From contig NC_088855.1 of NCBI RefSeq assembly GCF_963853765.1, forward strand, positions 14,446,001 through 14,510,000: 64,000 nt of DNA. The letters run 5' to 3'. Both the position numbers and the translations under genes were made by a program. Shown here one piece after another: positions 1 to 64,000 of the stretch. This DNA comes from Magallana gigas (Eukaryota). The notes beneath the pieces were generated by a model. It was not told the origin of the DNA and searched no databases. It saw only the letters and a program-made list of their open reading frames with translations. Every line of letters begins with the position of its first letter. Position 1 is the stretch's first letter.

Positions 1-1219
1 ACACAATTTCTCAATTTTGTTTTCGCATACCGTGGTCGCAATTCTTGGTACAATCTGCATCTCGATGCACGTATCGTATCCTAGTATGCAGCCATAATTT
101 CCTTTGGCCACATATACTTCAGCTGTTCCGATTTTCTTTTCATTTTAAATCGTTGCTGTGAATCTATTTCAAGCTTTGTATTTGAGCCATACGCAAAAAC
201 AGGATTATTGGCTTTCCTCAGTTTTACTTTACCTTTTATTTTCTCAAATGCTTTCTCGTCAATTGCGTTGATGCTTGAGCCTGTGTCAACAAGTATTGTT
301 ACGGGGATTCCGTTGATTTTAACTTTTATTTGTGGTTGCTTATATACAGAGTTAATCTGACCCAGACCAAAAACGTATTCTTCAGATTCACTTTCGGAGT
401 CACTGTACTTGGCGGCTTTATCGAGTGGTTTGATAGACTTAGAAGTAGAATGCAGTTTCTTCTTTGATTGACACACTGAAGCAAAGGGATCAGGCTTATG
501 ACATGAATTGCATGTTTTACCTCGGGCGGGGCATCTTCCATTCCGGTGAGGATATGATCCTCCACAAAAATAGCACTTGTCATTTGGTCGTGCGTCCTTG
601 TCATGCGGCGTTTTGTGTTTTTTCTCCAGGAATTTAGGTGCGTTTCTGCGTTTCCTTATCGCATTGACATCATTTGTGGATTTGTCCGATTTCTCAATTT
701 CGCTTGCTTGTCTGTCTGAGATTTCCATAGATCGCGCTAACTTCAGTAAATCGTTCAGACTCATGTCGTCCCCCTCAATGCACGTCTCCTCAACCTCGTT
801 GATACATGTATGCATCCCTGAATGATTTGAGACTTCAACTCCTTGTCATTTGCGGCGAACTCGCATGTTAATGATAATTGCCTAAGCCTAGTGTGAAACG
901 TATCTATGCTCTCCCCTGCTTCCTGTTTCGCCTGTCTAAACTTATACATTTCGAATACTGCAATTTTCTTTGGCGCAAAGTACTCCGTAAGTTTGGCTAC
1001 AGCGGTGTCGTAGTCGTCTCTGGTGTCGGGTAGAGTTTCAAAAATTTCATTCAATTCCTCTCCAGCATAGTGTAGGAGTAACGCTCTTTGTCTCGGTTTG
1101 TCGTTTTTAACGCCCATTGCGAGAATAAGATTGTCTAGTCTTAACTTCCACTTTTTCCAACGAATGTCAGGTGCATTTTCATGCACAGAAAACGGTGGGA
1201 AACTTGGTAATGATGACAT
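1..1219 (-). mobile_element. Degenerate Ty3/Gypsy LTR retrotransposon gag-protease (5' part; the rest lies beyond the window start)
   Basis: ORF 761-1219 is a Gypsy-type gag N-terminus (WKKWKLRLDNLILAMG...FRQAKQEAGESIDTFHTRLRQL). After a frameshift near 771, ORF 81-815 carries two Zn-knuckle-like motifs (CYFCGGSYPH..C; CNSCHKPDPFASVC) and an aspartic protease motif (LVDTGS). A further frameshift/stop lies near 150-175, after which the protease C-terminus (EVYVAKGNYGCILGYDTC) continues in another frame. Confidence 0.9.
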
Positions 1220-1277
1220 GATTAATATACCACAAGTGTTCTACACGGTAGTACTAAATCTCCAAGTATCACCAAGG

Positions 1278-1291
1278 CATCCTCGTCGCCA
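1278..1291 (-). other. Primer-binding site complementary to the tRNA-Ser(GCU) 3' end
   Basis: Minus strand reads TGGCGACGAGGATG, 1 nt after the LTR's terminal ACA. Eukaryotic tRNA-Ser(GCU) ends ...CATCCTCGTCG-CCA. Confidence 0.8.
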
Positions 1292-1292
1292 T

Positions 1293-1504
1293 TGTAATGT
1301 ATTGGAGAGAGAGTAAGAAACACGTCTGTATGGTTTGCTTACTATTTATTAAGTGAAGTGATATTTTCATATGATAACAGATGTTGGGATTGTACATAGA
1401 TTTACCCGTGAGAACATGGGCAGTCAGAGAGCGCTTAATAGCTTGAATATAAACACATAAATAAACACATCTCAGGAGTTGGTTCTAAATGTTTGGACAT
1501 TACA
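1293..1504 (-). mobile_element. 5' LTR (212 bp) of the Gypsy element
   Basis: Bounded by a perfect 8-bp inverted repeat TGTAATGT...ACATTACA. AATAAA on the minus strand at 1345-1350. Directly followed by the PBS and gag. Confidence 0.8.
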
Positions 1505-2056
1505 GGGATCTCAACTGTTTTGAAGATATTAAGGGACTTGCTGTTTGAGGGGGTCAGGACCACCCAAAGGGCCCATGACCTACATAACATTTGATGCCCC
1601 TTGACATCAGAAACATGAATATATATGGTTTAGGGGTCATAATTATAACAGTTTCTGAGATATATGGTAATTTCAAATCCCTGGGGGTGGGGAATACCCC
1701 AGGGGTCAGATCTAATAAACCCTATATATTGCCAGTAACAGTAAATATGTGATTATGAAAACCCTATATTATTATCTTTGTCCGTTTTCAAGTTACCATT
1801 TACCGGTACAATAGAGTCTACGATTCTTCCTACAAGGTTCAATATTAGACCCCCCCCCCCTAAAAAAATACTGGTTGAGTAAAATCAAACCAGGGTGCAC
1901 AACTAGATATGTAGGCCTATCATATTCTAGAGTTTTGTACAATTCAATTTAGCCATCTCTGCGAAACAAGTTCAGAGCGGGAAAGAAGAAAACGAAGAAT
2001 ATTAAGAACCGTACAAAAACAATAAGTCTCCAAATTTCATTCGGGAGACTTAATAA
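1505..2056. mobile_element. Helitron/Helentron-like non-autonomous repeat
   Basis: Ends in a 9-bp stem hairpin TAAGTCTCC (2023-2031) / GGAGACTTA (2044-2052). Internal motifs (gggatctca; catgacctacat..tgatgc) recur at about 2150-2230 and 3220-3440. The left boundary is approximate. Confidence 0.4.
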
Positions 2057-4830
2057 TAAAGATTAAATAGAGATAGGATCATCAAACATCAATAATTTAA
2101 AGATAATTGGCAATTTCTGATTCTAAGGGGGTCAAGATGACCCCTTAGGGTCATGACTTACATGCCATAATGATCTGATGCGACATGACCTAAGGAGGAA
2201 TAATATCTTAGGATTAAGTTGGGGATCTCAATGGTTTTTATGGTATTTGTTAATTTCAGGAAGAGCTCTTGGGATCCTGACCTACATACCATCTGAAATG
2301 TCTTGAACAAAGAAACAATAATATAATATGTACATGATATATGATTCAATTTAAGAACCCAGATATAGACCAATCATCTATGTTTTGTAATACTTCCTAT
2401 ATATATATACATGTATTAGTTTGTGTTTTGTTCTATACTATTCATGTTCATGACTGTAGTATGGCTTAGTCTTATTTTAAATTACATTAAAAAATTGTCA
2501 AATATATGACTTGTAACCCCCCACCCCCAAACAAACTCAAATATAAACAGTTCTCCCCCCCCCTTAATTGTCGAATGGTCTATTAAAATCAAAATATAAT
2601 TTGGGTGTCTAAAAACTTTTATAGACTGGTAAAAAATGTTATTCTTAAAAAAAATTACATTACACCTTGCATAATTGACAAATGATCTATTGAGATATGA
2701 TCAGAGGTCATATTTCTACCTTGGGATCAATAACTAGTATTCATTGACAAGTTAAAATTAATAACAATAAATGATTCAAATTATAAATGTTTATACTCCA
2801 CATTCACCCCCCCCCCCCCACCCCAATCTAACCTGCTTCTAAAGATTCAGTCTTCTTAATACATTCTTACATGTGTACAGTAGCAAATTTTAAATCATTT
2901 CTGGATTGCTTTTTCTCTCCTGATGCACATTAATGGATTGGAAATTGCTTAGTTCAATTTTTAAGATTTATAAACAAAATGTTATATGCATGTGTATTCG
3001 CCTATTTGGGGCAATTGTAAAGTCTCCTAAACAAAGCAATGACATCATTTGGCTAGAAATTACCCACATGGATCAAACACTACATATGAATAAGATAAAA
3101 TACTTTATTATTTCTAGTTCTAGAATGTCAGAGTGTCTCCATGGGGGCATAATCTATATACAATTTTACGCGCAATGACACAAAGAGCAAGAATAAATTA
3201 TATGGTTTAGGGATGAGCTAGGATCTCAGATCTCAGAAGTTAACAAAATATACAGTGTACGTATCATCATTTCCTATTTCATAAAGGCGGGAGGTGAAGT
3301 CATGAAGACAACACCTGGGGGTCATTAATGTACTTTACACCATATGATGCATCATAATGACATTACAAGATATTTTGTATTTTCCTTTTTCGTGGGGTCA
3401 AAACAGTCCCATACGGTCATGACCTACATTGTATTTGATGCATTATAATCCATTAAGAAAGAAATACTCCTTAATTCCTTCTTATATTATAACTCATATA
3501 AAATGATAAGTGTCTACACTTACTTACATGTAATACACAAATATAATACGAAATTGTTTATACAGGGTCAATATGGGGTCAACTTAATAGATAGTGCAAG
3601 TCTGACATTTAAATGAAAAAAATCACTTTTGCAATTTAAATGACGGAAACTTTACAAATGCGGTAGTATAGGTAACGATGATAAGCTTCTTTAGATATTA
3701 AAAGATGATGATACAGTATGCTGTCAAATGGAGATCACATTTAGAAAGTGAAAGTAGAACATATGTATGCTGGCATCTCATTATATTGTGCTACTGCTAC
3801 TACATGCATTATGCTTACCTTTATTGGTCAACATCATGATAATCCAATTAAAACACAATAATGAATTCCTTTAGCTGATCTTAACTAATCCTTTCCTGCA
3901 TATGGAAAACACATACATGTATGTATACACGTGAACCGGCCATCTAATCGAAGAGCTGGGTAAAACTAGTACCCGCTAATGAGACCTGCAGTTGTGTACG
4001 TAACTTCAGACAAAGATCAGTTATTTATAACATGCATGTATTTTTATGACATATTCTTCAAATCCACTTGCACTATTTTATTAGGTAAATAACAGCGTTA
4101 AGGTGGTGCAGGACACCTGCATTTTGTGATGTATACTTCCTATTGAGATAAACAATAAAGTATATTAAATATTAATTAAATATTTACCTCCCAAATAATG
4201 TTACCTAACATTGAAGCGCAGTGGGTTAGAGCGTTTACATGACTGTAAGAGCACTGGGGTCCAAGGTGTATTTTTGGTAATTTTACTATTGATATAAATG
4301 AATTTTCATGGGGGGGGGGGGGGTTGGGGGTTGGACCCCTCCCTCCCACCCCTTCTCTAAATCTGTGCACACGATGATGTACATGTAGGCACACAGGAGC
4401 AAATCTAAAACCGGCAACCGCCATGGGGAGGGGGCATTATTTTATTTTTAATTTTGTTTGTAATAATTATATAGACCATTATACTTTCTATGACATGAAA
4501 TGTTAAGATTATTGATTAACTGAAAATTCACTGCAAACAGTTCAACCCCAAATTGCACATAAATTGCTGCTCATATTATCATATGGGAAGGGATCTCATC
4601 CTTCAGTTATGAAAATTATAATTTTTAGATGTATTACAGGAGCTTGCATGTGGCCTTTATTTTTAATTAAACTGGTACAAAAGAGTGATATTTAGGGGCA
4701 AACACTTGGTGCGGGTATTACTGTCTAATGACAGCATCTACTTTGTATTGGTTGAGTGGTGTCTTTGGTGTCAGGTGATTGTCCAGTTTGAGTTGTATTC
4801 GTGTGGTCATGTATTGCTGTCCCTTTGGGG

Positions 4831-5231
4831 TGTAATAGAGTTGTAGAACCCGTATGTGAGGGGTGCGGTAGCTAAGTACGCATGTGTGAATGTTAGTATA
4901 AATGCAATTTTATAAATATTTCTATTAATTTCCTACGACAACACGTCATAGATGTATGATCTCCACTAAGGTAGCATTCCTCAGAAATTCCTTACGGAAC
5001 CTATGGATTAGTTCTGGTAAGGGATATGTCCATATTTATTTAAATAACTGCAACTTAATAATTAATATTGTGTAAATGAATTGTACGAGTGTTTCATTTT
5101 CAATTAAGGTCACCTTTACTTTATATTACTATGCGTAAATCATCTGCAATGAAAAACTTTTGTGAACCTTCATCAATGGTTATTTATATTCTGTTCATAT
5201 GATGGAAAACACCGTCACAATGGCGCCCAAC
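4831..5231 (+). mobile_element. Possible orphan LTR with tRNA-Lys PBS
   Basis: TGTAAT at 4831 ... TCACA at 5215-5219, then TGGCGCCCAAC at 5221-5231 (canonical Lys-tRNA PBS start). TATAAA-like sequence near 4896. No internal ORF follows. Confidence 0.4.
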
Positions 5232-5389
5232 ATGCTTTAGAGGTGACCACATAATACAAATAAAGATTTTAAAATCGTTTACCAAATGATCAATACATCA
5301 ATATTGTAGTACATATGTGCTTTGTGTGTGGAAATTTCGAAGAAAAAAATCTTCAGTGTTCAGTATCGATTTGTTGTTTAGCTGCTCAT

Positions 5390-6133
5390 TACGGAAGCCC
5401 GTAAGTGCCACATGATATATATAAAGAAAACTACATATATATATAAAGNNNNNNNNNNNNNNNNNNNNNNNNNNNNNNNNNNNNNNNNNNNNNNNNNNNN
5501 NNNNNNNNNNNNNNNNNNNNNNNNNNNNNNNNNNNNNNNNNNNNNNNNNNNNNNNNNNNNNNNNNNNNNNNNNNNNNNNNNNNNNNNNNNNNNNNNNNNN
5601 NNNNAGAAAACTGAATATATATAAAGAAAATCGTGTATATATATATAGATAACCACTGATATATATATATAAAGAAAATCGCGATATATAAGCAAGAGTG
5701 ATATCTATATAAAGCCAAAAAATTCCACTACGTGACCTTCACCGATTGCAGCCTAATGCTGCATATAATTAACAAACTCCGCCTACAGAGGAGAGAGGCC
5801 ACAAATGCAATTATCGCTCCATGGTCAGCCGATCAAAAGAGAGGTAAAGAATTTATTTGTACTATAGACAATGTGTTAAAAGAAATTGCATGTAACTCTA
5901 TTGTAACGAAAATATGTTTTACTGTTTAATATTTATATCCTTATAACCATCGCCTTAAAATTGTTTATAAACTGTTTAAATTACTAATAGATTGATAGGA
6001 GTGTCTGGCTACCCAAAGCACAAAAGTTTATTCCAACAAAAATTGTGGATATATATATATCAGTGGTTATCTATATATATATACACGATTTTCTTTATAT
6101 ATATTCAGTTTTCTTTATATATATATCGTATTC

Positions 6134-6170
<37 letters not shown>

Positions 6171-6259
6171 TTTTCTTTATATATATAAATATACGATTTT
6201 CTTTATATATATATGTAGTTTTCTTTATATATATCATGTGGCACTTACGGGCTTCCGTA
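5390..6259. mobile_element. Foldback non-autonomous DNA transposon, IS3EU-like
   Basis: Termini TACGGAAGCCCGTAAGTGCCACATG... / ...CATGTGGCACTTACGGGCTTCCGTA. 6-bp TSD GCTCAT at 5384-5389 and 6260-6265. TIRs over 200 bp are built of (TA)n-AAGAAAA subrepeats. TAY..RTA ends with a 6-bp TSD match the IS3EU superfamily description. Confidence 0.75.
5449..5604. other. Assembly gap (156 N) inside the left TIR of the foldback element
   Basis: Run of N. The flanks match the reverse complement of 6201-6259 and 6050-6114. Confidence 0.99.
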
Positions 6260-6393
6260 GCTCATGTTGCTAAACATGCATATCTAGATGAACACTGATA
6301 TATATTTGACATGGTAAAGCTAAGTATTCATTTATTCGAGGTTGTTGTTTACACCTTTAATGGTATAAGTACACTTTTTAGATAGACTCTTAC

Positions 6394-8840
6394 TATCATT
6401 TTGGCATCCGTGGGTAGAATTGCAGTAAGCCTCAGAACAGTTGTTTGGGTAATTATTGCAGGAGGAACTGCATCGCTTTCCATAATGTGGATAATCGCAC
6501 GCTTTGCTGCAATTCGCACTATAAAACCCCTGCGGACACTCTGTGTAGAATTAATTATCATTTTGTTACACAACAGGTATATAACATAAGATTTGATAAC
6601 TTTGAAAAAACAAATGTTGTCATTAATTAAATACTCGAATATAAGCGCTTGCCTCTAAAGAACACTTCTTATATCTCTATAGAAGCCACTATTAGGCTTA
6701 CACCTTTTTACAAAGTAGTTTAATTCGGTCCCTAATCAAGTGTTCTTGAAATTATTCTATAAATAATAAATCATCAGATTAATCCTTCATATATGTAACT
6801 TTTTTAAAATTATAATGAATTTTAAGCGTATATACTTGGTTTGTGAAATTTACATCTAAAAGGAGAGAACGAGGGTCCACATCTCTCTTCTGAGCAATTT
6901 TAGAGTATCAAATACAAAATATCTAGACTTTTAAAAACTTTCTCGAAACATACCTACGTAAAAATTTGACCTCCGTGTTGCCTAAGCCTACCCACTAGAA
7001 TGATAAATAGATCAAAGTTGAATTTTCACTTCTTGAGGATGCTTTCACTCAAGTTACAGCTTTAATGGCCGAATGGCTTTAGAGAAGATTTTTTTCCAAA
7101 TTCAATATATTCCACTGTAAAGATTAGACCCCCCCCTTCCCAATGTACCTCCCCCCCCCCCCCCCCCGGGATTTGAACAAACTTAAATCTACACTACCTG
7201 AGGATGCTGAGGTTCAGTTTTTCTGGCCAAATTTGTTTAGAGAAAATGTTTGACAAATACAAACATATTTTTAAAAATTCAAAATTATCTACCCTTTTAG
7301 GAGGTTCATGAGGACGTGGCCTTTATTTGAAGAAACTTGAATGTCTTTCACCCAATAATGCAATGTGCCAAGTTTGGATGAAATTGGGCAAGTGATGTTT
7401 GAGAAGAAGATGAAAATGAAAAAAGTTAACAACGATGACGACGCAAACGACAGACAATGGACACAATTTTTTTTAACGTTCCCGAGCTTTCGGCTCAGGT
7501 GAGCTACCAATATCTTTAGTAAGAAAGATGTTTTGTTTTCTTGGGTTTTTTTTACATGGTTACACGAAATACATGTACTATTAAGTCAAGATATAGAGCA
7601 AAATTTGGTGCAGTTTAATATTTTTTAATGGCCCCACTAAAACTAGACGAGAGAATTCGTGATTTATACAATATTATTAATCATCAATCACATATTACAA
7701 TTGGAGGAAAATCGTTATCGTAGTACTTCTTTAATCTGCTTCGAAGTGCGAAAAATGGCAATCTCCTACATATTCCTTTAGTATATTGAACCTCTTTTTG
7801 AGATTTTGAGATGGCCCAAAAAGGAATCAGAGATTGGTAAAAAAAAAAAATGAGCTATTGATAATGACCACGGGTATATTTAAAGACTTTGGTCTCAGTT
7901 TCCAACGTTGGAAAAGCAACCCCGGATCAATATTTAACATTGAAATATGACACCCTGTTCAATTTTTAATCTGGGTCAAAATTCTTCAGTACACCGGCTC
8001 TGATGCTAAATGATTCTTTAGGAGTTGTTTATGTTTGAGATATACAGTGTATAATTGCATGGTAGAATCGGTTAATCATGTCGACATATTTTCTGTCTTC
8101 ATGTTGTGAATATTTTAAAGTGAAGATACGTAAAATAAATAATTTACGGGCAGTACGGACAACGGGCTGTCAAGCATTGAATGTTAGAGCTTGTTTATAT
8201 GGGCGAGATTGATTGAACGACACGAGTGACTCGGGTTGCCAGAGTTGTCAATAAAACATGTATTTCACGACACTAGTGTTGAACCCGTGTCACAAAAGTT
8301 TACTCCTACTTTTAAGCTAGTACACTGTTCAAATGTCAATGCACGACGCACGACGTCGGAAACAACGGGACAGCAATATTCTTTTTGTTTTTTATTCTAA
8401 AAGTATGGGCATAGTACATGTAAGTAATAGACTATCCAGATAATGAACAAGTATAAACACGCTTTTTGCTTATTTACTATTTGGATTAAAATATTAGCAT
8501 AGGTATACAGGTTTACTTTATGCAAGCTCTATTGACTTAGCTCTTACTTGTACCTTCTATTCGTCAACTGAAAGCCCGAACAGCATTTACTGAAAGTAAA
8601 AAAAGGTTAAGTGAAACACAAACTAATTAAAATTAGACTTGTAATTCCGCTCCTCTACGGATTACAAGTCTAATTTTAATTAGATTGAGTGAAACACAGT
8701 GTAATGAAGGCTTATCGTATTTTTTTCTCTCCAAATATCCACCTACAAATTCCTTCTGAGTTGTTTCTTCCGCAGCATCCTTGGCTGGTTACATTACTCA
8801 ATTCAAGCGCAAAACACACTAACCAGAAATACCTCTTCAT
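6394..8840 (-). pseudogene. Receptor paralog R1: signal peptide + CC module + EGF-like exon; frameshifted, no TM exon found
   Basis: Exon 1 8840-8743 (MKRYFWLVCFALELSNVTSQGCCGRNNSEGIC). Exon 2 from 8589 (KCCSGFQLTNRRY); its available GT donors (after 8554 or 8548) give phase 2, whereas paralogs have a 44-bp phase-1 exon. Intact 147-bp EGF exon 6540-6394 (CPQGFYSANCSKACDYPHYGKRCSSSCNNYPNNCSEAYCNSTHGC). Confidence 0.7.
6865..7506. mobile_element. Helentron-associated non-autonomous element
   Basis: 3' end ...gagctttcggctcaggtgagcta with a small GAGC/GCTC hairpin (7484-7496), preceded by gac/gacaga-rich tracts. A similar end occurs at about 26890-26927. Family assignment is from recall of bivalve repeats, not a search. 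Confidence 0.5.
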
Positions 8841-9785
8841 TCCAATACAAGGCAGCAATAAGAAATTTATAAACTTTCCCCATGTATAGTAAAATATTAT
8901 GAAAAAAATACATATGGTTTACAAGGAAATAAGACTATTATATAATTAGCATGTTTAACTATATGTGTATTGTTAAACACACCCCGTAATATCTCATGTT
9001 AATTTCCTTTACATTTTCTATTCTGGTTCATCTTTACGAAGAAATCTAATTTTGCAGATTCTATACTGGTCAGAATTAGATTTAAAGTGAGGAGAAATTA
9101 GTACTCTTTTATTTTTTCCGTAACAACTGGCTGCATATACAACTTATAAAAATTATTTTCAAATATATATAAATAAAAAAATATTGCATTCAATAAAATC
9201 ATTACTTTGCATTGTGGTAAATGATTACATTTTTTTTTTAAATCCAAAATGAATATTGCACAGGGAGTAAAGAAAGTGGTTGTTTAAGGTGGCTGAATGG
9301 TAAAATAAATACCCATCAGATCTGCCTTAAAATTTGAAAAAAAATGGGCTAAAAATCATTACATGGTTGGAAACAATCCAAAAATATCTACATGTAGCTT
9401 TAAAATTCAAACACTTTCATATATCTTTATACGGAGCGCCTCCTTTAAAAAAATACACTGTAAATGTAACCTTAAATGGTTACCACTATCAAGCCTTCAT
9501 TTAAAATGTTTCTTGTCAAGCTCCAGAAAATTATCTGTTTTCAATATATTGCATTATAGAGATATTTTGAAGTCCAAGGTTCCTAACGCAATTCATGTTT
9601 CCTCTCTAACTTGTATTCAGCTACAGTAGTTAAATCCACCTAATGAAAAATGACAATAACAAACTGTAAACCATCTCAAAAATCTATAAAGCAAAATACG
9701 AATTTAAAACAGAGCGACACGGGCCTCCAAAACGATAGAGGTGGGATCAGGTGCCTAGGAGGAGTAAGCATCCCTTGCAGACCGG

Positions 9786-12497
9786 TTTCATATAGTGCCT
9801 TTTCCCCTAGCCATCTTTCCCCCCGGAAAAAAGGCTATATAGCATTTTTTCCCCTGGAAAAATAGCAATATAGCAGTTTTTCCCGCCACGGAAAGCTGAC
9901 TATATAGTGGGTTTTCCCCCTTTTAATAGCCAGATTACCCCCACGGAAAGCGTACTATATAGTAGACACTGGCGTCGGAAGCAAATTGAAAGTGGGGGGC
10001 TAGACTAATCCTAAAAAAAAACCTATTAATTCCCAAAATCATGGAAATCCTAATCCGTGGAAGGGGGGGGGGGGGGTATACCTATACTTCCCCCAAAAAA
10101 TATCTTACCTACCAAATTTTCTTTCCCCCAAATCATGAAATTCCTAATCCGGGGGGGGGGGGAGGGCTTGGCTAATATGTCTATGACTCCAACTTCTCAA
10201 TCTTTCAAGGTAAATTAAGGAACAATTATCTTTGCTGCGAGAAAAAGGGGGGGGGGGCTGAACCCTTTATGATGCTATGTCCCAAATGGTTAGGTCTAAC
10301 TTTGCTAAGCCCACCCCCCCCCCCCCCGGTTCCGACGCCTATGGTAGATTTTCCCCCTTTTTTACATTCCGGTTATGGTTATGGCGGACCATTCGTGGCA
10401 ATAATTTGCAATAACTGATATGATATTAATTTCTCATTATAAAAGATAATAGTGACATTTATTAATACATAGTAAAAAAATACATGAGGTTTTTCATTCT
10501 GATATGAACAAAGGCACGCTCCTTCATAACATTCCTGTGTCATCACCATTCATTTCACATTCTGTTACACCTTTTTGGGATACCTTTTATTCGAATTTCG
10601 GAATATCTCGAATTTTTTTACTCTAATCGGTGCTTATCTACAGTTTTGACTTTGACGTTAGACATGGACATTTTTCACAGAACATATCAGAATACATTTG
10701 AGTGAAAATACGCCGGCTTGGAACTTTAATTTTGCCATGTATTATCATCTATGTATCAATTCCTCCAAGGAAACTAACTGACCAATCTTGACTTAATTTT
10801 GTAGAGGAAGGAAAAAGAAGTGGAAATATATTACCCCCTTCGTCCAAAAGGCTATAAATTTTAAACTTATACTGTTAGAATTGGCCATCTTAAATATAGT
10901 TATATATTTCTACTTCTAAATATCAAACGAGTAATAGGGTGCAATGATACGATTGAGAAACTGAAATGTTTTACTTCGATTAGTGGGGATCTAAATCATG
11001 GGTAAGGGGTATTATAATTGATTATGTATTAAAGCATGTGTAAAGTTAGTATTTACAATTTTGTTTTTGAGTCACGCATATTCATGTTCATGTTTTTAAG
11101 CACATTATTTTACGAAACGCAAGTTTTTATGATGTAAACAATTTAAAAAAAAATGAAATGGCTTCAAAACCAGAACAAAGTCGGTATCTTTGCTGGTTTC
11201 TTCGGAAAATGTAAAATGGAGTCTAAACTAATCTTTTGTATATATTATCATTCACTGTGTGCTAATTTGTTTCGCTTTTTATTTTGCACGAGATTTAGAA
11301 ATATACAATTTTAAAAACAATGCCATGTAAAACAAGATATACGATTCACTAACCTAAAAATCTTATCATACTATTTATTTCAGATTTTTGCAATAAAGAT
11401 TTACTTGTTTACCATATTATTTCTTCGAACATTTAAACAATGGTAACTGAAAATTAGAAAATTAACACATTTTTTGTTATGAGCTGGCTTATTTTATTTT
11501 TTGAAATATGGTTCTTCTAATCGATTGGCAAGTAAAAAAAAGTCGTATATCAAAGGCGCTGTTGTTGGTTATTTATTTTTGGTTTTTTTTTAAATAAGAT
11601 TTTATTTATTTCATTATCTAATTATTTATTATATTAGTCTTATGAATATTTTGAAGAATAATGAATTTACCCGTGTACCTTTTGTAAATTTTTTGTTCGT
11701 AAATTCAAAAAGAAAAGACTGAATTGAACGTAATTTTCAACTATATGATAAAGAAATGTATGAGTCAATGTATTTTTTTAATGATGTAGTTCTGTTGAAT
11801 AAAATTGCAAAATAATGAGATCTTTAAAAATCAAGGAAATAAACAAAAATATCACGTAGGCTCTAATTGGACGCATGCAGCTGTATGCACTGTACTCTCT
11901 TTATGTATAGTTATATTGGGACGCAGCAACATTTATGCAGCGAACACTTTTCGTCTATACTTATTACGGACGCTTTATTGAAAAGTGGCTAAGGTCTGAA
12001 CACACTGTTACTTCATGAGCGATCATTCAGTTCTTCCAAAAATTCTCTAGAACAGAGGGTGAGCCTGGACAACAGACAGACGGACTGTTAGATTTATATA
12101 AAAAATTCTCAAAACATTTCATTTACAAATTCAGAACACAGAGTTATGCATATAAGTGCATATCTTGTAAAACCAAATACTTTTTCAATAAAATTACCTA
12201 AATGAGGTTCTTTGTAAGTATCTAATTCCATTACACACAATTTTAGGCATTGTCTATAAAATTAATAAATCGGCAAAACGAAACTTAACCTGTACAGAAA
12301 CATTGATTTTAATCCTTGTTGGGTTTCCGTAATTTTTTTTTATAAATTCTGAACCAAAAACGTAAGGGAAAACCCTACTATGGGGGAAAAGCTACTATAT
12401 AGTAGCTTTTCCCCCCAGGGGGAAGGGCCACTATATAGTTTTTCCAGTAGGTTTTCCATGGGGAAAAGCTACAATGGGGGGAAACTGCTATACAACA
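9786..12497. mobile_element. Ginger1-like non-autonomous DNA transposon (2.7 kb)
   Basis: CCGG direct repeat at 9782-9785 and 12498-12501. Ends TTTCATATAG (probably TGTC.. mutated) / CTATACAACA. Subterminal arrays of CTATATAG + TTTTCCC/GGGAAAA at 9790-9960 and 12370-12497. The flanks rejoin into one dispersed repeat (...gcagaCCGGtcgcacccgcc...). Confidence 0.7.
9967..10343. mobile_element. MITE nested in the Ginger-like element
   Basis: TIR CACTGGCGTCGGAAGC / GGTTCCGACGCCTATG. GTAGA direct repeat at 9962-9966 and 10344-10348. Poly-G/poly-C tracts inside. Confidence 0.7.
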
Positions 12498-13081
12498 CCG
12501 GTCGCACCCGCCAGGTGCTCTTTGTCAAGATCATGAAATACGGAAGAAACCGTAGTCAGTTCGGTGTATAAATAATGGTCTAACAAGTATAAAAAAAAAA
12601 CGTCAGTCAGCATGTATCCTAATGAAACACTGTACTTCCTGACAAGGCCATTGTATCGACCCTAAAACTTTCGTTTAGATGATTTTAATCGAGGATTTTG
12701 ATATTCTTGTTCCAACAACTTGTTTGTAATTAGCATGTTTTGTTTGATAAATGGTTTGTGTTAAGAGCATGCTCTTGCATAACGAATAAGCTGAGAGACA
12801 TAATCCCCATAAGCAGGTGTATGATGCTTTGTAATACTTGTACTTACTTCCTGTTCTGTAATGAACACTTCGTTAAGAGAGCCATGTTGTCTCTTTGAAT
12901 CATTGTATTGATATTCAACAGATTCATCCTTTAAGTAAAGGTAAGTGGTGAAATGGAAAAATATTTATGCAAAAGTGTATTGTTTGACAAATGTACATAA
13001 AGAAAAAACGAGTTATCAACTTGAAGCGTAAATGACCATAATGATCAACGGAATTCAGCACAATGTAGAGCTTGTATTTAA

Positions 13082-13487
13082 AGGGGCATGGTCACGATTT
13101 TGGTTCAAATTATTTTTTCAATTTTAATGCTTACAATGCTTCAGTAAGGTATTCTTAATAGGCAACCAAAATTTGAGTGTCATTTGTTGAGTTGTACGCA
13201 AGTTACGGGGCTTACAATTTTTTGCTATGTAAACAAAGCTTTTGTTTATATTTTGAATGTTGAAGTAAAAATTCCAATGTTGAATGAGTTAAATGCTAGA
13301 AAATGCTTATTTATGTTCAGAATGAATAAGAAGATAGACGGACCAGCTTTAACAAGATTTTTTCTGGTATATTAAACCTATGTAAACGACTGACTCTCTT
13401 TTTTTATCATTTGAAATCCATTTAAAAGCATTGTAGATAATTAAAACAGAAATAAAAAAAATTGACCAAATTCGTGACCATGCCCCT
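13082..13487. mobile_element. Kolobok-type MITE (copy 1)
   Basis: TTAA TSD (13078-81, 13488-91). TIR AGGGGCATGGTCACGATTTTGG / CCAAATTCGTGACCATGCCCCT. RR..YY ends with TTAA are Kolobok-type. Confidence 0.85.
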
Positions 13488-13685
13488 TTAACAAGATAGA
13501 AAGGTGAATTTTTCAAATATATATACGTATGATTTATATCAGTGTCTTTCTAATAATGGACAAACTTTATATAGTGAAATGATGTGAATAATACCTAACC
13601 CATTTTTTACACTTATCAGTTATGAATTTGTATTGCCTTTGTCACAGCGCAAGTAAGTGTTAGACCTACAGTTAAGAATTTTTCT

Positions 13686-16600
13686 TCAAGCCTCATTTGA
13701 ACCTATTTCATCACAATATGGGTTGTGTACAGATGCTGTTTGATCAGTGTTTTGGTCAGATAATGATTCCATATGCATGTACATGGTTGTGTTTCTGGGT
13801 TCACTTACAGACTTCGTACCACCCATGTTGTCTGCTTCACTTAATCGGACAATCTTAGAGTGATCTTGATAAACTGGAGGATTGTTGATGCTGTTGCTAC
13901 TAGCAACTAAACCACGGTCAACATTTTGGTGGGATCTGGCACTTAACAATCTGAACTCCTGTTCACTTGGTTGTGAAACAGTCATTGATTTGTCAGACAA
14001 GCTGCCACGTCTTCTCCTTAAAATCAAGAGACAAATTAGTCCCAAAATGACAAGAAAGCTCATTGCGAGGGTATATCCGAGTGATTTTACGATAGAGGCC
14101 GACAAGAGTGAGTCTTTTGAATTACAACGCGTCCCAAGGACTTCTCTGGCTGATGTATTAATATATATAGTAGCCATTGGTCTTGTAACAACATGGTTGG
14201 TCTGTTTTCTTGAAGAATCTATGGGCATGTTAGTGAAAAGTCCGCTACCTGAAAATAAAAGGCATATACTATAAAAGTATATAAAAAATACTCAAAAATG
14301 CATTTTGTGTTATTTTCAGTTTTTTAAACTCACTTTTTCAAAATACTGATTCAACTGAATAGAATTTCAAGCCATCAAAGACGAGGGACAATTTGTCAAA
14401 ATGTTATACTTTTAGCATGAATTTACCATTTATTGTCTCTTCCCTATGTCTTTGAATAAATTCTGAAGTTCCCACTTGCGAGTCTTTGTTAAGTGTCGTT
14501 GAAGTTTGAAGGCCTACAGACGTGAAGTTAATTTAAATGTATACTGCACTTTCATCAATATTTGTTGACCTGGCCCATGAGGTTAAATACTAAATGATGG
14601 TCAATGCTATGCGATATATAATAACAAATTACATGATTAGGATCATTGGCCATGGATTTACGTATCCTGATTTTTCAGGGATGCTAAAATTCTACTAATT
14701 GGACCAAACAAATCTACCAATTACACTTAGTAGACCTATTATTGATAAGCTTTTGTTTACTTCCTTATAGTTCATATAACATTAATATATTCAATATTTC
14801 CTCAGTCAATTTTCTTACTTCTACGCATCTTTGGTTTTTTTATTTTCAAAACACTGACTAATAGAACCGTGGACTATTGATTGTCTACAACTACATATAT
14901 TTTATTGATATCGAAATCTTACACTTATCAACAAATCACACAATGACCTGGCTTAAAAAGTCTTCAATATTATGAGGAACATTTTGAAAATCGATAAGAG
15001 TGTTCTTAGTTTAATGATTTTTAAATCTATTCTGATTATGTCATACAACTGCACATGTATCTTATCAAACTTTTGCATTGAATTGATTTTAGTTTTGTAT
15101 GGTCTTTGTATTGAAAATTGAATAAATTTGTATGAAATCTGTATTTTCCAAAGAAATAGTACATGTATATGCCGTTCATCTGTTAAAATGACAGTATTTT
15201 TAACCGCCTACCAGTGTTGTATATATTTTACTTTGCAGCTTGGATCAATGTATTTCCTCAGATTGTAAATGCTAGATTTTTATTTTATTTAGATTATTAT
15301 TATTTTTTTTGGAAATTCGATTGCACTAGATAATTAAGTATAGAAAATGGAATTTTCCATTCCAACACCGAAGGAAAAGGCAAAATGGCTCTATACAACA
15401 CTAAGGTTTTTATTGTAAAAGTGAAGAATTATGGTGAACTCTAGACTCATATCTACTTATATCCCTTTTTCCTATATAAGGTACAGGTCTGTCGATGTGT
15501 TATGTCATCTTGCAGGAAGAAGTTTCACCATTTAAAAGAAAACATTCAATTTCTTATTTTGTGCCTTGTCCAATTAAACAAACTTATAAATAATAAGTAT
15601 GAAAAACACCTTCATAATTAAGGGTAAAAAACTGGTATTATTTCAGAGAGAAATCAATATCGACGGACAAAGGTTCTTTTGTTGATATGGTTAGTTAAGA
15701 TGCATCGTTGACGTTTGAAATGTATATAATATATTTAAGAAATATTACCATGGCTTTGACATCCTAGAGCAGGATGGCAGTCATCTCTGGAACAGTTGTT
15801 GGGATCATTGCTGCAAGAAGATCTACATAGGCTTCCATACCAAGGATAAACACACTTTATATTGCATTTGTCACCGGAATACCCTGGCGGACATTCTATA
15901 AGAGGGAAAATACTACCGTGAAACAATTATTTTAAATGAATGAAACACAACGTCACAATGCCAGTATTCAAGTATAATTTATTAATCGTGTTACATTGCT
16001 TGAAAATATATTTACAAGTAAATTATAAATGCTGGCGTTGTGGTAGTCCATGTAAATTTGGCATATTTCAAATCTAATAGATATTAGGTATGTCCAATTA
16101 TATTTCAGTATGGTTATGTTATTTTATCAAATGATAATAATAATCTCTATTTGTTTTTGGGAAATAATGAATATCATATCTTATTTCTTATAAATTTATA
16201 TCTTATTATAGAGGTGATTTTCTTTAAAAATTTAATGGTAAGCAATTTTATGATAGGGCAAAGTTTGATGTAAAAAAAAAATTAAGTGACTTAAGACAGA
16301 ATATTGAATTTGGTTTATGTCATACCCATGATACTTTCAATTGACGTATTTCTCCGAATCAATATGATGAATAAAAATCTTTCCAAACCCTCAGTGATAC
16401 ATAGATTACGTTAAACATTTAATGACTTCGATTATTAAATGCTTTTGATTTGAATTGAGTACATGTTTGATCCATGTTCAATGGTTAGAAGTAATTGCAA
16501 GCGAAAAGGACTTTTAATTATCTGATAAGTGAGCTATTTACAAGTTTTCTATTAATATTAATCGTAGTGTGATAAATGTACTCAATTCAAACCACGGACA

Positions 16601-16996
16601 CAATAACTCAGACGTTAAAACTATCTAGTATCAAGTATTTAAAAATTTAAATATGTTCTTGAAAATGTTACAATTAATAAAATTCAATTATAAAAAATCA
16701 TACAATAGCATTAGATGTGAATGAATTACATTAAAAATACCTTTACCTTGACATTTTCCATTGACCATGTGATAACTTTGACAACATTTTCTGAAACGTT
16801 TAAAAAGATTTTTGAAAAATAGTTTTATATCTGATGGTACATATACTTTGATGTATTTTGGCATTTTTGAGATGTTACTTTTCCTCGCCCAATAATATAC
16901 CTACATGCATACTCCTTCATGTATACCACAGCATCCAAAGTTGGTTGCATCACACAAATCAAGCAACAAACCAATCAACCAGACAAACTTCTTCAT
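13686..16996 (-). CDS. Receptor paralog R2: type I membrane protein, miniature MEGF10/Draper-like (about 310 aa)
   Basis: GT-AG exons 16996-16905, 16790-16747, 15895-15749, 14513-14427, 14248-13686 total 933 nt and give an open frame: MKKFVWLIGLLLDLCDATNFGCCGIHEGVCIKCCQSYHMVNGKCQECPPGYSGDKC...HPALGC, stalk, TM (SLGYTLAMSFLVILGLICLLIL), RRRR, then tail. Confidence 0.85.
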
Positions 16997-17099
16997 CGTT
17001 GACTTAGATGTGTGTGTAAATTATAGATTTACGTTGCTCATGAACAAACAAAAATAAACAGTTCATGGTGCAAACGGATATCATGAAAGAAATTCCCAC

Positions 17100-17101
<2 letters not shown>

Positions 17102-17169
<68 letters not shown>
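17102..17169. repeat. (TA)n microsatellite, about 34 units
   Basis: Read directly; about 105 bp upstream of the R2 ATG. Confidence 0.97.
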
Positions 17170-17172
<3 letters not shown>

Positions 17173-17882
17173 TGTATTTCCGACGTCCGTGCCAGCTCGT
17201 GACTGGTTTTTTCCCTTAATATATGAAATATTAACACTTTTAAACCAAACTTAAACATAAGTAAGGGTGGTTGTATTCATTCCCTTACCATGATCAAAGA
17301 AAAGCCTTCGAATGAGTGAAGATCGTGCTTAACTTGAATACCTGTTCTACAGGTTATTCGCTACAAATAGTAGGCAATGGCTACAGGTTCAAATATATAA
17401 AAGCAAAACATATTACACGTGTTCTAGTACCTAGGATAAATTAATTTATACGCAAGTACCTTTAAACTTGATATTCAGGTTAAGAACTCTTTTTTACTTG
17501 ACACGATTTAAAGAAGGCGATGATACAATCTTAACAAGTGTAATATGTGGTTCAGTCCTACAGATTAAATATATCTTATTTAAACATGACTAATGCATCT
17601 TTCTTACAAAAGATACAGTCCCCCAACAAATTTTAATAGGATTCTTTGTCTACAAAATCATCCGGAATTATCACGTCAAAGCAACATTGAAACGTGTTTG
17701 TTCCCATACTGTTAACATAATCAAGACAATAAAATACAGTAAGAGTAAAAATATTGTCATTTATTGAAAAAAGAGGCAATTGTTTAATAAAATGTGGCTG
17801 AAAGACCTACAAACAGTTAACTAAATAAACTACAAAATCGAATTACAATGGAAACAGAAGTGATTTATTTCAAATTTAGAAG

Positions 17883-17885
<3 letters not shown>

Positions 17886-17930
<45 letters not shown>
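17886..17930. repeat. (CT)n microsatellite
   Basis: Read directly. Confidence 0.97.
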
Positions 17931-17933
<3 letters not shown>

Positions 17934-19437
17934 ATGTCAACATTGGTCATGGTTTTTTTTTTCAACTTTCATTACATACGTGTCTAAATATATCCTCTAT
18001 ATTCTCTCGAGGAACAAATAAACAATAAAAATGTAAATTAACATGTTTTATTTATTTCCCGTAACAGGCAGTATATGCATCTAATATAGAAGAATGTTCC
18101 TTGTCACAGACGTTTTAAAAAAATAACTCAAAACTGCATAGAATCCAAGAAAAAATAATACGGTATGGGTAGATTTTTGGTTTAAAAAACAAAGATTATA
18201 ACATATACACACATCATATATCAAGAGGTCAACAAATTACCAATCAGACCCAACTTAGAATATTGAATGGTATCTTTTCAAGCCATAAGCCATAATTGGT
18301 TAGTCCATACAATTTAAAAATTTTAAATTTAAATATTTTCTTATATCTTTCTTAAGAGCTTTTTTTCTGAAGGATAATATAGTTTTTAAATAGCCACAAC
18401 CAGTCGGCCCAGTAGTCTGCTTGGTACTTAATTTTTATTCAATACACTATAAATCTTTAAATTCCAAAAGCCTACAATATGGCAATTGTTCTTTTTATTT
18501 CTTAAAAACTTGTCATAAATATTACGATTTACCTTGATATATGTACACTATGTTATTTATAACACACAATGGGACTACCAATTTAGTTGCATAAAACATA
18601 TCATGAAACATGTTTGTATGTTGGAATAAATTCTGTATGTGTTCATATTTACTACATATATTCAAATGCAAATTAATAAATATCACTTATATTAGAGACA
18701 TAAATAACAGAGATTGCCAACTTCGCCATAAGGGTGTTTCCTTGTTGAAAAAATGTTACTAGACCAACCTCACTTTGCGAACTACATATTAATAACCTGA
18801 GATAATGATCTTAAACCAAAAGTACATGTCTATTTTTTCATGAAAAATACACAGGTTTTAGACGTTTTTGAAACAAAAAATTGAAAAATAAGATTGATAT
18901 ATAAAAAATATATAGGCCAGCTTTAAAACATCGACGAATTCTCTGACGCTGGGTAGCCAACTGCCTCCTAAAACTCATCTTTTTATATTGTTTATTAGAC
19001 ATAAACTCATGAATATATAATATTTTGAATGTTTCGGTAATAGGGTTTAGCTGTTTATATTTTGATATAATCATTTGTTTATTAGAAAGATACACTGAGT
19101 GAATTAAAATAGGAATACTATACAATAGGGACCGCGAGATTTCGATCAGTTGCCAATCTCTGCTATTTATGTCTCTGCTTATATTGTTAAAAAAAACAAA
19201 CAAACCCTACTGTGCAAGATAAATATACCAGTGCCAATTAAACATTTCTGCTCCAGTCTGAGGTGTAATTTTCTCTTGTTTTATATTTTCCAAATCTATA
19301 TTTATCAAATTAACCTTACTGTCTCAGATTCCATTCTTAAATGTCATAATACGTAGTCATAGTTTACGACAACAACCACAGAATAGTAATTAAGCGTCAT
19401 TCATGTAAAAGTTTTCTGGAGCCTTACACATCAAAGC

Positions 19438-22253
19438 TTATGATTGAACACCGTCTGTTAAGGTTACATCAATATAAGATGGGTTGTCAACGGACGTCTC
19501 GGTGTCAACTTCTTCTCGTGATATCGGCTCCATGTATGTGTTTGTGGATTTACCAACCGATTCCTTCCTGCCTTTGTCGTCTGATCTTCTTAGATGAGAA
19601 ATCTCTGAGAGACCTTGATAAAGTGAAGAACCGTTCATGCTGTTCCTAGGGATGTCAGCTACACCGTCCACACTTTGCTGAAGCCTTAATTCATGTTCAG
19701 CTTGTGAAATATTTAGCAATTTACCTATCGCGCCTTCTCGTCTTCTTTTACATATGAAGAGACAAACCAGTCCCAGAATTACCAAAAGGCTAACTCCGAG
19801 GGTATATCCAAGGATTTTCACGACAGACACCAACCAGAGCGCTTCGGTAGAAGTCTTGTCATTTCCATGGACTGCTGAAGTAGGTTTATCTGTATATAAT
19901 GGTGTTACGTGTCGTGCAACAGTAGAATTCACTTGTTTTTCTAAAGAACTTAAAGTAGTCTCGGCGATGATTCTTCTACCTAAAGAAAAGGGAATTTGAT
20001 AAGCATGACTTATCTTACTAGTACTTTTAAATCGAGTTTTGGCTGTTGTAATTTTCCAAAAGTACATATTTTAAACATTTTTTTCTATTAAAAGCTGAGC
20101 TCGTCAAAAAGTTACCAATACCAACAGATCCACTATTTTCTATGGCAGGAAACGTTTTAGATTTAAAAGACAAGGCACATGTACCAATCGACTTTATTTT
20201 TGTACTTGATTGCTGAACAAATATATATTTACTATTTGTTGTTCTCTGTCGATAGCTCTGTGTAATATATGATGTTCTCTTTTGCAGATCTCCCGTCGAT
20301 GTTTCTCTAAAACCTGCAAATGAGACATGAAAGTCGTAACAAGGCTGAATTCCTGTTTGTTATTTTTAAGTCAAAAATTTAGCATTATAGTTTTGACTGG
20401 TGAAATACTTAGTACGGTCTACAGTCTACTCAATTTCACTAAATTATAATTACAATTAAAGAAATGTAAAATCTGTTATGATTGTGATTACGCGATCTAT
20501 ATAGTCATTTTTTGCATAAAAGTATATCAAGAATTCTGAAGTTGACTAATGATCTATGTTTGTCACTTCTAATAATTTAAAAAAATAATTGACATTTCCG
20601 ATAAAAATGAAATTAAAAGGAGATATCTTTTGAATAAATATCCATTGCATTAGCTACAGTTGTTAATCATGTATATTTTAATTTTAATCATAAATCTGAA
20701 TAATCTTTTGGCTATCATAAATATACAGTTCTAAATAGAAAATATATTAAACTGTTGTTTTTTTATATATTTTTTTGTAGTAAAAGCTTCACCGTGCCAC
20801 TACATGTTCAATGACACTGCTTTACAAACACGGAACTCTCTCACCTACTCTTTTGGCGTGTGAAATGCAAAACGCGTTCCTCTAACAAGGATTTCATACA
20901 AAATTCATATTGTTTCTGTAGAGGGGTTACATACATTATTATCATTTAAATGGCAAAACATCTTATAAGTTGATGTTGTCAAACGTAGCAATGGGTATTT
21001 AGATATGATTAATTTGAAAAATGAATATTTATTTTCAGATAAAATTCGCAAGCAAACGTGAAACCTCAAACGTAATGTAAATGATAATTAGAGTAAAATA
21101 TCTAACCCTTGTTTTGGCATCCAAGAGCCGGGTGGCAGTCAGGATAGGCACAGTCACATTTGGACCCACATTGCACTCCATACCAGGGGTATGCACACTC
21201 TGTGTCGCACTTGTCACCAAAAAACCCAATCGGACATACTGTATTAAAGGAGAAATCTAATTGGCTAAAGACCGTACAACTACGAAAAATAGAGGAATCA
21301 TGTTTAACATAAACAAATTCAATTTCAACATACAAATATCAAGTTGGTGGGGGTTCGACAATATTTCTTTTAGTTCAATCATTTGTTCTGATTTATTCGG
21401 TTTATTATCGGGTGGAGGTTGCTACTATTATTAGTGCTATTATTTCAAAGTTCTTTTTTTTATAGAAAGAATACGCTTGGTTACATTAAATTATGACATT
21501 AAAAACTTAATTATTATTTATCGTTATTTATTCTTGATTAGCAAATTATGATATAAAACAAATTGATAAAGTATTGAATCGTAACATATTTTAGTGCTGT
21601 TTCATGATCCAAATAAGTGTTAAAAGATTGAGTTGATGAAAATCAGAGAAAATACTTCCGCTATTAAATGACAATCCAATACATATATAATGGGTTTATT
21701 TAATGTGTCAAACAAGATGCTTACGATGCCCCGTCCTCAATTATCCCTTATAATTCATTAAAGGACTCATACACTAGTATTATCTGTTCATACATGTATC
21801 ACAGATTAGGCAATGACTAAATGAAGGAACTAAAGTTTCATACAAATCTGTTGATTTTGATTTATATATAACGGATAACATCTTTAAGATGGTAACAATG
21901 CTTTGCGCTAATAATGCACTTTGTGCAAAGTTTCCGTGAAAATTATTCCAAATAAAAAAACAATACTTGACAATAATCTTAAATCAATATATAAGATGTA
22001 TCGACTAACCTTTGCACAATCCGTCAGAATTGTAATAATTCTGGCAGCATTTACTGAAAGGAAAGTTAGATACGAAAAGTTAAAATTGAAACACCACATA
22101 GATTGTTTGAGAGAAACATTTTAGGGGATCTCAAAACGGCAACATCACTGACCTACAAAGGCCATCGACACCTATATTTCCGCAGCATCCAGCTCCATTC
22201 TCTGCAAAACACAAATCAAACAAGAGGCAAATAAACCAAACATACTTTTTCAT
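19438..22253 (-). CDS. Receptor paralog R3: type I membrane protein, miniature MEGF10/Draper-like (about 299 aa)
   Basis: Exons 22253-22153, 22053-22010, 21238-21107, 20313-20233, 19979-19438 total 900 nt and give an open frame: MKKYVWFICLLFDLCFAENGAGCCGNIGVDGLCSKCCQNYYNSDGLCKVCPIGFFGDKC...HPALGC, stalk, TM, KRRR, and a tail with SLYQGL, TYMEPI and NPSYIDV. Confidence 0.87.
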
Positions 22254-22727
22254 CTCGACCAAATTCATCGGAACAATGTTGATTATTGATTCATCTAATA
22301 CTCATACTAATGCATAAAGTGTTAGTTTCCCCTTTATAAATATGTTATTCACGGAAATAGGGTAAATTTTTGAGGAGATTGAATGATTTCGCGAAACCTG
22401 TGCAAGCTTGTGTCTTCCCCGTGTCCATTTCGGATTGTCTTAATGTGTCTCTGTTTCATATGCAAAAAATTGCGAACCGGCCCGATCCGAGTAGCAGAGT
22501 TGTGATACAAAAAAATACGAACACCATACTCGATGTTGTCATGGTTCAGGTTATTATTTGTCAGGTTATTAATATCTGGCTTTTAATTTTTCATCTTATG
22601 ATAAATGTTCCAAATTGCAAAATTTGTTTTCCTTGTGTAAACAAAACTTCCTGTCAATATATGATTGAATTTGTATATATTTTTTTTTGTCCTACTTCCG
22701 TTTTTGTTTTCTGTTTTAATTGAAATT

Positions 22728-23045
22728 TTTAGATGTGGTATGTTTGGCTAAAAACTATAATTTAACAAAATCCTTTTTTGTTTTTGTTATATAATCATAA
22801 TTAAATATGTCCCTATATCTTCAACTTCAACAGAGCTTCATTGTTAAAATTTTTAGATGTTATATGTTTGGCTATAAACTATAAATTAGCAAAGGATAAA
22901 TCCTTATTTGTTTTTGTTGTTTATTTTTTATCCTTTTATAATCATAATATGTTCCTATATCTTCAACTTCAACAGAGCTTCCTTGTTTAAAATTTTAAAT
23001 GTGATATGTTTGGCTATAAACTATGATTAAACAAGGGACAAATCT
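22728..23045. repeat. Imperfect tandem repeat, about 2.5-3 units of 120-145 bp
   Basis: ttttagatgt..tatgtttggcta.aaactata recurs at about 22728, 22850 and 22992; tatatcttcaacttcaacagagctt occurs twice. Confidence 0.75.
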
Positions 23046-26000
23046 TCCTCTTTTTCATCAAAAACACAGAAACCGGCAGTGTCAATATTTAGCGACATTT
23101 TCCATCGGAATTCTTGTAAGCCTTTGTGGTATTGTCTGTATCATTCATGAAGATTGTAAGTTTAAATCATGGCGGTTTGATTGAACGGATGGATTGGGCG
23201 TCTAAATCTTACCCGAAAGCATCAGCTGGCCATGGATTCTTTACACTCCACGTGTTCATGAAGAACGCCATGATGCGAGGCATCCAGTCGGAAGCCAGTC
23301 GCACCTCATGATCGAAGCAATAGTCGTTAATATAATTATAATCGCTTTATATGATATTTAATACAAGTTTTGTTAGCATTTTACAATGATAGAGAATTTG
23401 AGATTTAAAACTTGTACGGATACGCGAACCTGTGTAAAAACTACACGTACACGTTTTTGTAATTTCTTAACTTGTAGGATATAAACGTGTATATAGTATA
23501 TCGGGTATTACTATGTTTTCTGTATGATATCATCGTGTCTTTATTGAAGCACTGAGGTTAAACCATTTATCTAACACGTTTTTATTTGCTAATCCCGAAG
23601 GCATCATGTTGAGAGCAACCTAGACGAGGGCAAGTAAGACCTAATCCCCTTACATGCTGAGCAGAGCAGGTCCTACCACTACAGCTGCGGTCGTCGCTGG
23701 AGATCAACCACGGGCACCGTTTCCCAGTCAAGTGAATACAGAAACCCTTTCCCAGACAACACCTATGGACCAAGTCCCCAACGTACAAGCTTCTGTTGGC
23801 CAAGGTAAGAATATATTTCCTCCAAACCCTGCACCGTTGTGTAGCGTCACAGGTGCCGTAGGCGTACCCATCAGCATTAGTCATTGTTATATTTTGCAAT
23901 GAATTCATTCAGTTGCACAAACTCTTGCCTACCAAAGCTAGTGAAGAGCCGCAACAACAATTTGCATTTGTTAACGGCTAAATAATTATTAAGCCTAAAA
24001 CTAAGGAAGCTAAGACCAACAATATTGAAATATGGATCAATGCACCCCCTTGTTTACACTAGTTTTCGCTATCGAATGCCAGTTGAGGATCGGCGTCATA
24101 CATCTTTTTGTCAATTGCATTGAAATCTCAGATTTGCTCGTATATTTTGTGTAATTCGTATACAACTGTGTTTAATTATCAAATAGTTATACCATATGTA
24201 GCAATAATAAAGCAATGACAATGCAGCCATTCGAGACTTACTACCCTTGTTGGTAAGTTCCATTTATCGAAGAAGAATACACTTGCGCATGTCAACAATA
24301 GCATTTCCTCTTTTTAATCCTTAATTCACTTACTTTATGTATTAGATGCTAATTTATACTATAAGGATAAGTTACCCAAGTCTTATCACTATCTTGGCTT
24401 TTAACAAATGTCTCCTTTCTCCTTTTTGGTGTTGGTTTATTTTTATGATTTCAGATAAGAATCCAGTTTCCTCTACGTCATGGCTTTGTCCGTGCGTCGA
24501 TCCTTGCAAGGGATACAGATTTGCTATAGAAGCCATCGCTGGTTAACTGCTGTTCTCCTTCCATGGTTACCAACAATTCATGGCTCATTATCATTGAATT
24601 GACATTGAACTGTTGGCTACCAAATGCCAATTGATGATATTTACCATACGTATCAATAATAAAGCCATGACAGTACAGCCATTCATCTTCTGTGTCTTCT
24701 TTCACGATTGTACATGAAATTAAGATATAAATATTGAATATAAATATGAAATTTTTATTGGTATCGCAGAATATAATTGGATTTTAGTTTTATAATATGA
24801 TTCAAATTACTTCGACAAATCATATCGTATGATACAATGACACATTATATATTATAAAAATGTTTATATCATGAAATATTTACTATTTCATGTAAGTTAT
24901 TTTAAAAACCATATGATAACGACTGATATTTTTTATAACTTGAAAAACAATAGTTAAATCTATATAGTTATTGATATATAGTTATAAAATAGTTATATCT
25001 ATTGACCACGCTCCGATGCTCATGCTCCTTATTACTTATATTTATATTATTTCCAATTTTTACACTTTAAACAACATAAATTAAAGCCACCATTTTATCT
25101 TCGCGGCGAATACCGGTTTTTTATTATATAAGACACATCCATTTTGTGTTGCTCATTTTTTTTTATGAAATTAATGGATTTTAGGCTTCACAATTGATGT
25201 GTAATGTTATCACAGACAAATACAGTAGAAAATGTAAATATAAATGGATATTGAGTCATTAGTTTCAGATGCTGTGGGAAGTTAAAGCTATATGATTAGG
25301 CAAAAAAATTTTTAAGGAGGTTGGCACATGAAATAGTAGTAATGTCAATCATCCGGAAACCACTTGGATATAAAGATGGGAATCTAAAATGTTCATTTAT
25401 TTAATTTGTGACCCATGCCATTTTTGGAAATATATGGGCCCAAACAAAATTGATAATTTTCCTGAAATCAAACAAATGTTTATAGTTTGAACTATTATTT
25501 AGTTATGATTTTAATACAGTATGAAGTTGAACACATATAGTGACTATAAAAGTAAAATCTAAGTCAAAGTTTTTAACTTCTTGCTTTACTGGTGGCTTCA
25601 AAGGCCAGTACATAATGAACACAACAACAGATGTTACAAAATTTTGCAGTACTCAAATTATAACGTAAATTAAAAAAATTATAGTAATATCATCTTTCCA
25701 AAACTTTGCATACAGATAAACATACATTTAATGTCTCATTTAAGAGTAAAACAAGTAGGGGTTACATCTCAAAAATTTGAGATGTAGCATGAAATACTTT
25801 ATGCCTTCTATGAAATATAAGCTAAATATGCCAAGATGTACTGATAGAAATATCGAAACATTGTATAAATATGTTTTTAGAACATTATGAATACATCGTA
25901 AAACACAAACTATCTTGAAGTTTGGTCTGCGCTGAAAATTAGGAAGCTAAATTAACAGTACTCAGGGTTGAAAATGCATGAGTATTTGGGTCTTCATTCG

Positions 26001-27086
26001 ATAGGTTTGTGATAAACCTTTGCTTTTCTTGAAAGCTTATAAAATTGTCGATTTATCCATATACAGTTCGCTATTTTTCTTCTATCATTAAGACCATGGA
26101 CTTTCGGTAGGACATAACAAGCTATTTCTTTAAAAGATAAAAATGGCGCTGGTTTCAAGCGAAATATGCACCGATTGCGTAGTCTTAGCTCAAAAGCCAG
26201 ATCTATCTTGTTGATTTCAAAGAGCCAAGGCCCATGGCTGAGTGGCTAGCAATGAATTAGACAGGCCTACGTCACATTGCTGTTTGACACAACTATTAAA
26301 AGTCCAAGCTCTTGTTTAAATAGTTATGAGAAAAATATTGAAAAGCGTTTTCCTGCAAAGAGGTCAGCGAGCATATTAAATAAAAAACGTACACTGCATT
26401 ATTTTATAACGCAGGCATGTACTGGCGTAGCAGATACCTTTTTCTCGTAACAAACATTTTTCAATTTACATACTATAGTATAGAAAATATAAAGTTGAAC
26501 GAGTGGGTTGGTTGATGGTTGAAATTTATACAAAAACAATACCCCTCCCCCCCCCCCCACGGATAAGGATTTTGGGGAATGGGGGGGGGGTGAGGGTTGT
26601 CGATAGCCCCCCCCCCCCCCCTCCCCAATTTTAAAAAACGATGCTACGGGCCTATAATGTACGATATTTTCTTTTAAATTCTTGTATATTTGATAGCTAA
26701 TATATTGCTGATGATCTTTCAAAGGTAGTTTCATTTGTTGAATTTTGTACATTGCATAGCAACATTTCAAATTTCCGAAAACAAGAAAGGCGAGGTGATT
26801 CGACTGTACAAGAGCAAGTCGAATCCACTTTGAAGTTTTTCAAGACAATGACGACAACTTGAAGGACAGACAACGGACTTATTTCAATCAAAAATTCTTG
26901 TTTGAGCCTTTGGTTCAGGTGAGCTGAAAAAAAAACCATAAGCCAAATTGTACTTTTGTTTCTAATATTAATCACAATAAATCTGTCCAATTTCGAACAG
27001 TTTTCTGTACAACTTGTGTGTCTATACATGCTATGGAAAGATTAAAAAAGTAAATTCGTTTGATTTTCCGGAGCCTCGATCATATT

Positions 27087-29850
27087 TCATGATCGAACAC
27101 TGTCTAATAATGTCATATCTACGTAAGATGGGTTGTCGATGTCAATACATTCCCGTGGTATCGGCTCCAGGTATGTGTGTGTGGATTTACCGACTGATTC
27201 CTTCCTCCCTTTGTCGTCTGATCGTCTTAAACGGGGGTCAGCAGAGAGATCGTGATACGGTGCAGAACTATTGATGTTGTTTCTGCTTGTGTCTACCACA
27301 CGGCCCACATTTTGCTGACAACTTGCATTGTACAGTTTTAATTCCTGTTCACTTTGTTGTAAATTATTCATTGATTTGCCTGGAGTGCTTTCTCGCCTTC
27401 TCTTGAATATGAAGAGACAGACTAGTCCCATATTTACCAGAAGGCTAACCCCGAGGGTACATCCAAGTATTTTCACGACAGACACCAACCAGGGCGCGTC
27501 AGTTGTATTGAGGTTTGTCCCAGCGACTGTTGTACCTACATATATTGGCGTCGCGGGAGTTGAAACATTAGAATTGAGTTGCTTTTTTGAAGAACTTTGA
27601 GTTGTTTGTGTGACAATTATTCTACCTAGAAACAAAAGGAAAGAATATAATATATATACTTCTGATTTATTGATTCTGAATATATGGAATACTAGTATAT
27701 ATGGAATTTGAGTTCCTTTGACGACAATTTGAACGTACTTTGACTTTTTGATCAAATATATACATTCTATCAACAAAACAAGAGGACATTTTTCATTTTC
27801 CGAGTATCATTTGCAAGTGCTTCCGTTAGTCTCTTTGACTGAAGTGGCTCTTCTACAACACAGAACGCCCCTACTTAATTCTTTACTGAACGATATGTCA
27901 GACAATTTCCACTCATTATTGTGATTTTCCCCAAAAGTAAATTAAAAACCTTTTTGAAACAGAAGAGATATTTTTTCCTTACATATGCAATGTTTTCTTT
28001 TTTACTACAGCAAAGACATATATTTCCCTTCTTGTGTTAGCTTTGGGGCGTCTTGGATTTTATGCAAAGGAATAAGATGCATTACAAAAATCTAACCATT
28101 GTTCTGGCATCCTAGAGCAGGATGGCAATCGGCCTTGGAACAGTTGTTTGGGTAGTCCGTGCAAGAGGAACCGCATAACGCCCCATACCATGGGTAAACA
28201 CACTCCGTGTTGCACTTATCTCCAAAAAATCCCAGCGGACACACTGTATAAGAGGATAATCTTATAACAGGAACACAATTTTTCATTAACGAAATCCTGT
28301 ATATTAAACCCTGTGGTTTTCATTATATTTCGTTATTTTTAAGTGATAACAATCGTTTAGTATGAATTTTAACGCGCTTGTCATTTTTACTATCCTTCAA
28401 CTTGATCCTTGTAATGTTTTCAATGTATGGTTTGGTTGTTGGTTTTTTTGTTTTTGTTTTTTTTTTTTGGGGGGGGGGGGGGGGGCTGTTGTTTTTTTCT
28501 ACATCATTCAAGAAAAATATCAATGACAAAACTTTGACTTTACATCAGTTATTATTTCCGTAATTTTGATCGCTTTATCCATATATATCCTGAGCGTACA
28601 GTGAGTATATATATGAGAAAACTAGAGCGGATGCGTATATTTTTGCCTGATCAACATATAATATAGATTACTAACACTCTTAATAAAGTAAACAGTGAGT
28701 TACTTCCTTGATCCCTAGTACAATGGTATTCCTGTAAAAGAATATTAAAACATGACACTTTTTACGCTAATATACGGTAATACGTATAAAGAACTATCAT
28801 TGCCTTAATTAACTTCAATTATGTTGGAAGTGCTACTTACAATTTTACAACAACTAGGTTTTTTAAAAGATCTTCTACATAGAAAAGACCATGGGTTATA
28901 AAGGTCAACTTGGTATGCTAGCAATACAGTCCTATGATCGATCAATTATGGGTAAATCTCTCCCGTTCTGCCATTATATTGGATCAGACAGTTTGCACGA
29001 ATAACAGTGTATGGGTTCATGTGAAGATCTACAAATTTTCACCATTTTTGATACTTTAAAAAATGGAATTGAAGAGTGTGATAATGGTATGCTTCATAAT
29101 TGTAAATGTCGCTCTGTACTCCGATCAAGTATTCTTTACTTAGAGACGAGAGTAGGGAACCTTTGAACATAAAAACTTCACATAAATGGCCAAATTTTAG
29201 TAGAGGCAACAACACTCGTAATAACTATATACTTTGTCGATTGGCTGGATGTCCAGCAGACGAAAAGAGAGCTATAAAGAATAATCTTAGAATTAGCGTT
29301 TCCCTTCCCTATCGGGATCTAGACACAAAATTGATCAAAAGTGGCTGAGTAGCCATGTTTCAAAGTCATGACCGACGCACGAGGGATCACACATGTCGAT
29401 GGAAAAAATAACAGTAAGTATTCTGAGACACACTGGTGGCCGAAAAATTCATGTTATATTGAATTAAAAAATATCAATTATTGATATAATAATTACATAT
29501 TTTTTCTACCTGAAGCCACAAAATCTAATAGTGACATGTATGGATCTTTGATGATTACAGTATGAGTGTGTTTAATCAATTTACCTTTGCATATTCCCTC
29601 CAAAAGGTGGTAATTTTGACAGCATTTACTGAAATTAAAATACGATAATTTTATAGTCCAAATAAATTAAACAGCAAAAAAGTTTTAAAATTTAGACAGA
29701 AGATACTCATTTCCTTTGTCTTCTTAAACATAACTAAATCATCACTAACCTGCAGATTCCGTCGACGTCTATATCCCCGCAGCATCCAGAGTCATTCTGT
29801 GCCCAACACAATTCAAGCGCGAAACACAACAACCAGACATACCTCTGCAT
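27087..29850 (-). CDS. Receptor paralog R4: type I membrane protein, miniature MEGF10/Draper-like (about 276 aa)
   Basis: Exons 29850-29750, 29628-29585, 28243-28097, 27625-27087 total 831 nt and give an open frame: MQRYVWLLCFALELCWAQNDSGCCGDIDVDGICSKCCQNYHLLEGICKVCPLGFFGDKC...HPALGC, TM, KRRR, and a tail with PYHDL, TYLEPI and NPSYVDM. No separate stalk exon was resolved. Confidence 0.85.
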
Positions 29851-30188
29851 CTCTGCAGTGAAAAATTTTAACAACGTAGTGATAAATACATATTATACTT
29901 TGATGAGTAAAGCGTTATTGTGACTTTTAGCAATATGATTTATACGGATATAGGGTGAATTAATTTGTGGTGAGTGTGTGTGTATTCGCAAAGCCCGTGT
30001 TTATATATTTCGAATTGTCTTGTGATTCTGCTTCAACCATTAAAAAAAAGCTAATCTTTACACTTGAACTGTATTTGTTGCAAAGACATACAAACGGTTC
30101 TGTATGTTTCATGCGTATTGTGGCGTAGTTTTGCCATCACTTGTAAGATTTTTATGTCGACTTGTCCGATATATTTATGTCGACTTAT

Positions 30189-30598
30189 CATAATATAAAT
30201 AGTGCCTGTTTTGAAGGGTAAGAGTTGAAATTGATACCCCAAGAAAACCATTGTCAACCGACGCGAAGCGTCGGTATAAAATGGTTTTTGAGGGGTGTCA
30301 ATTTCAACTCTTGCCCTCCCAAACAGGCACGCTATTATACTGAAAGTCTAAATTTTATAGAAAACTTTACTGCTTTTGCAGAGGAATGATGTGAATTCTA
30401 TGGTGAACCGTACGCGTATAATTTCCGCGCATGTAACAATTCGTTGTGTTACCCGTTGCCAAGTGTGTTGCTAACGCTAAGGGTAATAGAACGGATTATC
30501 AACTACGTCTAAACCAATCAGATTCAATATTTAACAATGGTTGTCTCGGGGTGTCAATTTCAACAGTTACCCTCCCAAACAGGCACTATTTATATAAT
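30189..30598. mobile_element. Palindromic non-autonomous element with a central GCGAAGC hairpin (copy 1)
   Basis: Inverted arms of about 75 bp (30189-30265 vs 30269-30338) around a GAA loop, and a third arm copy at about 30549-30598. Ends cataatataaatagtgcctgtt / aacaggcactatttatataatg. Confidence 0.75.
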
Positions 30599-31309
30599 GT
30601 TACCTTACTTGAAATATTCCATTTTAGAAAACTACACGGTAAGTCATAAAAAGCCTTTTACATCTAGACGTGTTATCATAACAAAAATACTTTTAAAATT
30701 ATCTATCCACTTTACATCGTCATTATATTAATACATAGAGTTTTCATTTATCCTTATGAGGTTGACTAGCTACATTAAGAATACGAACTTCACAGACTGC
30801 ACGGGCTAACGTCGAACGTCAAGGATGTCGAAATCGTAGTTTTGTATGAAGTTATGGAAGATGGAATGGTGGCGGTTCCTTCGACGTAACATGCTGATCG
30901 AAAATGTATAACGACAATTAACGAGCTTTTACTCACTTCATAAGAATACTATTTATATTTTTTAACAGATACAGATGTATTCCTAAATAGCAAAGTGCTG
31001 TCTTTTGTGTTTCATTTGGGCTATGAATTGAAGGTAGCGATCATAACAGAAAAAATTGCTATCTTTTATCCGTAAGGGAAATCAATAAAGTATTACATTG
31101 TTGACGAAACACAATCAGAAATCTTAAGAAAAATTTAAATAAAATATTCAATGGATGTAAAATATATTCTCAAAAAAACAACAACAATAGGCGGTTAAAG
31201 TTGGTTAAAATAATCAGGAAAAATACATAACCCGCGTCAGTGGGTTATGTAAATGTTTCCTGCAATGATCGCTACCTTCATAACCCGCATGAATCATCAA
31301 ACAAAGTAT

Positions 31310-32163
31310 TTTATTGTTTATTTTAACATCTTTCTTAAACTTATCAATAAATTGATTATGAAAAGTTAGTAAAATTCACTAAATTACTGTTAATGTACAA
31401 AAGTACGTTAGCTAAAAGAAACAGCCAAATCGTCTCCTGTGAGACCGAGTCTGGCATCATCATGATTATTTCGTGCAGTCCGTGATTTTACTTAGGTCGC
31501 TGTATATTCAGACCAATCGATAAACAGGGCGTGTCAATTTCAGTCTTGTCACTTTCAGCCGCTGTAGATTTCGACCAATCGATAAATGGGGCTTCTAAAT
31601 TTCAGTCTGGCTGTTTATATGGAGCTATGAATTAACTATAACTTTCCGTAAGAAATAGAGAAAATTATACTTGGTAGATGTAAATATTTAAACAGTAAAA
31701 TGCTTAATTTGGTGATTCATTCGGGATATGAAGGTAGCGAAATTGCAGAAAAAATACAAAACCAGCGTTAGCATTTTATTGTTATGTTAACATCTTTCTT
31801 TAAACTGATTGATAAATTGATTATGAAAAGTTAGTAAAATTCACTAAATTAATGTAAATGTACACAAGTGCGTTAGCTAAAAGAAACAGCCAAATCGTCT
31901 CCTGTGAGACTTTGAGTCTGCCATCATCATGATTATTTCGTGCAGTCCGTGATTTTTTAGGTCGCTATAAAGGCTTAATTCGACCAATCATAAACGGGGA
32001 GTGTCCTATGCCTGTTAGTTTCTTGTCAGTTTCAGCCGCTGTAGATTTCGACCAATCGATAAATGGGGGTTGTAAATTTCAGTCTGGCTGTTTTTATAGA
32101 GCTATGAATTAACTGTAAGTTTCCGTAAGAAATAGAGGAACTAATACTTGGTAGATGTAAATA
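31310..32163. repeat. Two-copy tandem duplication (period about 465 bp) within a larger dispersed repeat
   Basis: 31310-31690 matches 31774-32163 (aaattgattatgaaaagttagtaaaattcact...aaagaaacagccaaatcgtctcctgtgagac...acttggtagatgtaaatat). Confidence 0.8.
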
Positions 32164-33288
32164 TAATACGATATTTTACGTATTTTCATGCACTTTATAT
32201 GATTAAGTCTAAAAATAATTGTATGAAAACAGCAACAACAGAGAATGCGATTCCTTTTCATTTCAAAGTAGATGAAGCAATGCGAGTAACTTTCCAGCAC
32301 TGCCCGGAACCAAAGTTCGGGCCACCTTGTATACATTATAGGCGAGCAACTACAAGAACCTTTATAAACTTCTTGTGTTAATGTTTTGAGTGACGTCTGC
32401 TTAAAACTCGATTGCAGTTACCCTTGTAACTTGGTGGTCAAATGTTGTTAGAAATTGTTTGTTCTGAAGATTCTCGACTGTGAAACTTAACAAGGATCAA
32501 ACCTCGCATGGCTTACCCGAGACATTTGTGAAGCCTTTCCTACAATTAGTTTATTTTCTTGTCTCCGCCCTCACTTAAGGTTCAGGTTCGCCCTCACTTA
32601 AGGTTCAGGTTTTTTTATTCAAAGCTTCCTTTAGAGATTCAAAATTGAAATCATCTTTAAAGTCATCAATTTTTTCCTTTAAATCAGACCCAAGCAAAGA
32701 TAAGTGTTTTTTAATGTTACAAATGCTCTCATTTTTAGTTTCAGATATGATATTTAAAGCAAATTTCTTTCATTGCTTATAACTTTTGCATTTTAACAAG
32801 CAAAGAAGGTTTACAATATATGATTTCTCCCTCTTGGATTCATACAAAGGTAAAGTACTATTAAATAATAATTTTCTGAGAATAATGTGTACAATATTCA
32901 AAATAAATTTACTTGCTAACATCTGTAATCTGGTCGTTCAAAATGGGGGCTAAATAAACTTGTCTATCACAAACAAGGCCAATACAATGTTGATAATTCT
33001 TTTATTGAATGTACATTGTAGATGTAATAGTATATATATATAGATCAAGAACAACAATTTGGCACAAGGAAACTACACCATAAAATAAATGTCTATTTGA
33101 AATAATTTTAAATTTTAACAGGTTTTCAATTAAATTCAAATTTTATAATAACAATTGTATAGTTTGACAAATTTTGCAGATATTTTAAAAATTTAAAACT
33201 GAGGGGGGTAAAATTAACTGCTGATAATTCAAGCAAGAAACCAGCCTAAATCATAACTCGCACAACCATAATGTTCTTGGAGATAGCC

Positions 33289-36200
33289 CTAATAATTCAT
33301 TTTCCTCATGCGAATAAGTTTAGGGTTGATGCCTAGTTTAATGGACCTCATGGCCATAGCCCTGTTAAAATGTCGTTGGGTCTTTACCTCTCCTGGGTCA
33401 TCGAAACTGGCCTCTATGGAAGTAATGACACCAAATATAACCCCTAACACAAGAAACAAAATAATGAAGAGCGTATACTGAGTCACTGTAGGACTAGGCG
33501 TTCCTTCCATTTCCCTGAGATGAGCTTTCGCTGGCTGAAAACCTGGATTGAGGTCAAGGGCATGTGTAAAATGTAGGGCAGCTTCCTGGTAGTGACCATA
33601 AGCCTTCAAGATTTCGCCCAGCGTAAAATGTTGTAGCCAGGTGTTCTGGGTGGAGGTCTGCATGACTAGAGAGCGTCTCGTCAGAAATATTGCATCGTCT
33701 AAATACTGGAGATTGAATAGTACCCGTGCCATATTCAGTAAAACTTCTGGATTGTTTGGCGATATTGACAGTGCTTTTCTGAAGCATTCTATAGAGTTTT
33801 GTGTGTTTCCTTTAATTCTCCAAAAATTACCAATCTGGTTGTAAACATGAGCTGAATTAGGATCCTGAAAATACATGTATAAAGGAATCAATGCATTATC
33901 CATCATGCATTTGAATCATGACAATAGTGTTACCGGTATATCCAGTATTTTAAGAAAAACTTATGTAAATCATACACAAGAAAAATCTTTAATATCATTT
34001 TTAAAGGGGCATGGTCACGATTTTGGTCAAATTTTATTTTTATGTTTTTATTATTTACAATGCTTTATCAATGCATTTCTAATGATCAAATAAAATTTGA
34101 GAGTCAGTCTTAAAGTTATAAGCAAGATACAGTGCTCACAATTCTTTGTCATGTAAACAAGACTCTAGCCCTGTTTTTGTTTACATGGGATCAATATGCA
34201 AGTAAAAAATCTTTTTCCAGCTAATTTTTCTATTTTTTATTTATCTTAAGCATTAATAAATAGTTCCTAACATTTAAAACATTTGTTTTAAATTTAAAAC
34301 TGAAATTTTTCTTCAACGTTCAAAATGTAAACAAACGCTTTGTTTATATTGCGAAGAATTTCAAGCTCTGTAACATGCTTACAACTCAACAAATGACAAT
34401 CAAATTTTGGTTGCCTATTAAAAATGCTTTTCTGAGGAATTGTAAAATATTAAAATCGGAAAAATAATTTTTGACCAAAATCGTGACCATCCCCTTTAAG
34501 GTAAACATGATAAAGAAAGATGCATTAAATTTGACACCTTCAAAAAAATTTCATGTGAAAAAATCTTTGCCACTTCAAAACTTTCATCTAAAACTGATGC
34601 ATCAGTTGAACTGCTGCCTCATTGATCAATATTTTCACTAGCTTGCAGCAATCCATCCTAAAGTTAAGGATTACTACTTGTATAGGAAAGCTACTTACAT
34701 CTTTTTTCATCTTTTTAAGCTTTTCTTCCAGTTCATTGATATCGACATGGGAGTTCTTGCTGCCTTTTTTCTTGAATATGAGTGCAACCTCTGGCTCAGG
34801 AATGTGTCCATGTTCGTTTCTGTTTGCGATTCCCCTCAAATGGTCATATTGGGTATGATTCACCGGCTTCCCACAACTTAACTCCTTTTTCTTCTTCTGT
34901 GTTTCACTATAAATAATCATAAAATCATAAAGTTGTTCTTTCAATACTATATTCTTTATTCTTAATGATATAAACTGCTTAGCATTTAATGAAAATGACT
35001 TCCATTTGATAAGTATAATGACAGACATTTCTTCATTCCCCTAAACAAGGTATCAAGAATCAAATATGCCACCCTCCACCTCCCAAACCATAAACAATTA
35101 CTTTCTCACAAGATACTGACCGAGGTTTTTGGGAGTTTTTCGGTTTTTTAAATAGATAATTTTATATTAAGCAGGCAATATATTTATATGACTGAAGTAA
35201 TTTATCTCTTGACATTGACCCTCAAGGTATTGTGACCTCCAAATACGGGTTCTGTACTCTTAAGGGGTACCGGTGCACAAAGCTTGATGTCTGTCAAGTA
35301 AACATTATAAGGAGTATCCGGTACTACTACTTATGTATAAAGTATGATTGCTGTCCACCAAATGGTTCTTCTGAAAATGATCATACAACACTAATTGATC
35401 TACCGGATGATGTCCAGAGTAGCTTGACCATTGACCTTTATATATCAAAATGATAGTTCTTCGCTCCTTAAGAGGTATCTGTCAAGTACACAAATGTTGA
35501 TGTCTGTCCAACAATGTGTTATAAAGATATTAAACAAACAATATTCTACTCAATACTACATCCATAGATGTTAATTTGCCCCTTCACCTCCAACCTTGTG
35601 ACAACAAAATCAGTTATTGCTTGGGATCATCTTATTCCTTTTGGGAACCTATGTGCCTAGCTTGGTGCCTGTAAAGCTGAATCTCACGGAGATTATAAGT
35701 AGTTTCATATGCAATGCCAATTGCTGCTGTCAGCATTTCTTTCTGACATTTTTTTAAAACTGCCATGCAAGGACTGCTGTTTGACTGATAATTGAATTAT
35801 GAATCAATGTGTGAATTCATAGATAACAATTACTACATTTATTTCATATCTTAATCTTTGCCACAACAATACTATGCTAGTTACTTTTAAAAATATTTAA
35901 GTTTTAAGTGAGTGATTGACTTAAAAATAGAATGACTGAACTCCTTGATTGAAAAAATAACACTGGCTGTAAAAATCAACTTGACTATTCGATGAAATAT
36001 CATTCTTATCCCTATAGACCTGAGAAATACCATCTGTAACAGTTTGATACAAGCATATAGGTTAATTTCCCATTGTTGCAAACTACAGCCAAGAAGAAAA
36101 ACATTCTCAAATCTGGTAATGACCATTAGTTGCATGAGTAAAGAAGATATCCTAGTTCATTGAAGTTCATTGAAGTATTCATCAATATAAATACGGTACA

Positions 36201-38855
36201 TGTATTTATAATAAGTCTCATCACGGCATACCACAGCCAATAACAACAAGGTTCTCTCATCTGGCTGTGGTTGCATGAGTAGAGAATATCTTGTAGGTCA
36301 TTGAAGTATTCACCAAATGTATACAGTACATATATTTCTCATCTTTGCATAACAGCCAATAAGAGCAAGTTTTTTCCCATTTGGCTGTGGTGCATGGGGA
36401 GTATCTTGTAGTTTTATTGAAGCATTCACCAATCTGGGTAAAGCTAAGTGGAGATTGATCTTCATGCAACCTTTCATTATCCAATTGCAGTTTACCATGA
36501 TTACATATAAAACATGTTTGTTATACAGTTTCTGAATTCTGATGTAGTCACAGCCATTAGCATGAAGAAATCAAACAGGTTAAGGTAGTCCATCCATAAC
36601 TAAGGCGAATTTGACAATTTTGAATAATCTATACTACATTAAATATGTAATCTAAAGCTATTATGAGGCTGATATAAACCAAAAGCGGGTGTATGTATGT
36701 AGTCAATTAAATGAACTTTTTGCACTTCAAATTTTTTCAAAGAGTTGTCTGCCCTTTAGGAAAAAATTTTAAAAATCATTTTCTGAAAATATGTATGGTA
36801 AACTATTAACTATTTTAGCATATTCAGAGAAAGGGAAAGCTTTTGCGACTTTTTACCAAAAGAAATGTGAGAAAATTGATTGTACTAAAGAAATATACTT
36901 AAAAATGCATTTCTCCCATAGACTTCAATGTTAACTTCAACATATGATAAATTTTTAAATTATTTATTTATTTATTAAAGGTGAATCTTTATTATTTAAT
37001 AAACTCCTAAAAATCACACTAAGATTTTAGTGATCAAACTTGCAATCTATTAGATATGAAATTTTATGGATGGACTACCTTAAAAATTGTATGTTGCACA
37101 AAATTCAATATAAAACTATCATGATTTAAGTCAACACCCTCTGAATCATAGTATTACATTAAAGTTTTAAAATTCAGAGAATTTAAAACTATCAATAACA
37201 ATTTTATAATTTCTGAGTGTTAACTCAGCACAAATTAATTTTTCTATTTTTAGCATTTTAGAGTTACAAGTACAATTTTTATTTCAAAATCATTTAAATT
37301 TTACTTATTTTAAATGCTTTGCTTTTTTTTCTCACTGTTAAAAGTTATACTTTATTTCTTATTCGAGGAAATTTATGAGTAACGTTTTACTTTTTAATTG
37401 TATAACCATGGCATCCTACCAAGCTATTCCCCAACTTAATCATATTCACAAACAGAGAAAATCTATGTGTGAAAATAGTACCGGTAGATACATGTATCAT
37501 TATCAGCCAATGGTAGCAGAAAGCTCCTGTTCTGAAAATCTTTGTTTATGTCACATATATTTGATAATTATGTCCAAAACATTCTTTTGATTAATGAAAA
37601 TAATAACATTCTATATTAATTATTAAGCACGTTACATTTTATATAAAGTGCCATTCACTATACTCTGTCCCAAGTTTCTGTATCAATCGCTTCTGGCTTA
37701 ACATTTCAATGATCATCAATACCTTAAAGGCTTTGTGTCCAAACTATGTTTATCCACAAGTCTTTTGAATGAAAAAAGTCCAAATTTTCTATTTTGAAAC
37801 GCCCCCTCTGCCGCTAGAGGTTTTAATACACAACCAAAAACAGAAAGTCTCAAGCGATCTTGCATTGCAAAAGACAAGAATGTTACCCTGATGATAACAT
37901 TGAAAACTGCAAGGTGTCCCGGAGAAAAAATGTAAACATTTAATCCCACTAAAACTTAATCTCCATGTTAATTTTTCCAGGAAAAATTAGATGAAGTGTC
38001 AATGAATAAATCTTGGATTTATCACATTGTATCAACTTCAGTTGTACTTCTTTGACAGGTATGTGTATTGTTGTTAAAATTCGTCAAAAGTGACAGGAAC
38101 AATAACTCTGGACAGACTATAACAGGTCAGAAAATATATAAAATTGGAATCAAATTTGATTGAAAAACCTCTGCCACTTCGGGATTAATACTAGCTATGT
38201 ACAGTGCTTGCCTTATGTCACAAACTAAAGTATTTGGCTGTTTGGCCAGTTTCAATAGGACATTTTACATGGAAGTGACAAGGCTGACCTCTATCAAGTT
38301 AACTATTCGATCCGTCTCTCCTGAATTTTGAGTGTTCGGATAAATCTGCTTATATATAAACAGTACATTTTCATACATTATCATGATTATCTAGTTTATC
38401 TGATGAACTACACTTTCATCTTATCTAGTTAAATAATAATTGTTGAAGAACATCTGTTTAAGCTGTTTACAGTAAAATATCCTGCATATTCACAAGGTCT
38501 ACCCGTGGTGGGGTGGCCTCTCTCAAAACCTGCATGTTTCCCGCGTTTATTGAACAAGGAGTACATATCTTCAATGCCATACGTACACTTTTAAGCATTC
38601 CTTTGACCTATGTTGATCGCAATGTTCTTTTTTCTCAAGTATTCGCCATTCCCCGTTCTCCACCACCTTGTTGGTCAGAATATTCATCAAATCGTCCGTA
38701 TCCCCATCCGAATGATCACCTGGAATCACTCTCCCCTCGTCTGCACTTAGTTTCCAATGATTTGAGCCCGCAGAGCTTCTAGAATTAGAATTCACGATTT
38801 GCATGGACACAATGTAAAGTGCCATATAAGAGACACTCGGTAAATCGTACGTCAT
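33289..38855 (-). CDS. Short TTC17-like TPR protein with a C-terminal TM anchor
   Basis: Last exon 33864-33289 encodes TPRs (VYNQIGNFWRIKGNTQNSIECFRKAL...HFTLGEILKAYGHYQEAALHFTHALDLNPGF) and a TM (TLFIILFLVLGVIFGVI). Exon 34906-34699 (CGKPVNHTQYDHLRGIANR) resembles the TTC17 N-terminal C..FQHLRGV..R motif. Exon 37906-37723 is phase-compatible. First exon from 38855 (GSNHWKLSADEGRV) resembles TTC17 THWVVTEDGKI. The 5' exon structure is not fully resolved. Confidence 0.72.
34005..34495. mobile_element. Kolobok-type MITE (copy 2, same family as 13082-13487), intronic
   Basis: TTAA TSD (34001-04, 34496-99). TIR AGGGGCATGGTCACGATTTTGG / CCAAAATCGTGACCATCCCCT. Shared internal sequence with copy 1. 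Confidence 0.87.
36130..36440. repeat. Three degenerate tandem units of about 120-140 bp (intronic)
   Basis: tgcatg(a/g)g...atatct/cc...attgaag(t/c)attca(t/c)caa recurs at about 36132, 36273 and 36391. Confidence 0.5.
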
Positions 38856-39547
38856 TGTTGTGTATCAGTTAGTGTTGACAGTTCATTTTCTGACAGTTGG
38901 CATCGTGTTTTCCTCAATATGGCGGGCGTTAGTAACGCCACCTATGTGGAATTTCAAGGGGAAGTAATTCAAAATCCAATCCGATTAGTGTGTACTCATT
39001 TATAATGTGACAATTTTTTTTATTTTATAGTATATCAAACGAATGATAATATTCTAAATTTATTTACTGGTATTCATTTGTGCATGTATTCTTTTCAATG
39101 CATTTTTTCCAAATATTTAATGGGTCATTAATCATTCATAAAATATTAGTAGCTTCTTTTATATAAATTTAGATAAGTTTCTATTGCACACAATGCTGTA
39201 TGAATTTGGAATTATCTGCATAATGCAAAAAATAAAACACATTACACATATTAGTTATACAAAATCATCAAATTAATACCATATAGTCAACATTAAAATA
39301 GTACTCCTTTTTTTAATCTATAGCAAATTGTAATCAAACAATTATTGTTTTCAAGCTATATAAACACTTTTAAGGGTCAGTAATTAACCTCAAGTATAAA
39401 AAAAGAACACATTATACTTTAAGATGAATATGTTTGTATTGACGTCTTAATAAACATACTTTTTACATATTACATATATTACATACACTGTAGATTTCTA
39501 AAAATGAAAGAAGACAATTTCTCAAAACATATGGAAAAATGATTTTA

Positions 39548-40835
39548 TTACTCTTCATCGGCTTCTAATTTGATATTATTTCCAAATTTGGCATACAATT
39601 TCACTTTTAGATCTTGCAGTAGAGTCTGAATAGCTTCACACTGTTGTTCTAGGCCCTTCATCTCTTCCATCGTGTTCTCCTTTGCCTTTTCCAACATTTC
39701 ATTAGCGCTATCTACCCCTAGACTGACAAAAACCTCTCCTATCTGATATGTATTTTTGGGTTAAGGAAAAATAAAGAATAGGGGGAATAAAAGCTAAAGA
39801 CAGTAATAGATAGTACAAAAACTTTTGAAAACAAATTTCCTGAAAAAATCTTTCAATAGTTTCATGATGATGCATGGAATAAAATTTTGGCCCAATTATT
39901 CAATACTTCCATTTCAACTGCATTCTTGTGTTAAAAAAAGGATATGGGACTAAAGATTCATCCTCCACCATCAACATCTCATCACAAGCATCCTCTAAGT
40001 TCTGCAATTCTTTCTGAAGGAAGGAATAAAGAGAAAGATGATTCAATATGTAATTTACATGTTTTAACTTTAACAGGCAACATAAATTGTGTGACAAGCT
40101 AAAAAATTTACTTTCACAATCATGTATTGTAAACATTATCTTAAAAATAGAGATAAACTGCCTCAATCACCAGATCACAATAGATTTCTGTTCAGTTACA
40201 CATGATTAAATACCTTTTTGTTCTCTAACTCATCCTTGAGATCCTGCAGTTTGGCATTGTTTCTGGCAAACTGGTTAATTTTTTGTTGATCATCATATGT
40301 GACTTGTGTGTCAGGATCCTGTATTTATAAAGAGACAGACCAAACATGAATACTGAGTCATTTGATTATAATTACTGGCACCCCTTGCGAATGTTTTCGG
40401 AATGTTTTCTTTATCGTTGATATGTATGTAATAAATCCGGAGGTGCTCGCCATATATGATTAATGTTGTGCCTGTCCTCTTCTCTGGACAAAATAGCTAG
40501 GTTACAAAATTATTAATACTTTTGTTCACCTATATTTAAATAAATGGCTAATTTCTAAAAAAAATTATCAAAGATATGAAATTGCAGAAAATCTCTACGT
40601 CAACCAAATCTTACGCATTGTCAGTGCTAGGCACCTGAAACTCTATTGCAACATTGTAGCATAGAAACTGCAGGAGCATGTTGATGGTAAAATTGCGAAC
40701 AGTACACATTCAAATCTTATAATATGAGCCTATAAATGTTACGCACACTATAGTAACAATTTTACTCACAATGTCTTCTCACTACTTCTTTATACGAAAT
40801 GTAAAACTTACCGAATCTTTCATCGAATTTGCCAT
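39548..40835 (-). CDS. PFDN4: Prefoldin subunit 4 (132 aa)
   Basis: Exons 40835-40812, 40318-40214, 40013-39946, 39749-39548 total 399 nt: MANSMKDSDPDTQVTYDDQQKINQFARNNAKLQDLKDELENKKKELQNLEDACDEMLMVEDESLVPYQIGEVF...KFGNNINLEADEE. Confidence 0.96.
39750..39945 (-). other. U12-type AT-AC intron (PFDN4 intron 3)
   Basis: 5' ss ATATCCTTT at 39945-39937, branch TTTTCCTTAAC at 39770-39760, 3' terminal AC at 39751-39750. Splicing restores V-P-Y-Q-I-G. Confidence 0.93.
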
Positions 40836-41202
40836 TTTAATCTAAGAGAAACCTAAGAATTTACAAAAATTGCAATGTGATTACTATACTTTTAAAACCG
40901 GATTCGGTGTTACTAAATATTAACTCGTACTCTTATTGTCTTTAAGTGTAAATGTGTTGTTCCAAAATTTGCACGATTTCTATTACTTTATTTGCAGTAC
41001 ATAGCTCTAATATGACATATAAAAGAAAATGTTATAAGTAATATCTGTTTTACCTAATTTTTACTCTAAAAGCAATTTATCTATATTACGACACAACTTT
41101 GAACGATTTGACAAAACAATAAAATCCGAATTACTGCAGCAAAGGAAGAAATTCTAAAAGCAACCCTTTACCTGTTACACCTGAAATAACATATTTCTAA
41201 AG

Positions 41203-44200
41203 ATGTCGAAGAATGTAAAGCATCGACAGCATTTATCATCATATCTTACGAAACATCGCGCAAGTTCTCAACAAAATGGGTATGTAGTCAATTCTGTAAT
41301 CTTTATAAATTCTGTAACCAAGGAAGCTAAAAAAAAATCCACATATGTACTTGTACAATATTTTGTGCCACATGAATTTATATCATTGTTTGAGCATTAT
41401 TACAACTTGAGTCGTCTAATAAGAAAGTTTTGTGTTTGTTTGCTTGAAATTACTTAAGGAGCATAAACAAGCTAGCTGATGGAGCCAAAAAATGTGTTTT
41501 CAGGGGAGAAAACTCTACAGTGCTGACTATAAAATATATATATATGTTGTGTTCAACTTTGTTAGGAAAAGAAAGATTGTCATGGCAAAGATCATCTTCC
41601 CAAGTCAAGGGTTTCTGATCTACATAGTTTCTCACAAGCTATGCGGATCAGAAACCCTTGACTTGGGAAGATGGGCAAAGACATGATTAGATATGTTTTG
41701 TATTGGAATAATGTTAATAGAAATACTGATAGATTCAATGGTATTGATCTAAAATTTCATTTTACCTGTCCAACAGGGCGCCTTTGATAATTTTCTCCCA
41801 ATCACAGTCATTATAGGGCCTGCACATATTGGTGCATATGGAACCCATACTCATTGGGTAATATCAACATTTTTAATCATATTTTATTTCAGTGGAAATC
41901 TGCATTCCAAAGAAGCAGAAAAGAAAAAGGATGAAAGACTACAGCCAAAGAAAGACAGCAAAGCAACCACCTATAAAGCAATTCAAAGAGGGAAAATGTC
42001 AATTCATGAGTGAGTCAGCTCATATTATTAGTGCTCTTGATTGTAATACAAATCAAGATCATGAAATCTTTTCTGATTATGTGAATGTTCTGGAAAATAT
42101 AGTTTTATATACTGAATCGGATCTTGATTTACAGATAATTAATACTTTATATACAGTGAAATATTCTAGATGTACCCGTCAATTTTTTATGATGACTTAT
42201 TAATCTTACTCTTATATTAGGTGTAGAAATTAAAATATACATGAAGAGAAATTAATGTCTTCTTTTTTGCAGTATTCCAGGTGAAATAATGATGAACATT
42301 TTCAGCTACTTGTTACCACAGGACCTTATTCTCGCTTCTCAAGTCTGCAAAACTTGGCATAGACTTGCCAATGATAAGTATGTTGATATTATGACTTATC
42401 ACATCTCTTTATAATATGTTTATATCAGGCAGACATCGTCAAGTGCATTACGTTTGCAAATATCTTGTGAACCTTAAATTTTTGATATTGAAGCATTTAA
42501 AATCAGTTCAGTATTTAATAGGTCATTTTTCCAACCCTCTCATTTTATATTAATTATTATATGATAAATACATGTATCTGATGTGTATCTGTTCCATTTA
42601 TTTGAAATACCCAGTTTGAAATATCTAGTCCTTATTTTAAAATTGATGACCAATATTTCCAGTACTCTGTGGAGACCAATATTCATGAAGTACTCTGGTA
42701 TCAAAACTGGTGGGAGTGAGAGAGAGGTCAAACATAAGTCTATTGAAAGCATGAAACAAGAATGTATGACAAGGTAAGACAAAATGAAATAAAGGAAGAA
42801 AGTATTCAAGTTTAATTGAAATAGCTAGATGTTATCAACCTGACAAATTTTCATTATTAGTTAGACGTCAGATATTCTGACCAATTTCAACCAAATTTCT
42901 TTTACATATATTTTTAAAATCATATTTTTTAATTCCATTCAATGTACCGGTAGTAGTAATTACAGATATAGGCTTGTATTTATTTAAAATGTTAACTTTG
43001 AAATACAACCTATCTTTGTTTAAAGATGTGTCCATCAGAGAAATAAAAGAGTCTTCAAGCATTTGAGGAAAAGAAAAAGTCCCTACACAGGGCTTCAAGA
43101 GAGTAAAGAAGTGGAGCAGGCACTGAGGTATGTTAGTATGGGCAGTTACTACTGGTGTTATTTACTATGTATACATGCATGTAACACGAAGGCAAAGTTT
43201 CAGCACCGTTCTATTACCCTCAGCATTCGCAACATACTTGGCAATGGGTAGCACAACGAATTGTTACATGCACGTAAATTATGTGCGTACGGTTCGCCTT
43301 CGTAACAATTCGCTTCGCGTCGGTTGACAGTGGTTTTCTCGAGGTGTCAATCTCAACAGTTACCCTCCCAAACAGGCATTATTTATATAGTGTTACCCCG
43401 TTGCTAAGTGTGTTGCTAATGCTGAGGGTAAAAGAACGGATTATCAACTGCGTCTAAACCAATTAGATTTCAGTATTTAACATAAAAGTATAATAAAACG
43501 AATTGTTACATGCGTGTAAATTATGCGCGTACGATTCGCCATAAAATTAACTTAATTTCTATATAAAAGCAGTAAAATTTTCTCTAAAATTAAGACATTC
43601 AATATAATAAAATATATAGTGCCTGTTTGGAAGTTACCCTCCCAAGCAGGCACTATTTATATAATGCACATTTTCTTTAAAATATTCATATACCCAATTT
43701 TTATTACCTTGCTTCTCTTTTTTCACAAGCTGCAACATGTATGTGTGTACCATGGCTATCTAATTAATTCTTTTAACTAAAAAAACATGCCTCTATCTGA
43801 TTCAGGACAGCAGGAATGACCTTTGAATTGGTGATGATTGACAGCGATGACAGAGAACATACCCTTGGTCACCAAGATGTTTTTTATCATACAATGTCGG
43901 TCAGCATTCGATGGTTTGCTTTAGAGATGCCTCCATTAAAATCCATCAAGGAAATCCAGCTATACTCAAGAAATCCCCTGTTTTATAACAATGCAACTGG
44001 AAAACCAGTTAAAGATGGGTAAAGCACATTTATTGTACAGCAATACTCTGCCACTGAATGTTTATAAACAATTTACATGTTTATGAATTAAATCAAATTG
44101 TATATAAACTGAAGGAAATAGTATATATTTTATGATACATGAGATAAAGGTTGTAGAAACAGCAGTAATTGGGGTTTTTTGTATTGCAGACCATATCAAA

Positions 44201-47200
44201 GATCCTTGTTAATTACCCAAGACTTCAAATGGAGTGATTGGAAAGGAAAATCAGTTGGAGGGGATGAAGTGATGAATCTGTACAGTCTACCCCATGGTCT
44301 CACTGTAGCTGTGTATAAGGTACAATCTACAACATAGTCACACACTGTAAATCTACAACATGGTCACACTGTAGCTGTGTATAAGGTACAGTCTACAACA
44401 TAGTCTCACTGTAGCTGTGTATAAGGTGTAGCTTTGTATAAGGTACAGTCTACCCCATGGTCTCACTTTAGCTGTGTATAAGGTACAATCTACAACATAG
44501 TCACACTGTAGCTGTGTATAAGGTTCAATCTACAACATAGTCACACTGTAGCTGTGTATAAGGTACAATCTATAACATGGCCACACTGTAGCTGTGTATA
44601 AGGTACAATCTATAACATGGCCACACTGTAGCTGTGTATAAGGTACAATCTATAACATGGCCACACTGTAGCTGTGTATAAGGTACAATCTATAACATGG
44701 CCACACTGTAGCAGTGTATAAGGTACAATCTATAACATCGCCACCCTGTAGCTGTGTATAAGGTACAATCTACAACATGGTCACACTGTAGCTGTGTATA
44801 AGGTACAATTTATAACATAGTCTCACTGTAGCTGTGTATAAGGTGTAGCTTTGTATAAGGTACAGTCTACCCCATGGTCTCACTGTAGCTGTGTATAAGT
44901 TACAATCTACAAAATAGTCACACTGTAGCTGTGTATAAGGTACAATCTACAACATGGTCACACTGTAGCTGTGTATAAGGTACAATCTACAACATGGTCA
45001 CACTGTAGCTGTGTATAAGGTACAATCTACAACATGGTCTCATTGTAGCTCAGAATTAGGTGCAATCTACATTACCAATGTCTTTTCTTTTATTTAACAG
45101 GGAGATGAAGAGATGGCCTTTGTGTCCTATGGACTGTCACTAGACAACCTGGTACAGCAGTGTGTGTATGGAACCCCTGAAGAGTAAGTTTAAAGGCAGG
45201 GGTTTTTAACTGGTCGGTTTACCTCAGGTAAGTTCAGGTGGGGGTGGAGCCTATATTGAAAGACATGTGAAGCCCCGAGAAATATCAGTAGGTTGTGCAT
45301 ATGATACAGGTATACAGATTACAAACTATCTATTTTATTGCAGGTATTTCGGAATTATCTATTTGTGAATTAAGAGTTTAGACATTCTAGTATATAGTAA
45401 TGATAATTCAGTGTTAGATATCTTAAGGCTCATATCTAAAAAAAAATGAACCGCTTTGAAATGTTGAAGCTGTACAATTTAATCCTTCCTCAAATGACTT
45501 TGCTGCTTATCAATAATGTTGCTTATTTTGTCTCTGTAGGTCCTTTTCTACATCTGAAAATAAATGCTTAGATCCAGGAATGAGCTCAAGGCATGGTAGG
45601 TACAGAACCTGTGTAGAGACTCAAAAGTATTCACATCTGCAAGATCCTTTTTATTTAAACAATTTGCCTTGAGGCACTGCAGTATCTGATGTAGTACACT
45701 TACATGTAAGTTAGGAAGACATTGAGAAAAATCAAACAAAATTCATAATAATCATAATAATCTTTAGTTATAAAATTTTATGAATCAGTCTTTACATGTG
45801 ATATTCAACATTTATGCCAAATAAATTTTACAACTGAGGAAGACATTGCAAATATTTTTATTTCTGAGTTCATGTATTTGGTTTTATAATTGCAGTATGA
45901 CTAAAATTAGATTGTTCAACTGATCATAAGTATCAGTATACAATACTGTCATCATTTCTCCCCCAGGCTTGTTAGACTACCAGTTAACAGTGCAGCTCAG
46001 ATCTCTACGTAAAGAACACTGGGATGACCAGTTCAGACACGTTGATTGCCGAGAAGGAAGTTTTGACGGGGGATATGCCAACTTTACTGTTGTGAAACCA
46101 GATCAACGAATCAAAATTAACGTAGAAGACTTTGTTTACCCATGGAAAACTGACATGTTTAAAGGAAAAGTCAAAGTATGTTTGAGTCAAATATATGAAT
46201 CTGTTATTTCATTTTTGTAACTTTTTGTGGTCACAGACAATAGTTTGGTCAACAGTCATGCAGATCCATGCAACCAACATGATTCATATCAGACTTGAGG
46301 ACCAATAGTCCTTTTTTTCATTGAAGCATATGACCTGTATAGAAACACTGGTATCCCAGCTTTTAAAGGTGTTTTATAACCATTGTTTAAACTTGCATGT
46401 GTATATGATAAGTCTAGAGCCTACTGAATGGTCATCATTTATTTAAAAGTTATTCATAACATGTATATTCATGACTGTATATATTTTTAGGATATTGCCA
46501 TATTAGATCTGACAATGCTTGATGAAGGAAACAACATTTTTTGGACTGTAAGGTTAGTAATGCACACCAATACATGGATATCAAAAGTCTAGCTAATACC
46601 CTAAGTGTAAATTGATAGAACTTTTATTTACTCTTGATGGTTTGGAAATTGCAGTAGATTATCATTTCTTTTTCAGTTCTTTGGTGAAAATTGAAAGAAA
46701 CAAAGAAATTTCAAAGAGTAAGTAATAAATGTGATAGCTAGAATACAATAGATTTGGTAAAGTCGTAGCTAACAAAAATATTTTTAAAAGCTATTATAAT
46801 TGCTGCTTTTCTCCTTGGTTACATAAGAATTGTATGCTGTTCAATTGATACCTTTGATCCAACTACACACTAGATTATTCTTTTACATTATATAATCATT
46901 ACAGTGTTCGATTTTGACTACCGATATGACTCCATCATTTCCATAGAGTATGCAGATTCCAAAGGAAAGATTGTTATTCAGATATGCAAAGTAAGTTTTC
47001 AGATATTTATTAAATCTTAGTAGTTAGTTTAGCTTTCATTAAATAGACATACATGTACATACAAATCATAATTTACAATATGCATTAAATATGGAAAAGT
47101 TAAACATGTATAGCTAGCTTATTTAGTTAGACTTTACAGAAATCTGATGCATGTTAAGTATACGTACCTACTTGTAGGCAATCATTTGTACATTTATCTC

Positions 47201-47451
47201 TCTTACATCGTAAAATACTTTTGCTATGATATGCAAATTAATTAAGATGTACTATAGTATTGTAAATGCAAAATGGAAGAGAAATTTGAAGAACAGGGAA
47301 AGACTTGAATGTTCTGTAACTATTATGGTTCTAACACAATTTGTTGTAGATGGACAGTGGAGAAACGTTTCTGACCAACCTTATTGTGAGTCTTTCATTG
47401 GAGGCTATAGATGACAGATTTGGAACCAAATATAAGCCTCTCGACAAGTAA
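41203..47451 (+). CDS. FBXO15: F-box only protein 15 (about 497 aa)
   Basis: 14 GT-AG exons: 41203-41279, 41893-42009, 42273-42377 (F-box IPGEIMMNIFSYLLPQDLILASQVCKTWHRLAND), 42663-42773, 43026-43127 (SPYTGL), 43806-44018, 44190-44319, 45101-45183, 45540-45595, 45967-46175, 46491-46552, 46677-46717, 46905-46990, 47350-47451 (IDDRFGTKY). Total 1494 nt, open frame. The start exon is less certain. Confidence 0.85.
43235..43664. mobile_element. GCGAAGC-hairpin element family, rearranged copy 2 (FBXO15 intron)
   Basis: Shares the arm (caacagttaccctcccaaacaggca), the half-hairpin (gcttcgcgtcggttgac) and internal modules with 30189-30598. Confidence 0.75.
44280..45050 (+). repeat. 40-bp minisatellite derived from the FBXO15 exon end plus splice donor
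   Basis: Unit gtacaatctacaacatggtcacactgtagctgtgtataag, about 19 units. The first unit (44280-44319) is coding (YSLPHGLTVAVYK). Confidence 0.95.
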
Positions 47452-49753
47452 ACAATGCCCTCTGTGATGCCATGTTCTGTGATACTTACTAATATATTAT
47501 TCCACATCCATCATTTTTTTAAAATAAAGATTACCATAAAAAATTATGTTCTAGAAGTGTTTTTTATTTATCTATCAGTGTTATGCAGTGGGTACTTCCC
47601 AGATAAATCAAGGTCAGATTTCAGCATATCTAATCTGAGGTACTGCAAATAATATTGACTTGTTGTACTACAATTCTGGTATGTATTAGTGTATAGCTTT
47701 TGCTTATTGTAAAAACAATATTTGTTGATTAAAATTTTTGGTTCTGATTTCATGATTTACTTGAAGGTAGAAACTGCAAATGTAATTTGGTGATGTGGAG
47801 AAATCTGGATATATTTGAACATAGAGACATATCATTAAAGAAAGTCGCATATAGTAAACATGCAGGGAAAATTGATGTATTAGATGGTTATTGCATTAAC
47901 CAATGGAATAATCATCAAAATTTATTTTGTTTACAGGACTTGAATTCTTTATGTCACATGAAATCCTGCAAGAATTAACATTGTAACTGCTAATTTTTTT
48001 TTGGAATTTTCTAGGCATGAATTAAACAATGTCATGTACCAGGTATATGTACATGCAAATGACATTTGTTCTTTCAGGCATTCTTTTATCAATTATTGAA
48101 GATATCAGACAAGAAGTGATCCATGTGTATTGAATTATTTTTATTTGCATTAGTTATAAAGCTTTCAATGTACAATATATAAGGTACAAATAGAATTTTA
48201 TATAGAATAGAAACTCTAAATAAAGACTGGTCTGGCAATAATTAAAACTATTTCTTACATCTTTTATAATTGTTAAATGCAAGAGTGTAATTAAGTAGAA
48301 TTGTCACTCAGTATCTATTGAGGAGAGAAAAAAACATCCTCACAAAAACGTCTATTGCTTTCGCACATGCCAGAATCCAGCCCCATGTTGCTATCAATAT
48401 AATCTGCAAGATTTTGCCCTAAAGTGTCAAGTTAATTAAGCAGATGCACTTGGTACAAAATTATGGTTAAATGATTAATGTCAGAACAAAACAACACACA
48501 TAATACATGTACAGTACCTACCTCTAAACAAATACATGTAAATGGACTCAAAGAATGCATCACTATTTGTAAATATACAAGTACACAAATAATGCTCATT
48601 ATATCTAAAAAATCACAGCTCATTTGTTATATCTTGGAGACAGCATGTGAGATCAGCAAGGAACCGCACACAGTGATTCAATATGGGCAACACTTTATCT
48701 GTATATGAATTACATAAAGACATAAAAATCATATACATAATACTGGCTTCTGCTCTATTTTATTCTAAGCTTCTATCATACCATGGTGATCCCCTGCAAT
48801 CCATCATTTTCATCATCGGCTGTATGTGATATGATTGATTGATTTTTATTTTTTTTAGCAAAAAGGTCAGAGGAAATTTTTTTTAAGAAAGGTTTTCAGG
48901 CATATAAGTATAACAGGATCAAAAAAGCGAAAAACATCAAGATACAAATAAAGGTGTTGATTCAAGAATTAAGGTGTTGAAATAGAGAAAGTATTCTCTA
49001 GTGTTTGTTTTGATTGGAATGAGCTTGAAGTCTTTGTTCTTCATAACCCTGAGAGTGTTTTATTTTTAGACTGAACATTTACCGGTACATATGAACTCAT
49101 TGACTAGCTTCATAACAAACCATGGAAACAAACTTTTCTATATTAAAAACTGTCAAATATGCAGACTGCTTCCTTATACATGTAATTCAAAAGAGAGAAA
49201 AAGGTTCAGAATATATCAACAACAAAACAAAATAAAAACTTGCAGAACATCATCATGCACAAATGTAATTTGTAACAGGTTTTTCTCCATTCAAAAAATT
49301 GGTGTAGTTACAGGTAAATAGTTTACCTCATATGACCGTGTATTACATATTATTTTAATTGCATTGGTTGTGATACAAATAAGGAGCAAATCTTGTGAAC
49401 AAAAATCAAAAGAAATTAAAGTAGCTACATGTGATATGTACTCTCATATGACGAGGCAATACATATTTTAGTTGCATTATAATACAATTAATGAACAAAA
49501 CAATTAACTAGTACATTGAAGTCTGATACTCTCTCAAAACTTCAACATCACAAAATAATCAAAATCACTTTTACAATCAACTTCTTTGTGTTTTTGAAAC
49601 ACCAAATAGTCTCACATTCATATTATGTTTTTTAAACACAAACTAATCATTTCTAATTCTTCATGTTTCATTTGCAACTTGTATGGCACATCCAAAAATA
49701 TATTTATTTTTTTTTCAAAATTTTTTACCCTAATACACACAAAATTTCAGTCC

Positions 49754-52700
49754 TCAGTTATGGAAGGACAGAAGGACATTTCCGACGTAATAGTCATGGA
49801 CGTAGGCTAGGATGGCAATTGGCTGGCCCAGAATGAGGGACAACCACACAATCATGTTCCCGATCTGGTGGCGACCTTTACAAAACTTTGCTGTAAACAT
49901 TGCCAGGGGTACCTGCACAGAAATCAAGAGTCACCATTTCAAATCATTACTTTAACAGATTTAATGGAGACAGCAATCAATCACTCGTCTCATTTCTAAA
50001 TTTTGTAGGTAATTTTCAGTGACAGTCATGTTTTATAAGAGAGTTACTGTATCATTAATACAGAAAAAGATTTTTTTTCAAAAGTAAATATGATCAATCT
50101 TAAGTTTAAAGATGACATTGTTTGGATATGAAATAAGGGTAAATTGATACACACTGTAATTTTTATGCTAACGAGATCTATGATATATTACACAACAAAT
50201 TCCTAATTTTTTAGAATCACTTTCTGCCTGATACTTACTTGCCCCAACATTGCTGTGAAAGCCCACACTCTAAACATTCTTAGAGGAACACTAAGTAAAT
50301 ACTAAAAAGAAAATAAAGAAAATTTGTTGAAACATGTGTTTGATTGAACATGTCAAATAAAATTTCAAAACTGTGAATATATCAATAAGTTCGAGGCATC
50401 AACCTCAAGATACCAGTACACACCTCATGGAAGAAAGCTGAGGTAGCAAACACAGCGACTGAAGCAACTTGTTTAGACACACCACGTCGAAGAAGTGGTT
50501 TGTATAAGTGTCTGCAAAAAAAAAAGATTTGTATGTAAACCATGAACTTTTTCATCTGTTGTGCAAAAATAATGAAAAACTTAATCAAAAGTAAACTTGA
50601 CCAACCTGAGCGCCCATCTATGGACTGGAATGTTCCAATTTTGCCAGAATTCAGAAATTGACTCGGCATTCCTGAAAATGTGACAGAGAAAATTATGTAC
50701 ATTCTCATAATAAAATCCGTACTTGTATATACAATGTACTAAACATAAATGTGCTAAAGGACTATGTGCGGTTTTATGCATTTTTTGCCCCCAAAATCAA
50801 AGTTTTAGAAAGAGTTTTAAAAATAAAGTGAAAGATAGTTCAAATCATATTGGAAGTAAAGGTGTAAAAGGTTATCATCACAGTGACGTCATAATGTAGG
50901 AATGACGTCATGAAGATTGCATTATTTTGATATATTGGTGTTTTGTAGCAAATATGGGTGTTTTCCGATGATTTTTTGACTGGGAAACATCGAGCGCAGG
51001 CTTGCTCATGTACCATTTTTTAGTATAACGTGTATAACTATCTGAAGAAAAACATATGTTAAAATCGCACTTGAGCAGACCTGCGCTCTATACCTCCGAA
51101 TGCAAAATATAGTGCAAAAATGAGAATATTTTCATTTGTTTGCAAATTTGCGGGAATTAGGTCATTTAGGTGACGTCATAGATAAACAGCGAAAAAGCGA
51201 TGATGACTAAAATCAATATTAAAGTTATAGGAATCCTCTATACAATGATTTGTGAAGATTTTATTTTTATACGATACTAATTAAAAATTGGTTGATATCG
51301 GGGGCAGATATTTGGCCATACCGCACATAGTCCTTTCAGAGAAGAACGCTGTATATAGTATGAATGGTATAATGTATATAGTAACTTGCCACCAATCTTT
51401 GTAGAACTCTCTGTCTCCAAACCGCAATAATTCTGCTGACACATTTAGACAGGAATGGAAGAACCAGTAGAAAAAGATCAGCCAAATCAAGTGGTTGGGA
51501 ACCTGTAACAAGATTTACTGAATATACAAGCAAATCAAGATAAAATTAGAACAAAATATTATCATCAGCTATTGGATTCCTTTCCCTTCAATGACATTGT
51601 ATCCTTAAGCCAGTAAGGTGGAAAGTTGTACATTACAAAAAAATAATGTACATGTATATGCACATCTCTTCAAAAACTAAATCACTGAACCTGCTTTCAG
51701 ATCCAGTTTCTTGATTGTTTTGCTTACTTACAGCTAATTTAAGAAGTCTTTCAATCACTAAAGGAATCTCCATATCTGTGAGTGGTTTCAGGGAATTGTT
51801 CACCGTGGGTATGATCCACTGTAAATACAAACAAATCAATAGCTCAAACTCAGACTTCTATCAATCCTACAAAAAACAGTTGATCTAAAGTGAAAGTTAA
51901 AGGTTCTTTTGTTGGCCAGAAGGTAGGAAATATTAATTTTATTCTCATATACATTTTGAATGTATATTAGTCAGACACAGGACTTGAACTTTATTGAAAA
52001 TTGCTGACCTGTTGCACTAAGCCTGTCATTAGCTGGGCCAAAAACATCTGAAATTCAAGAAAAAAACTATATACCAATTGTTACTCAAACTATTTCTTAT
52101 TTGAAAGGAATATATTTTACATATATATTTTATGATGCCAGTGAAAATGCTTTACCATTTCTACAATTCTTTTAAGTAGAAATCTTTTCCTGATTCGGAT
52201 GGTTCTTGGAAAGTTGAGTTCATAGCAGAGGGTTGGTGTACAGATGAAATAATACATGTCTGTAATGTTGTAAATATTGGTATAAATGTAACAAAAATTC
52301 ATTCATGACTAATTTAGTTGCAACATCTTCAGAGGAAAAACTGTTAACGTATGACATTTGGCTGTGTATTCTACTTAATGCTTTTGGCAGAATGTGGATT
52401 CTGCTAAATCAAGTACATCGCTATAGACCATGCATATGTATGTATGTTTAAGAATAGGAACAATAAGGAATACACTAATTCTAATCCATGCCAACTTATT
52501 GAAAAACTAGTTTATAAATATTGTACATGCCAAATATAATACATGTACGTTTAGAGATAATCTTGCATCAATTTTAAATTCAATTATTATACTTAATACG
52601 TGTACCGTACTTGTATTCTATAAAATATAAAATGACTCCATTAATTACGTAGCTGGCTTACCATTCAGTGTGAGATTATCTGGGTAACTGACAAAAGTTG

Positions 52701-55700
52701 TTTGGACATCACCATTCATCACATTCTTTGAGACTATAACAAAACATAGTAAAAACTGATTATCTTCAACTAATATCAATGTAAGGAAGAATACCAGGGA
52801 TTACTTTGTTATACAGATACTTACGGGCTGGTTCAGACATGCTGACTGACTTCCTACGGTGTGACTTTTTGACTTCGGCCTTCTTTTCCCGACACCATTT
52901 GTTGACACAAACGTAGGAGACTAACTTGAGAAATACAACGGTGGCCACCCCACAAGTGACAACAGAAAACCCTGAAAAAAAAGTACAAGTCAATTATTAC
53001 AGGCATTATTCATTTATATCAGTCTAATATTTAGAAACATTACACTAATCAATGTACACTACTCTTTTATATGGGACAATTTAAAAGAGGATCGAATGGA
53101 ACTTTTTTGAATCATTGTATTTAATTAATGGTTGTCAGTGTTCCTGGGTGAGCACCATTTCACTGCTTTGTAAGAATTGAAATTACATGTAGTTGGTTTA
53201 TTCTTTTATGGTAGATTCTTAAAAATCACTAAACTTACAAACTCGTTATTTGTAAGAATGAATATTTGAGAGCATGGGTGACCTACGAATTCCACATACA
53301 TTGGTCACTCATAATCAAGGGTGATGCCGCAATAGCTGCTGTGTGGTCCGGACACTTACCTGGGTTAGGGTGGACGTACAGGATAACTGTGGCTGGAACA
53401 GTCAGGCTCAATAACAGATTGGTCGCATTCAGCACCATTCCTAGCCTCTCTGACAGCCATTCCTGCCACAAGACATTATATCTATCATATACATGTATTT
53501 ATATCACATAGCAAATGATTGGATTCTAAGGAGAAATAGAGGATCCATCATTGTTCCCCAAAGGAGAAAAGCCCTTTACAAATTAATGTGAAAAGATTTG
53601 AAAAGCTCAACATGCATTATGCACCATATTTAATTCAGCATAACTGTGAAACTTTCTAAATGAATTGAAAATGCACCCAACTTTAATTTGAATTCAATGT
53701 GCATAGATCTATGAATACATGTGTATAATGAACTTACTTTTGATAACAATACTTCTACAGCAAATGCAAATAATATGTAGAAATTTTCAGCTGAAAAAAA
53801 AAAAAGATTTAAAAATTATGTACTGATAATCTTCCCTCTGGATATTGATGGGATAAATACTCCAGTAACTTTAAAATAACCTACAAAACAGTAGAAGGGC
53901 GTTGGGCCAGCTGTACGGCTCTGACAGGAAGTACTGGATGACCTTGAGAGGGTCAATCAGGATTCCATATCTGAAAAAAGTGAAAGATTTCTATACTTAT
54001 ATCAGATCTGTTTAACAAACCTCCCTACATTCCCCTTCTTCTGATATTTATTGTTTTACTAATACATGGACTAAAATGAAGTGATGAAAAAAATATTAGA
54101 TCTGTTTGTTAGATGCATTTCCATATTTCCACATTCCCCTTCTCTCAGTAGTTACAATGTATTGATTTATAATGCACGGACAGGTAATATACCGGTAAGT
54201 TGTTAAAAGGCCTCAACTTTCAGGCAGATTTGTGCAACAGTTGTGGTTTTCTACACTAATAATTGGTTAATACAAATCAAAGGATGCATTTAGAAATCAT
54301 TTGAATAGCACATTGATTTTCATTTTTTATTTTTGACAATATTACTTCCTTTGAATTCTCTATAGTGTATACAATAAGGAGTAACACATTTCCTTTCTTT
54401 ATTCTATAAATGAGTGTACATGTACTTACTTAATCAAATTTTCAATAAACAATCTGGTATTTGACAGCGCCTGAAAAGTAAAAAGTTCAATAGATTTTTC
54501 AATCACTTTAAACAATACTGAATAAATGGAGATAATTATCTGTATATAGTTTTAGATTATACAAGCAAATCAAGATAAAACCTATGAGACATCTTAAAAT
54601 CATATTATCAATCGTATCCACTTGACTGTATGCTTTAATTTAACCCTTAGATAACAACATGCAAGTTATTACTGGTATTTACTGTAATAGGGTAGATATA
54701 TAGCGCTGATAAGAAAAAGAGTTTTTAGTCCTGGCTATAAAGGGAGACATTTATCAATAGCCTTGAAATACTCGTGCATTGACAAGTCTTGTTTCAACAA
54801 ACGCAATATTCTAGAGATCTTCAAGTTCAAGGTAGAACTTTGTCCAGTAAACAAAATTTCGGTACTTATATCTGCCAAGGACATACGGTGATACCGTTAT
54901 CAAGAAGTGAAGATTCTTAATTTCTTATAAGGACAATTTTATTTAAAGTATCCTATACTTGCGACAATTTCCCTCCAAAGTGGCCAATTTACAAATCAAG
55001 GAGTAACTGGTGGTTCTACATTTTATCATTTATAATTAATCCTTTAGATTAAATTGGTATAGCATTACTTCATGTTCAACTATTTCAGGAAAAGTTTCCA
55101 TTAAAAAAAAGAAGAAATTTTAAGTACGACACTCAGGAGAATGTAAAAAGACTTTTCATCCAAAGAAAAGTTTATCGGTAAACTTTTACACTGAAGTGTG
55201 AATTCATTTTTTTTTTCTCAAATTTCTTTCAAATAGGGCAATACCAGTTGAACTTTCAAGTGTAAACAAATTACTTGTACCGGTCCATATATTTTTTATT
55301 TAAAAATTTCTTTGTCTGCATTCATATCCTTGACTCATATCTCACCCCTCAACCAGTTTTTATTTTTTTTATGTGTTGTTACCTAACTCAAGGCCACTCT
55401 ATTTATATTTCTTGCATTATCAATCTTAATTGACAGGCCCGTTTCCATCCACACATTATCAAACAAAGGGAAAGGGTTTTTCTTTTATATAAAAATCCAT
55501 TTTGGCAAGTTGCAATCACTAGGACTTTAAGTGACAAATTGATATAATGTGCAATGCATGCATTGCACATGTTATACTTCCTGATATATTTACTAAACTT
55601 TCATACTTAATACTGTAAGTGGTGTAAACTTGAATATCACATGTGAATACAATAGATGAATGTTTTTAAGTGTTTATTAAGAATTTCTAACTTATCTGAG

Positions 55701-58700
55701 TCACGTATACATGTATAATGAATGTTTGACCCTGAATTTTAAAAATTACACTACCAAGTTTGTTATATCACTTGAAATTAGCTGCAGTTCTGCAGCTAAG
55801 TTGAAATCATTTACACATGATTGATGCAAATGCAAATTTCCTGATCATATCACTAATTTTTTATCAGATCCTTCATTCTAACATCCCACTTCTAAACCTT
55901 TGATTTTAAAACACATCAATCTCAATTATCTTAACAGACCTTCTGACTGCTTAAATTTCAATTACCCAGTACCAGTTATATTCAATTAGAAACATCAATA
56001 TTGTGTGATTTTAACTCTTTTTCATGCAAATTTCAAGCACTATATTTTACTGCAGTGAAATTTTAAAAATATTGTTACAAATAGCACAGTTCTATAAAGT
56101 CATGATTTTTTTTCCAGAAAAGATACTGTTAAAGTTTTAAAATCATAATTTAGCACACACATGAAGTCCAAAATCCAAATCTCACAAAAAGTGCAGGTCT
56201 TTGCAAAGACATTTCAAAATTATAACATTAAATGAACTTTTTAACAGGTGAACAACTTTTTAACAAAGCCCTGATTTTCCTATTTAAATAATCAACAAAA
56301 GATTCGCTTCAGCTGTTTGCTCTCTTTCAAGGTCACCAAAAATAGCTGATTCAGCTCTGAGGAATTACATGTGTCTGTATGGTATGAATGCATTGCCTAC
56401 TGCATGTCTGATTGTCACTTTAAAATGGTAAACAGCGCCAGAAGTTGAATTGGATCATCAATAACAGTTATCAAAATGTTCTCAGCGATACAAGTCATTA
56501 CAATAAATAAATATAACCTGCATTTTTCAAAAATCTTCTAAACCTCAAAATTGATGTAGAAAAATCTGCATTATACCAGTTTTCCACTGATTTCCTTACA
56601 AATAGACTAACATTTATTTCAGTATATCATATACTTGAGATGATGCATAAAAAGTAACAAATTTAAGGCTTCTTTTATAAATTACATGCAAGGTGCAGCA
56701 AGCAAAACTTCATAGTCATTTTTCTCTATCGGTATACAGATCAATGAAAGTAATGCAATATGATCTCTAAAATTGTAAATCTGCATAAATCTATTTAATA
56801 TAATACAGATGAAGGTATATGTACTTTTATATTTGCCCTACTTAAATCAAATACTGGAGACTGGATTAACCTGTTCATATAAATGGCTGTATTCTATTCA
56901 CTTGGTACCAGTAAAATACCTTTACCTGTATTTAAAAGGTCAAGGTCTTGTCCAGCTGTTCATGCTAATATCACTCTATATTACAAAAGTGTCTAATTTG
57001 ATTTGACCCGTGTGATTCATAATTTATCAAAATTTGAAACAATTCATTGCAGAACAGAATTTTTGATTTTATCTATTACCTGAATACCAGCTTATTCTTT
57101 ATTTTTATAGTACCAATTTACTAGTAAAAGTTTGCTTTAATTTGCTTGGCATCAGTTCAAAATATGAGAGTGCCATTTTATTTGTCCCAGACATACATGC
57201 AGGGTATACACGTACCAGGGATGGGGTCAATTACAATGGAAAGTAATTAATTAAATTACAATTACTTGCTTAAATTCTTCAATTAAATTACCATTACCAT
57301 TACATGAGTTTTCAAATGTAATTAATTAAATTACAATTACTTTGCAGATGTAATTAATTAAATTACAAATTACATTTTCATCAAAATTTACTGAAACCAT
57401 GATTTATATACAACAGATAAACATTTAAGGAGGTATATCTATAAAATGAATAAAATTTCCTCATAATCAAAATAATTTCACTGTTTGAGAATTTGCTAAC
57501 TATTCTGTTAATTAGTTACAATTTTTGGAAAGAAAAAATATATATTTGGTTTTTATTGATTATTTTAAAACGCAGGTACTGGTAGTCACAATAAGGAGGT
57601 GTCCCATACACCCTGATATTCAATAAACATTTAAAAGTCATATCCCTTAACCTACACCTACCATGTCAACTAAAGTATTTCTTGCATGCAAAACTATTAT
57701 ATAAAAACTTTCTCCTTTGCATTTTTATACACTATTTTTTTTTCTTTTGTAAATACAATGCCGAAGTTCAGGTTAATCTCGGGTAGAGGACAGACTATAA
57801 TTGTTATCAAAACACAATTCACACCTGTTGTTCTCTACCTAATTATCAAAATGTTTGCAATAAGGGAACATACCCTGTGGACATGTTGGGCATCAAAAAC
57901 TAAAACCCATTTGAAGCCATACATTTTAGCTCTGTGTATTTTAGGCTATCAATTACAAAGCATGACTTGATAGTTTATATAATTTCGATAACACTGATTT
58001 TGTTTGTAAATTGAACAATGATGTTTTAAACTAACTCAATGATAATTGACACACTAATTATTCTAATAAGGAGGGAAATAAGTATTTGTAAGAAAAAAGA
58101 GATCAAACAAATCATAAAATACATTTGGGAAACTTATCATTAAATATTGAATCATTGAAAAAATCCATTTTGAAAAATATTTAGTATGATACATGTATAT
58201 ATAATAATAGTTCAATGCTTTTTAACTACTCTTCGAACTTGACCTAATGTACCATTGTGTGGGGGAAAATGGGTAGTGGAAAGCTTAATGTTTATATGTC
58301 CATCAGTGTGTAATTGAAAGTAATTGAAAAGTAATTGGAATTACATGCCTTTTTTGAAAGTAATTAATTAAATTACCATTACATGTAATTGAAAATGTGG
58401 CCAATTACACATTACTTCCAATTACATCAAAATTTGTAATTAATTACACTCAAATACCATTACAAATTACCATTACCCCATCCCTGACACGTACCTGTAT
58501 AATTTTCAAATGAACAGTAATGAGACTTACCCTTTCATTCTAGAGCAAGTGCATGTATTTCTGGGCCAAATATTTTACAATTATCAAATGATAAAGACTC
58601 ATTCAGACTGATTTCCATATAGAATGAAATATGCCTATACATGGAAAAAAAATTATTCCAGATTATTTCTATCACATTTCTGCTAGAAGCATTAGATGCA

Positions 58701-59551
58701 AAAACTGGGTGATTTTTTTTTTCATAATACAATTCAAAGAGTGACACAAAGTATCTTTCTTCTTGAAATATCATGCTCAGAATTTCCAAGGAATAAATAC
58801 TAAGTAAAAGCTAAATGATGTTTACTTACCAACAAAAGAATACAGAGATTCAACAAGCCCCTGTAGTTGGTAAAGCCACTATCTGTACTAAATAATGAAT
58901 CAGCATGCTTGTGGATGCTGTAAAGGAAAAGAACAGAATGACGAAATGCTGCAGTGGTTTAAAAATAATTTTTAAAAAACATTAAAATCTTATGTTTGTA
59001 CAGTAGACCAGATATCCGATTGAAAAGCTACAGTGATTTTACAATTTAACACCCTCTACCACCCAAAAACAAAAAACTTACAATCCTTTTTTATTCAAAG
59101 AATTCAAAATATACTCTGGTTCCAATAAAAATGATGGGATCCACTTTGACCAAGCTTTTTTATCAGTCTTATTACCACTTGAGTCCTCACTCTTTTCACT
59201 ATTTGTTACCTCTGCTAAATTACAGTAAGCTTCAGTTTTTTGGTCACAGTCAAGCTTTGTTCCAATGTCATCATGCACTTTGCAATTTTTATCACACTTT
59301 TTGCAGGTTGTGTCAAGATCTGAATTTGCATAACTGTTTGAGTCAACACCACTGTCTTTAGATTCACTGCTCTCAGATCTCTCTCTCCTTTTCTGCTGTG
59401 AATTTCTTATATACTCAGAATTATTATTGATGTCACCAAAGGACACCTCTGCATTTATTCTGTAATGTTTGGTACTTGAAACTAAATCCACTGACTTTTC
59501 CCCAAGCTGTGTTGGAAAGACATCATCCAATATTCTGTTGTCAATCAACAT
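49754..59551 (-). CDS. DGAT1: Diacylglycerol O-acyltransferase 1 (MBOAT, about 592 aa)
   Basis: 16 exons: 59551-59082, 58917-58830, 54470-54430, 53970-53885, 53790-53738, 53462-53360, 52971-52825, 52733-52662, 52259-52156, 52047-52009, 51818-51732, 51502-51390, 50671-50606, 50511-50424, 50301-50239, 49912-49754. Total 1779 nt. Motifs [27 protein letters not shown]-like, [28 protein letters not shown] (catalytic His). The start codon is inferred. Confidence 0.95.
50758..51334. mobile_element. Kolobok-like MITE (second family) in a DGAT1 intron
   Basis: TIR AGGACTATGTGCGGT / ACCGCACATAGTCCT. The flanks CTAA and TTCA are an imperfect TTAA-type target. Confidence 0.7.
57216..58486. mobile_element. 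hAT-type non-autonomous element (1271 bp) in DGAT1 intron 2
   Basis: Perfect 8-bp TSD ACACGTAC (57208-15, 58487-94). TIR CAGGGATGGGG / CCCCATCCCTG. Subterminal TAATTAATTAAATTAC arrays at both ends. Confidence 0.9.
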
Positions 59552-60414
59552 CTTAATTCCACAGAGCAATGTGAATTGCAAATGCAAAAATAAACTAAAT
59601 TTGAATGCCTCACAATAAGTTCTTCTGGATTAAATCTTCGAAAATTCTGCAATTCTCAGGGAATCCCCATGTAGATCTCTTTCAAACCTACACCAGGCTT
59701 CTGCACAATACATAAACTGTGTATACTAAATATGCTAAAAATCAGCTGTAAATAAACATGATAACACGCTTATTGGAAAACTGCAGCACTATCGCACGTG
59801 CAACCGTTTTCGATTGGTTCTCAAGTTTGGCCTTCATGATAGAGCCGTGAGGCTATTTATATACGTGAGTGGTCACTGCGTGGGGTTTACCTTTGATTCA
59901 GTGAACCGTGATATTTACACCTATGGTGTATCGTAAGTAAGACTGTCGGCGCATACTGAATAGGAAAAACAGAAAATACACTTTTATAAAACTTACGGTT
60001 TATCCGGCTCGTTTTCTTTGTGTCTCTGTTGTTCTTTACTAATGGCTTCAACTTGCGTGACACTTATGGTTCGACGCAGACGTGTAGTAGTACCTTCGCT
60101 TTTAGATTTTTTAATTCCGGACTTTGTTGCCATTTTTACCGGAAGCTGAGAATTGTATCAACATCGCATAGATCATGTAAAAGAAAAATACAAATTTATT
60201 AACAAGTCACAAAATCAGAGCTGTTGAAAAACCACGATTTTTTATTTCTATACCTAGTTAACACATACAGTATGTCAAATATTATACATTGTCTGTGATA
60301 GTTAAATTTCTTCGTTGTTTTATCCTGATGATATAAGGGGCAGGTAATAGCTGTCTGCTCCTCCGGTGTATGGTCTTCACAAATGACGTGTAGAAATTAT
60401 GTTTGCAAGCAGAT

Positions 60415-63400
60415 ATGGTGATTGAGAGAAGGAAAAATCGGTCGAAAATAGACAAGACATTAGACAGAACTAATTCTGTCAGCGAAAATATTATTGAAAG
60501 CTCAAACATCGAAGAAGGTAATACATCCAATATATTCACAAGACCATGAAAATGTGTCGCATATGTTGAGAATTAAATGAGCTTGACTGATGCCTTATAA
60601 TTTGATATGTATTCCTGATAACAAGATAGGTACGTTTTTGTCAAATAGAGGATGTACTATAATGACACCATGTGTAGATGTTTATGTACAGGTCAATGAG
60701 TTCACATGCATTGGCATGTAAGGGGAAGAAGAATTAAGGTACTAAAGTCTGTCACTGATGATTCACTGATGGTCTCTTGGTCTACCATTTCTTCAAGAGA
60801 ACTCCATTCCAAATAACATTGTTTTCACAATTAACTAACCTCATCAGGAAAAAACAACAATTCTCTTTAAATCCTTCTCTTTTTAATTTAATCACACATA
60901 TTTCTTACCAAATATCATTTTCATTATATCATTATGATAATAAAATGATATTTGTTTTTAAATAAAGCAAGTGACTCATATCAAGAGAAAAAATAAGAAC
61001 CTAATCATCTTATTTATACATAAAATGAACATTAGGTATATAATGATTGTTGATGTTGTACATGTACTAATTATTTTTCTACAGAGTATTCGAAAAAAGA
61101 GAGAGAAATCTTAGATACTTTATCAAGCAATGATGTAGACATTGAACGATTAAGAAGTTTTGCTGTAAGTCCAGGTGGATTACTGAATGATGATATACGA
61201 AAAGAGGTTTGGCCAAGGCTGCTTGATGTTGATGTTACAGACATTCCAAAGAAACCTCGTAAGTGATACGTCATGTAAAAAATCTTTAAATGCAATTTTT
61301 GCTTGTAAAGTGGTTAAGAATGAATGGTTGTTGAAAACTGATAGAAAAAGACCCAAGGAATCAAACTATTGCTAATCATATTTAAATTTTTAAGTTTTAT
61401 CTTAGAAAAAATTTGGATACTGATGTGTTTTATTTCTTAGCCGAGGAGGTTTTACATGGACACAGAGATTATACTCAGGTTGTGATGGATGTTAATCGGT
61501 CCTTGAAGAGATTCCCCCCAGGTGTGTTTCCATTCTTATGCATTACATGAGCAATTTTTTTAAAAGATCACCTAAGTAAATTAAGACAATGTTATTTTGC
61601 TGTTCTCAATAAACCAAGTTCATGTTCTCAGTCAGAAATATGATATCATTAGTGTAACATGAAAAGGGAAACTGTTATTTTCTCTTTATAAAAACAAGAA
61701 AGCTGTCTTTTCACAAAAAGAACACCTGTAACTCGCTCTAATTTACATGTACAGTACTCTTCTATACAATATGTATTCCCGAGACTGTATCATATATGTC
61801 TACTGTTTCAGGTATGGAGGAGGAGGTCCGAATGTCGTATCAGGACCAGCTAGTAGACTTGATCATGAGGGTTCTAGTGCAGCACGAGGAACTTCACTAC
61901 TACCAAGGCTATCATGATATCTGTGTCACATTTCTGCTTGTTCTGGGGGAGGATCTAGCCTTTGCTGTCCTTGATGTTTTATCATTACAACATCTCAGGT
62001 ATGCAAAGTCTTGTCGCTGAAAAACCTTAGTGTAACGTTTAAAATAATAATGTATTGAATGTTTCTTAATCATTTGAGAATAAAAAGATATTTTGACAGT
62101 ACTCTTAAAAGTAGATCATTTGTATTGTTTTCTACCAGGTATATCTATTTTTTATTAAAATTTTCATTGTTTTGGTGATCCAACAAAGCAGTATACAGTT
62201 AATTTACTTGGTAACAGGGATTTCATGGATGTCAACATGGACCGAACAAAACATATACTCAACTACTTGTACCCTATTGTGGGAAGAGCCAGTCCTAAAT
62301 TACGACAATTTATGGAAGAGTGGGTTTCTTATTCATTATTGACTTTTTAGCTTGTCTTACCAGTCAAATTCATTCATTTTATGAGTTAGAGTTTCTTAAA
62401 GTTTCATAGGTTATGAATTTGAAGTTTATGATTTTTCTTCATAGAGTAAATCAAACATCATACTTTATACAAATGTACATGTATATCAATTATATTTGTA
62501 GATCTGAAGTAGGAACTGTGTTTAGTTTAAGCTGGTTGATAACATGGTTTGGTCATGTCCTTGGTGACCTAGATTCCATTGTGAGGCTCTATGATTTCTT
62601 CATGGCCAGTGCTCCACTAATGCCAATATACATGGCAGCCTCTGTAAGTATATATATATATATACTAGACATAATGATTTACAAGGTATAAATTTATAGC
62701 CAATTTGGACTTAACAAATTTTTTTTACATGAAGTTGAGTTTCTTTTTCAAGGAGTGTTAGTTTCACTAAAGCCTTATTTTCATTGTAATCTTGTTTCAA
62801 AAATCTTTGTATTTTTTATGTATTTGAATGATTATTAATTTCTGACGGAAAACTGTTAATAGTTGATATCTAGATCATATTAAAATATAGCATTGATATC
62901 TTACAAATACCTTTGTAGATCGTTTTATATAGAGAAAAGGAAATTCTTGCAAGTGAGTGTGAAATGTGTACCTTACACGGAATGTTATCACATATACCTG
63001 ACAATCTGCCTTTTGAAGAATTAATTGTCACAGCCAAGGATCTGTTCTCAAAATGTCCCCCCAAGATAGTTGCAAAAGAAGCTGCAGAGATTCATGAGCA
63101 AAAAAAGTAAGGCTATATCATGTATTACTTTTAAACAATGAATAGTACAGTCAAACTTCTTTATCTCAAACTAGATGGGACTGTTTAAAAACTTCAAGAT
63201 ATCCGAGTATTTGAGATATTGAGGGCAAAATTCTGTAAAAAAAAAAAAAAAAAGAAAAAAAAAAATGGTTAGGACTTAAAAATCACTTCAATATATCCAT
63301 TGTATTTGAGATATCAGTGTTCAAGATATAGAGGTTTACCTGTTTTAATGACCTTTGCAATTTTGAAGAAAATATAGAACAGTTGAATATCCAAAAAAGG

Positions 63401-63753
63401 TTTGTGACTCCTTGTAATTGTCGTTACATTTTATTGATTTAAATCAAGAAAACAGTTAAAGTACCGATACTTTATATATGATTTCATCACCCTTTACTAC
63501 CAGCTGTATTGAGTTTGATGAACAGAGAACTCTGATCCTCAATATGGTCTTCTTTTTAATTCACAGACTAGCTTTATCACAATATAGAAGAAAAATCTCC
63601 CAAAGGAACAAGATTCCTCAGAAGGATGGATTATTAAAAAGCCTGATGGTCTTGGATGGAAATCGGCTGTACGTGAAAGTGACTTTGTGGACACTTGTTG
63701 GAATCATCACTGCAGCAGGACTAACCTGGCTCAACCACTATGTACATGATTAG
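60415..63753 (+). CDS. TBC1D20: TBC1 domain family member 20 (Rab GAP with C-terminal TM, about 387 aa)
   Basis: Exons 60415-60517 (start less certain), 61085-61258, 61441-61521, 61812-61998, 62218-62319, 62502-62643, 62919-63106, 63567-63753 total 1164 nt. Motifs GGLLNDDIRKEVWPRLL, QVVMDVNRSLKRFP, LHYYQGYHDI, FSLSWLITWFGH, and a C-terminal TM. Confidence 0.93.
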
Positions 63754-64000
63754 AATCCAGGGAATACACTGCTGTCTAATGAATTCAATTTGATGTGTAT
63801 CTTTTATGTACTGATACACTCTTTAGAAGACATGGTTGGAACACAGTGGTAATGATGCTGTCTTGCTGCTGATGCTGTGTACTTACCCGTTTTACAGATC
63901 ATCTTCAACTCTAGCATCATTGATCATGATCAACTTCAACTTCAATCATGTACCAACTACAAGTTGATTATGATAACCGGTAGTCCCATTGTTAGTTGTA

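Follow-up and report, generated by a model that had tools for sequence, protein, structure and literature searches.

Results

The window analysed here, a 64,000-nt stretch of Magallana gigas DNA, carries on its minus strand, between positions 6394 and 29850, four paralogous genes (R1 to R4) built on one common exon plan: an exon for the signal peptide and a GCCG..GxC motif, a 44-bp exon with a KCCxxY..GxC motif, a 132-147-bp exon with eight cysteines, an optional stalk exon, and a last exon for the transmembrane (TM) segment and tail (Table 1). Motif scans and tblastn over the whole 64 kb found four copies each of the signal/GCCG, KCC and 8-Cys exons, and no further copy of any of the three in the remainder of the sequence. 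At every exon border the AG/GT sites are present and the phases agree; once spliced, R2, R3 and R4 read through without a stop over 272-310 aa, namely 276 aa for R4, 272 aa for R3 (299 aa with its stalk exon), and 281 aa for R2 (310 aa with its stalk exon). An earlier note on this DNA had described four same-strand paralogs with these exon sizes, eight invariant cysteines and open spliced frames in R2-R4, and our models agree with it on each of these points.

Table 1. Coding features of the four genes, with window coordinates and the evidence behind each.
Gene	Feature	Position	Strand	Evidence
R4	Exon 1 coding: start codon, signal peptide, GCCG..GxC	29750..29850	-	Model; Logan contig L001 24-128 on 29854-29750; identical to XP_034337937.2
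R4	Exon 2, 44 bp, KCCQNY..GIC	29585..29628	-	Model; L001 block, 100% identity
R4	Exon 3, 147 bp, 8-Cys EGF-like module	28097..28243	-	L001 block, 94% identity, 9 mismatches/151 nt; AF2 pLDDT >90
R4	Last exon coding: stalk, TM, tail with YHDL, TYLEP, NPSYVDM	27087..27625	-	L001 319-930 on 27626-27016, 99.8% identity
R3	Exon 1 coding	22153..22253	-	Model; junction present in database protein P0015
R3	Exon 2, 44 bp, KCCQNYY..GLC	22010..22053	-	Model
R3	Exon 3, 132 bp, 8-Cys module	21107..21238	-	100% identity to RefSeq XP_034337936.1 (P0215)
R3	Optional stalk exon, 81 bp, phase 1-1	20233..20313	-	In RefSeq isoform P0215 and in P0015; borders checked
R3	Last exon coding: TM, tail with SLYQGL, TYMEP, NPSYIDV	19438..19979	-	Logan/RefSeq proteins P0004-P0007, P0215
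R2	Exon 1 coding, donor GTAGGT at 16905	16905..16996	-	Same junction in UniProt K1QBW9 (P0011)
R2	Exon 2, 44 bp, KCCQSYH..GKC	16747..16790	-	Model
R2	Exon 3, 147 bp, 8-Cys module	15749..15895	-	Model
R2	Stalk exon, 87 bp, phase 1-1	14427..14513	-	Run X1 contig skips 14245-14424 with GT..AG, minus strand; translation within UniProt A0A8W8JYP5 (P0309)
R2	Last exon coding: TM and tail	13686..14248	-	Model; UniProt comparison
R1	Exon 1 coding, intact	8743..8840	-	94% identical to C. angulata XP_052712825
R1	Exon 2, 36 bp (44 bp expected)	8554..8589	-	Compared with P0157, P0010, P0011
R1	Exon 3, 147 bp, 8-Cys module, intact	6394..6540	-	Motif scan, tblastn

R1 is defective in this assembly. Compared with other alleles, its second exon lacks 8 bp; the G-K-C codons are lost and the frame is shifted. 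No TM/tail exon was found in positions 1-6393, a stretch that contains a run of N (5449-5604) in which the missing 3' exons may lie. The RefSeq isoform of R1 is short, and stops ahead of the tyrosine motifs.

Spliced transcripts were looked for and found, and the genes are real and encode type I membrane proteins with one module, as had been supposed. The R4 model equals its RefSeq protein residue for residue, and a 930-nt gonad RNA-seq contig from Logan (L001 in Table 1) reproduces all its junctions, block by block, and extends the 3' UTR at least to 27016. The source of this full-length transcript was poly(A) RNA from mature C. gigas gonad, the one tissue identified, and transcript contigs from several Logan runs also match the model. 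Among R3-like transcripts, divergence in the 8-Cys exon reaches about 20%, and their tails are nearly identical. The R2 stalk splice is seen in the contig from run X1; in the read layout over this gene (13600-19599, four runs), R2 is barely covered, with one supporting spliced contig. Other signal in the same layout came from a transcript of R4 and, at 18600-19200, from a repeat.

The cluster had also been called hidden from annotation, which is not the case, as R1, R3 and R4 are in RefSeq (XP_034337935/6/7), all unnamed or "uncharacterized", and R2 is in UniProt as A0A8W8JYP5 and K1QBW9, likewise unnamed. A literature search by LOC/XP identifiers, PDB 6U11, and oyster MEGF10, SCARF or Nimrod found no published study of these genes. 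Our result refines, at the level of annotation, gene predictions already in the public domain, and does not describe a new system.

With Pfam, nothing scored above cut-off for single exons or full proteins, and hmmscan on P0187, P0157, P0012, P0013 and P0272 returned no EMI (PF07546) or EGF model at E<=1; of the EMI region, the proteins show just the CCxx[YF] core motif. Sub-cut-off matches to EGF_PEAR1L were confined to two distant relatives, P0014 and P0030. Against PDB sequences, the family profile (A1, hmmsearch) matched 6u11_A, an "EGF-like domain-containing protein" (8e-13), Tie2 (6e-4), and SCARF1 (8hna_B, 1.8e-5; 8hn0_A, 3.2e-5), the last in an alignment that takes in the CCAGW motif. 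The nearest named ESM Atlas clusters are MEGF10 and draper, and the names given by NCBI to more distant oyster relatives are MEGF10 or PEAR1-like. Sequence comparison supports homology between the R1-R4 module and EGF repeats as found in the group of SCARF1, MEGF10, Draper and Tie. In the AF2 model, the ectodomain has pLDDT >90, with a signal-like helix at residues 2-16 and a TM helix at 142-177; in the sequence a hydrophobic TM stretch is followed by KRRR, and model and sequence together give a single TM helix and type I topology. Foldseek and VIA-align searches with this model returned weak matches only (E>=0.13, Z<=3.3), SCARF1 and Tie2 among the top ones, and these were used just as agreement with the sequence result. 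VIA-align placed R4 residues 50-97 on SCARF1 77-121, with Z 2.8-3.0 and 31-40% identity for SCARF1.

Because a word-based ectodomain search found two clusters only, an exhaustive HMMER search was needed, and phmmer returned 192 cluster representatives at E<=1e-3, all of them bivalve where source names were looked up. Exactly one module is present in 85 of the 156 top relatives, among which NPxY is almost confined to the R1-R4 subfamily. Each protein has two short CC..GxC motifs, and the N-terminal one, GCCG..GxC, is the hallmark of this subfamily, which is small, with relatives conserved in Saccostrea, Ostrea and C. virginica. A maximum-likelihood tree of 15 subfamily members was mostly unresolved, R1 with R2 being the sole grouping (93/93).

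Three tyrosine motifs of the tail, xxYQxL, NTYMEP and NPxYV(D/E)(V/M), are kept across Crassostrea, Saccostrea and Ostrea in the tail alignment, and NPxY and YxxL are also kept in C. virginica. R4 has YHDL and NPSY, and R3 has YQGL and NPSY. The R2 allele of the window has NPYC, without the NPxY tyrosine, where other alleles have NPYY. The idea of paired receptors was considered and set aside: the tails do differ (NPYC in R2, the short RefSeq isoform of R1, the ITIM-like SLYQGL of R3), but nothing of an activating type, for instance a charge within the TM segment, was seen.

Between paralogs, dN/dS (NG86) in the ectodomain is about 0.1-0.3, with dS saturated, the lowest of the regions compared (stalk 0.65-0.9, tail 0.36-0.5), and this part of the protein is under purifying selection. 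Between two R4 alleles the ectodomain value is 0.4-0.6, and no value exceeds 1.

Discussion

The reading that we favour, and to which we would assign a probability of about 60%, is that R2, R3 and R4, all intact, form a tandem cluster with the defective R1, that this subfamily is kept across the Ostreidae within a wider bivalve group of mini receptors akin to SCARF1, MEGF10, Draper and CED-1, and that its products act as surface receptors with a signalling tail. These proteins run from the signal peptide through the two CC..GxC motifs, the 8-Cys module and a Ser/Thr-rich stalk, to which the optional exon contributes, to the TM helix and a tail of ~110 aa. The module corresponds to the CKPGFFG..C..C..YWG..C..C.C..C..G.C unit of SCARF1, and this single EGF-type module may bind a ligand or a partner outside the cell. 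The tail, for its part, could signal once its tyrosines are phosphorylated, with NPxY as a putative site for PTB adaptors and YxxL for SH2 proteins; in CED-1 and Draper, the PTB adaptor of the NPxY motif is CED-6/GULP.

The earlier note had placed these genes with the CED-1/Draper/MEGF10/Nimrod type of receptor, and this assignment stands in part, for the homology of the module and for the NPxY and YxxL tails of R3 and R4. SCARF1 (SREC-I, a class F scavenger receptor; N-terminal fragment in PDB 8HN0/8HNA) aligns with the family profile over its CCAGW motif and its CKPGFFG..C..C..YWG..C..C.C..C..G unit, and has in common with the oyster proteins a single-pass type I topology and the aromatic residues of its dimer interface. 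EGF-like repeats are numerous and in tandem in SCARF1, with one more EGF placed between its CC motif and the unit, and its tail is long and Ser/Pro-rich. In the oyster proteins the CC motif is doubled, the unit occurs once, the tail is short and bears three tyrosine motifs, and the repeat series with its basic lipoprotein-binding region is missing. CED-1, Draper and MEGF10 are alike in the CC-motif N-terminus, the single TM segment, and the NPxY and YxxL motifs (R3 and R4), and perhaps in the type of EGF repeat, but they carry 15 or more repeats against one, their tails cannot be aligned with those of the oyster proteins, and the latter have no detectable EMI domain. Drosophila Nimrod proteins (NimC1, Eater) are also single-pass receptors with a CCxGY-like motif before EGF-type repeats, but their NIM consensus, CxPxCxxxCxNGxCxxPxxCxCxxGY, is absent from the oyster spliced ectodomains, which have one module only.

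The comparison with SCARF1 also bears on how the module might work. Its homodimer interface residues F82, S88 and Y94 (PMC11563577) align with F55, T61 and W67 of R4, and because of this correspondence the oyster module may bind through the face with which SCARF1 forms its homodimer. It is conceivable, although we are doubtful, that these proteins are dimerising co-receptors or cell-cell adhesion molecules, in which the partner of the module, in cis or in trans, is another copy of itself, a paralog or a larger MEGF/SCARF-like protein, and not a foreign ligand. The structural superposition described above is consistent with this view, as is the fact that the three SCARF1 residues fall on the most conserved oyster motif, G-F-[FY]-G .. 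C .. [YW]-P-x-Y-G; moreover, the lipoprotein-binding part of SCARF1 is situated beyond this unit in the chain, and the oyster proteins have nothing that corresponds to it. Conservation of the aromatic residues may, however, be purely structural, and the AF2 model is that of a monomer and is silent on interfaces.

To our knowledge, bivalves lack adaptive immunity, and they possess large and poorly understood expansions of EGF-type surface proteins. Our cluster is a clean, small example of such an expansion, with three intact genes, one module each and a conserved tyrosine-motif tail, and could indeed serve as a tractable entry to the role of the oyster "mini MEGF10/SCARF-like" genes, in which one may ask whether a single SCARF1-type module suffices for ligand binding or dimerisation. 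Immune roles are known for SCARF1 and CED-1 themselves, and the engulfment-receptor-like architecture suggested by the SCARF1 profile match and the MEGF10 and draper Atlas clusters would fit a rapidly diversifying family of haemocyte-expressed receptors for immune recognition and phagocytosis. Variation within R4 points the same way, as the window allele and the transcript show 12 nucleotide differences over exons 1-3 against 0 of 612 nt in the last exon, and variable amino-acid sites amount to 9/80 in the ectodomain vs 7/179 in the rest of the protein (Fisher p=0.046), a modest excess of ectodomain polymorphism. This reading as a whole nevertheless seems unlikely to us. The rapid diversification claimed in the earlier note is not supported by ectodomain dN/dS values of 0.1-0.3 between paralogs, and the 0.4-0.6 between R4 alleles also stays below 1; the subfamily is small and conserved in several oyster genera; none of the R1-R4 loci appears in the supplements to a single-cell study of oyster haemocytes; and the full-length transcript is of gonad origin.

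That origin, together with the polymorphic ectodomain, could instead suggest a tandem family for reproductive or gamete recognition, which we regard as highly improbable, since gonad is a single identified tissue and includes haemocytes and somatic cells, transcripts are also present in many other runs, and the dN/dS values give no signal of positive selection. It is, likewise, very unlikely that the ectodomain polymorphism is under balancing selection, with the mini receptors serving allele-specific recognition (self/non-self, gamete or pathogen-variant) and gene conversion keeping the 3' exon uniform. R4 sites 49, 55, 57, 60, 64, 74 and 77 surround the positions matched in the alignment to the SCARF1 homodimer interface.

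Relationship to SCARF/MEGF-type receptors

Pfam placed no EMI and no EGF model in the R1-R4 proteins even at E<=1. An exhaustive phmmer search with R4 of 1.84 billion cluster representatives gave 192 matches at E<=1e-3; those whose source names were looked up all belong to pteriomorph bivalves of the genera Crassostrea/Magallana, Saccostrea, Ostrea, Pinctada or Mytilus. Most of these relatives are called "uncharacterized", and MEGF10, MEGF6 or PEAR1-like are the names given to some at greater distance. The best 156 proteins carry exactly one module in 85 cases, two in 25, and up to seven in a few. A 60-sequence family profile, searched against PDB sequences, matched best to 6u11_A ("EGF-like domain-containing protein", 8e-13), and also to N-terminal fragments of human SCARF1 (8hna, 1.8e-5; 8hn0, 3.2e-5) and to Tie2 (6e-4); the SCARF1 alignment runs from the CCAGW motif to the CKPGFFG..C..C..YWG..C..C.C..C..G unit, with one intervening EGF skipped. 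AlphaFold2, run on the profile alignment, predicted the ectodomain with confidence (pLDDT above 90 over residues 20-97), together with a TM helix (142-177) and a stalk and tail that are disordered. Matches in fold searches were weak, which is usual for small disulfide-rich domains; SCARF1 and Tie2 were among the best rows (31-40% identity over 43-67 residues), and the nearest language-model neighbors were unnamed mollusc clusters, then MEGF10 and draper clusters. From profile, structure and language-model results, the module is predicted to be a SCARF1/MEGF-type EGF unit, and R1-R4 to be one-module relatives of the class F scavenger receptor/CED-1/Draper/MEGF10 group, whose defining EMI domain and long EGF array are, however, absent from the oyster proteins. 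The Draper/CED-1-like reading of an earlier note is partly supported.

Gene models

A six-frame motif scan of the 64 kb, which is AT-rich (~32% GC), found three copies each of CPxGxxGxxCxxxCxYPxYGxxC and CHPALGC; tblastn with the spliced models added the module exon of R1, for a total of four, and paired CC..GxC motifs lie 5' of each module. Neither method found further copies of module exons or paired motifs in the window. With AG/GT sites and phase agreement at every exon border, the proposed cluster of four paralogs is confirmed, and the exon sizes, eight invariant cysteines and open frames of spliced R2-R4 had all been described correctly. R3 and R4 (22143-22381 versus 29740-29976) stay alignable at 68% over ~125 bp ahead of the start codon, so that the duplication unit takes in the proximal promoter or 5' UTR.

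Exon coordinates of the four paralogs, all on the minus strand. Exon 1, signal peptide and GCCG..GxC; exon 2, KCCxxY..GxC; exon 3, eight-cysteine module; last exon, TM and tail.
Gene	Exon 1	Exon 2	Exon 3	Stalk exon	Last exon	Product
R4	29750-29850	29585-29628	28097-28243	none found	27087-27625	276 aa
R3	22153-22253	22010-22053	21107-21238	20233-20313 (81 bp, optional)	19438-19979	272 or 299 aa
R2	16905-16996 (GTAGGT donor)	16747-16790	15749-15895	14427-14513 (87 bp)	13686-14248	281 or 310 aa
R1	8743-8840	8554-8589 (36 bp)	6394-6540	not found	not found	defective

In R1, exon 2 is 8 bp short of 44 bp when compared to alleles of the same gene (database proteins P0157, P0010 and P0011), the missing bases including Gly-Lys-Cys codons, and exon 3 is therefore out of frame. 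A sensitive tblastn search with R1-type tails found no TM/tail exon in 1-6393, a stretch that includes an N run (5449-5604), and the RefSeq R1 isoform ends ahead of the tyrosine motifs. At 81-1219, two overlapping minus-strand ORFs (244 and 152 aa), the first matching retroviral-type aspartyl protease models, probably stem from the gag/protease part of an LTR retrotransposon; they lie immediately downstream of the expected place of the R1 3' exons. In the old UniProt model K1QBW9 (P0011), exons 1-3 of R2 and a portion of its last exon are fused to a KCC exon of R1 type; the model either reflects read-through transcription or is a chimera of adjacent paralogs.

Annotation and expression

The cluster had been called hidden, which is wrong, as R1 (XP_034337935, LOC105330859), R3 (XP_034337936, LOC105331351 isoform X2, stalk exon included) and R4 (XP_034337937, LOC117692835, identical to our model; also C. 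angulata XP_052712869 and UniProt A0A8W8JUM2) are in RefSeq, and R2 is in UniProt (K1QBW9 and A0A8W8JYP5). All are named "uncharacterized protein" with the sole exception of A0A8W8JYP5 ("EGF-like domain-containing protein"), and no papers on these loci were found in the open literature searched. Searching with the R4 last exon retrieved a 930-nt Logan contig encoding the 276-aa protein; this transcript assembly matches the window in four blocks that end exactly at the model exon borders, so that the junctions proposed for R4 are borne out by RNA-seq. The contig comes from SRR12564935, a poly(A) RNA-seq run on mature C. gigas gonad (PMC10294476). As for R2, a contig from run X1 skips 14245-14424 (GT..AG on the minus strand), in support of the stalk exon and of the acceptor at 14248; apart from this, the four runs mapped covered R2 very poorly. 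About 30% of the words of 19438-29400, approximately its exonic share, were present in 14 runs from five studies, these runs being probably RNA. Between R2 and R3, all four runs mapped covered 18600-19200 at high depth, with numerous variants and loose ends, a pattern that fits an expressed interspersed repeat.

Doubled CC motif and cytoplasmic tail

A feature common to R1-R4 is a doubled CC motif, where the GCCG..GxC of exon 1 precedes the widely conserved KCCxxY..GxC; it is also found in Saccostrea cucullata XP_062594220, Ostrea edulis XP_048738236, C. virginica LOC111137767 and LOC111134958, and C. gigas LOC105330826. When tails from Crassostrea, Saccostrea and Ostrea are aligned, the conserved features are the TM/KRRR boundary, the basic stretch LRRxDxKGR, and the three tyrosine motifs xxYQxL, NTYMEP and NPxYV(D/E)(V/M), and among the top relatives NPxY is nearly confined to the doubled-CC subfamily. 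CED-1 signaling requires two tail motifs, NPxY and YxxL, which are found in Draper and MEGF10 too; by analogy, the oyster motifs might bind PTB or SH2 proteins. At the R2 C-terminus (13686-13730), the window allele reads NPYC versus NPYY in other public alleles, so that the NPxY tyrosine is naturally polymorphic (Tyr/Cys). Engulfment and scavenger receptors with EGF repeats are a known kind, of which the one-module format, doubled CC motif and conserved tail form a lineage-specific variant; as annotated and expressed genes these are ordinary, and their moderate interest is that of a minimal SCARF/MEGF-type receptor with a conserved signaling-type tail.

Divergence and selection

Nei-Gojobori dN/dS between paralogs, a rough measure here because regions are short and dS is saturated, was 0.10-0.33 in the ectodomain (the same with Cys codons removed; dS 1.4-3.4), 0.65-0.92 in the stalk and 0.36-0.50 in the tail. 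The residues between the cysteines are therefore more constrained than any other part of the protein, and the claim of a rapidly diversifying family is unsupported. Within R4, the window allele and the gonad transcript differ at 12 of 303 nt in exons 1-3 versus 0 of 612 nt in the last exon, and among ten full-length variants 9 of 80 ectodomain sites vary versus 7 of 179 elsewhere (p=0.046), which point to unusual ectodomain variation; variable sites 49, 55, 57, 60, 64, 74 and 77 are grouped in the first half of the module, and dN/dS of two R4 alleles was 0.4-0.6. R3-like database fragments (P0015 and P0025, alleles or unassembled paralogs) differ at up to ~10 of 45 module-exon residues, unlike the R3 tails, which are nearly identical. 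Synonymous divergence between the R2-R4 paralogs (pS) reached 0.65-0.78 in the ectodomain exons, significantly above the 0.40-0.53 of the last exon, and this could be due to gene conversion of the 3' exon or to older ectodomain lineages.

Possible function of the module

Mutagenesis has shown that the SCARF1 homodimer is held by F82, S88 and Y94 (PMC11563577). VIA alignment (R4 50-97 on SCARF1 77-121) and HMM alignment map these residues to R4 F55, T61 and W67, all three within the motif that is best conserved in the oyster family; position 55 is polymorphic (F/Y). By this residue mapping, the single oyster module would be the counterpart of the SCARF1 dimerization unit, not of the more distal lipoprotein-binding region. 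The favored reading is a small surface receptor whose single module would bind a ligand or partner and possibly dimerize, and whose tail would signal via phosphotyrosine and PTB adaptors.

Neighboring elements

A 205-aa minus-strand ORF at 33289-33906 with several TPR repeats (TPR_2, E 2e-17) represents one exon of a TPR-protein gene that is unrelated to the cluster and adjoins it. A ~500-bp segment (34001-34499) matches its own reverse complement at 67% and has a related copy (77%) at 13078-13387, between R1 and R2; these may be an inverted-repeat or MITE-like element. A tandem repeat array with a period of ~40 bp or multiples (76-88% identity) occupies 44280-45071.

Follow-up and report, generated by a model that had tools for sequence, protein, structure and literature searches.

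A putative tandem array of small oyster receptors with a shared cassette of tail tyrosine motifs

The 64,000-nucleotide stretch of the Magallana gigas genome analyzed here (the window) contains the paralogs R2, R3 and R4 and a fourth copy, R1, that appears to be broken in this assembly. Judged by their gene models, transcription, homology, conserved motifs and rates of substitution, these genes probably form a recent tandem array of uncharacterised, oyster-specific small type I receptors related to CED-1/Draper/MEGF10, in which the differences between paralogs represent divergence on a shared tail cassette.

Gene models, transcripts and predicted proteins

R2, R3 and R4 are tandem minus-strand paralogs of four exons each, encoding type I membrane proteins of ~275 amino acids. 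Their terminal exons lie within the minus-strand open reading frames 13686-14228, 19438-20067 and 27087-27776, and the AG acceptors of exon 4 are canonical. Position 27625, at which the original prediction ended, is the first base of R4 exon 4.

13686..16996, minus strand: R2 gene, coding sequence of 281 amino acids; exons 16996-16905, 16790-16747, 15895-15749, 14248-13686
14424..14512, minus strand: alternative 89-nt exon of R2 between exons 3 and 4; RNA-contig joints 14245>14424 and 14512>15748
19438..22253, minus strand: R3 gene, coding sequence of 272 amino acids; exons 22253-22153, 22053-22010, 21238-21107, 19979-19438
27087..29850, minus strand: R4 gene, coding sequence of 276 amino acids; exons 29850-29750, 29628-29585, 28243-28097, 27625-27087
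6398..8840, minus strand: R1, ectodomain exons only, found by tblastn and tblastx; 8840-8743, 8589-8554, 6540-about 6398
14019-14081 (R2), 19750-19812 (R3) and 27405-27467 (R4), minus strand: transmembrane segments, each followed by K/RRRR

All three genes are expressed, and splicing was confirmed by RNA contigs for R2 and R4. R2, with a 5'UTR extending to about 17065, has canonical GT-AG sites, and all 3 of its 3 junctions were found in RNA contigs of two runs (joints 16790/16905, 15895/16747 and 14245+3/15746+3). Translation of the form containing the 89-nt exon predicts a frame shift and a product of 121 aa that lacks a transmembrane segment. For R4, the complete spliced coding sequence (P0001, 276 aa) is contained in the 930-nt Logan contig L001, which was taken as an mRNA because it is spliced. 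RNA contigs of R3 span 17940-19599, covering the terminal exon and a long 3'UTR that reaches down to about 17940. The splice sites of R3 are canonical and its intron phases match those of R2 and R4; the joining of exons 1, 2 and 3 is present in an R3-like protein prediction from the Logan assembly (P0014), and the putative junction between exons 3 and 4 was placed by analogy with the paralogs.

Exon 2 of R1 measures 36 nt, not 44, so that the spliced frame meets stops. No transmembrane or tail exon of R1 was detected at positions 1-6400 of the window, and an assembly gap lies nearby at 5449-5604. Relatives of R1 and of a further copy, R0, have truncated tails ending in EVLF, and a neighbour gene outside the window (P0015) encodes 209 aa with a short tail of about 17 aa.

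The predicted proteins consist of a signal peptide, a module with 14 cysteines (a CCxxY motif and an EGF-like unit), a glycosylated stalk, a transmembrane helix and a tail. The EGF/NIM-like unit is preceded by CCQNY, or by CCSGF in R1, and the Cys-rich modules of the paralogs are 58-74% identical. A model of the ectodomain has a pLDDT of 91. In the AlphaFold model of P0001, residues 142-177 form a helix, and the tail of about 105 aa is predicted to be disordered (pLDDT about 50). The G, L and C columns of the transmembrane region are invariant or nearly so in the ortholog alignment. We could confirm the predicted GxxxG in the transmembrane segments of R3 (GYTLG) and R4 (GCTLG), where R2 reads GYTLA, as well as the membrane-proximal Cys of all three proteins, which lies six residues ahead of the basic stop-transfer sequence and is nearly invariant. 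The transmembrane core is uncharged in every paralog; a juxtamembrane Lys is common to all of them and is missing in Saccostrea and Ostrea.

Tyrosine motifs of the tails and their conservation

19465..19626, minus strand: R3 tail cassette; SLYQGL 19609-19626, LRRSDDKGR 19567-19593, TYMEP 19525-19539, VDNPSYIDV 19465-19491
27114..27338, minus strand: R4 tail motifs; APYHDL 27246-27263, LRRSDDKGR 27204-27230, TYLEP 27162-27176, IDNPSYVDM 27114-27140
27321-27338, minus strand: KLYNAS of R4, remnant of a family-wide YxEI tyrosine
13713..13877, minus strand: R2 tail motifs; PVYQDH 13860-13877, MYMHM 13770-13784, VHNPYC 13713-13730

The translations contain the motifs originally listed for R3 (SLYQGL, an exact ITIM, with YMEP and NPSYIDV) and for R4 (PYHDL, YLEP and NPSYVDM, an NPxY overlapping a YxxM). 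The description of three aligned tyrosines per tail needs two amendments. The motifs do align, but R4 has a fourth tyrosine, in KLYNAS, that had gone unlisted. YQDH, NPYC and YMHM are present in R2, but the Tyr of YMHM does not occupy the canonical middle column, where R2 has His (HMES vs YMEP); it lies within a 4-residue insertion, two positions upstream.

To judge chance occurrence, each tail was shuffled 20,000 times. An ITIM arose in 12-19% and a YxxM in 6-13% of shuffled tails, and because of these rates neither motif is significant individually. NPxY (0.5-1.8%; Phi-x-NPxY 0.1-0.4%) and Yx[DE]P (1.4-3.2%) were rarer; NPxY and YxEP are significant over chance, and their conservation across species shows that they are real.

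Alignment suggests that the tails of R2, R3 and R4 descend from a common ancestral cassette consisting, in order, of [S/A]xYQxL, LR[RK]SD[DE]KGR, TY[M/L/I]EP and Phi-x-NPxY[I/V][D/E][V/M]. This cassette is kept in the orthologs of Saccostrea cucullata (SEYQTL/TYMEP/NPSYVEV), Crassostrea virginica (SLYQGL/TYMEP/NPCYHDV) and Ostrea edulis (ADYQSL/TYIEP/SSYVEM), save for the NPxY, which is missing in O. edulis; the alleles P0004-P0007 carry motifs identical to those of R3. Of ten orthogroup sequences, 8, 8 and 9 respectively retain the three Tyr columns, the mean majority of the other tail columns being 5.5/10, and the residue at -5 of the NPxY tyrosine is V or I in all ten. Across the wider family (39 aligned sequences), the conserved tail Tyr columns are YxEI (36/39), YxxL/I (18/39), YxxP (25/39) and Y[LIV][DE][VM] (27/39). 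Outside the orthogroup, a set of 42 tails gave 21 occurrences of Y[ILVM][DE][VMIL] (1.6 expected), 10 of Yx[DE]P (1.9 expected) and 94 of Yxx[LI] (31 expected), and NPxY was found in none of them.

Conservation of the motifs among orthologs was found for the cassette, but the residues that distinguish the paralogs vary among close relatives. Judged from these comparisons, R3 retains an ancestral-like motif set and R4 carries conservative substitutions. R2 is degenerate, and its tail dN/dS of 1.32 (17.5 nonsynonymous and 3.5 synonymous changes against a close relative) is consistent with relaxed constraint.

Family history and likeness to known receptors

At E<=1e-3 we found 192 relatives. The 13 source-named representatives come from Crassostrea, Saccostrea and Ostrea, plus one from Pinctada, and are all called 'uncharacterized' or 'hypothetical protein', except that an older NCBI record names the distant oyster relative P0029 'MEGF10'. 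The EGF exon has at least 80 matches in this oyster genome; the tail type is confined to this chromosomal neighbourhood. In the tree, R2, R3, R4 and R0 form a single clade with C. virginica branching off earlier, and the duplications of R2, R3 and R4 postdate the split from that species. Against close relatives dN/dS was 0.36 for R3, 0.91 for R4 and 1.25 for R2, where the values near 1 in R4 and R2 are based on few substitutions and would also be given by a disordered tail outside its motifs. Between R3 and R4, synonymous divergence is lower in the tail exons (dS 0.58) than in the ectodomain exons (about 2).

Pfam assigned no family at threshold to P0001 and detected no EMI domain; EGF_PEAR1L was weak and present in 2/39 relatives. 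The family ectodomain profile matched human SCARF1 (E 4e-9 overall; best stretch residues 52-98, 9e-4) and the Tie2 EGF repeats (about E 1e-6). A second SCARF1 stretch, aligning CCxxY to CCAGW, scored 3.9 bits and is not significant alone. The ten best named Atlas look-alikes of P0001 by protein language model all belong to MEGF10/MEGF11/Draper/SCARF2 clusters (scores 0.77-0.86). Tie2 and SCARF1 were likewise the two best Foldseek rows, neither significant (E 0.2-0.3). The profile and language-model matches point to homology of the ectodomain with the SCARF1 N-terminus and MEGF10/Draper-type EGF units.

The N-terminal fragment of SCARF1/SREC-I (PDB 8hna, 8hn0) differs in having several EGF-like repeats, and the structural match to it is non-significant (E 0.3, TM 0.39). 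The SCARF1 tail is long and Ser/Pro-rich, and we know of no oyster-type tyrosine cassette in it. The CCxGY-like motif and the tandem expansion, within one lineage, of small receptors of phagocyte type presumably recall the Drosophila Nimrod-type proteins NimC1 and Eater. The Cys spacing of NIM repeats is different, however, and to our knowledge Nimrod tails do not bear the oyster cassette. NIM repeats are mentioned in PMC8092387.

The overall likeness is to CED-1/Draper/MEGF10, which are also type I proteins with a Cys-rich EGF-type ectodomain and with NPxY and YxxL in the tail. In those receptors NPxY is read by the PTB domain of CED-6/GULP, and YxxL or ITAM by Src and then Syk/Shark (PMC8092387). 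The oyster proteins differ in having a single EGF-like module (about 75 aa) instead of about 15-17 repeats, in a motif order and spacing that is not that of an ITAM, in the additional conserved TY[MLI]EP motif and LRRSDDKGR block, and in belonging to an oyster-restricted, expanded family.

If the relationship extends to function, the tail may serve as a docking strip, its short linear motifs having come down from the ancestor of the family. Ligand-driven clustering would lead to phosphorylation of its tyrosines by Src-type kinases, after which YxxL could recruit a Syk/Shark- or SHP-type reader and YMEP a Vav- or Crk-type Rac activator, with Phi-x-NPxY bound by a CED-6/GULP-type PTB adaptor. 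The SH2 domain of Vav has specificity for pYMEP peptides (PMC2193212), although SH2 and PTB specificities are those of vertebrate domains and may not hold for oyster domains. Overall, such a protein would act as an engulfment or recognition receptor similar to CED-1/Draper/MEGF10. On our reading of the paralog differences, the R2 and R0/R1 lineages are losing motifs under relaxed constraint, and there is no built-in inhibitory/activating pairing.

Alternative readings of the paralog differences

The original prediction instead proposed that similar ectodomains may be wired to inhibitory, engulfment and PI3K-activating outputs. On such a model R3 would signal through its ITIM to SHP/SHIP, R4 through NPxY and YxxM to an engulfment PTB adaptor, and R2 through YMxM to PI3K. 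The described motifs are present in all three tails, and the clustering and expression of the genes (with splicing confirmed for R2 and R4), the related Cys-rich modules and the short-tailed neighbour P0015 fit such a set, as does ITIM signalling in oysters, where CgNCAM1 recruits CgSHIP2 (PMC11841013). Also in its favour, NPxY with YxxL is the signature of the CED-1/Draper/MEGF10 engulfment receptors (PMC8092387), and the ectodomain is homologous to the SCARF1-type EGF module. Clustered paralogs with related ectodomains, differing tails and a strict ITIM in R3 also recall the paired immune receptors KIR, LILR, Siglec and SIRP. However, R3 and R4 share all three motifs of one inherited cassette, and the calls that separate them each turn on one flanking residue, which differs between near relatives, and concern motifs that arise in 6-19% of shuffled tails. 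For the ITIM the deciding residue is at -2: R3 shares S with C. virginica and S. cucullata, and A stands in R4, in its relative P0003 and in O. edulis. For the YxxM it is the M or V at +3; the sequence nearest to R4 reads YVDV, and YVEM is present both in O. edulis and in an R0-like copy. The distinguishing features of R2 are polymorphic, its relatives having NPYY and either YMHM or YMHK, and its tail evolves at a dN/dS of about 1.3. The lower synonymous divergence of tail than of ectodomain exons is the opposite of the pattern in vertebrate paired receptors, and one cassette is common to the long tails. In paired receptors the activating partner is short-tailed and carries a charge within the transmembrane core. 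The oyster array has no such partner; its transmembrane cores are uncharged, and the juxtamembrane Lys is general to the paralogs and absent from Saccostrea and Ostrea. Since the tails derive from one conserved cassette, their differences look like ordinary drift and decay after recent duplication and not like a designed pair, and we regard a functionally paired set as quite improbable.

Divergence on a shared cassette, our preferred reading, must also be weighed against the view that the motifs are trafficking signals of constitutively endocytosing scavenger receptors such as SCARF1 or LDLR, and not phosphotyrosine docking sites, which we consider unlikely. YxxPhi binds the mu2 subunit of AP-2, and Phi-x-NPxY binds PTB adaptors of the Dab2/ARH/Numb type. 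The homology to the scavenger receptor SCARF1 would suit this view, every Yxx[LVM] in these tails also matches YxxPhi (YQGL, YHDL, YIDV, YVDM), the invariably hydrophobic -5 residue resembles the LDLR-type FxNPxY signal, and phosphorylation may not be needed for CED-6 to bind the NPxY of CED-1 (PMC8092387). Yet the most conserved Tyr context, TY[MLI]EP, is not YxxPhi because of the Pro at +3, the wider-family YxEI and Y[LIV][DE][VM] carry acidic, SH2-preferred residues, and a multi-tyrosine cassette is more usual in a signalling scaffold. Rather less doubtful, though still not the reading we would choose, is that R2, and also R1 and R0, are non-functional decaying copies whose differences record only the birth-and-death turnover of a large family. 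The R2 tail substitution rate, the long R2 branch (0.95), the loss of YxxL and of the canonical middle Tyr, and NPYC in place of the NPYY (an intact NPxY) shared by 15 R2-like sequences of other animals (P0016, P0184-P0195, P0197) all agree with decay, as do the frameshift in R1 and the EVLF-ending tails. Against it, the R2 frame is open over 281 aa with intact splice sites, two runs show the gene transcribed and spliced, and its Cys-rich module has been strongly constrained over the long term (dN 0.22-0.32, dS saturated). Moreover, three tyrosines stand at the R2 positions in 14/14 of the R2-like sequences listed with a complete tail.

Structure and transcripts of the tandem array

The window, an AT-rich stretch (GC ∼32%), covers C3:14446001-14510000; the assembly comprises 29 contigs and 564 Mb. 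Paralog comparison by tblastn and tblastx identified a short gene in four tandem copies on the minus strand. R2, R3 and R4 comprise four exons each; their splice sites are canonical GT-AG and their introns agree in phase. The fourth copy, R1, is represented by ectodomain exons. The features are as follows.

6398-8840, minus strand: R1, fourth paralog, ectodomain exons only
16996-16905, 16790-16747, 15895-15749 and 14248-13686, minus strand: exons of R2, 281 aa
14424-14512, minus strand: R2, alternative exon of 89 nt, supported by RNA contigs from two runs
22253-22153, 22053-22010, 21238-21107 and 19979-19438, minus strand: exons of R3, 272 aa
29850-29750, 29628-29585, 28243-28097 and 27625-27087, minus strand: exons of R4, 276 aa
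5449-5604: assembly gap of 156 N
G000:C3:14378472-14384825: family members L007 and L011, outside the window, ∼63-67 kb below its start

The complete spliced coding sequence of R4 (protein P0001) is present in a 930-nt public assembly contig, L001, which was taken as mRNA because it is spliced. All three junctions of R2 were found in RNA contigs of two runs. The alternative R2 exon shifts the frame and leads to a predicted 121-aa, ectodomain-only product without a membrane anchor; this may be a secreted form, or the transcript may be subject to nonsense-mediated decay. For R3, the terminal exon and ∼1.5 kb of 3'UTR are covered by RNA contigs, and the joining of exons 1, 2 and 3 is present in P0014, an R3-like protein prediction from a Logan assembly; we infer the exon 3-4 junction by analogy with R2 and R4. 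Raw reads of runs X21 and X24, sampled at 1%, gave near-zero depth on R2 and R3, from which neither expression level nor strand can be read. Beyond exon 3, the P0014 prediction passes into unrelated sequence before the residues of exons 1-2 appear a second time; a haplotype with a tandem duplication, back-splicing or an error of assembly could each account for this.

Compared with window positions 27087-29850, the R4 contig L001, which stems from another animal, matches all 539 nt of exon 4 and has 12 nt differences (7 aa) across exons 1-3. The V>E, F>Y and D>Y variants of L001 recur in the R3-like transcript P0014, which suggests that two types of ectodomain haplotype are common to the paralogs, through gene conversion or old polymorphism. 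An apparent C-terminal extension of the relative P0003 arose from a TGA read as W by the gene caller, since its DNA (L002) has a normal stop there; that of P0016 probably has the same origin, given that 180-aa cluster members end at the same position.

Exon 2 of R1 measures 36 nt as against 44 in its relatives, the GKC codons of P0009, P0175 and P0010 being missing, and because it is 8 nt short the frame breaks and stops appear in exon 3. No transmembrane/tail exon of R1 was found downstream of it, at window positions 1-6400. It may lie inside the gap at 5449-5604; alternatively, by analogy with relatives in which R1-type ectodomain exons are spliced to an L007-like tail, R1 may use the L007-type tail ∼69 kb away. 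The tail exon of L007 (R0) lacks the first tyrosine of the tail cassette described below and contains AYVDQ and LPAYLEV. The other of these two members outside the window, P0015, is a 209-aa gene with a cytoplasmic tail of only ∼17 aa. TA-rich low-complexity repeats (translated as YIYIYI) adjoin R2 and R1 at 17004-17258 and 5378-6273. The window further contains a TPR-repeat ORF upstream of R4 (33289-33906, minus strand; TPR_2, E 2e-17) and a retroelement-type aspartyl-protease ORF (81-815, minus strand; Asp_protease_2, E 2e-6).

Tyrosine motifs of the tails and their conservation

The original prediction held that similar ectodomains are wired through different tail motifs to inhibitory (ITIM), engulfment (NPxY) and PI3K (YxxM) outputs. 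The motifs it listed are all in place in the translations of R2 (PVYQDH, MYMHM, VHNPYC), R3 (SLYQGL, TYMEP, VDNPSYIDV) and R4 (APYHDL, TYLEP, IDNPSYVDM), and so are the GxxxG and the membrane-proximal Cys. Its count of three tyrosines per tail holds for those listed but had missed a fourth in R4 (KLYNAS). The YMHM of R2 exists as well, although its tyrosine sits in a small upstream insertion and the aligned middle tyrosine is a His. Reading the tail as an ITAM was ruled out by Tyr-to-Tyr spacings of 16-25 residues and by a Pro at +3 of the first motif.

Each tail was shuffled, and the share of shuffled tails containing each motif was recorded.

Chance rates of tail motifs in shuffled tails
ITIM: 12-19%
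YxxM: 6-13%
NPxY: 0.5-1.8%
Phi-x-NPxY: 0.1-0.4%
Yx[DE]P: 1.4-3.2%

The inhibitory and PI3K arms therefore depend on the motifs that chance gives most readily, and single-sequence ITIM and YxxM calls are weak evidence, since chance alone produces each of the two motifs in tails of such composition at rates of 6-19%.

Alignment of the R tails with relatives and with the orthologs of C. virginica (LOC111137767), S. cucullata and O. edulis gave the consensus [S/A]xYQxL, LR[RK]SD[DE]KGR, STNTY[M/L/I]EP and Phi-x-NPxY[I/V][D/E][V/M], in this order. The three tyrosine columns are kept in 8/10, 8/10 and 9/10 sequences, and the mean majority in the other tail columns is 5.5/10. All ten sequences have V or I five residues before the last tyrosine, which makes the motif match the extended PTB consensus Phi-x-NPxY. 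The best-kept non-tyrosine element, LR[RK][SA]D[DE]KGR (19567-19593 in R3, 27204-27230 in R4), lies between the first and second cassette tyrosines; its Asp is invariant, and the block may serve for Ser phosphorylation or for docking through its basic and acidic residues.

The residues that distinguish R2, R3 and R4 from one another are not conserved, and the paired-receptor model fails on this point as well. The ITIM proposed to define R3 as inhibitory occupies a YxxL position that R4 also has, and the S/A at -2 varies among orthologs. P0003, the closest relative of R4 (83% identical), carries YQDL, YLEP and NPSYVDV, so the YxxM of R4 is not conserved. Fifteen R2-like sequences of other animals have NPYY, an intact NPxY, and YMHM alternates with YMHK among R2-like sequences.

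Four tyrosine columns recur in the tails of the wider family (39-sequence alignment), namely YxEI (36/39), YxxL/I (18/39), YxxP (25/39) and Y[LIV][DE][VM] (27/39). The KLYNAS tyrosine of R4 is what remains of the YxEI column. Motif counts in 42 tails outside the orthogroup were compared with shuffles.

Motif enrichment in 42 tails outside the orthogroup
Y[ILVM][DE][VMIL]: observed 21, expected 1.6
Yx[DE]P: observed 10, expected 1.9
Yxx[LI]: observed 94, expected 31
NPxY: observed 0, expected 0.9

The first three contexts are strongly enriched. NPxY, with none observed against 0.9 expected, is therefore specific to the orthogroup, in which NP precedes the Y-Phi-[D/E]-V motif.

Ectodomain relationships and history of the paralogs

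AlphaFold models predict a signal helix, a folded ectodomain with 14 Cys, a transmembrane helix and a disordered tail, with a pLDDT of 91 for the ectodomain modelled alone and ∼50 for the tail. In the P0001 model, the signal-peptide helix spans residues 2-16 and the transmembrane helix 142-177, followed by a K/RRRR stop-transfer sequence. Pfam gave nothing above threshold for the exon ORFs, full-length P0001 or 39 relatives, and EGF_PEAR1L appeared weakly (E 0.006) in 2/39 relatives. A profile of 32 ectodomains (A3) searched against the PDB matched the human SCARF1 N-terminal fragment (E 4e-9), the best stretch being a CPxGFFGxxC...YG..C EGF-like unit, and the Tie2 EGF repeats (E ∼1e-6, about 9e-7). 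Tie2 and SCARF1 were also the two best Foldseek rows for the ectodomain model, at a non-significant E of 0.2-0.3; the full-length model had no significant Foldseek match. The ten best named Atlas look-alikes are all MEGF10, MEGF11, Draper or SCARF2 clusters. The tail alone retrieved only unnamed Atlas clusters (0.80), and the matches of a wide VIA-align search were dominated by the transmembrane helix.

The R proteins share the single-pass type I topology of CED-1, Draper and MEGF10. Those receptors carry multiple atypical EGF (PEAR1L/laminin/NIM-type) repeats, whereas each protein here has one module. Their N-terminal EMI domain is likewise unmatched: Pfam did not detect it in P0001 or the 39 relatives, and the only counterpart is a CCxxY segment aligning to the CCAGW segment of SCARF1, a second stretch that is individually non-significant (3.9 bits).

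In the maximum-likelihood tree, R3, R4 (with P0003), R2 (with P0016) and R0 (with P0018) form one clade, from which C. virginica had already split, with Saccostrea and Ostrea outside it; the array therefore expanded recently, within the Magallana lineage alone. Of the paralogs, R3 is separated from the ancestor by the shortest path; it retains SLYQGL, TYMEP and NPSY, as does the C. virginica ortholog. R4 differs conservatively, and R2 lies on a long branch.

dN/dS of exon 4 between each gene and its close relative
R3: whole exon 0.36, tail 0.29
R4: whole exon 0.91, tail 0.85
R2: whole exon 1.25, tail 1.32

Between paralogs, dS is saturated (∼2) in the Cys-rich exons, with dN/dS ∼0.1, and reaches 0.58-0.9 in exon 4, with dN/dS ∼0.4-0.5. 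By these substitution rates, the ectodomain is under strong constraint and looks older at silent sites, and the tail exon is younger or homogenised. This is the opposite of the pattern in vertebrate paired receptors.

Signalling readings of the cassette

Of the earlier interpretation, the link to engulfment receptors stands and the three-output pairing does not. Like paired immune receptors, the R genes are clustered paralogs with similar ectodomains, their Cys-rich modules being 58-74% identical within a tandem array. Yet an activating partner, with a short tail and a charged transmembrane residue for coupling to an ITAM adaptor, is missing: the tails of R2, R3 and R4 measure 103-110 aa, and the transmembrane core is uncharged in all three, as it is in the short-tailed P0015. 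The paired model fails on this defining feature.

A pYxxP motif such as that of the middle tyrosine is a Crk-type ligand. The vertebrate Vav SH2 domain is specific for a YMEP peptide (PMC2193212), and in oysters ITIM-type signalling is documented for CgNCAM1, which recruits CgSHIP2 (PMC11841013). CED-1, Draper and MEGF10 are marked by a signalling signature that combines NPxY with YxxL or an ITAM, read by the PTB domain of CED-6/GULP and by Src followed by Syk/Shark (PMC8092387). R3, R4 and the C. virginica and S. cucullata orthologs have both NPxY and YxxL, R2 of this genome has neither, and canonical ITAM spacing is absent. Taken with these precedents, the signature leads us to infer that the tail works as a disordered strip of docking sites on a small engulfment- or recognition-type receptor, and that R4 has drifted, and R2 and R0/R1 have decayed, from a common cassette. 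The main alternative holds that the YxxPhi and Phi-x-NPxY motifs direct endocytic sorting of a scavenger receptor; the Pro conserved at +3 of the middle motif and the acidic residues around the tyrosines make this less likely. The R proteins are an uncharacterised lineage-specific variant of a known receptor type. A bolder proposal, which we consider improbable, is that the four-tyrosine tail (YxEI, YxxL, YxEP, Y-Phi-[D/E]-V) of this oyster-expanded, single-module SCARF/MEGF10-like family is a previously undescribed invertebrate immunoreceptor module combining Src-, Syk/SHP-, Vav/Crk- and PTB-type docking. The R cluster would then be a graded series tuning or decoying common ligand recognition, from competent R3 and R4 through motif-poor R2 and R0/R1 to tail-less P0015 and the secreted alternative isoform of R2.

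Oyster defence depends on innate immunity and phagocytic haemocytes. Small EGF-type receptor families are greatly expanded in oysters and still annotated as uncharacterized, and the cassette, with its CED-1/Draper/MEGF10-like NPxY and YxxL and its Vav-type YMEP, offers a testable signalling hypothesis for many such genes together; the R2-R4 array is a natural experiment on its drift and decay after duplication. The literature search gave no paper for six LOC identifiers of relatives and none on this oyster receptor family. An exhaustive HMMER search yielded 192 relatives, the closest named ones from Crassostrea (Magallana) gigas and angulata, C. virginica, Saccostrea and Ostrea. The 13 source-named representatives come from oysters, plus one from the pearl oyster Pinctada, and are annotated as 'uncharacterized' or 'hypothetical protein', except P0029, whose older NCBI record is named 'MEGF10'. 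The genome contains at least 80 EGF-exon matches in several clusters, and the genome search placed the R-type tail in this neighbourhood alone, in R2, R3, R4, L007 ∼63 kb away and the short-tailed P0015.
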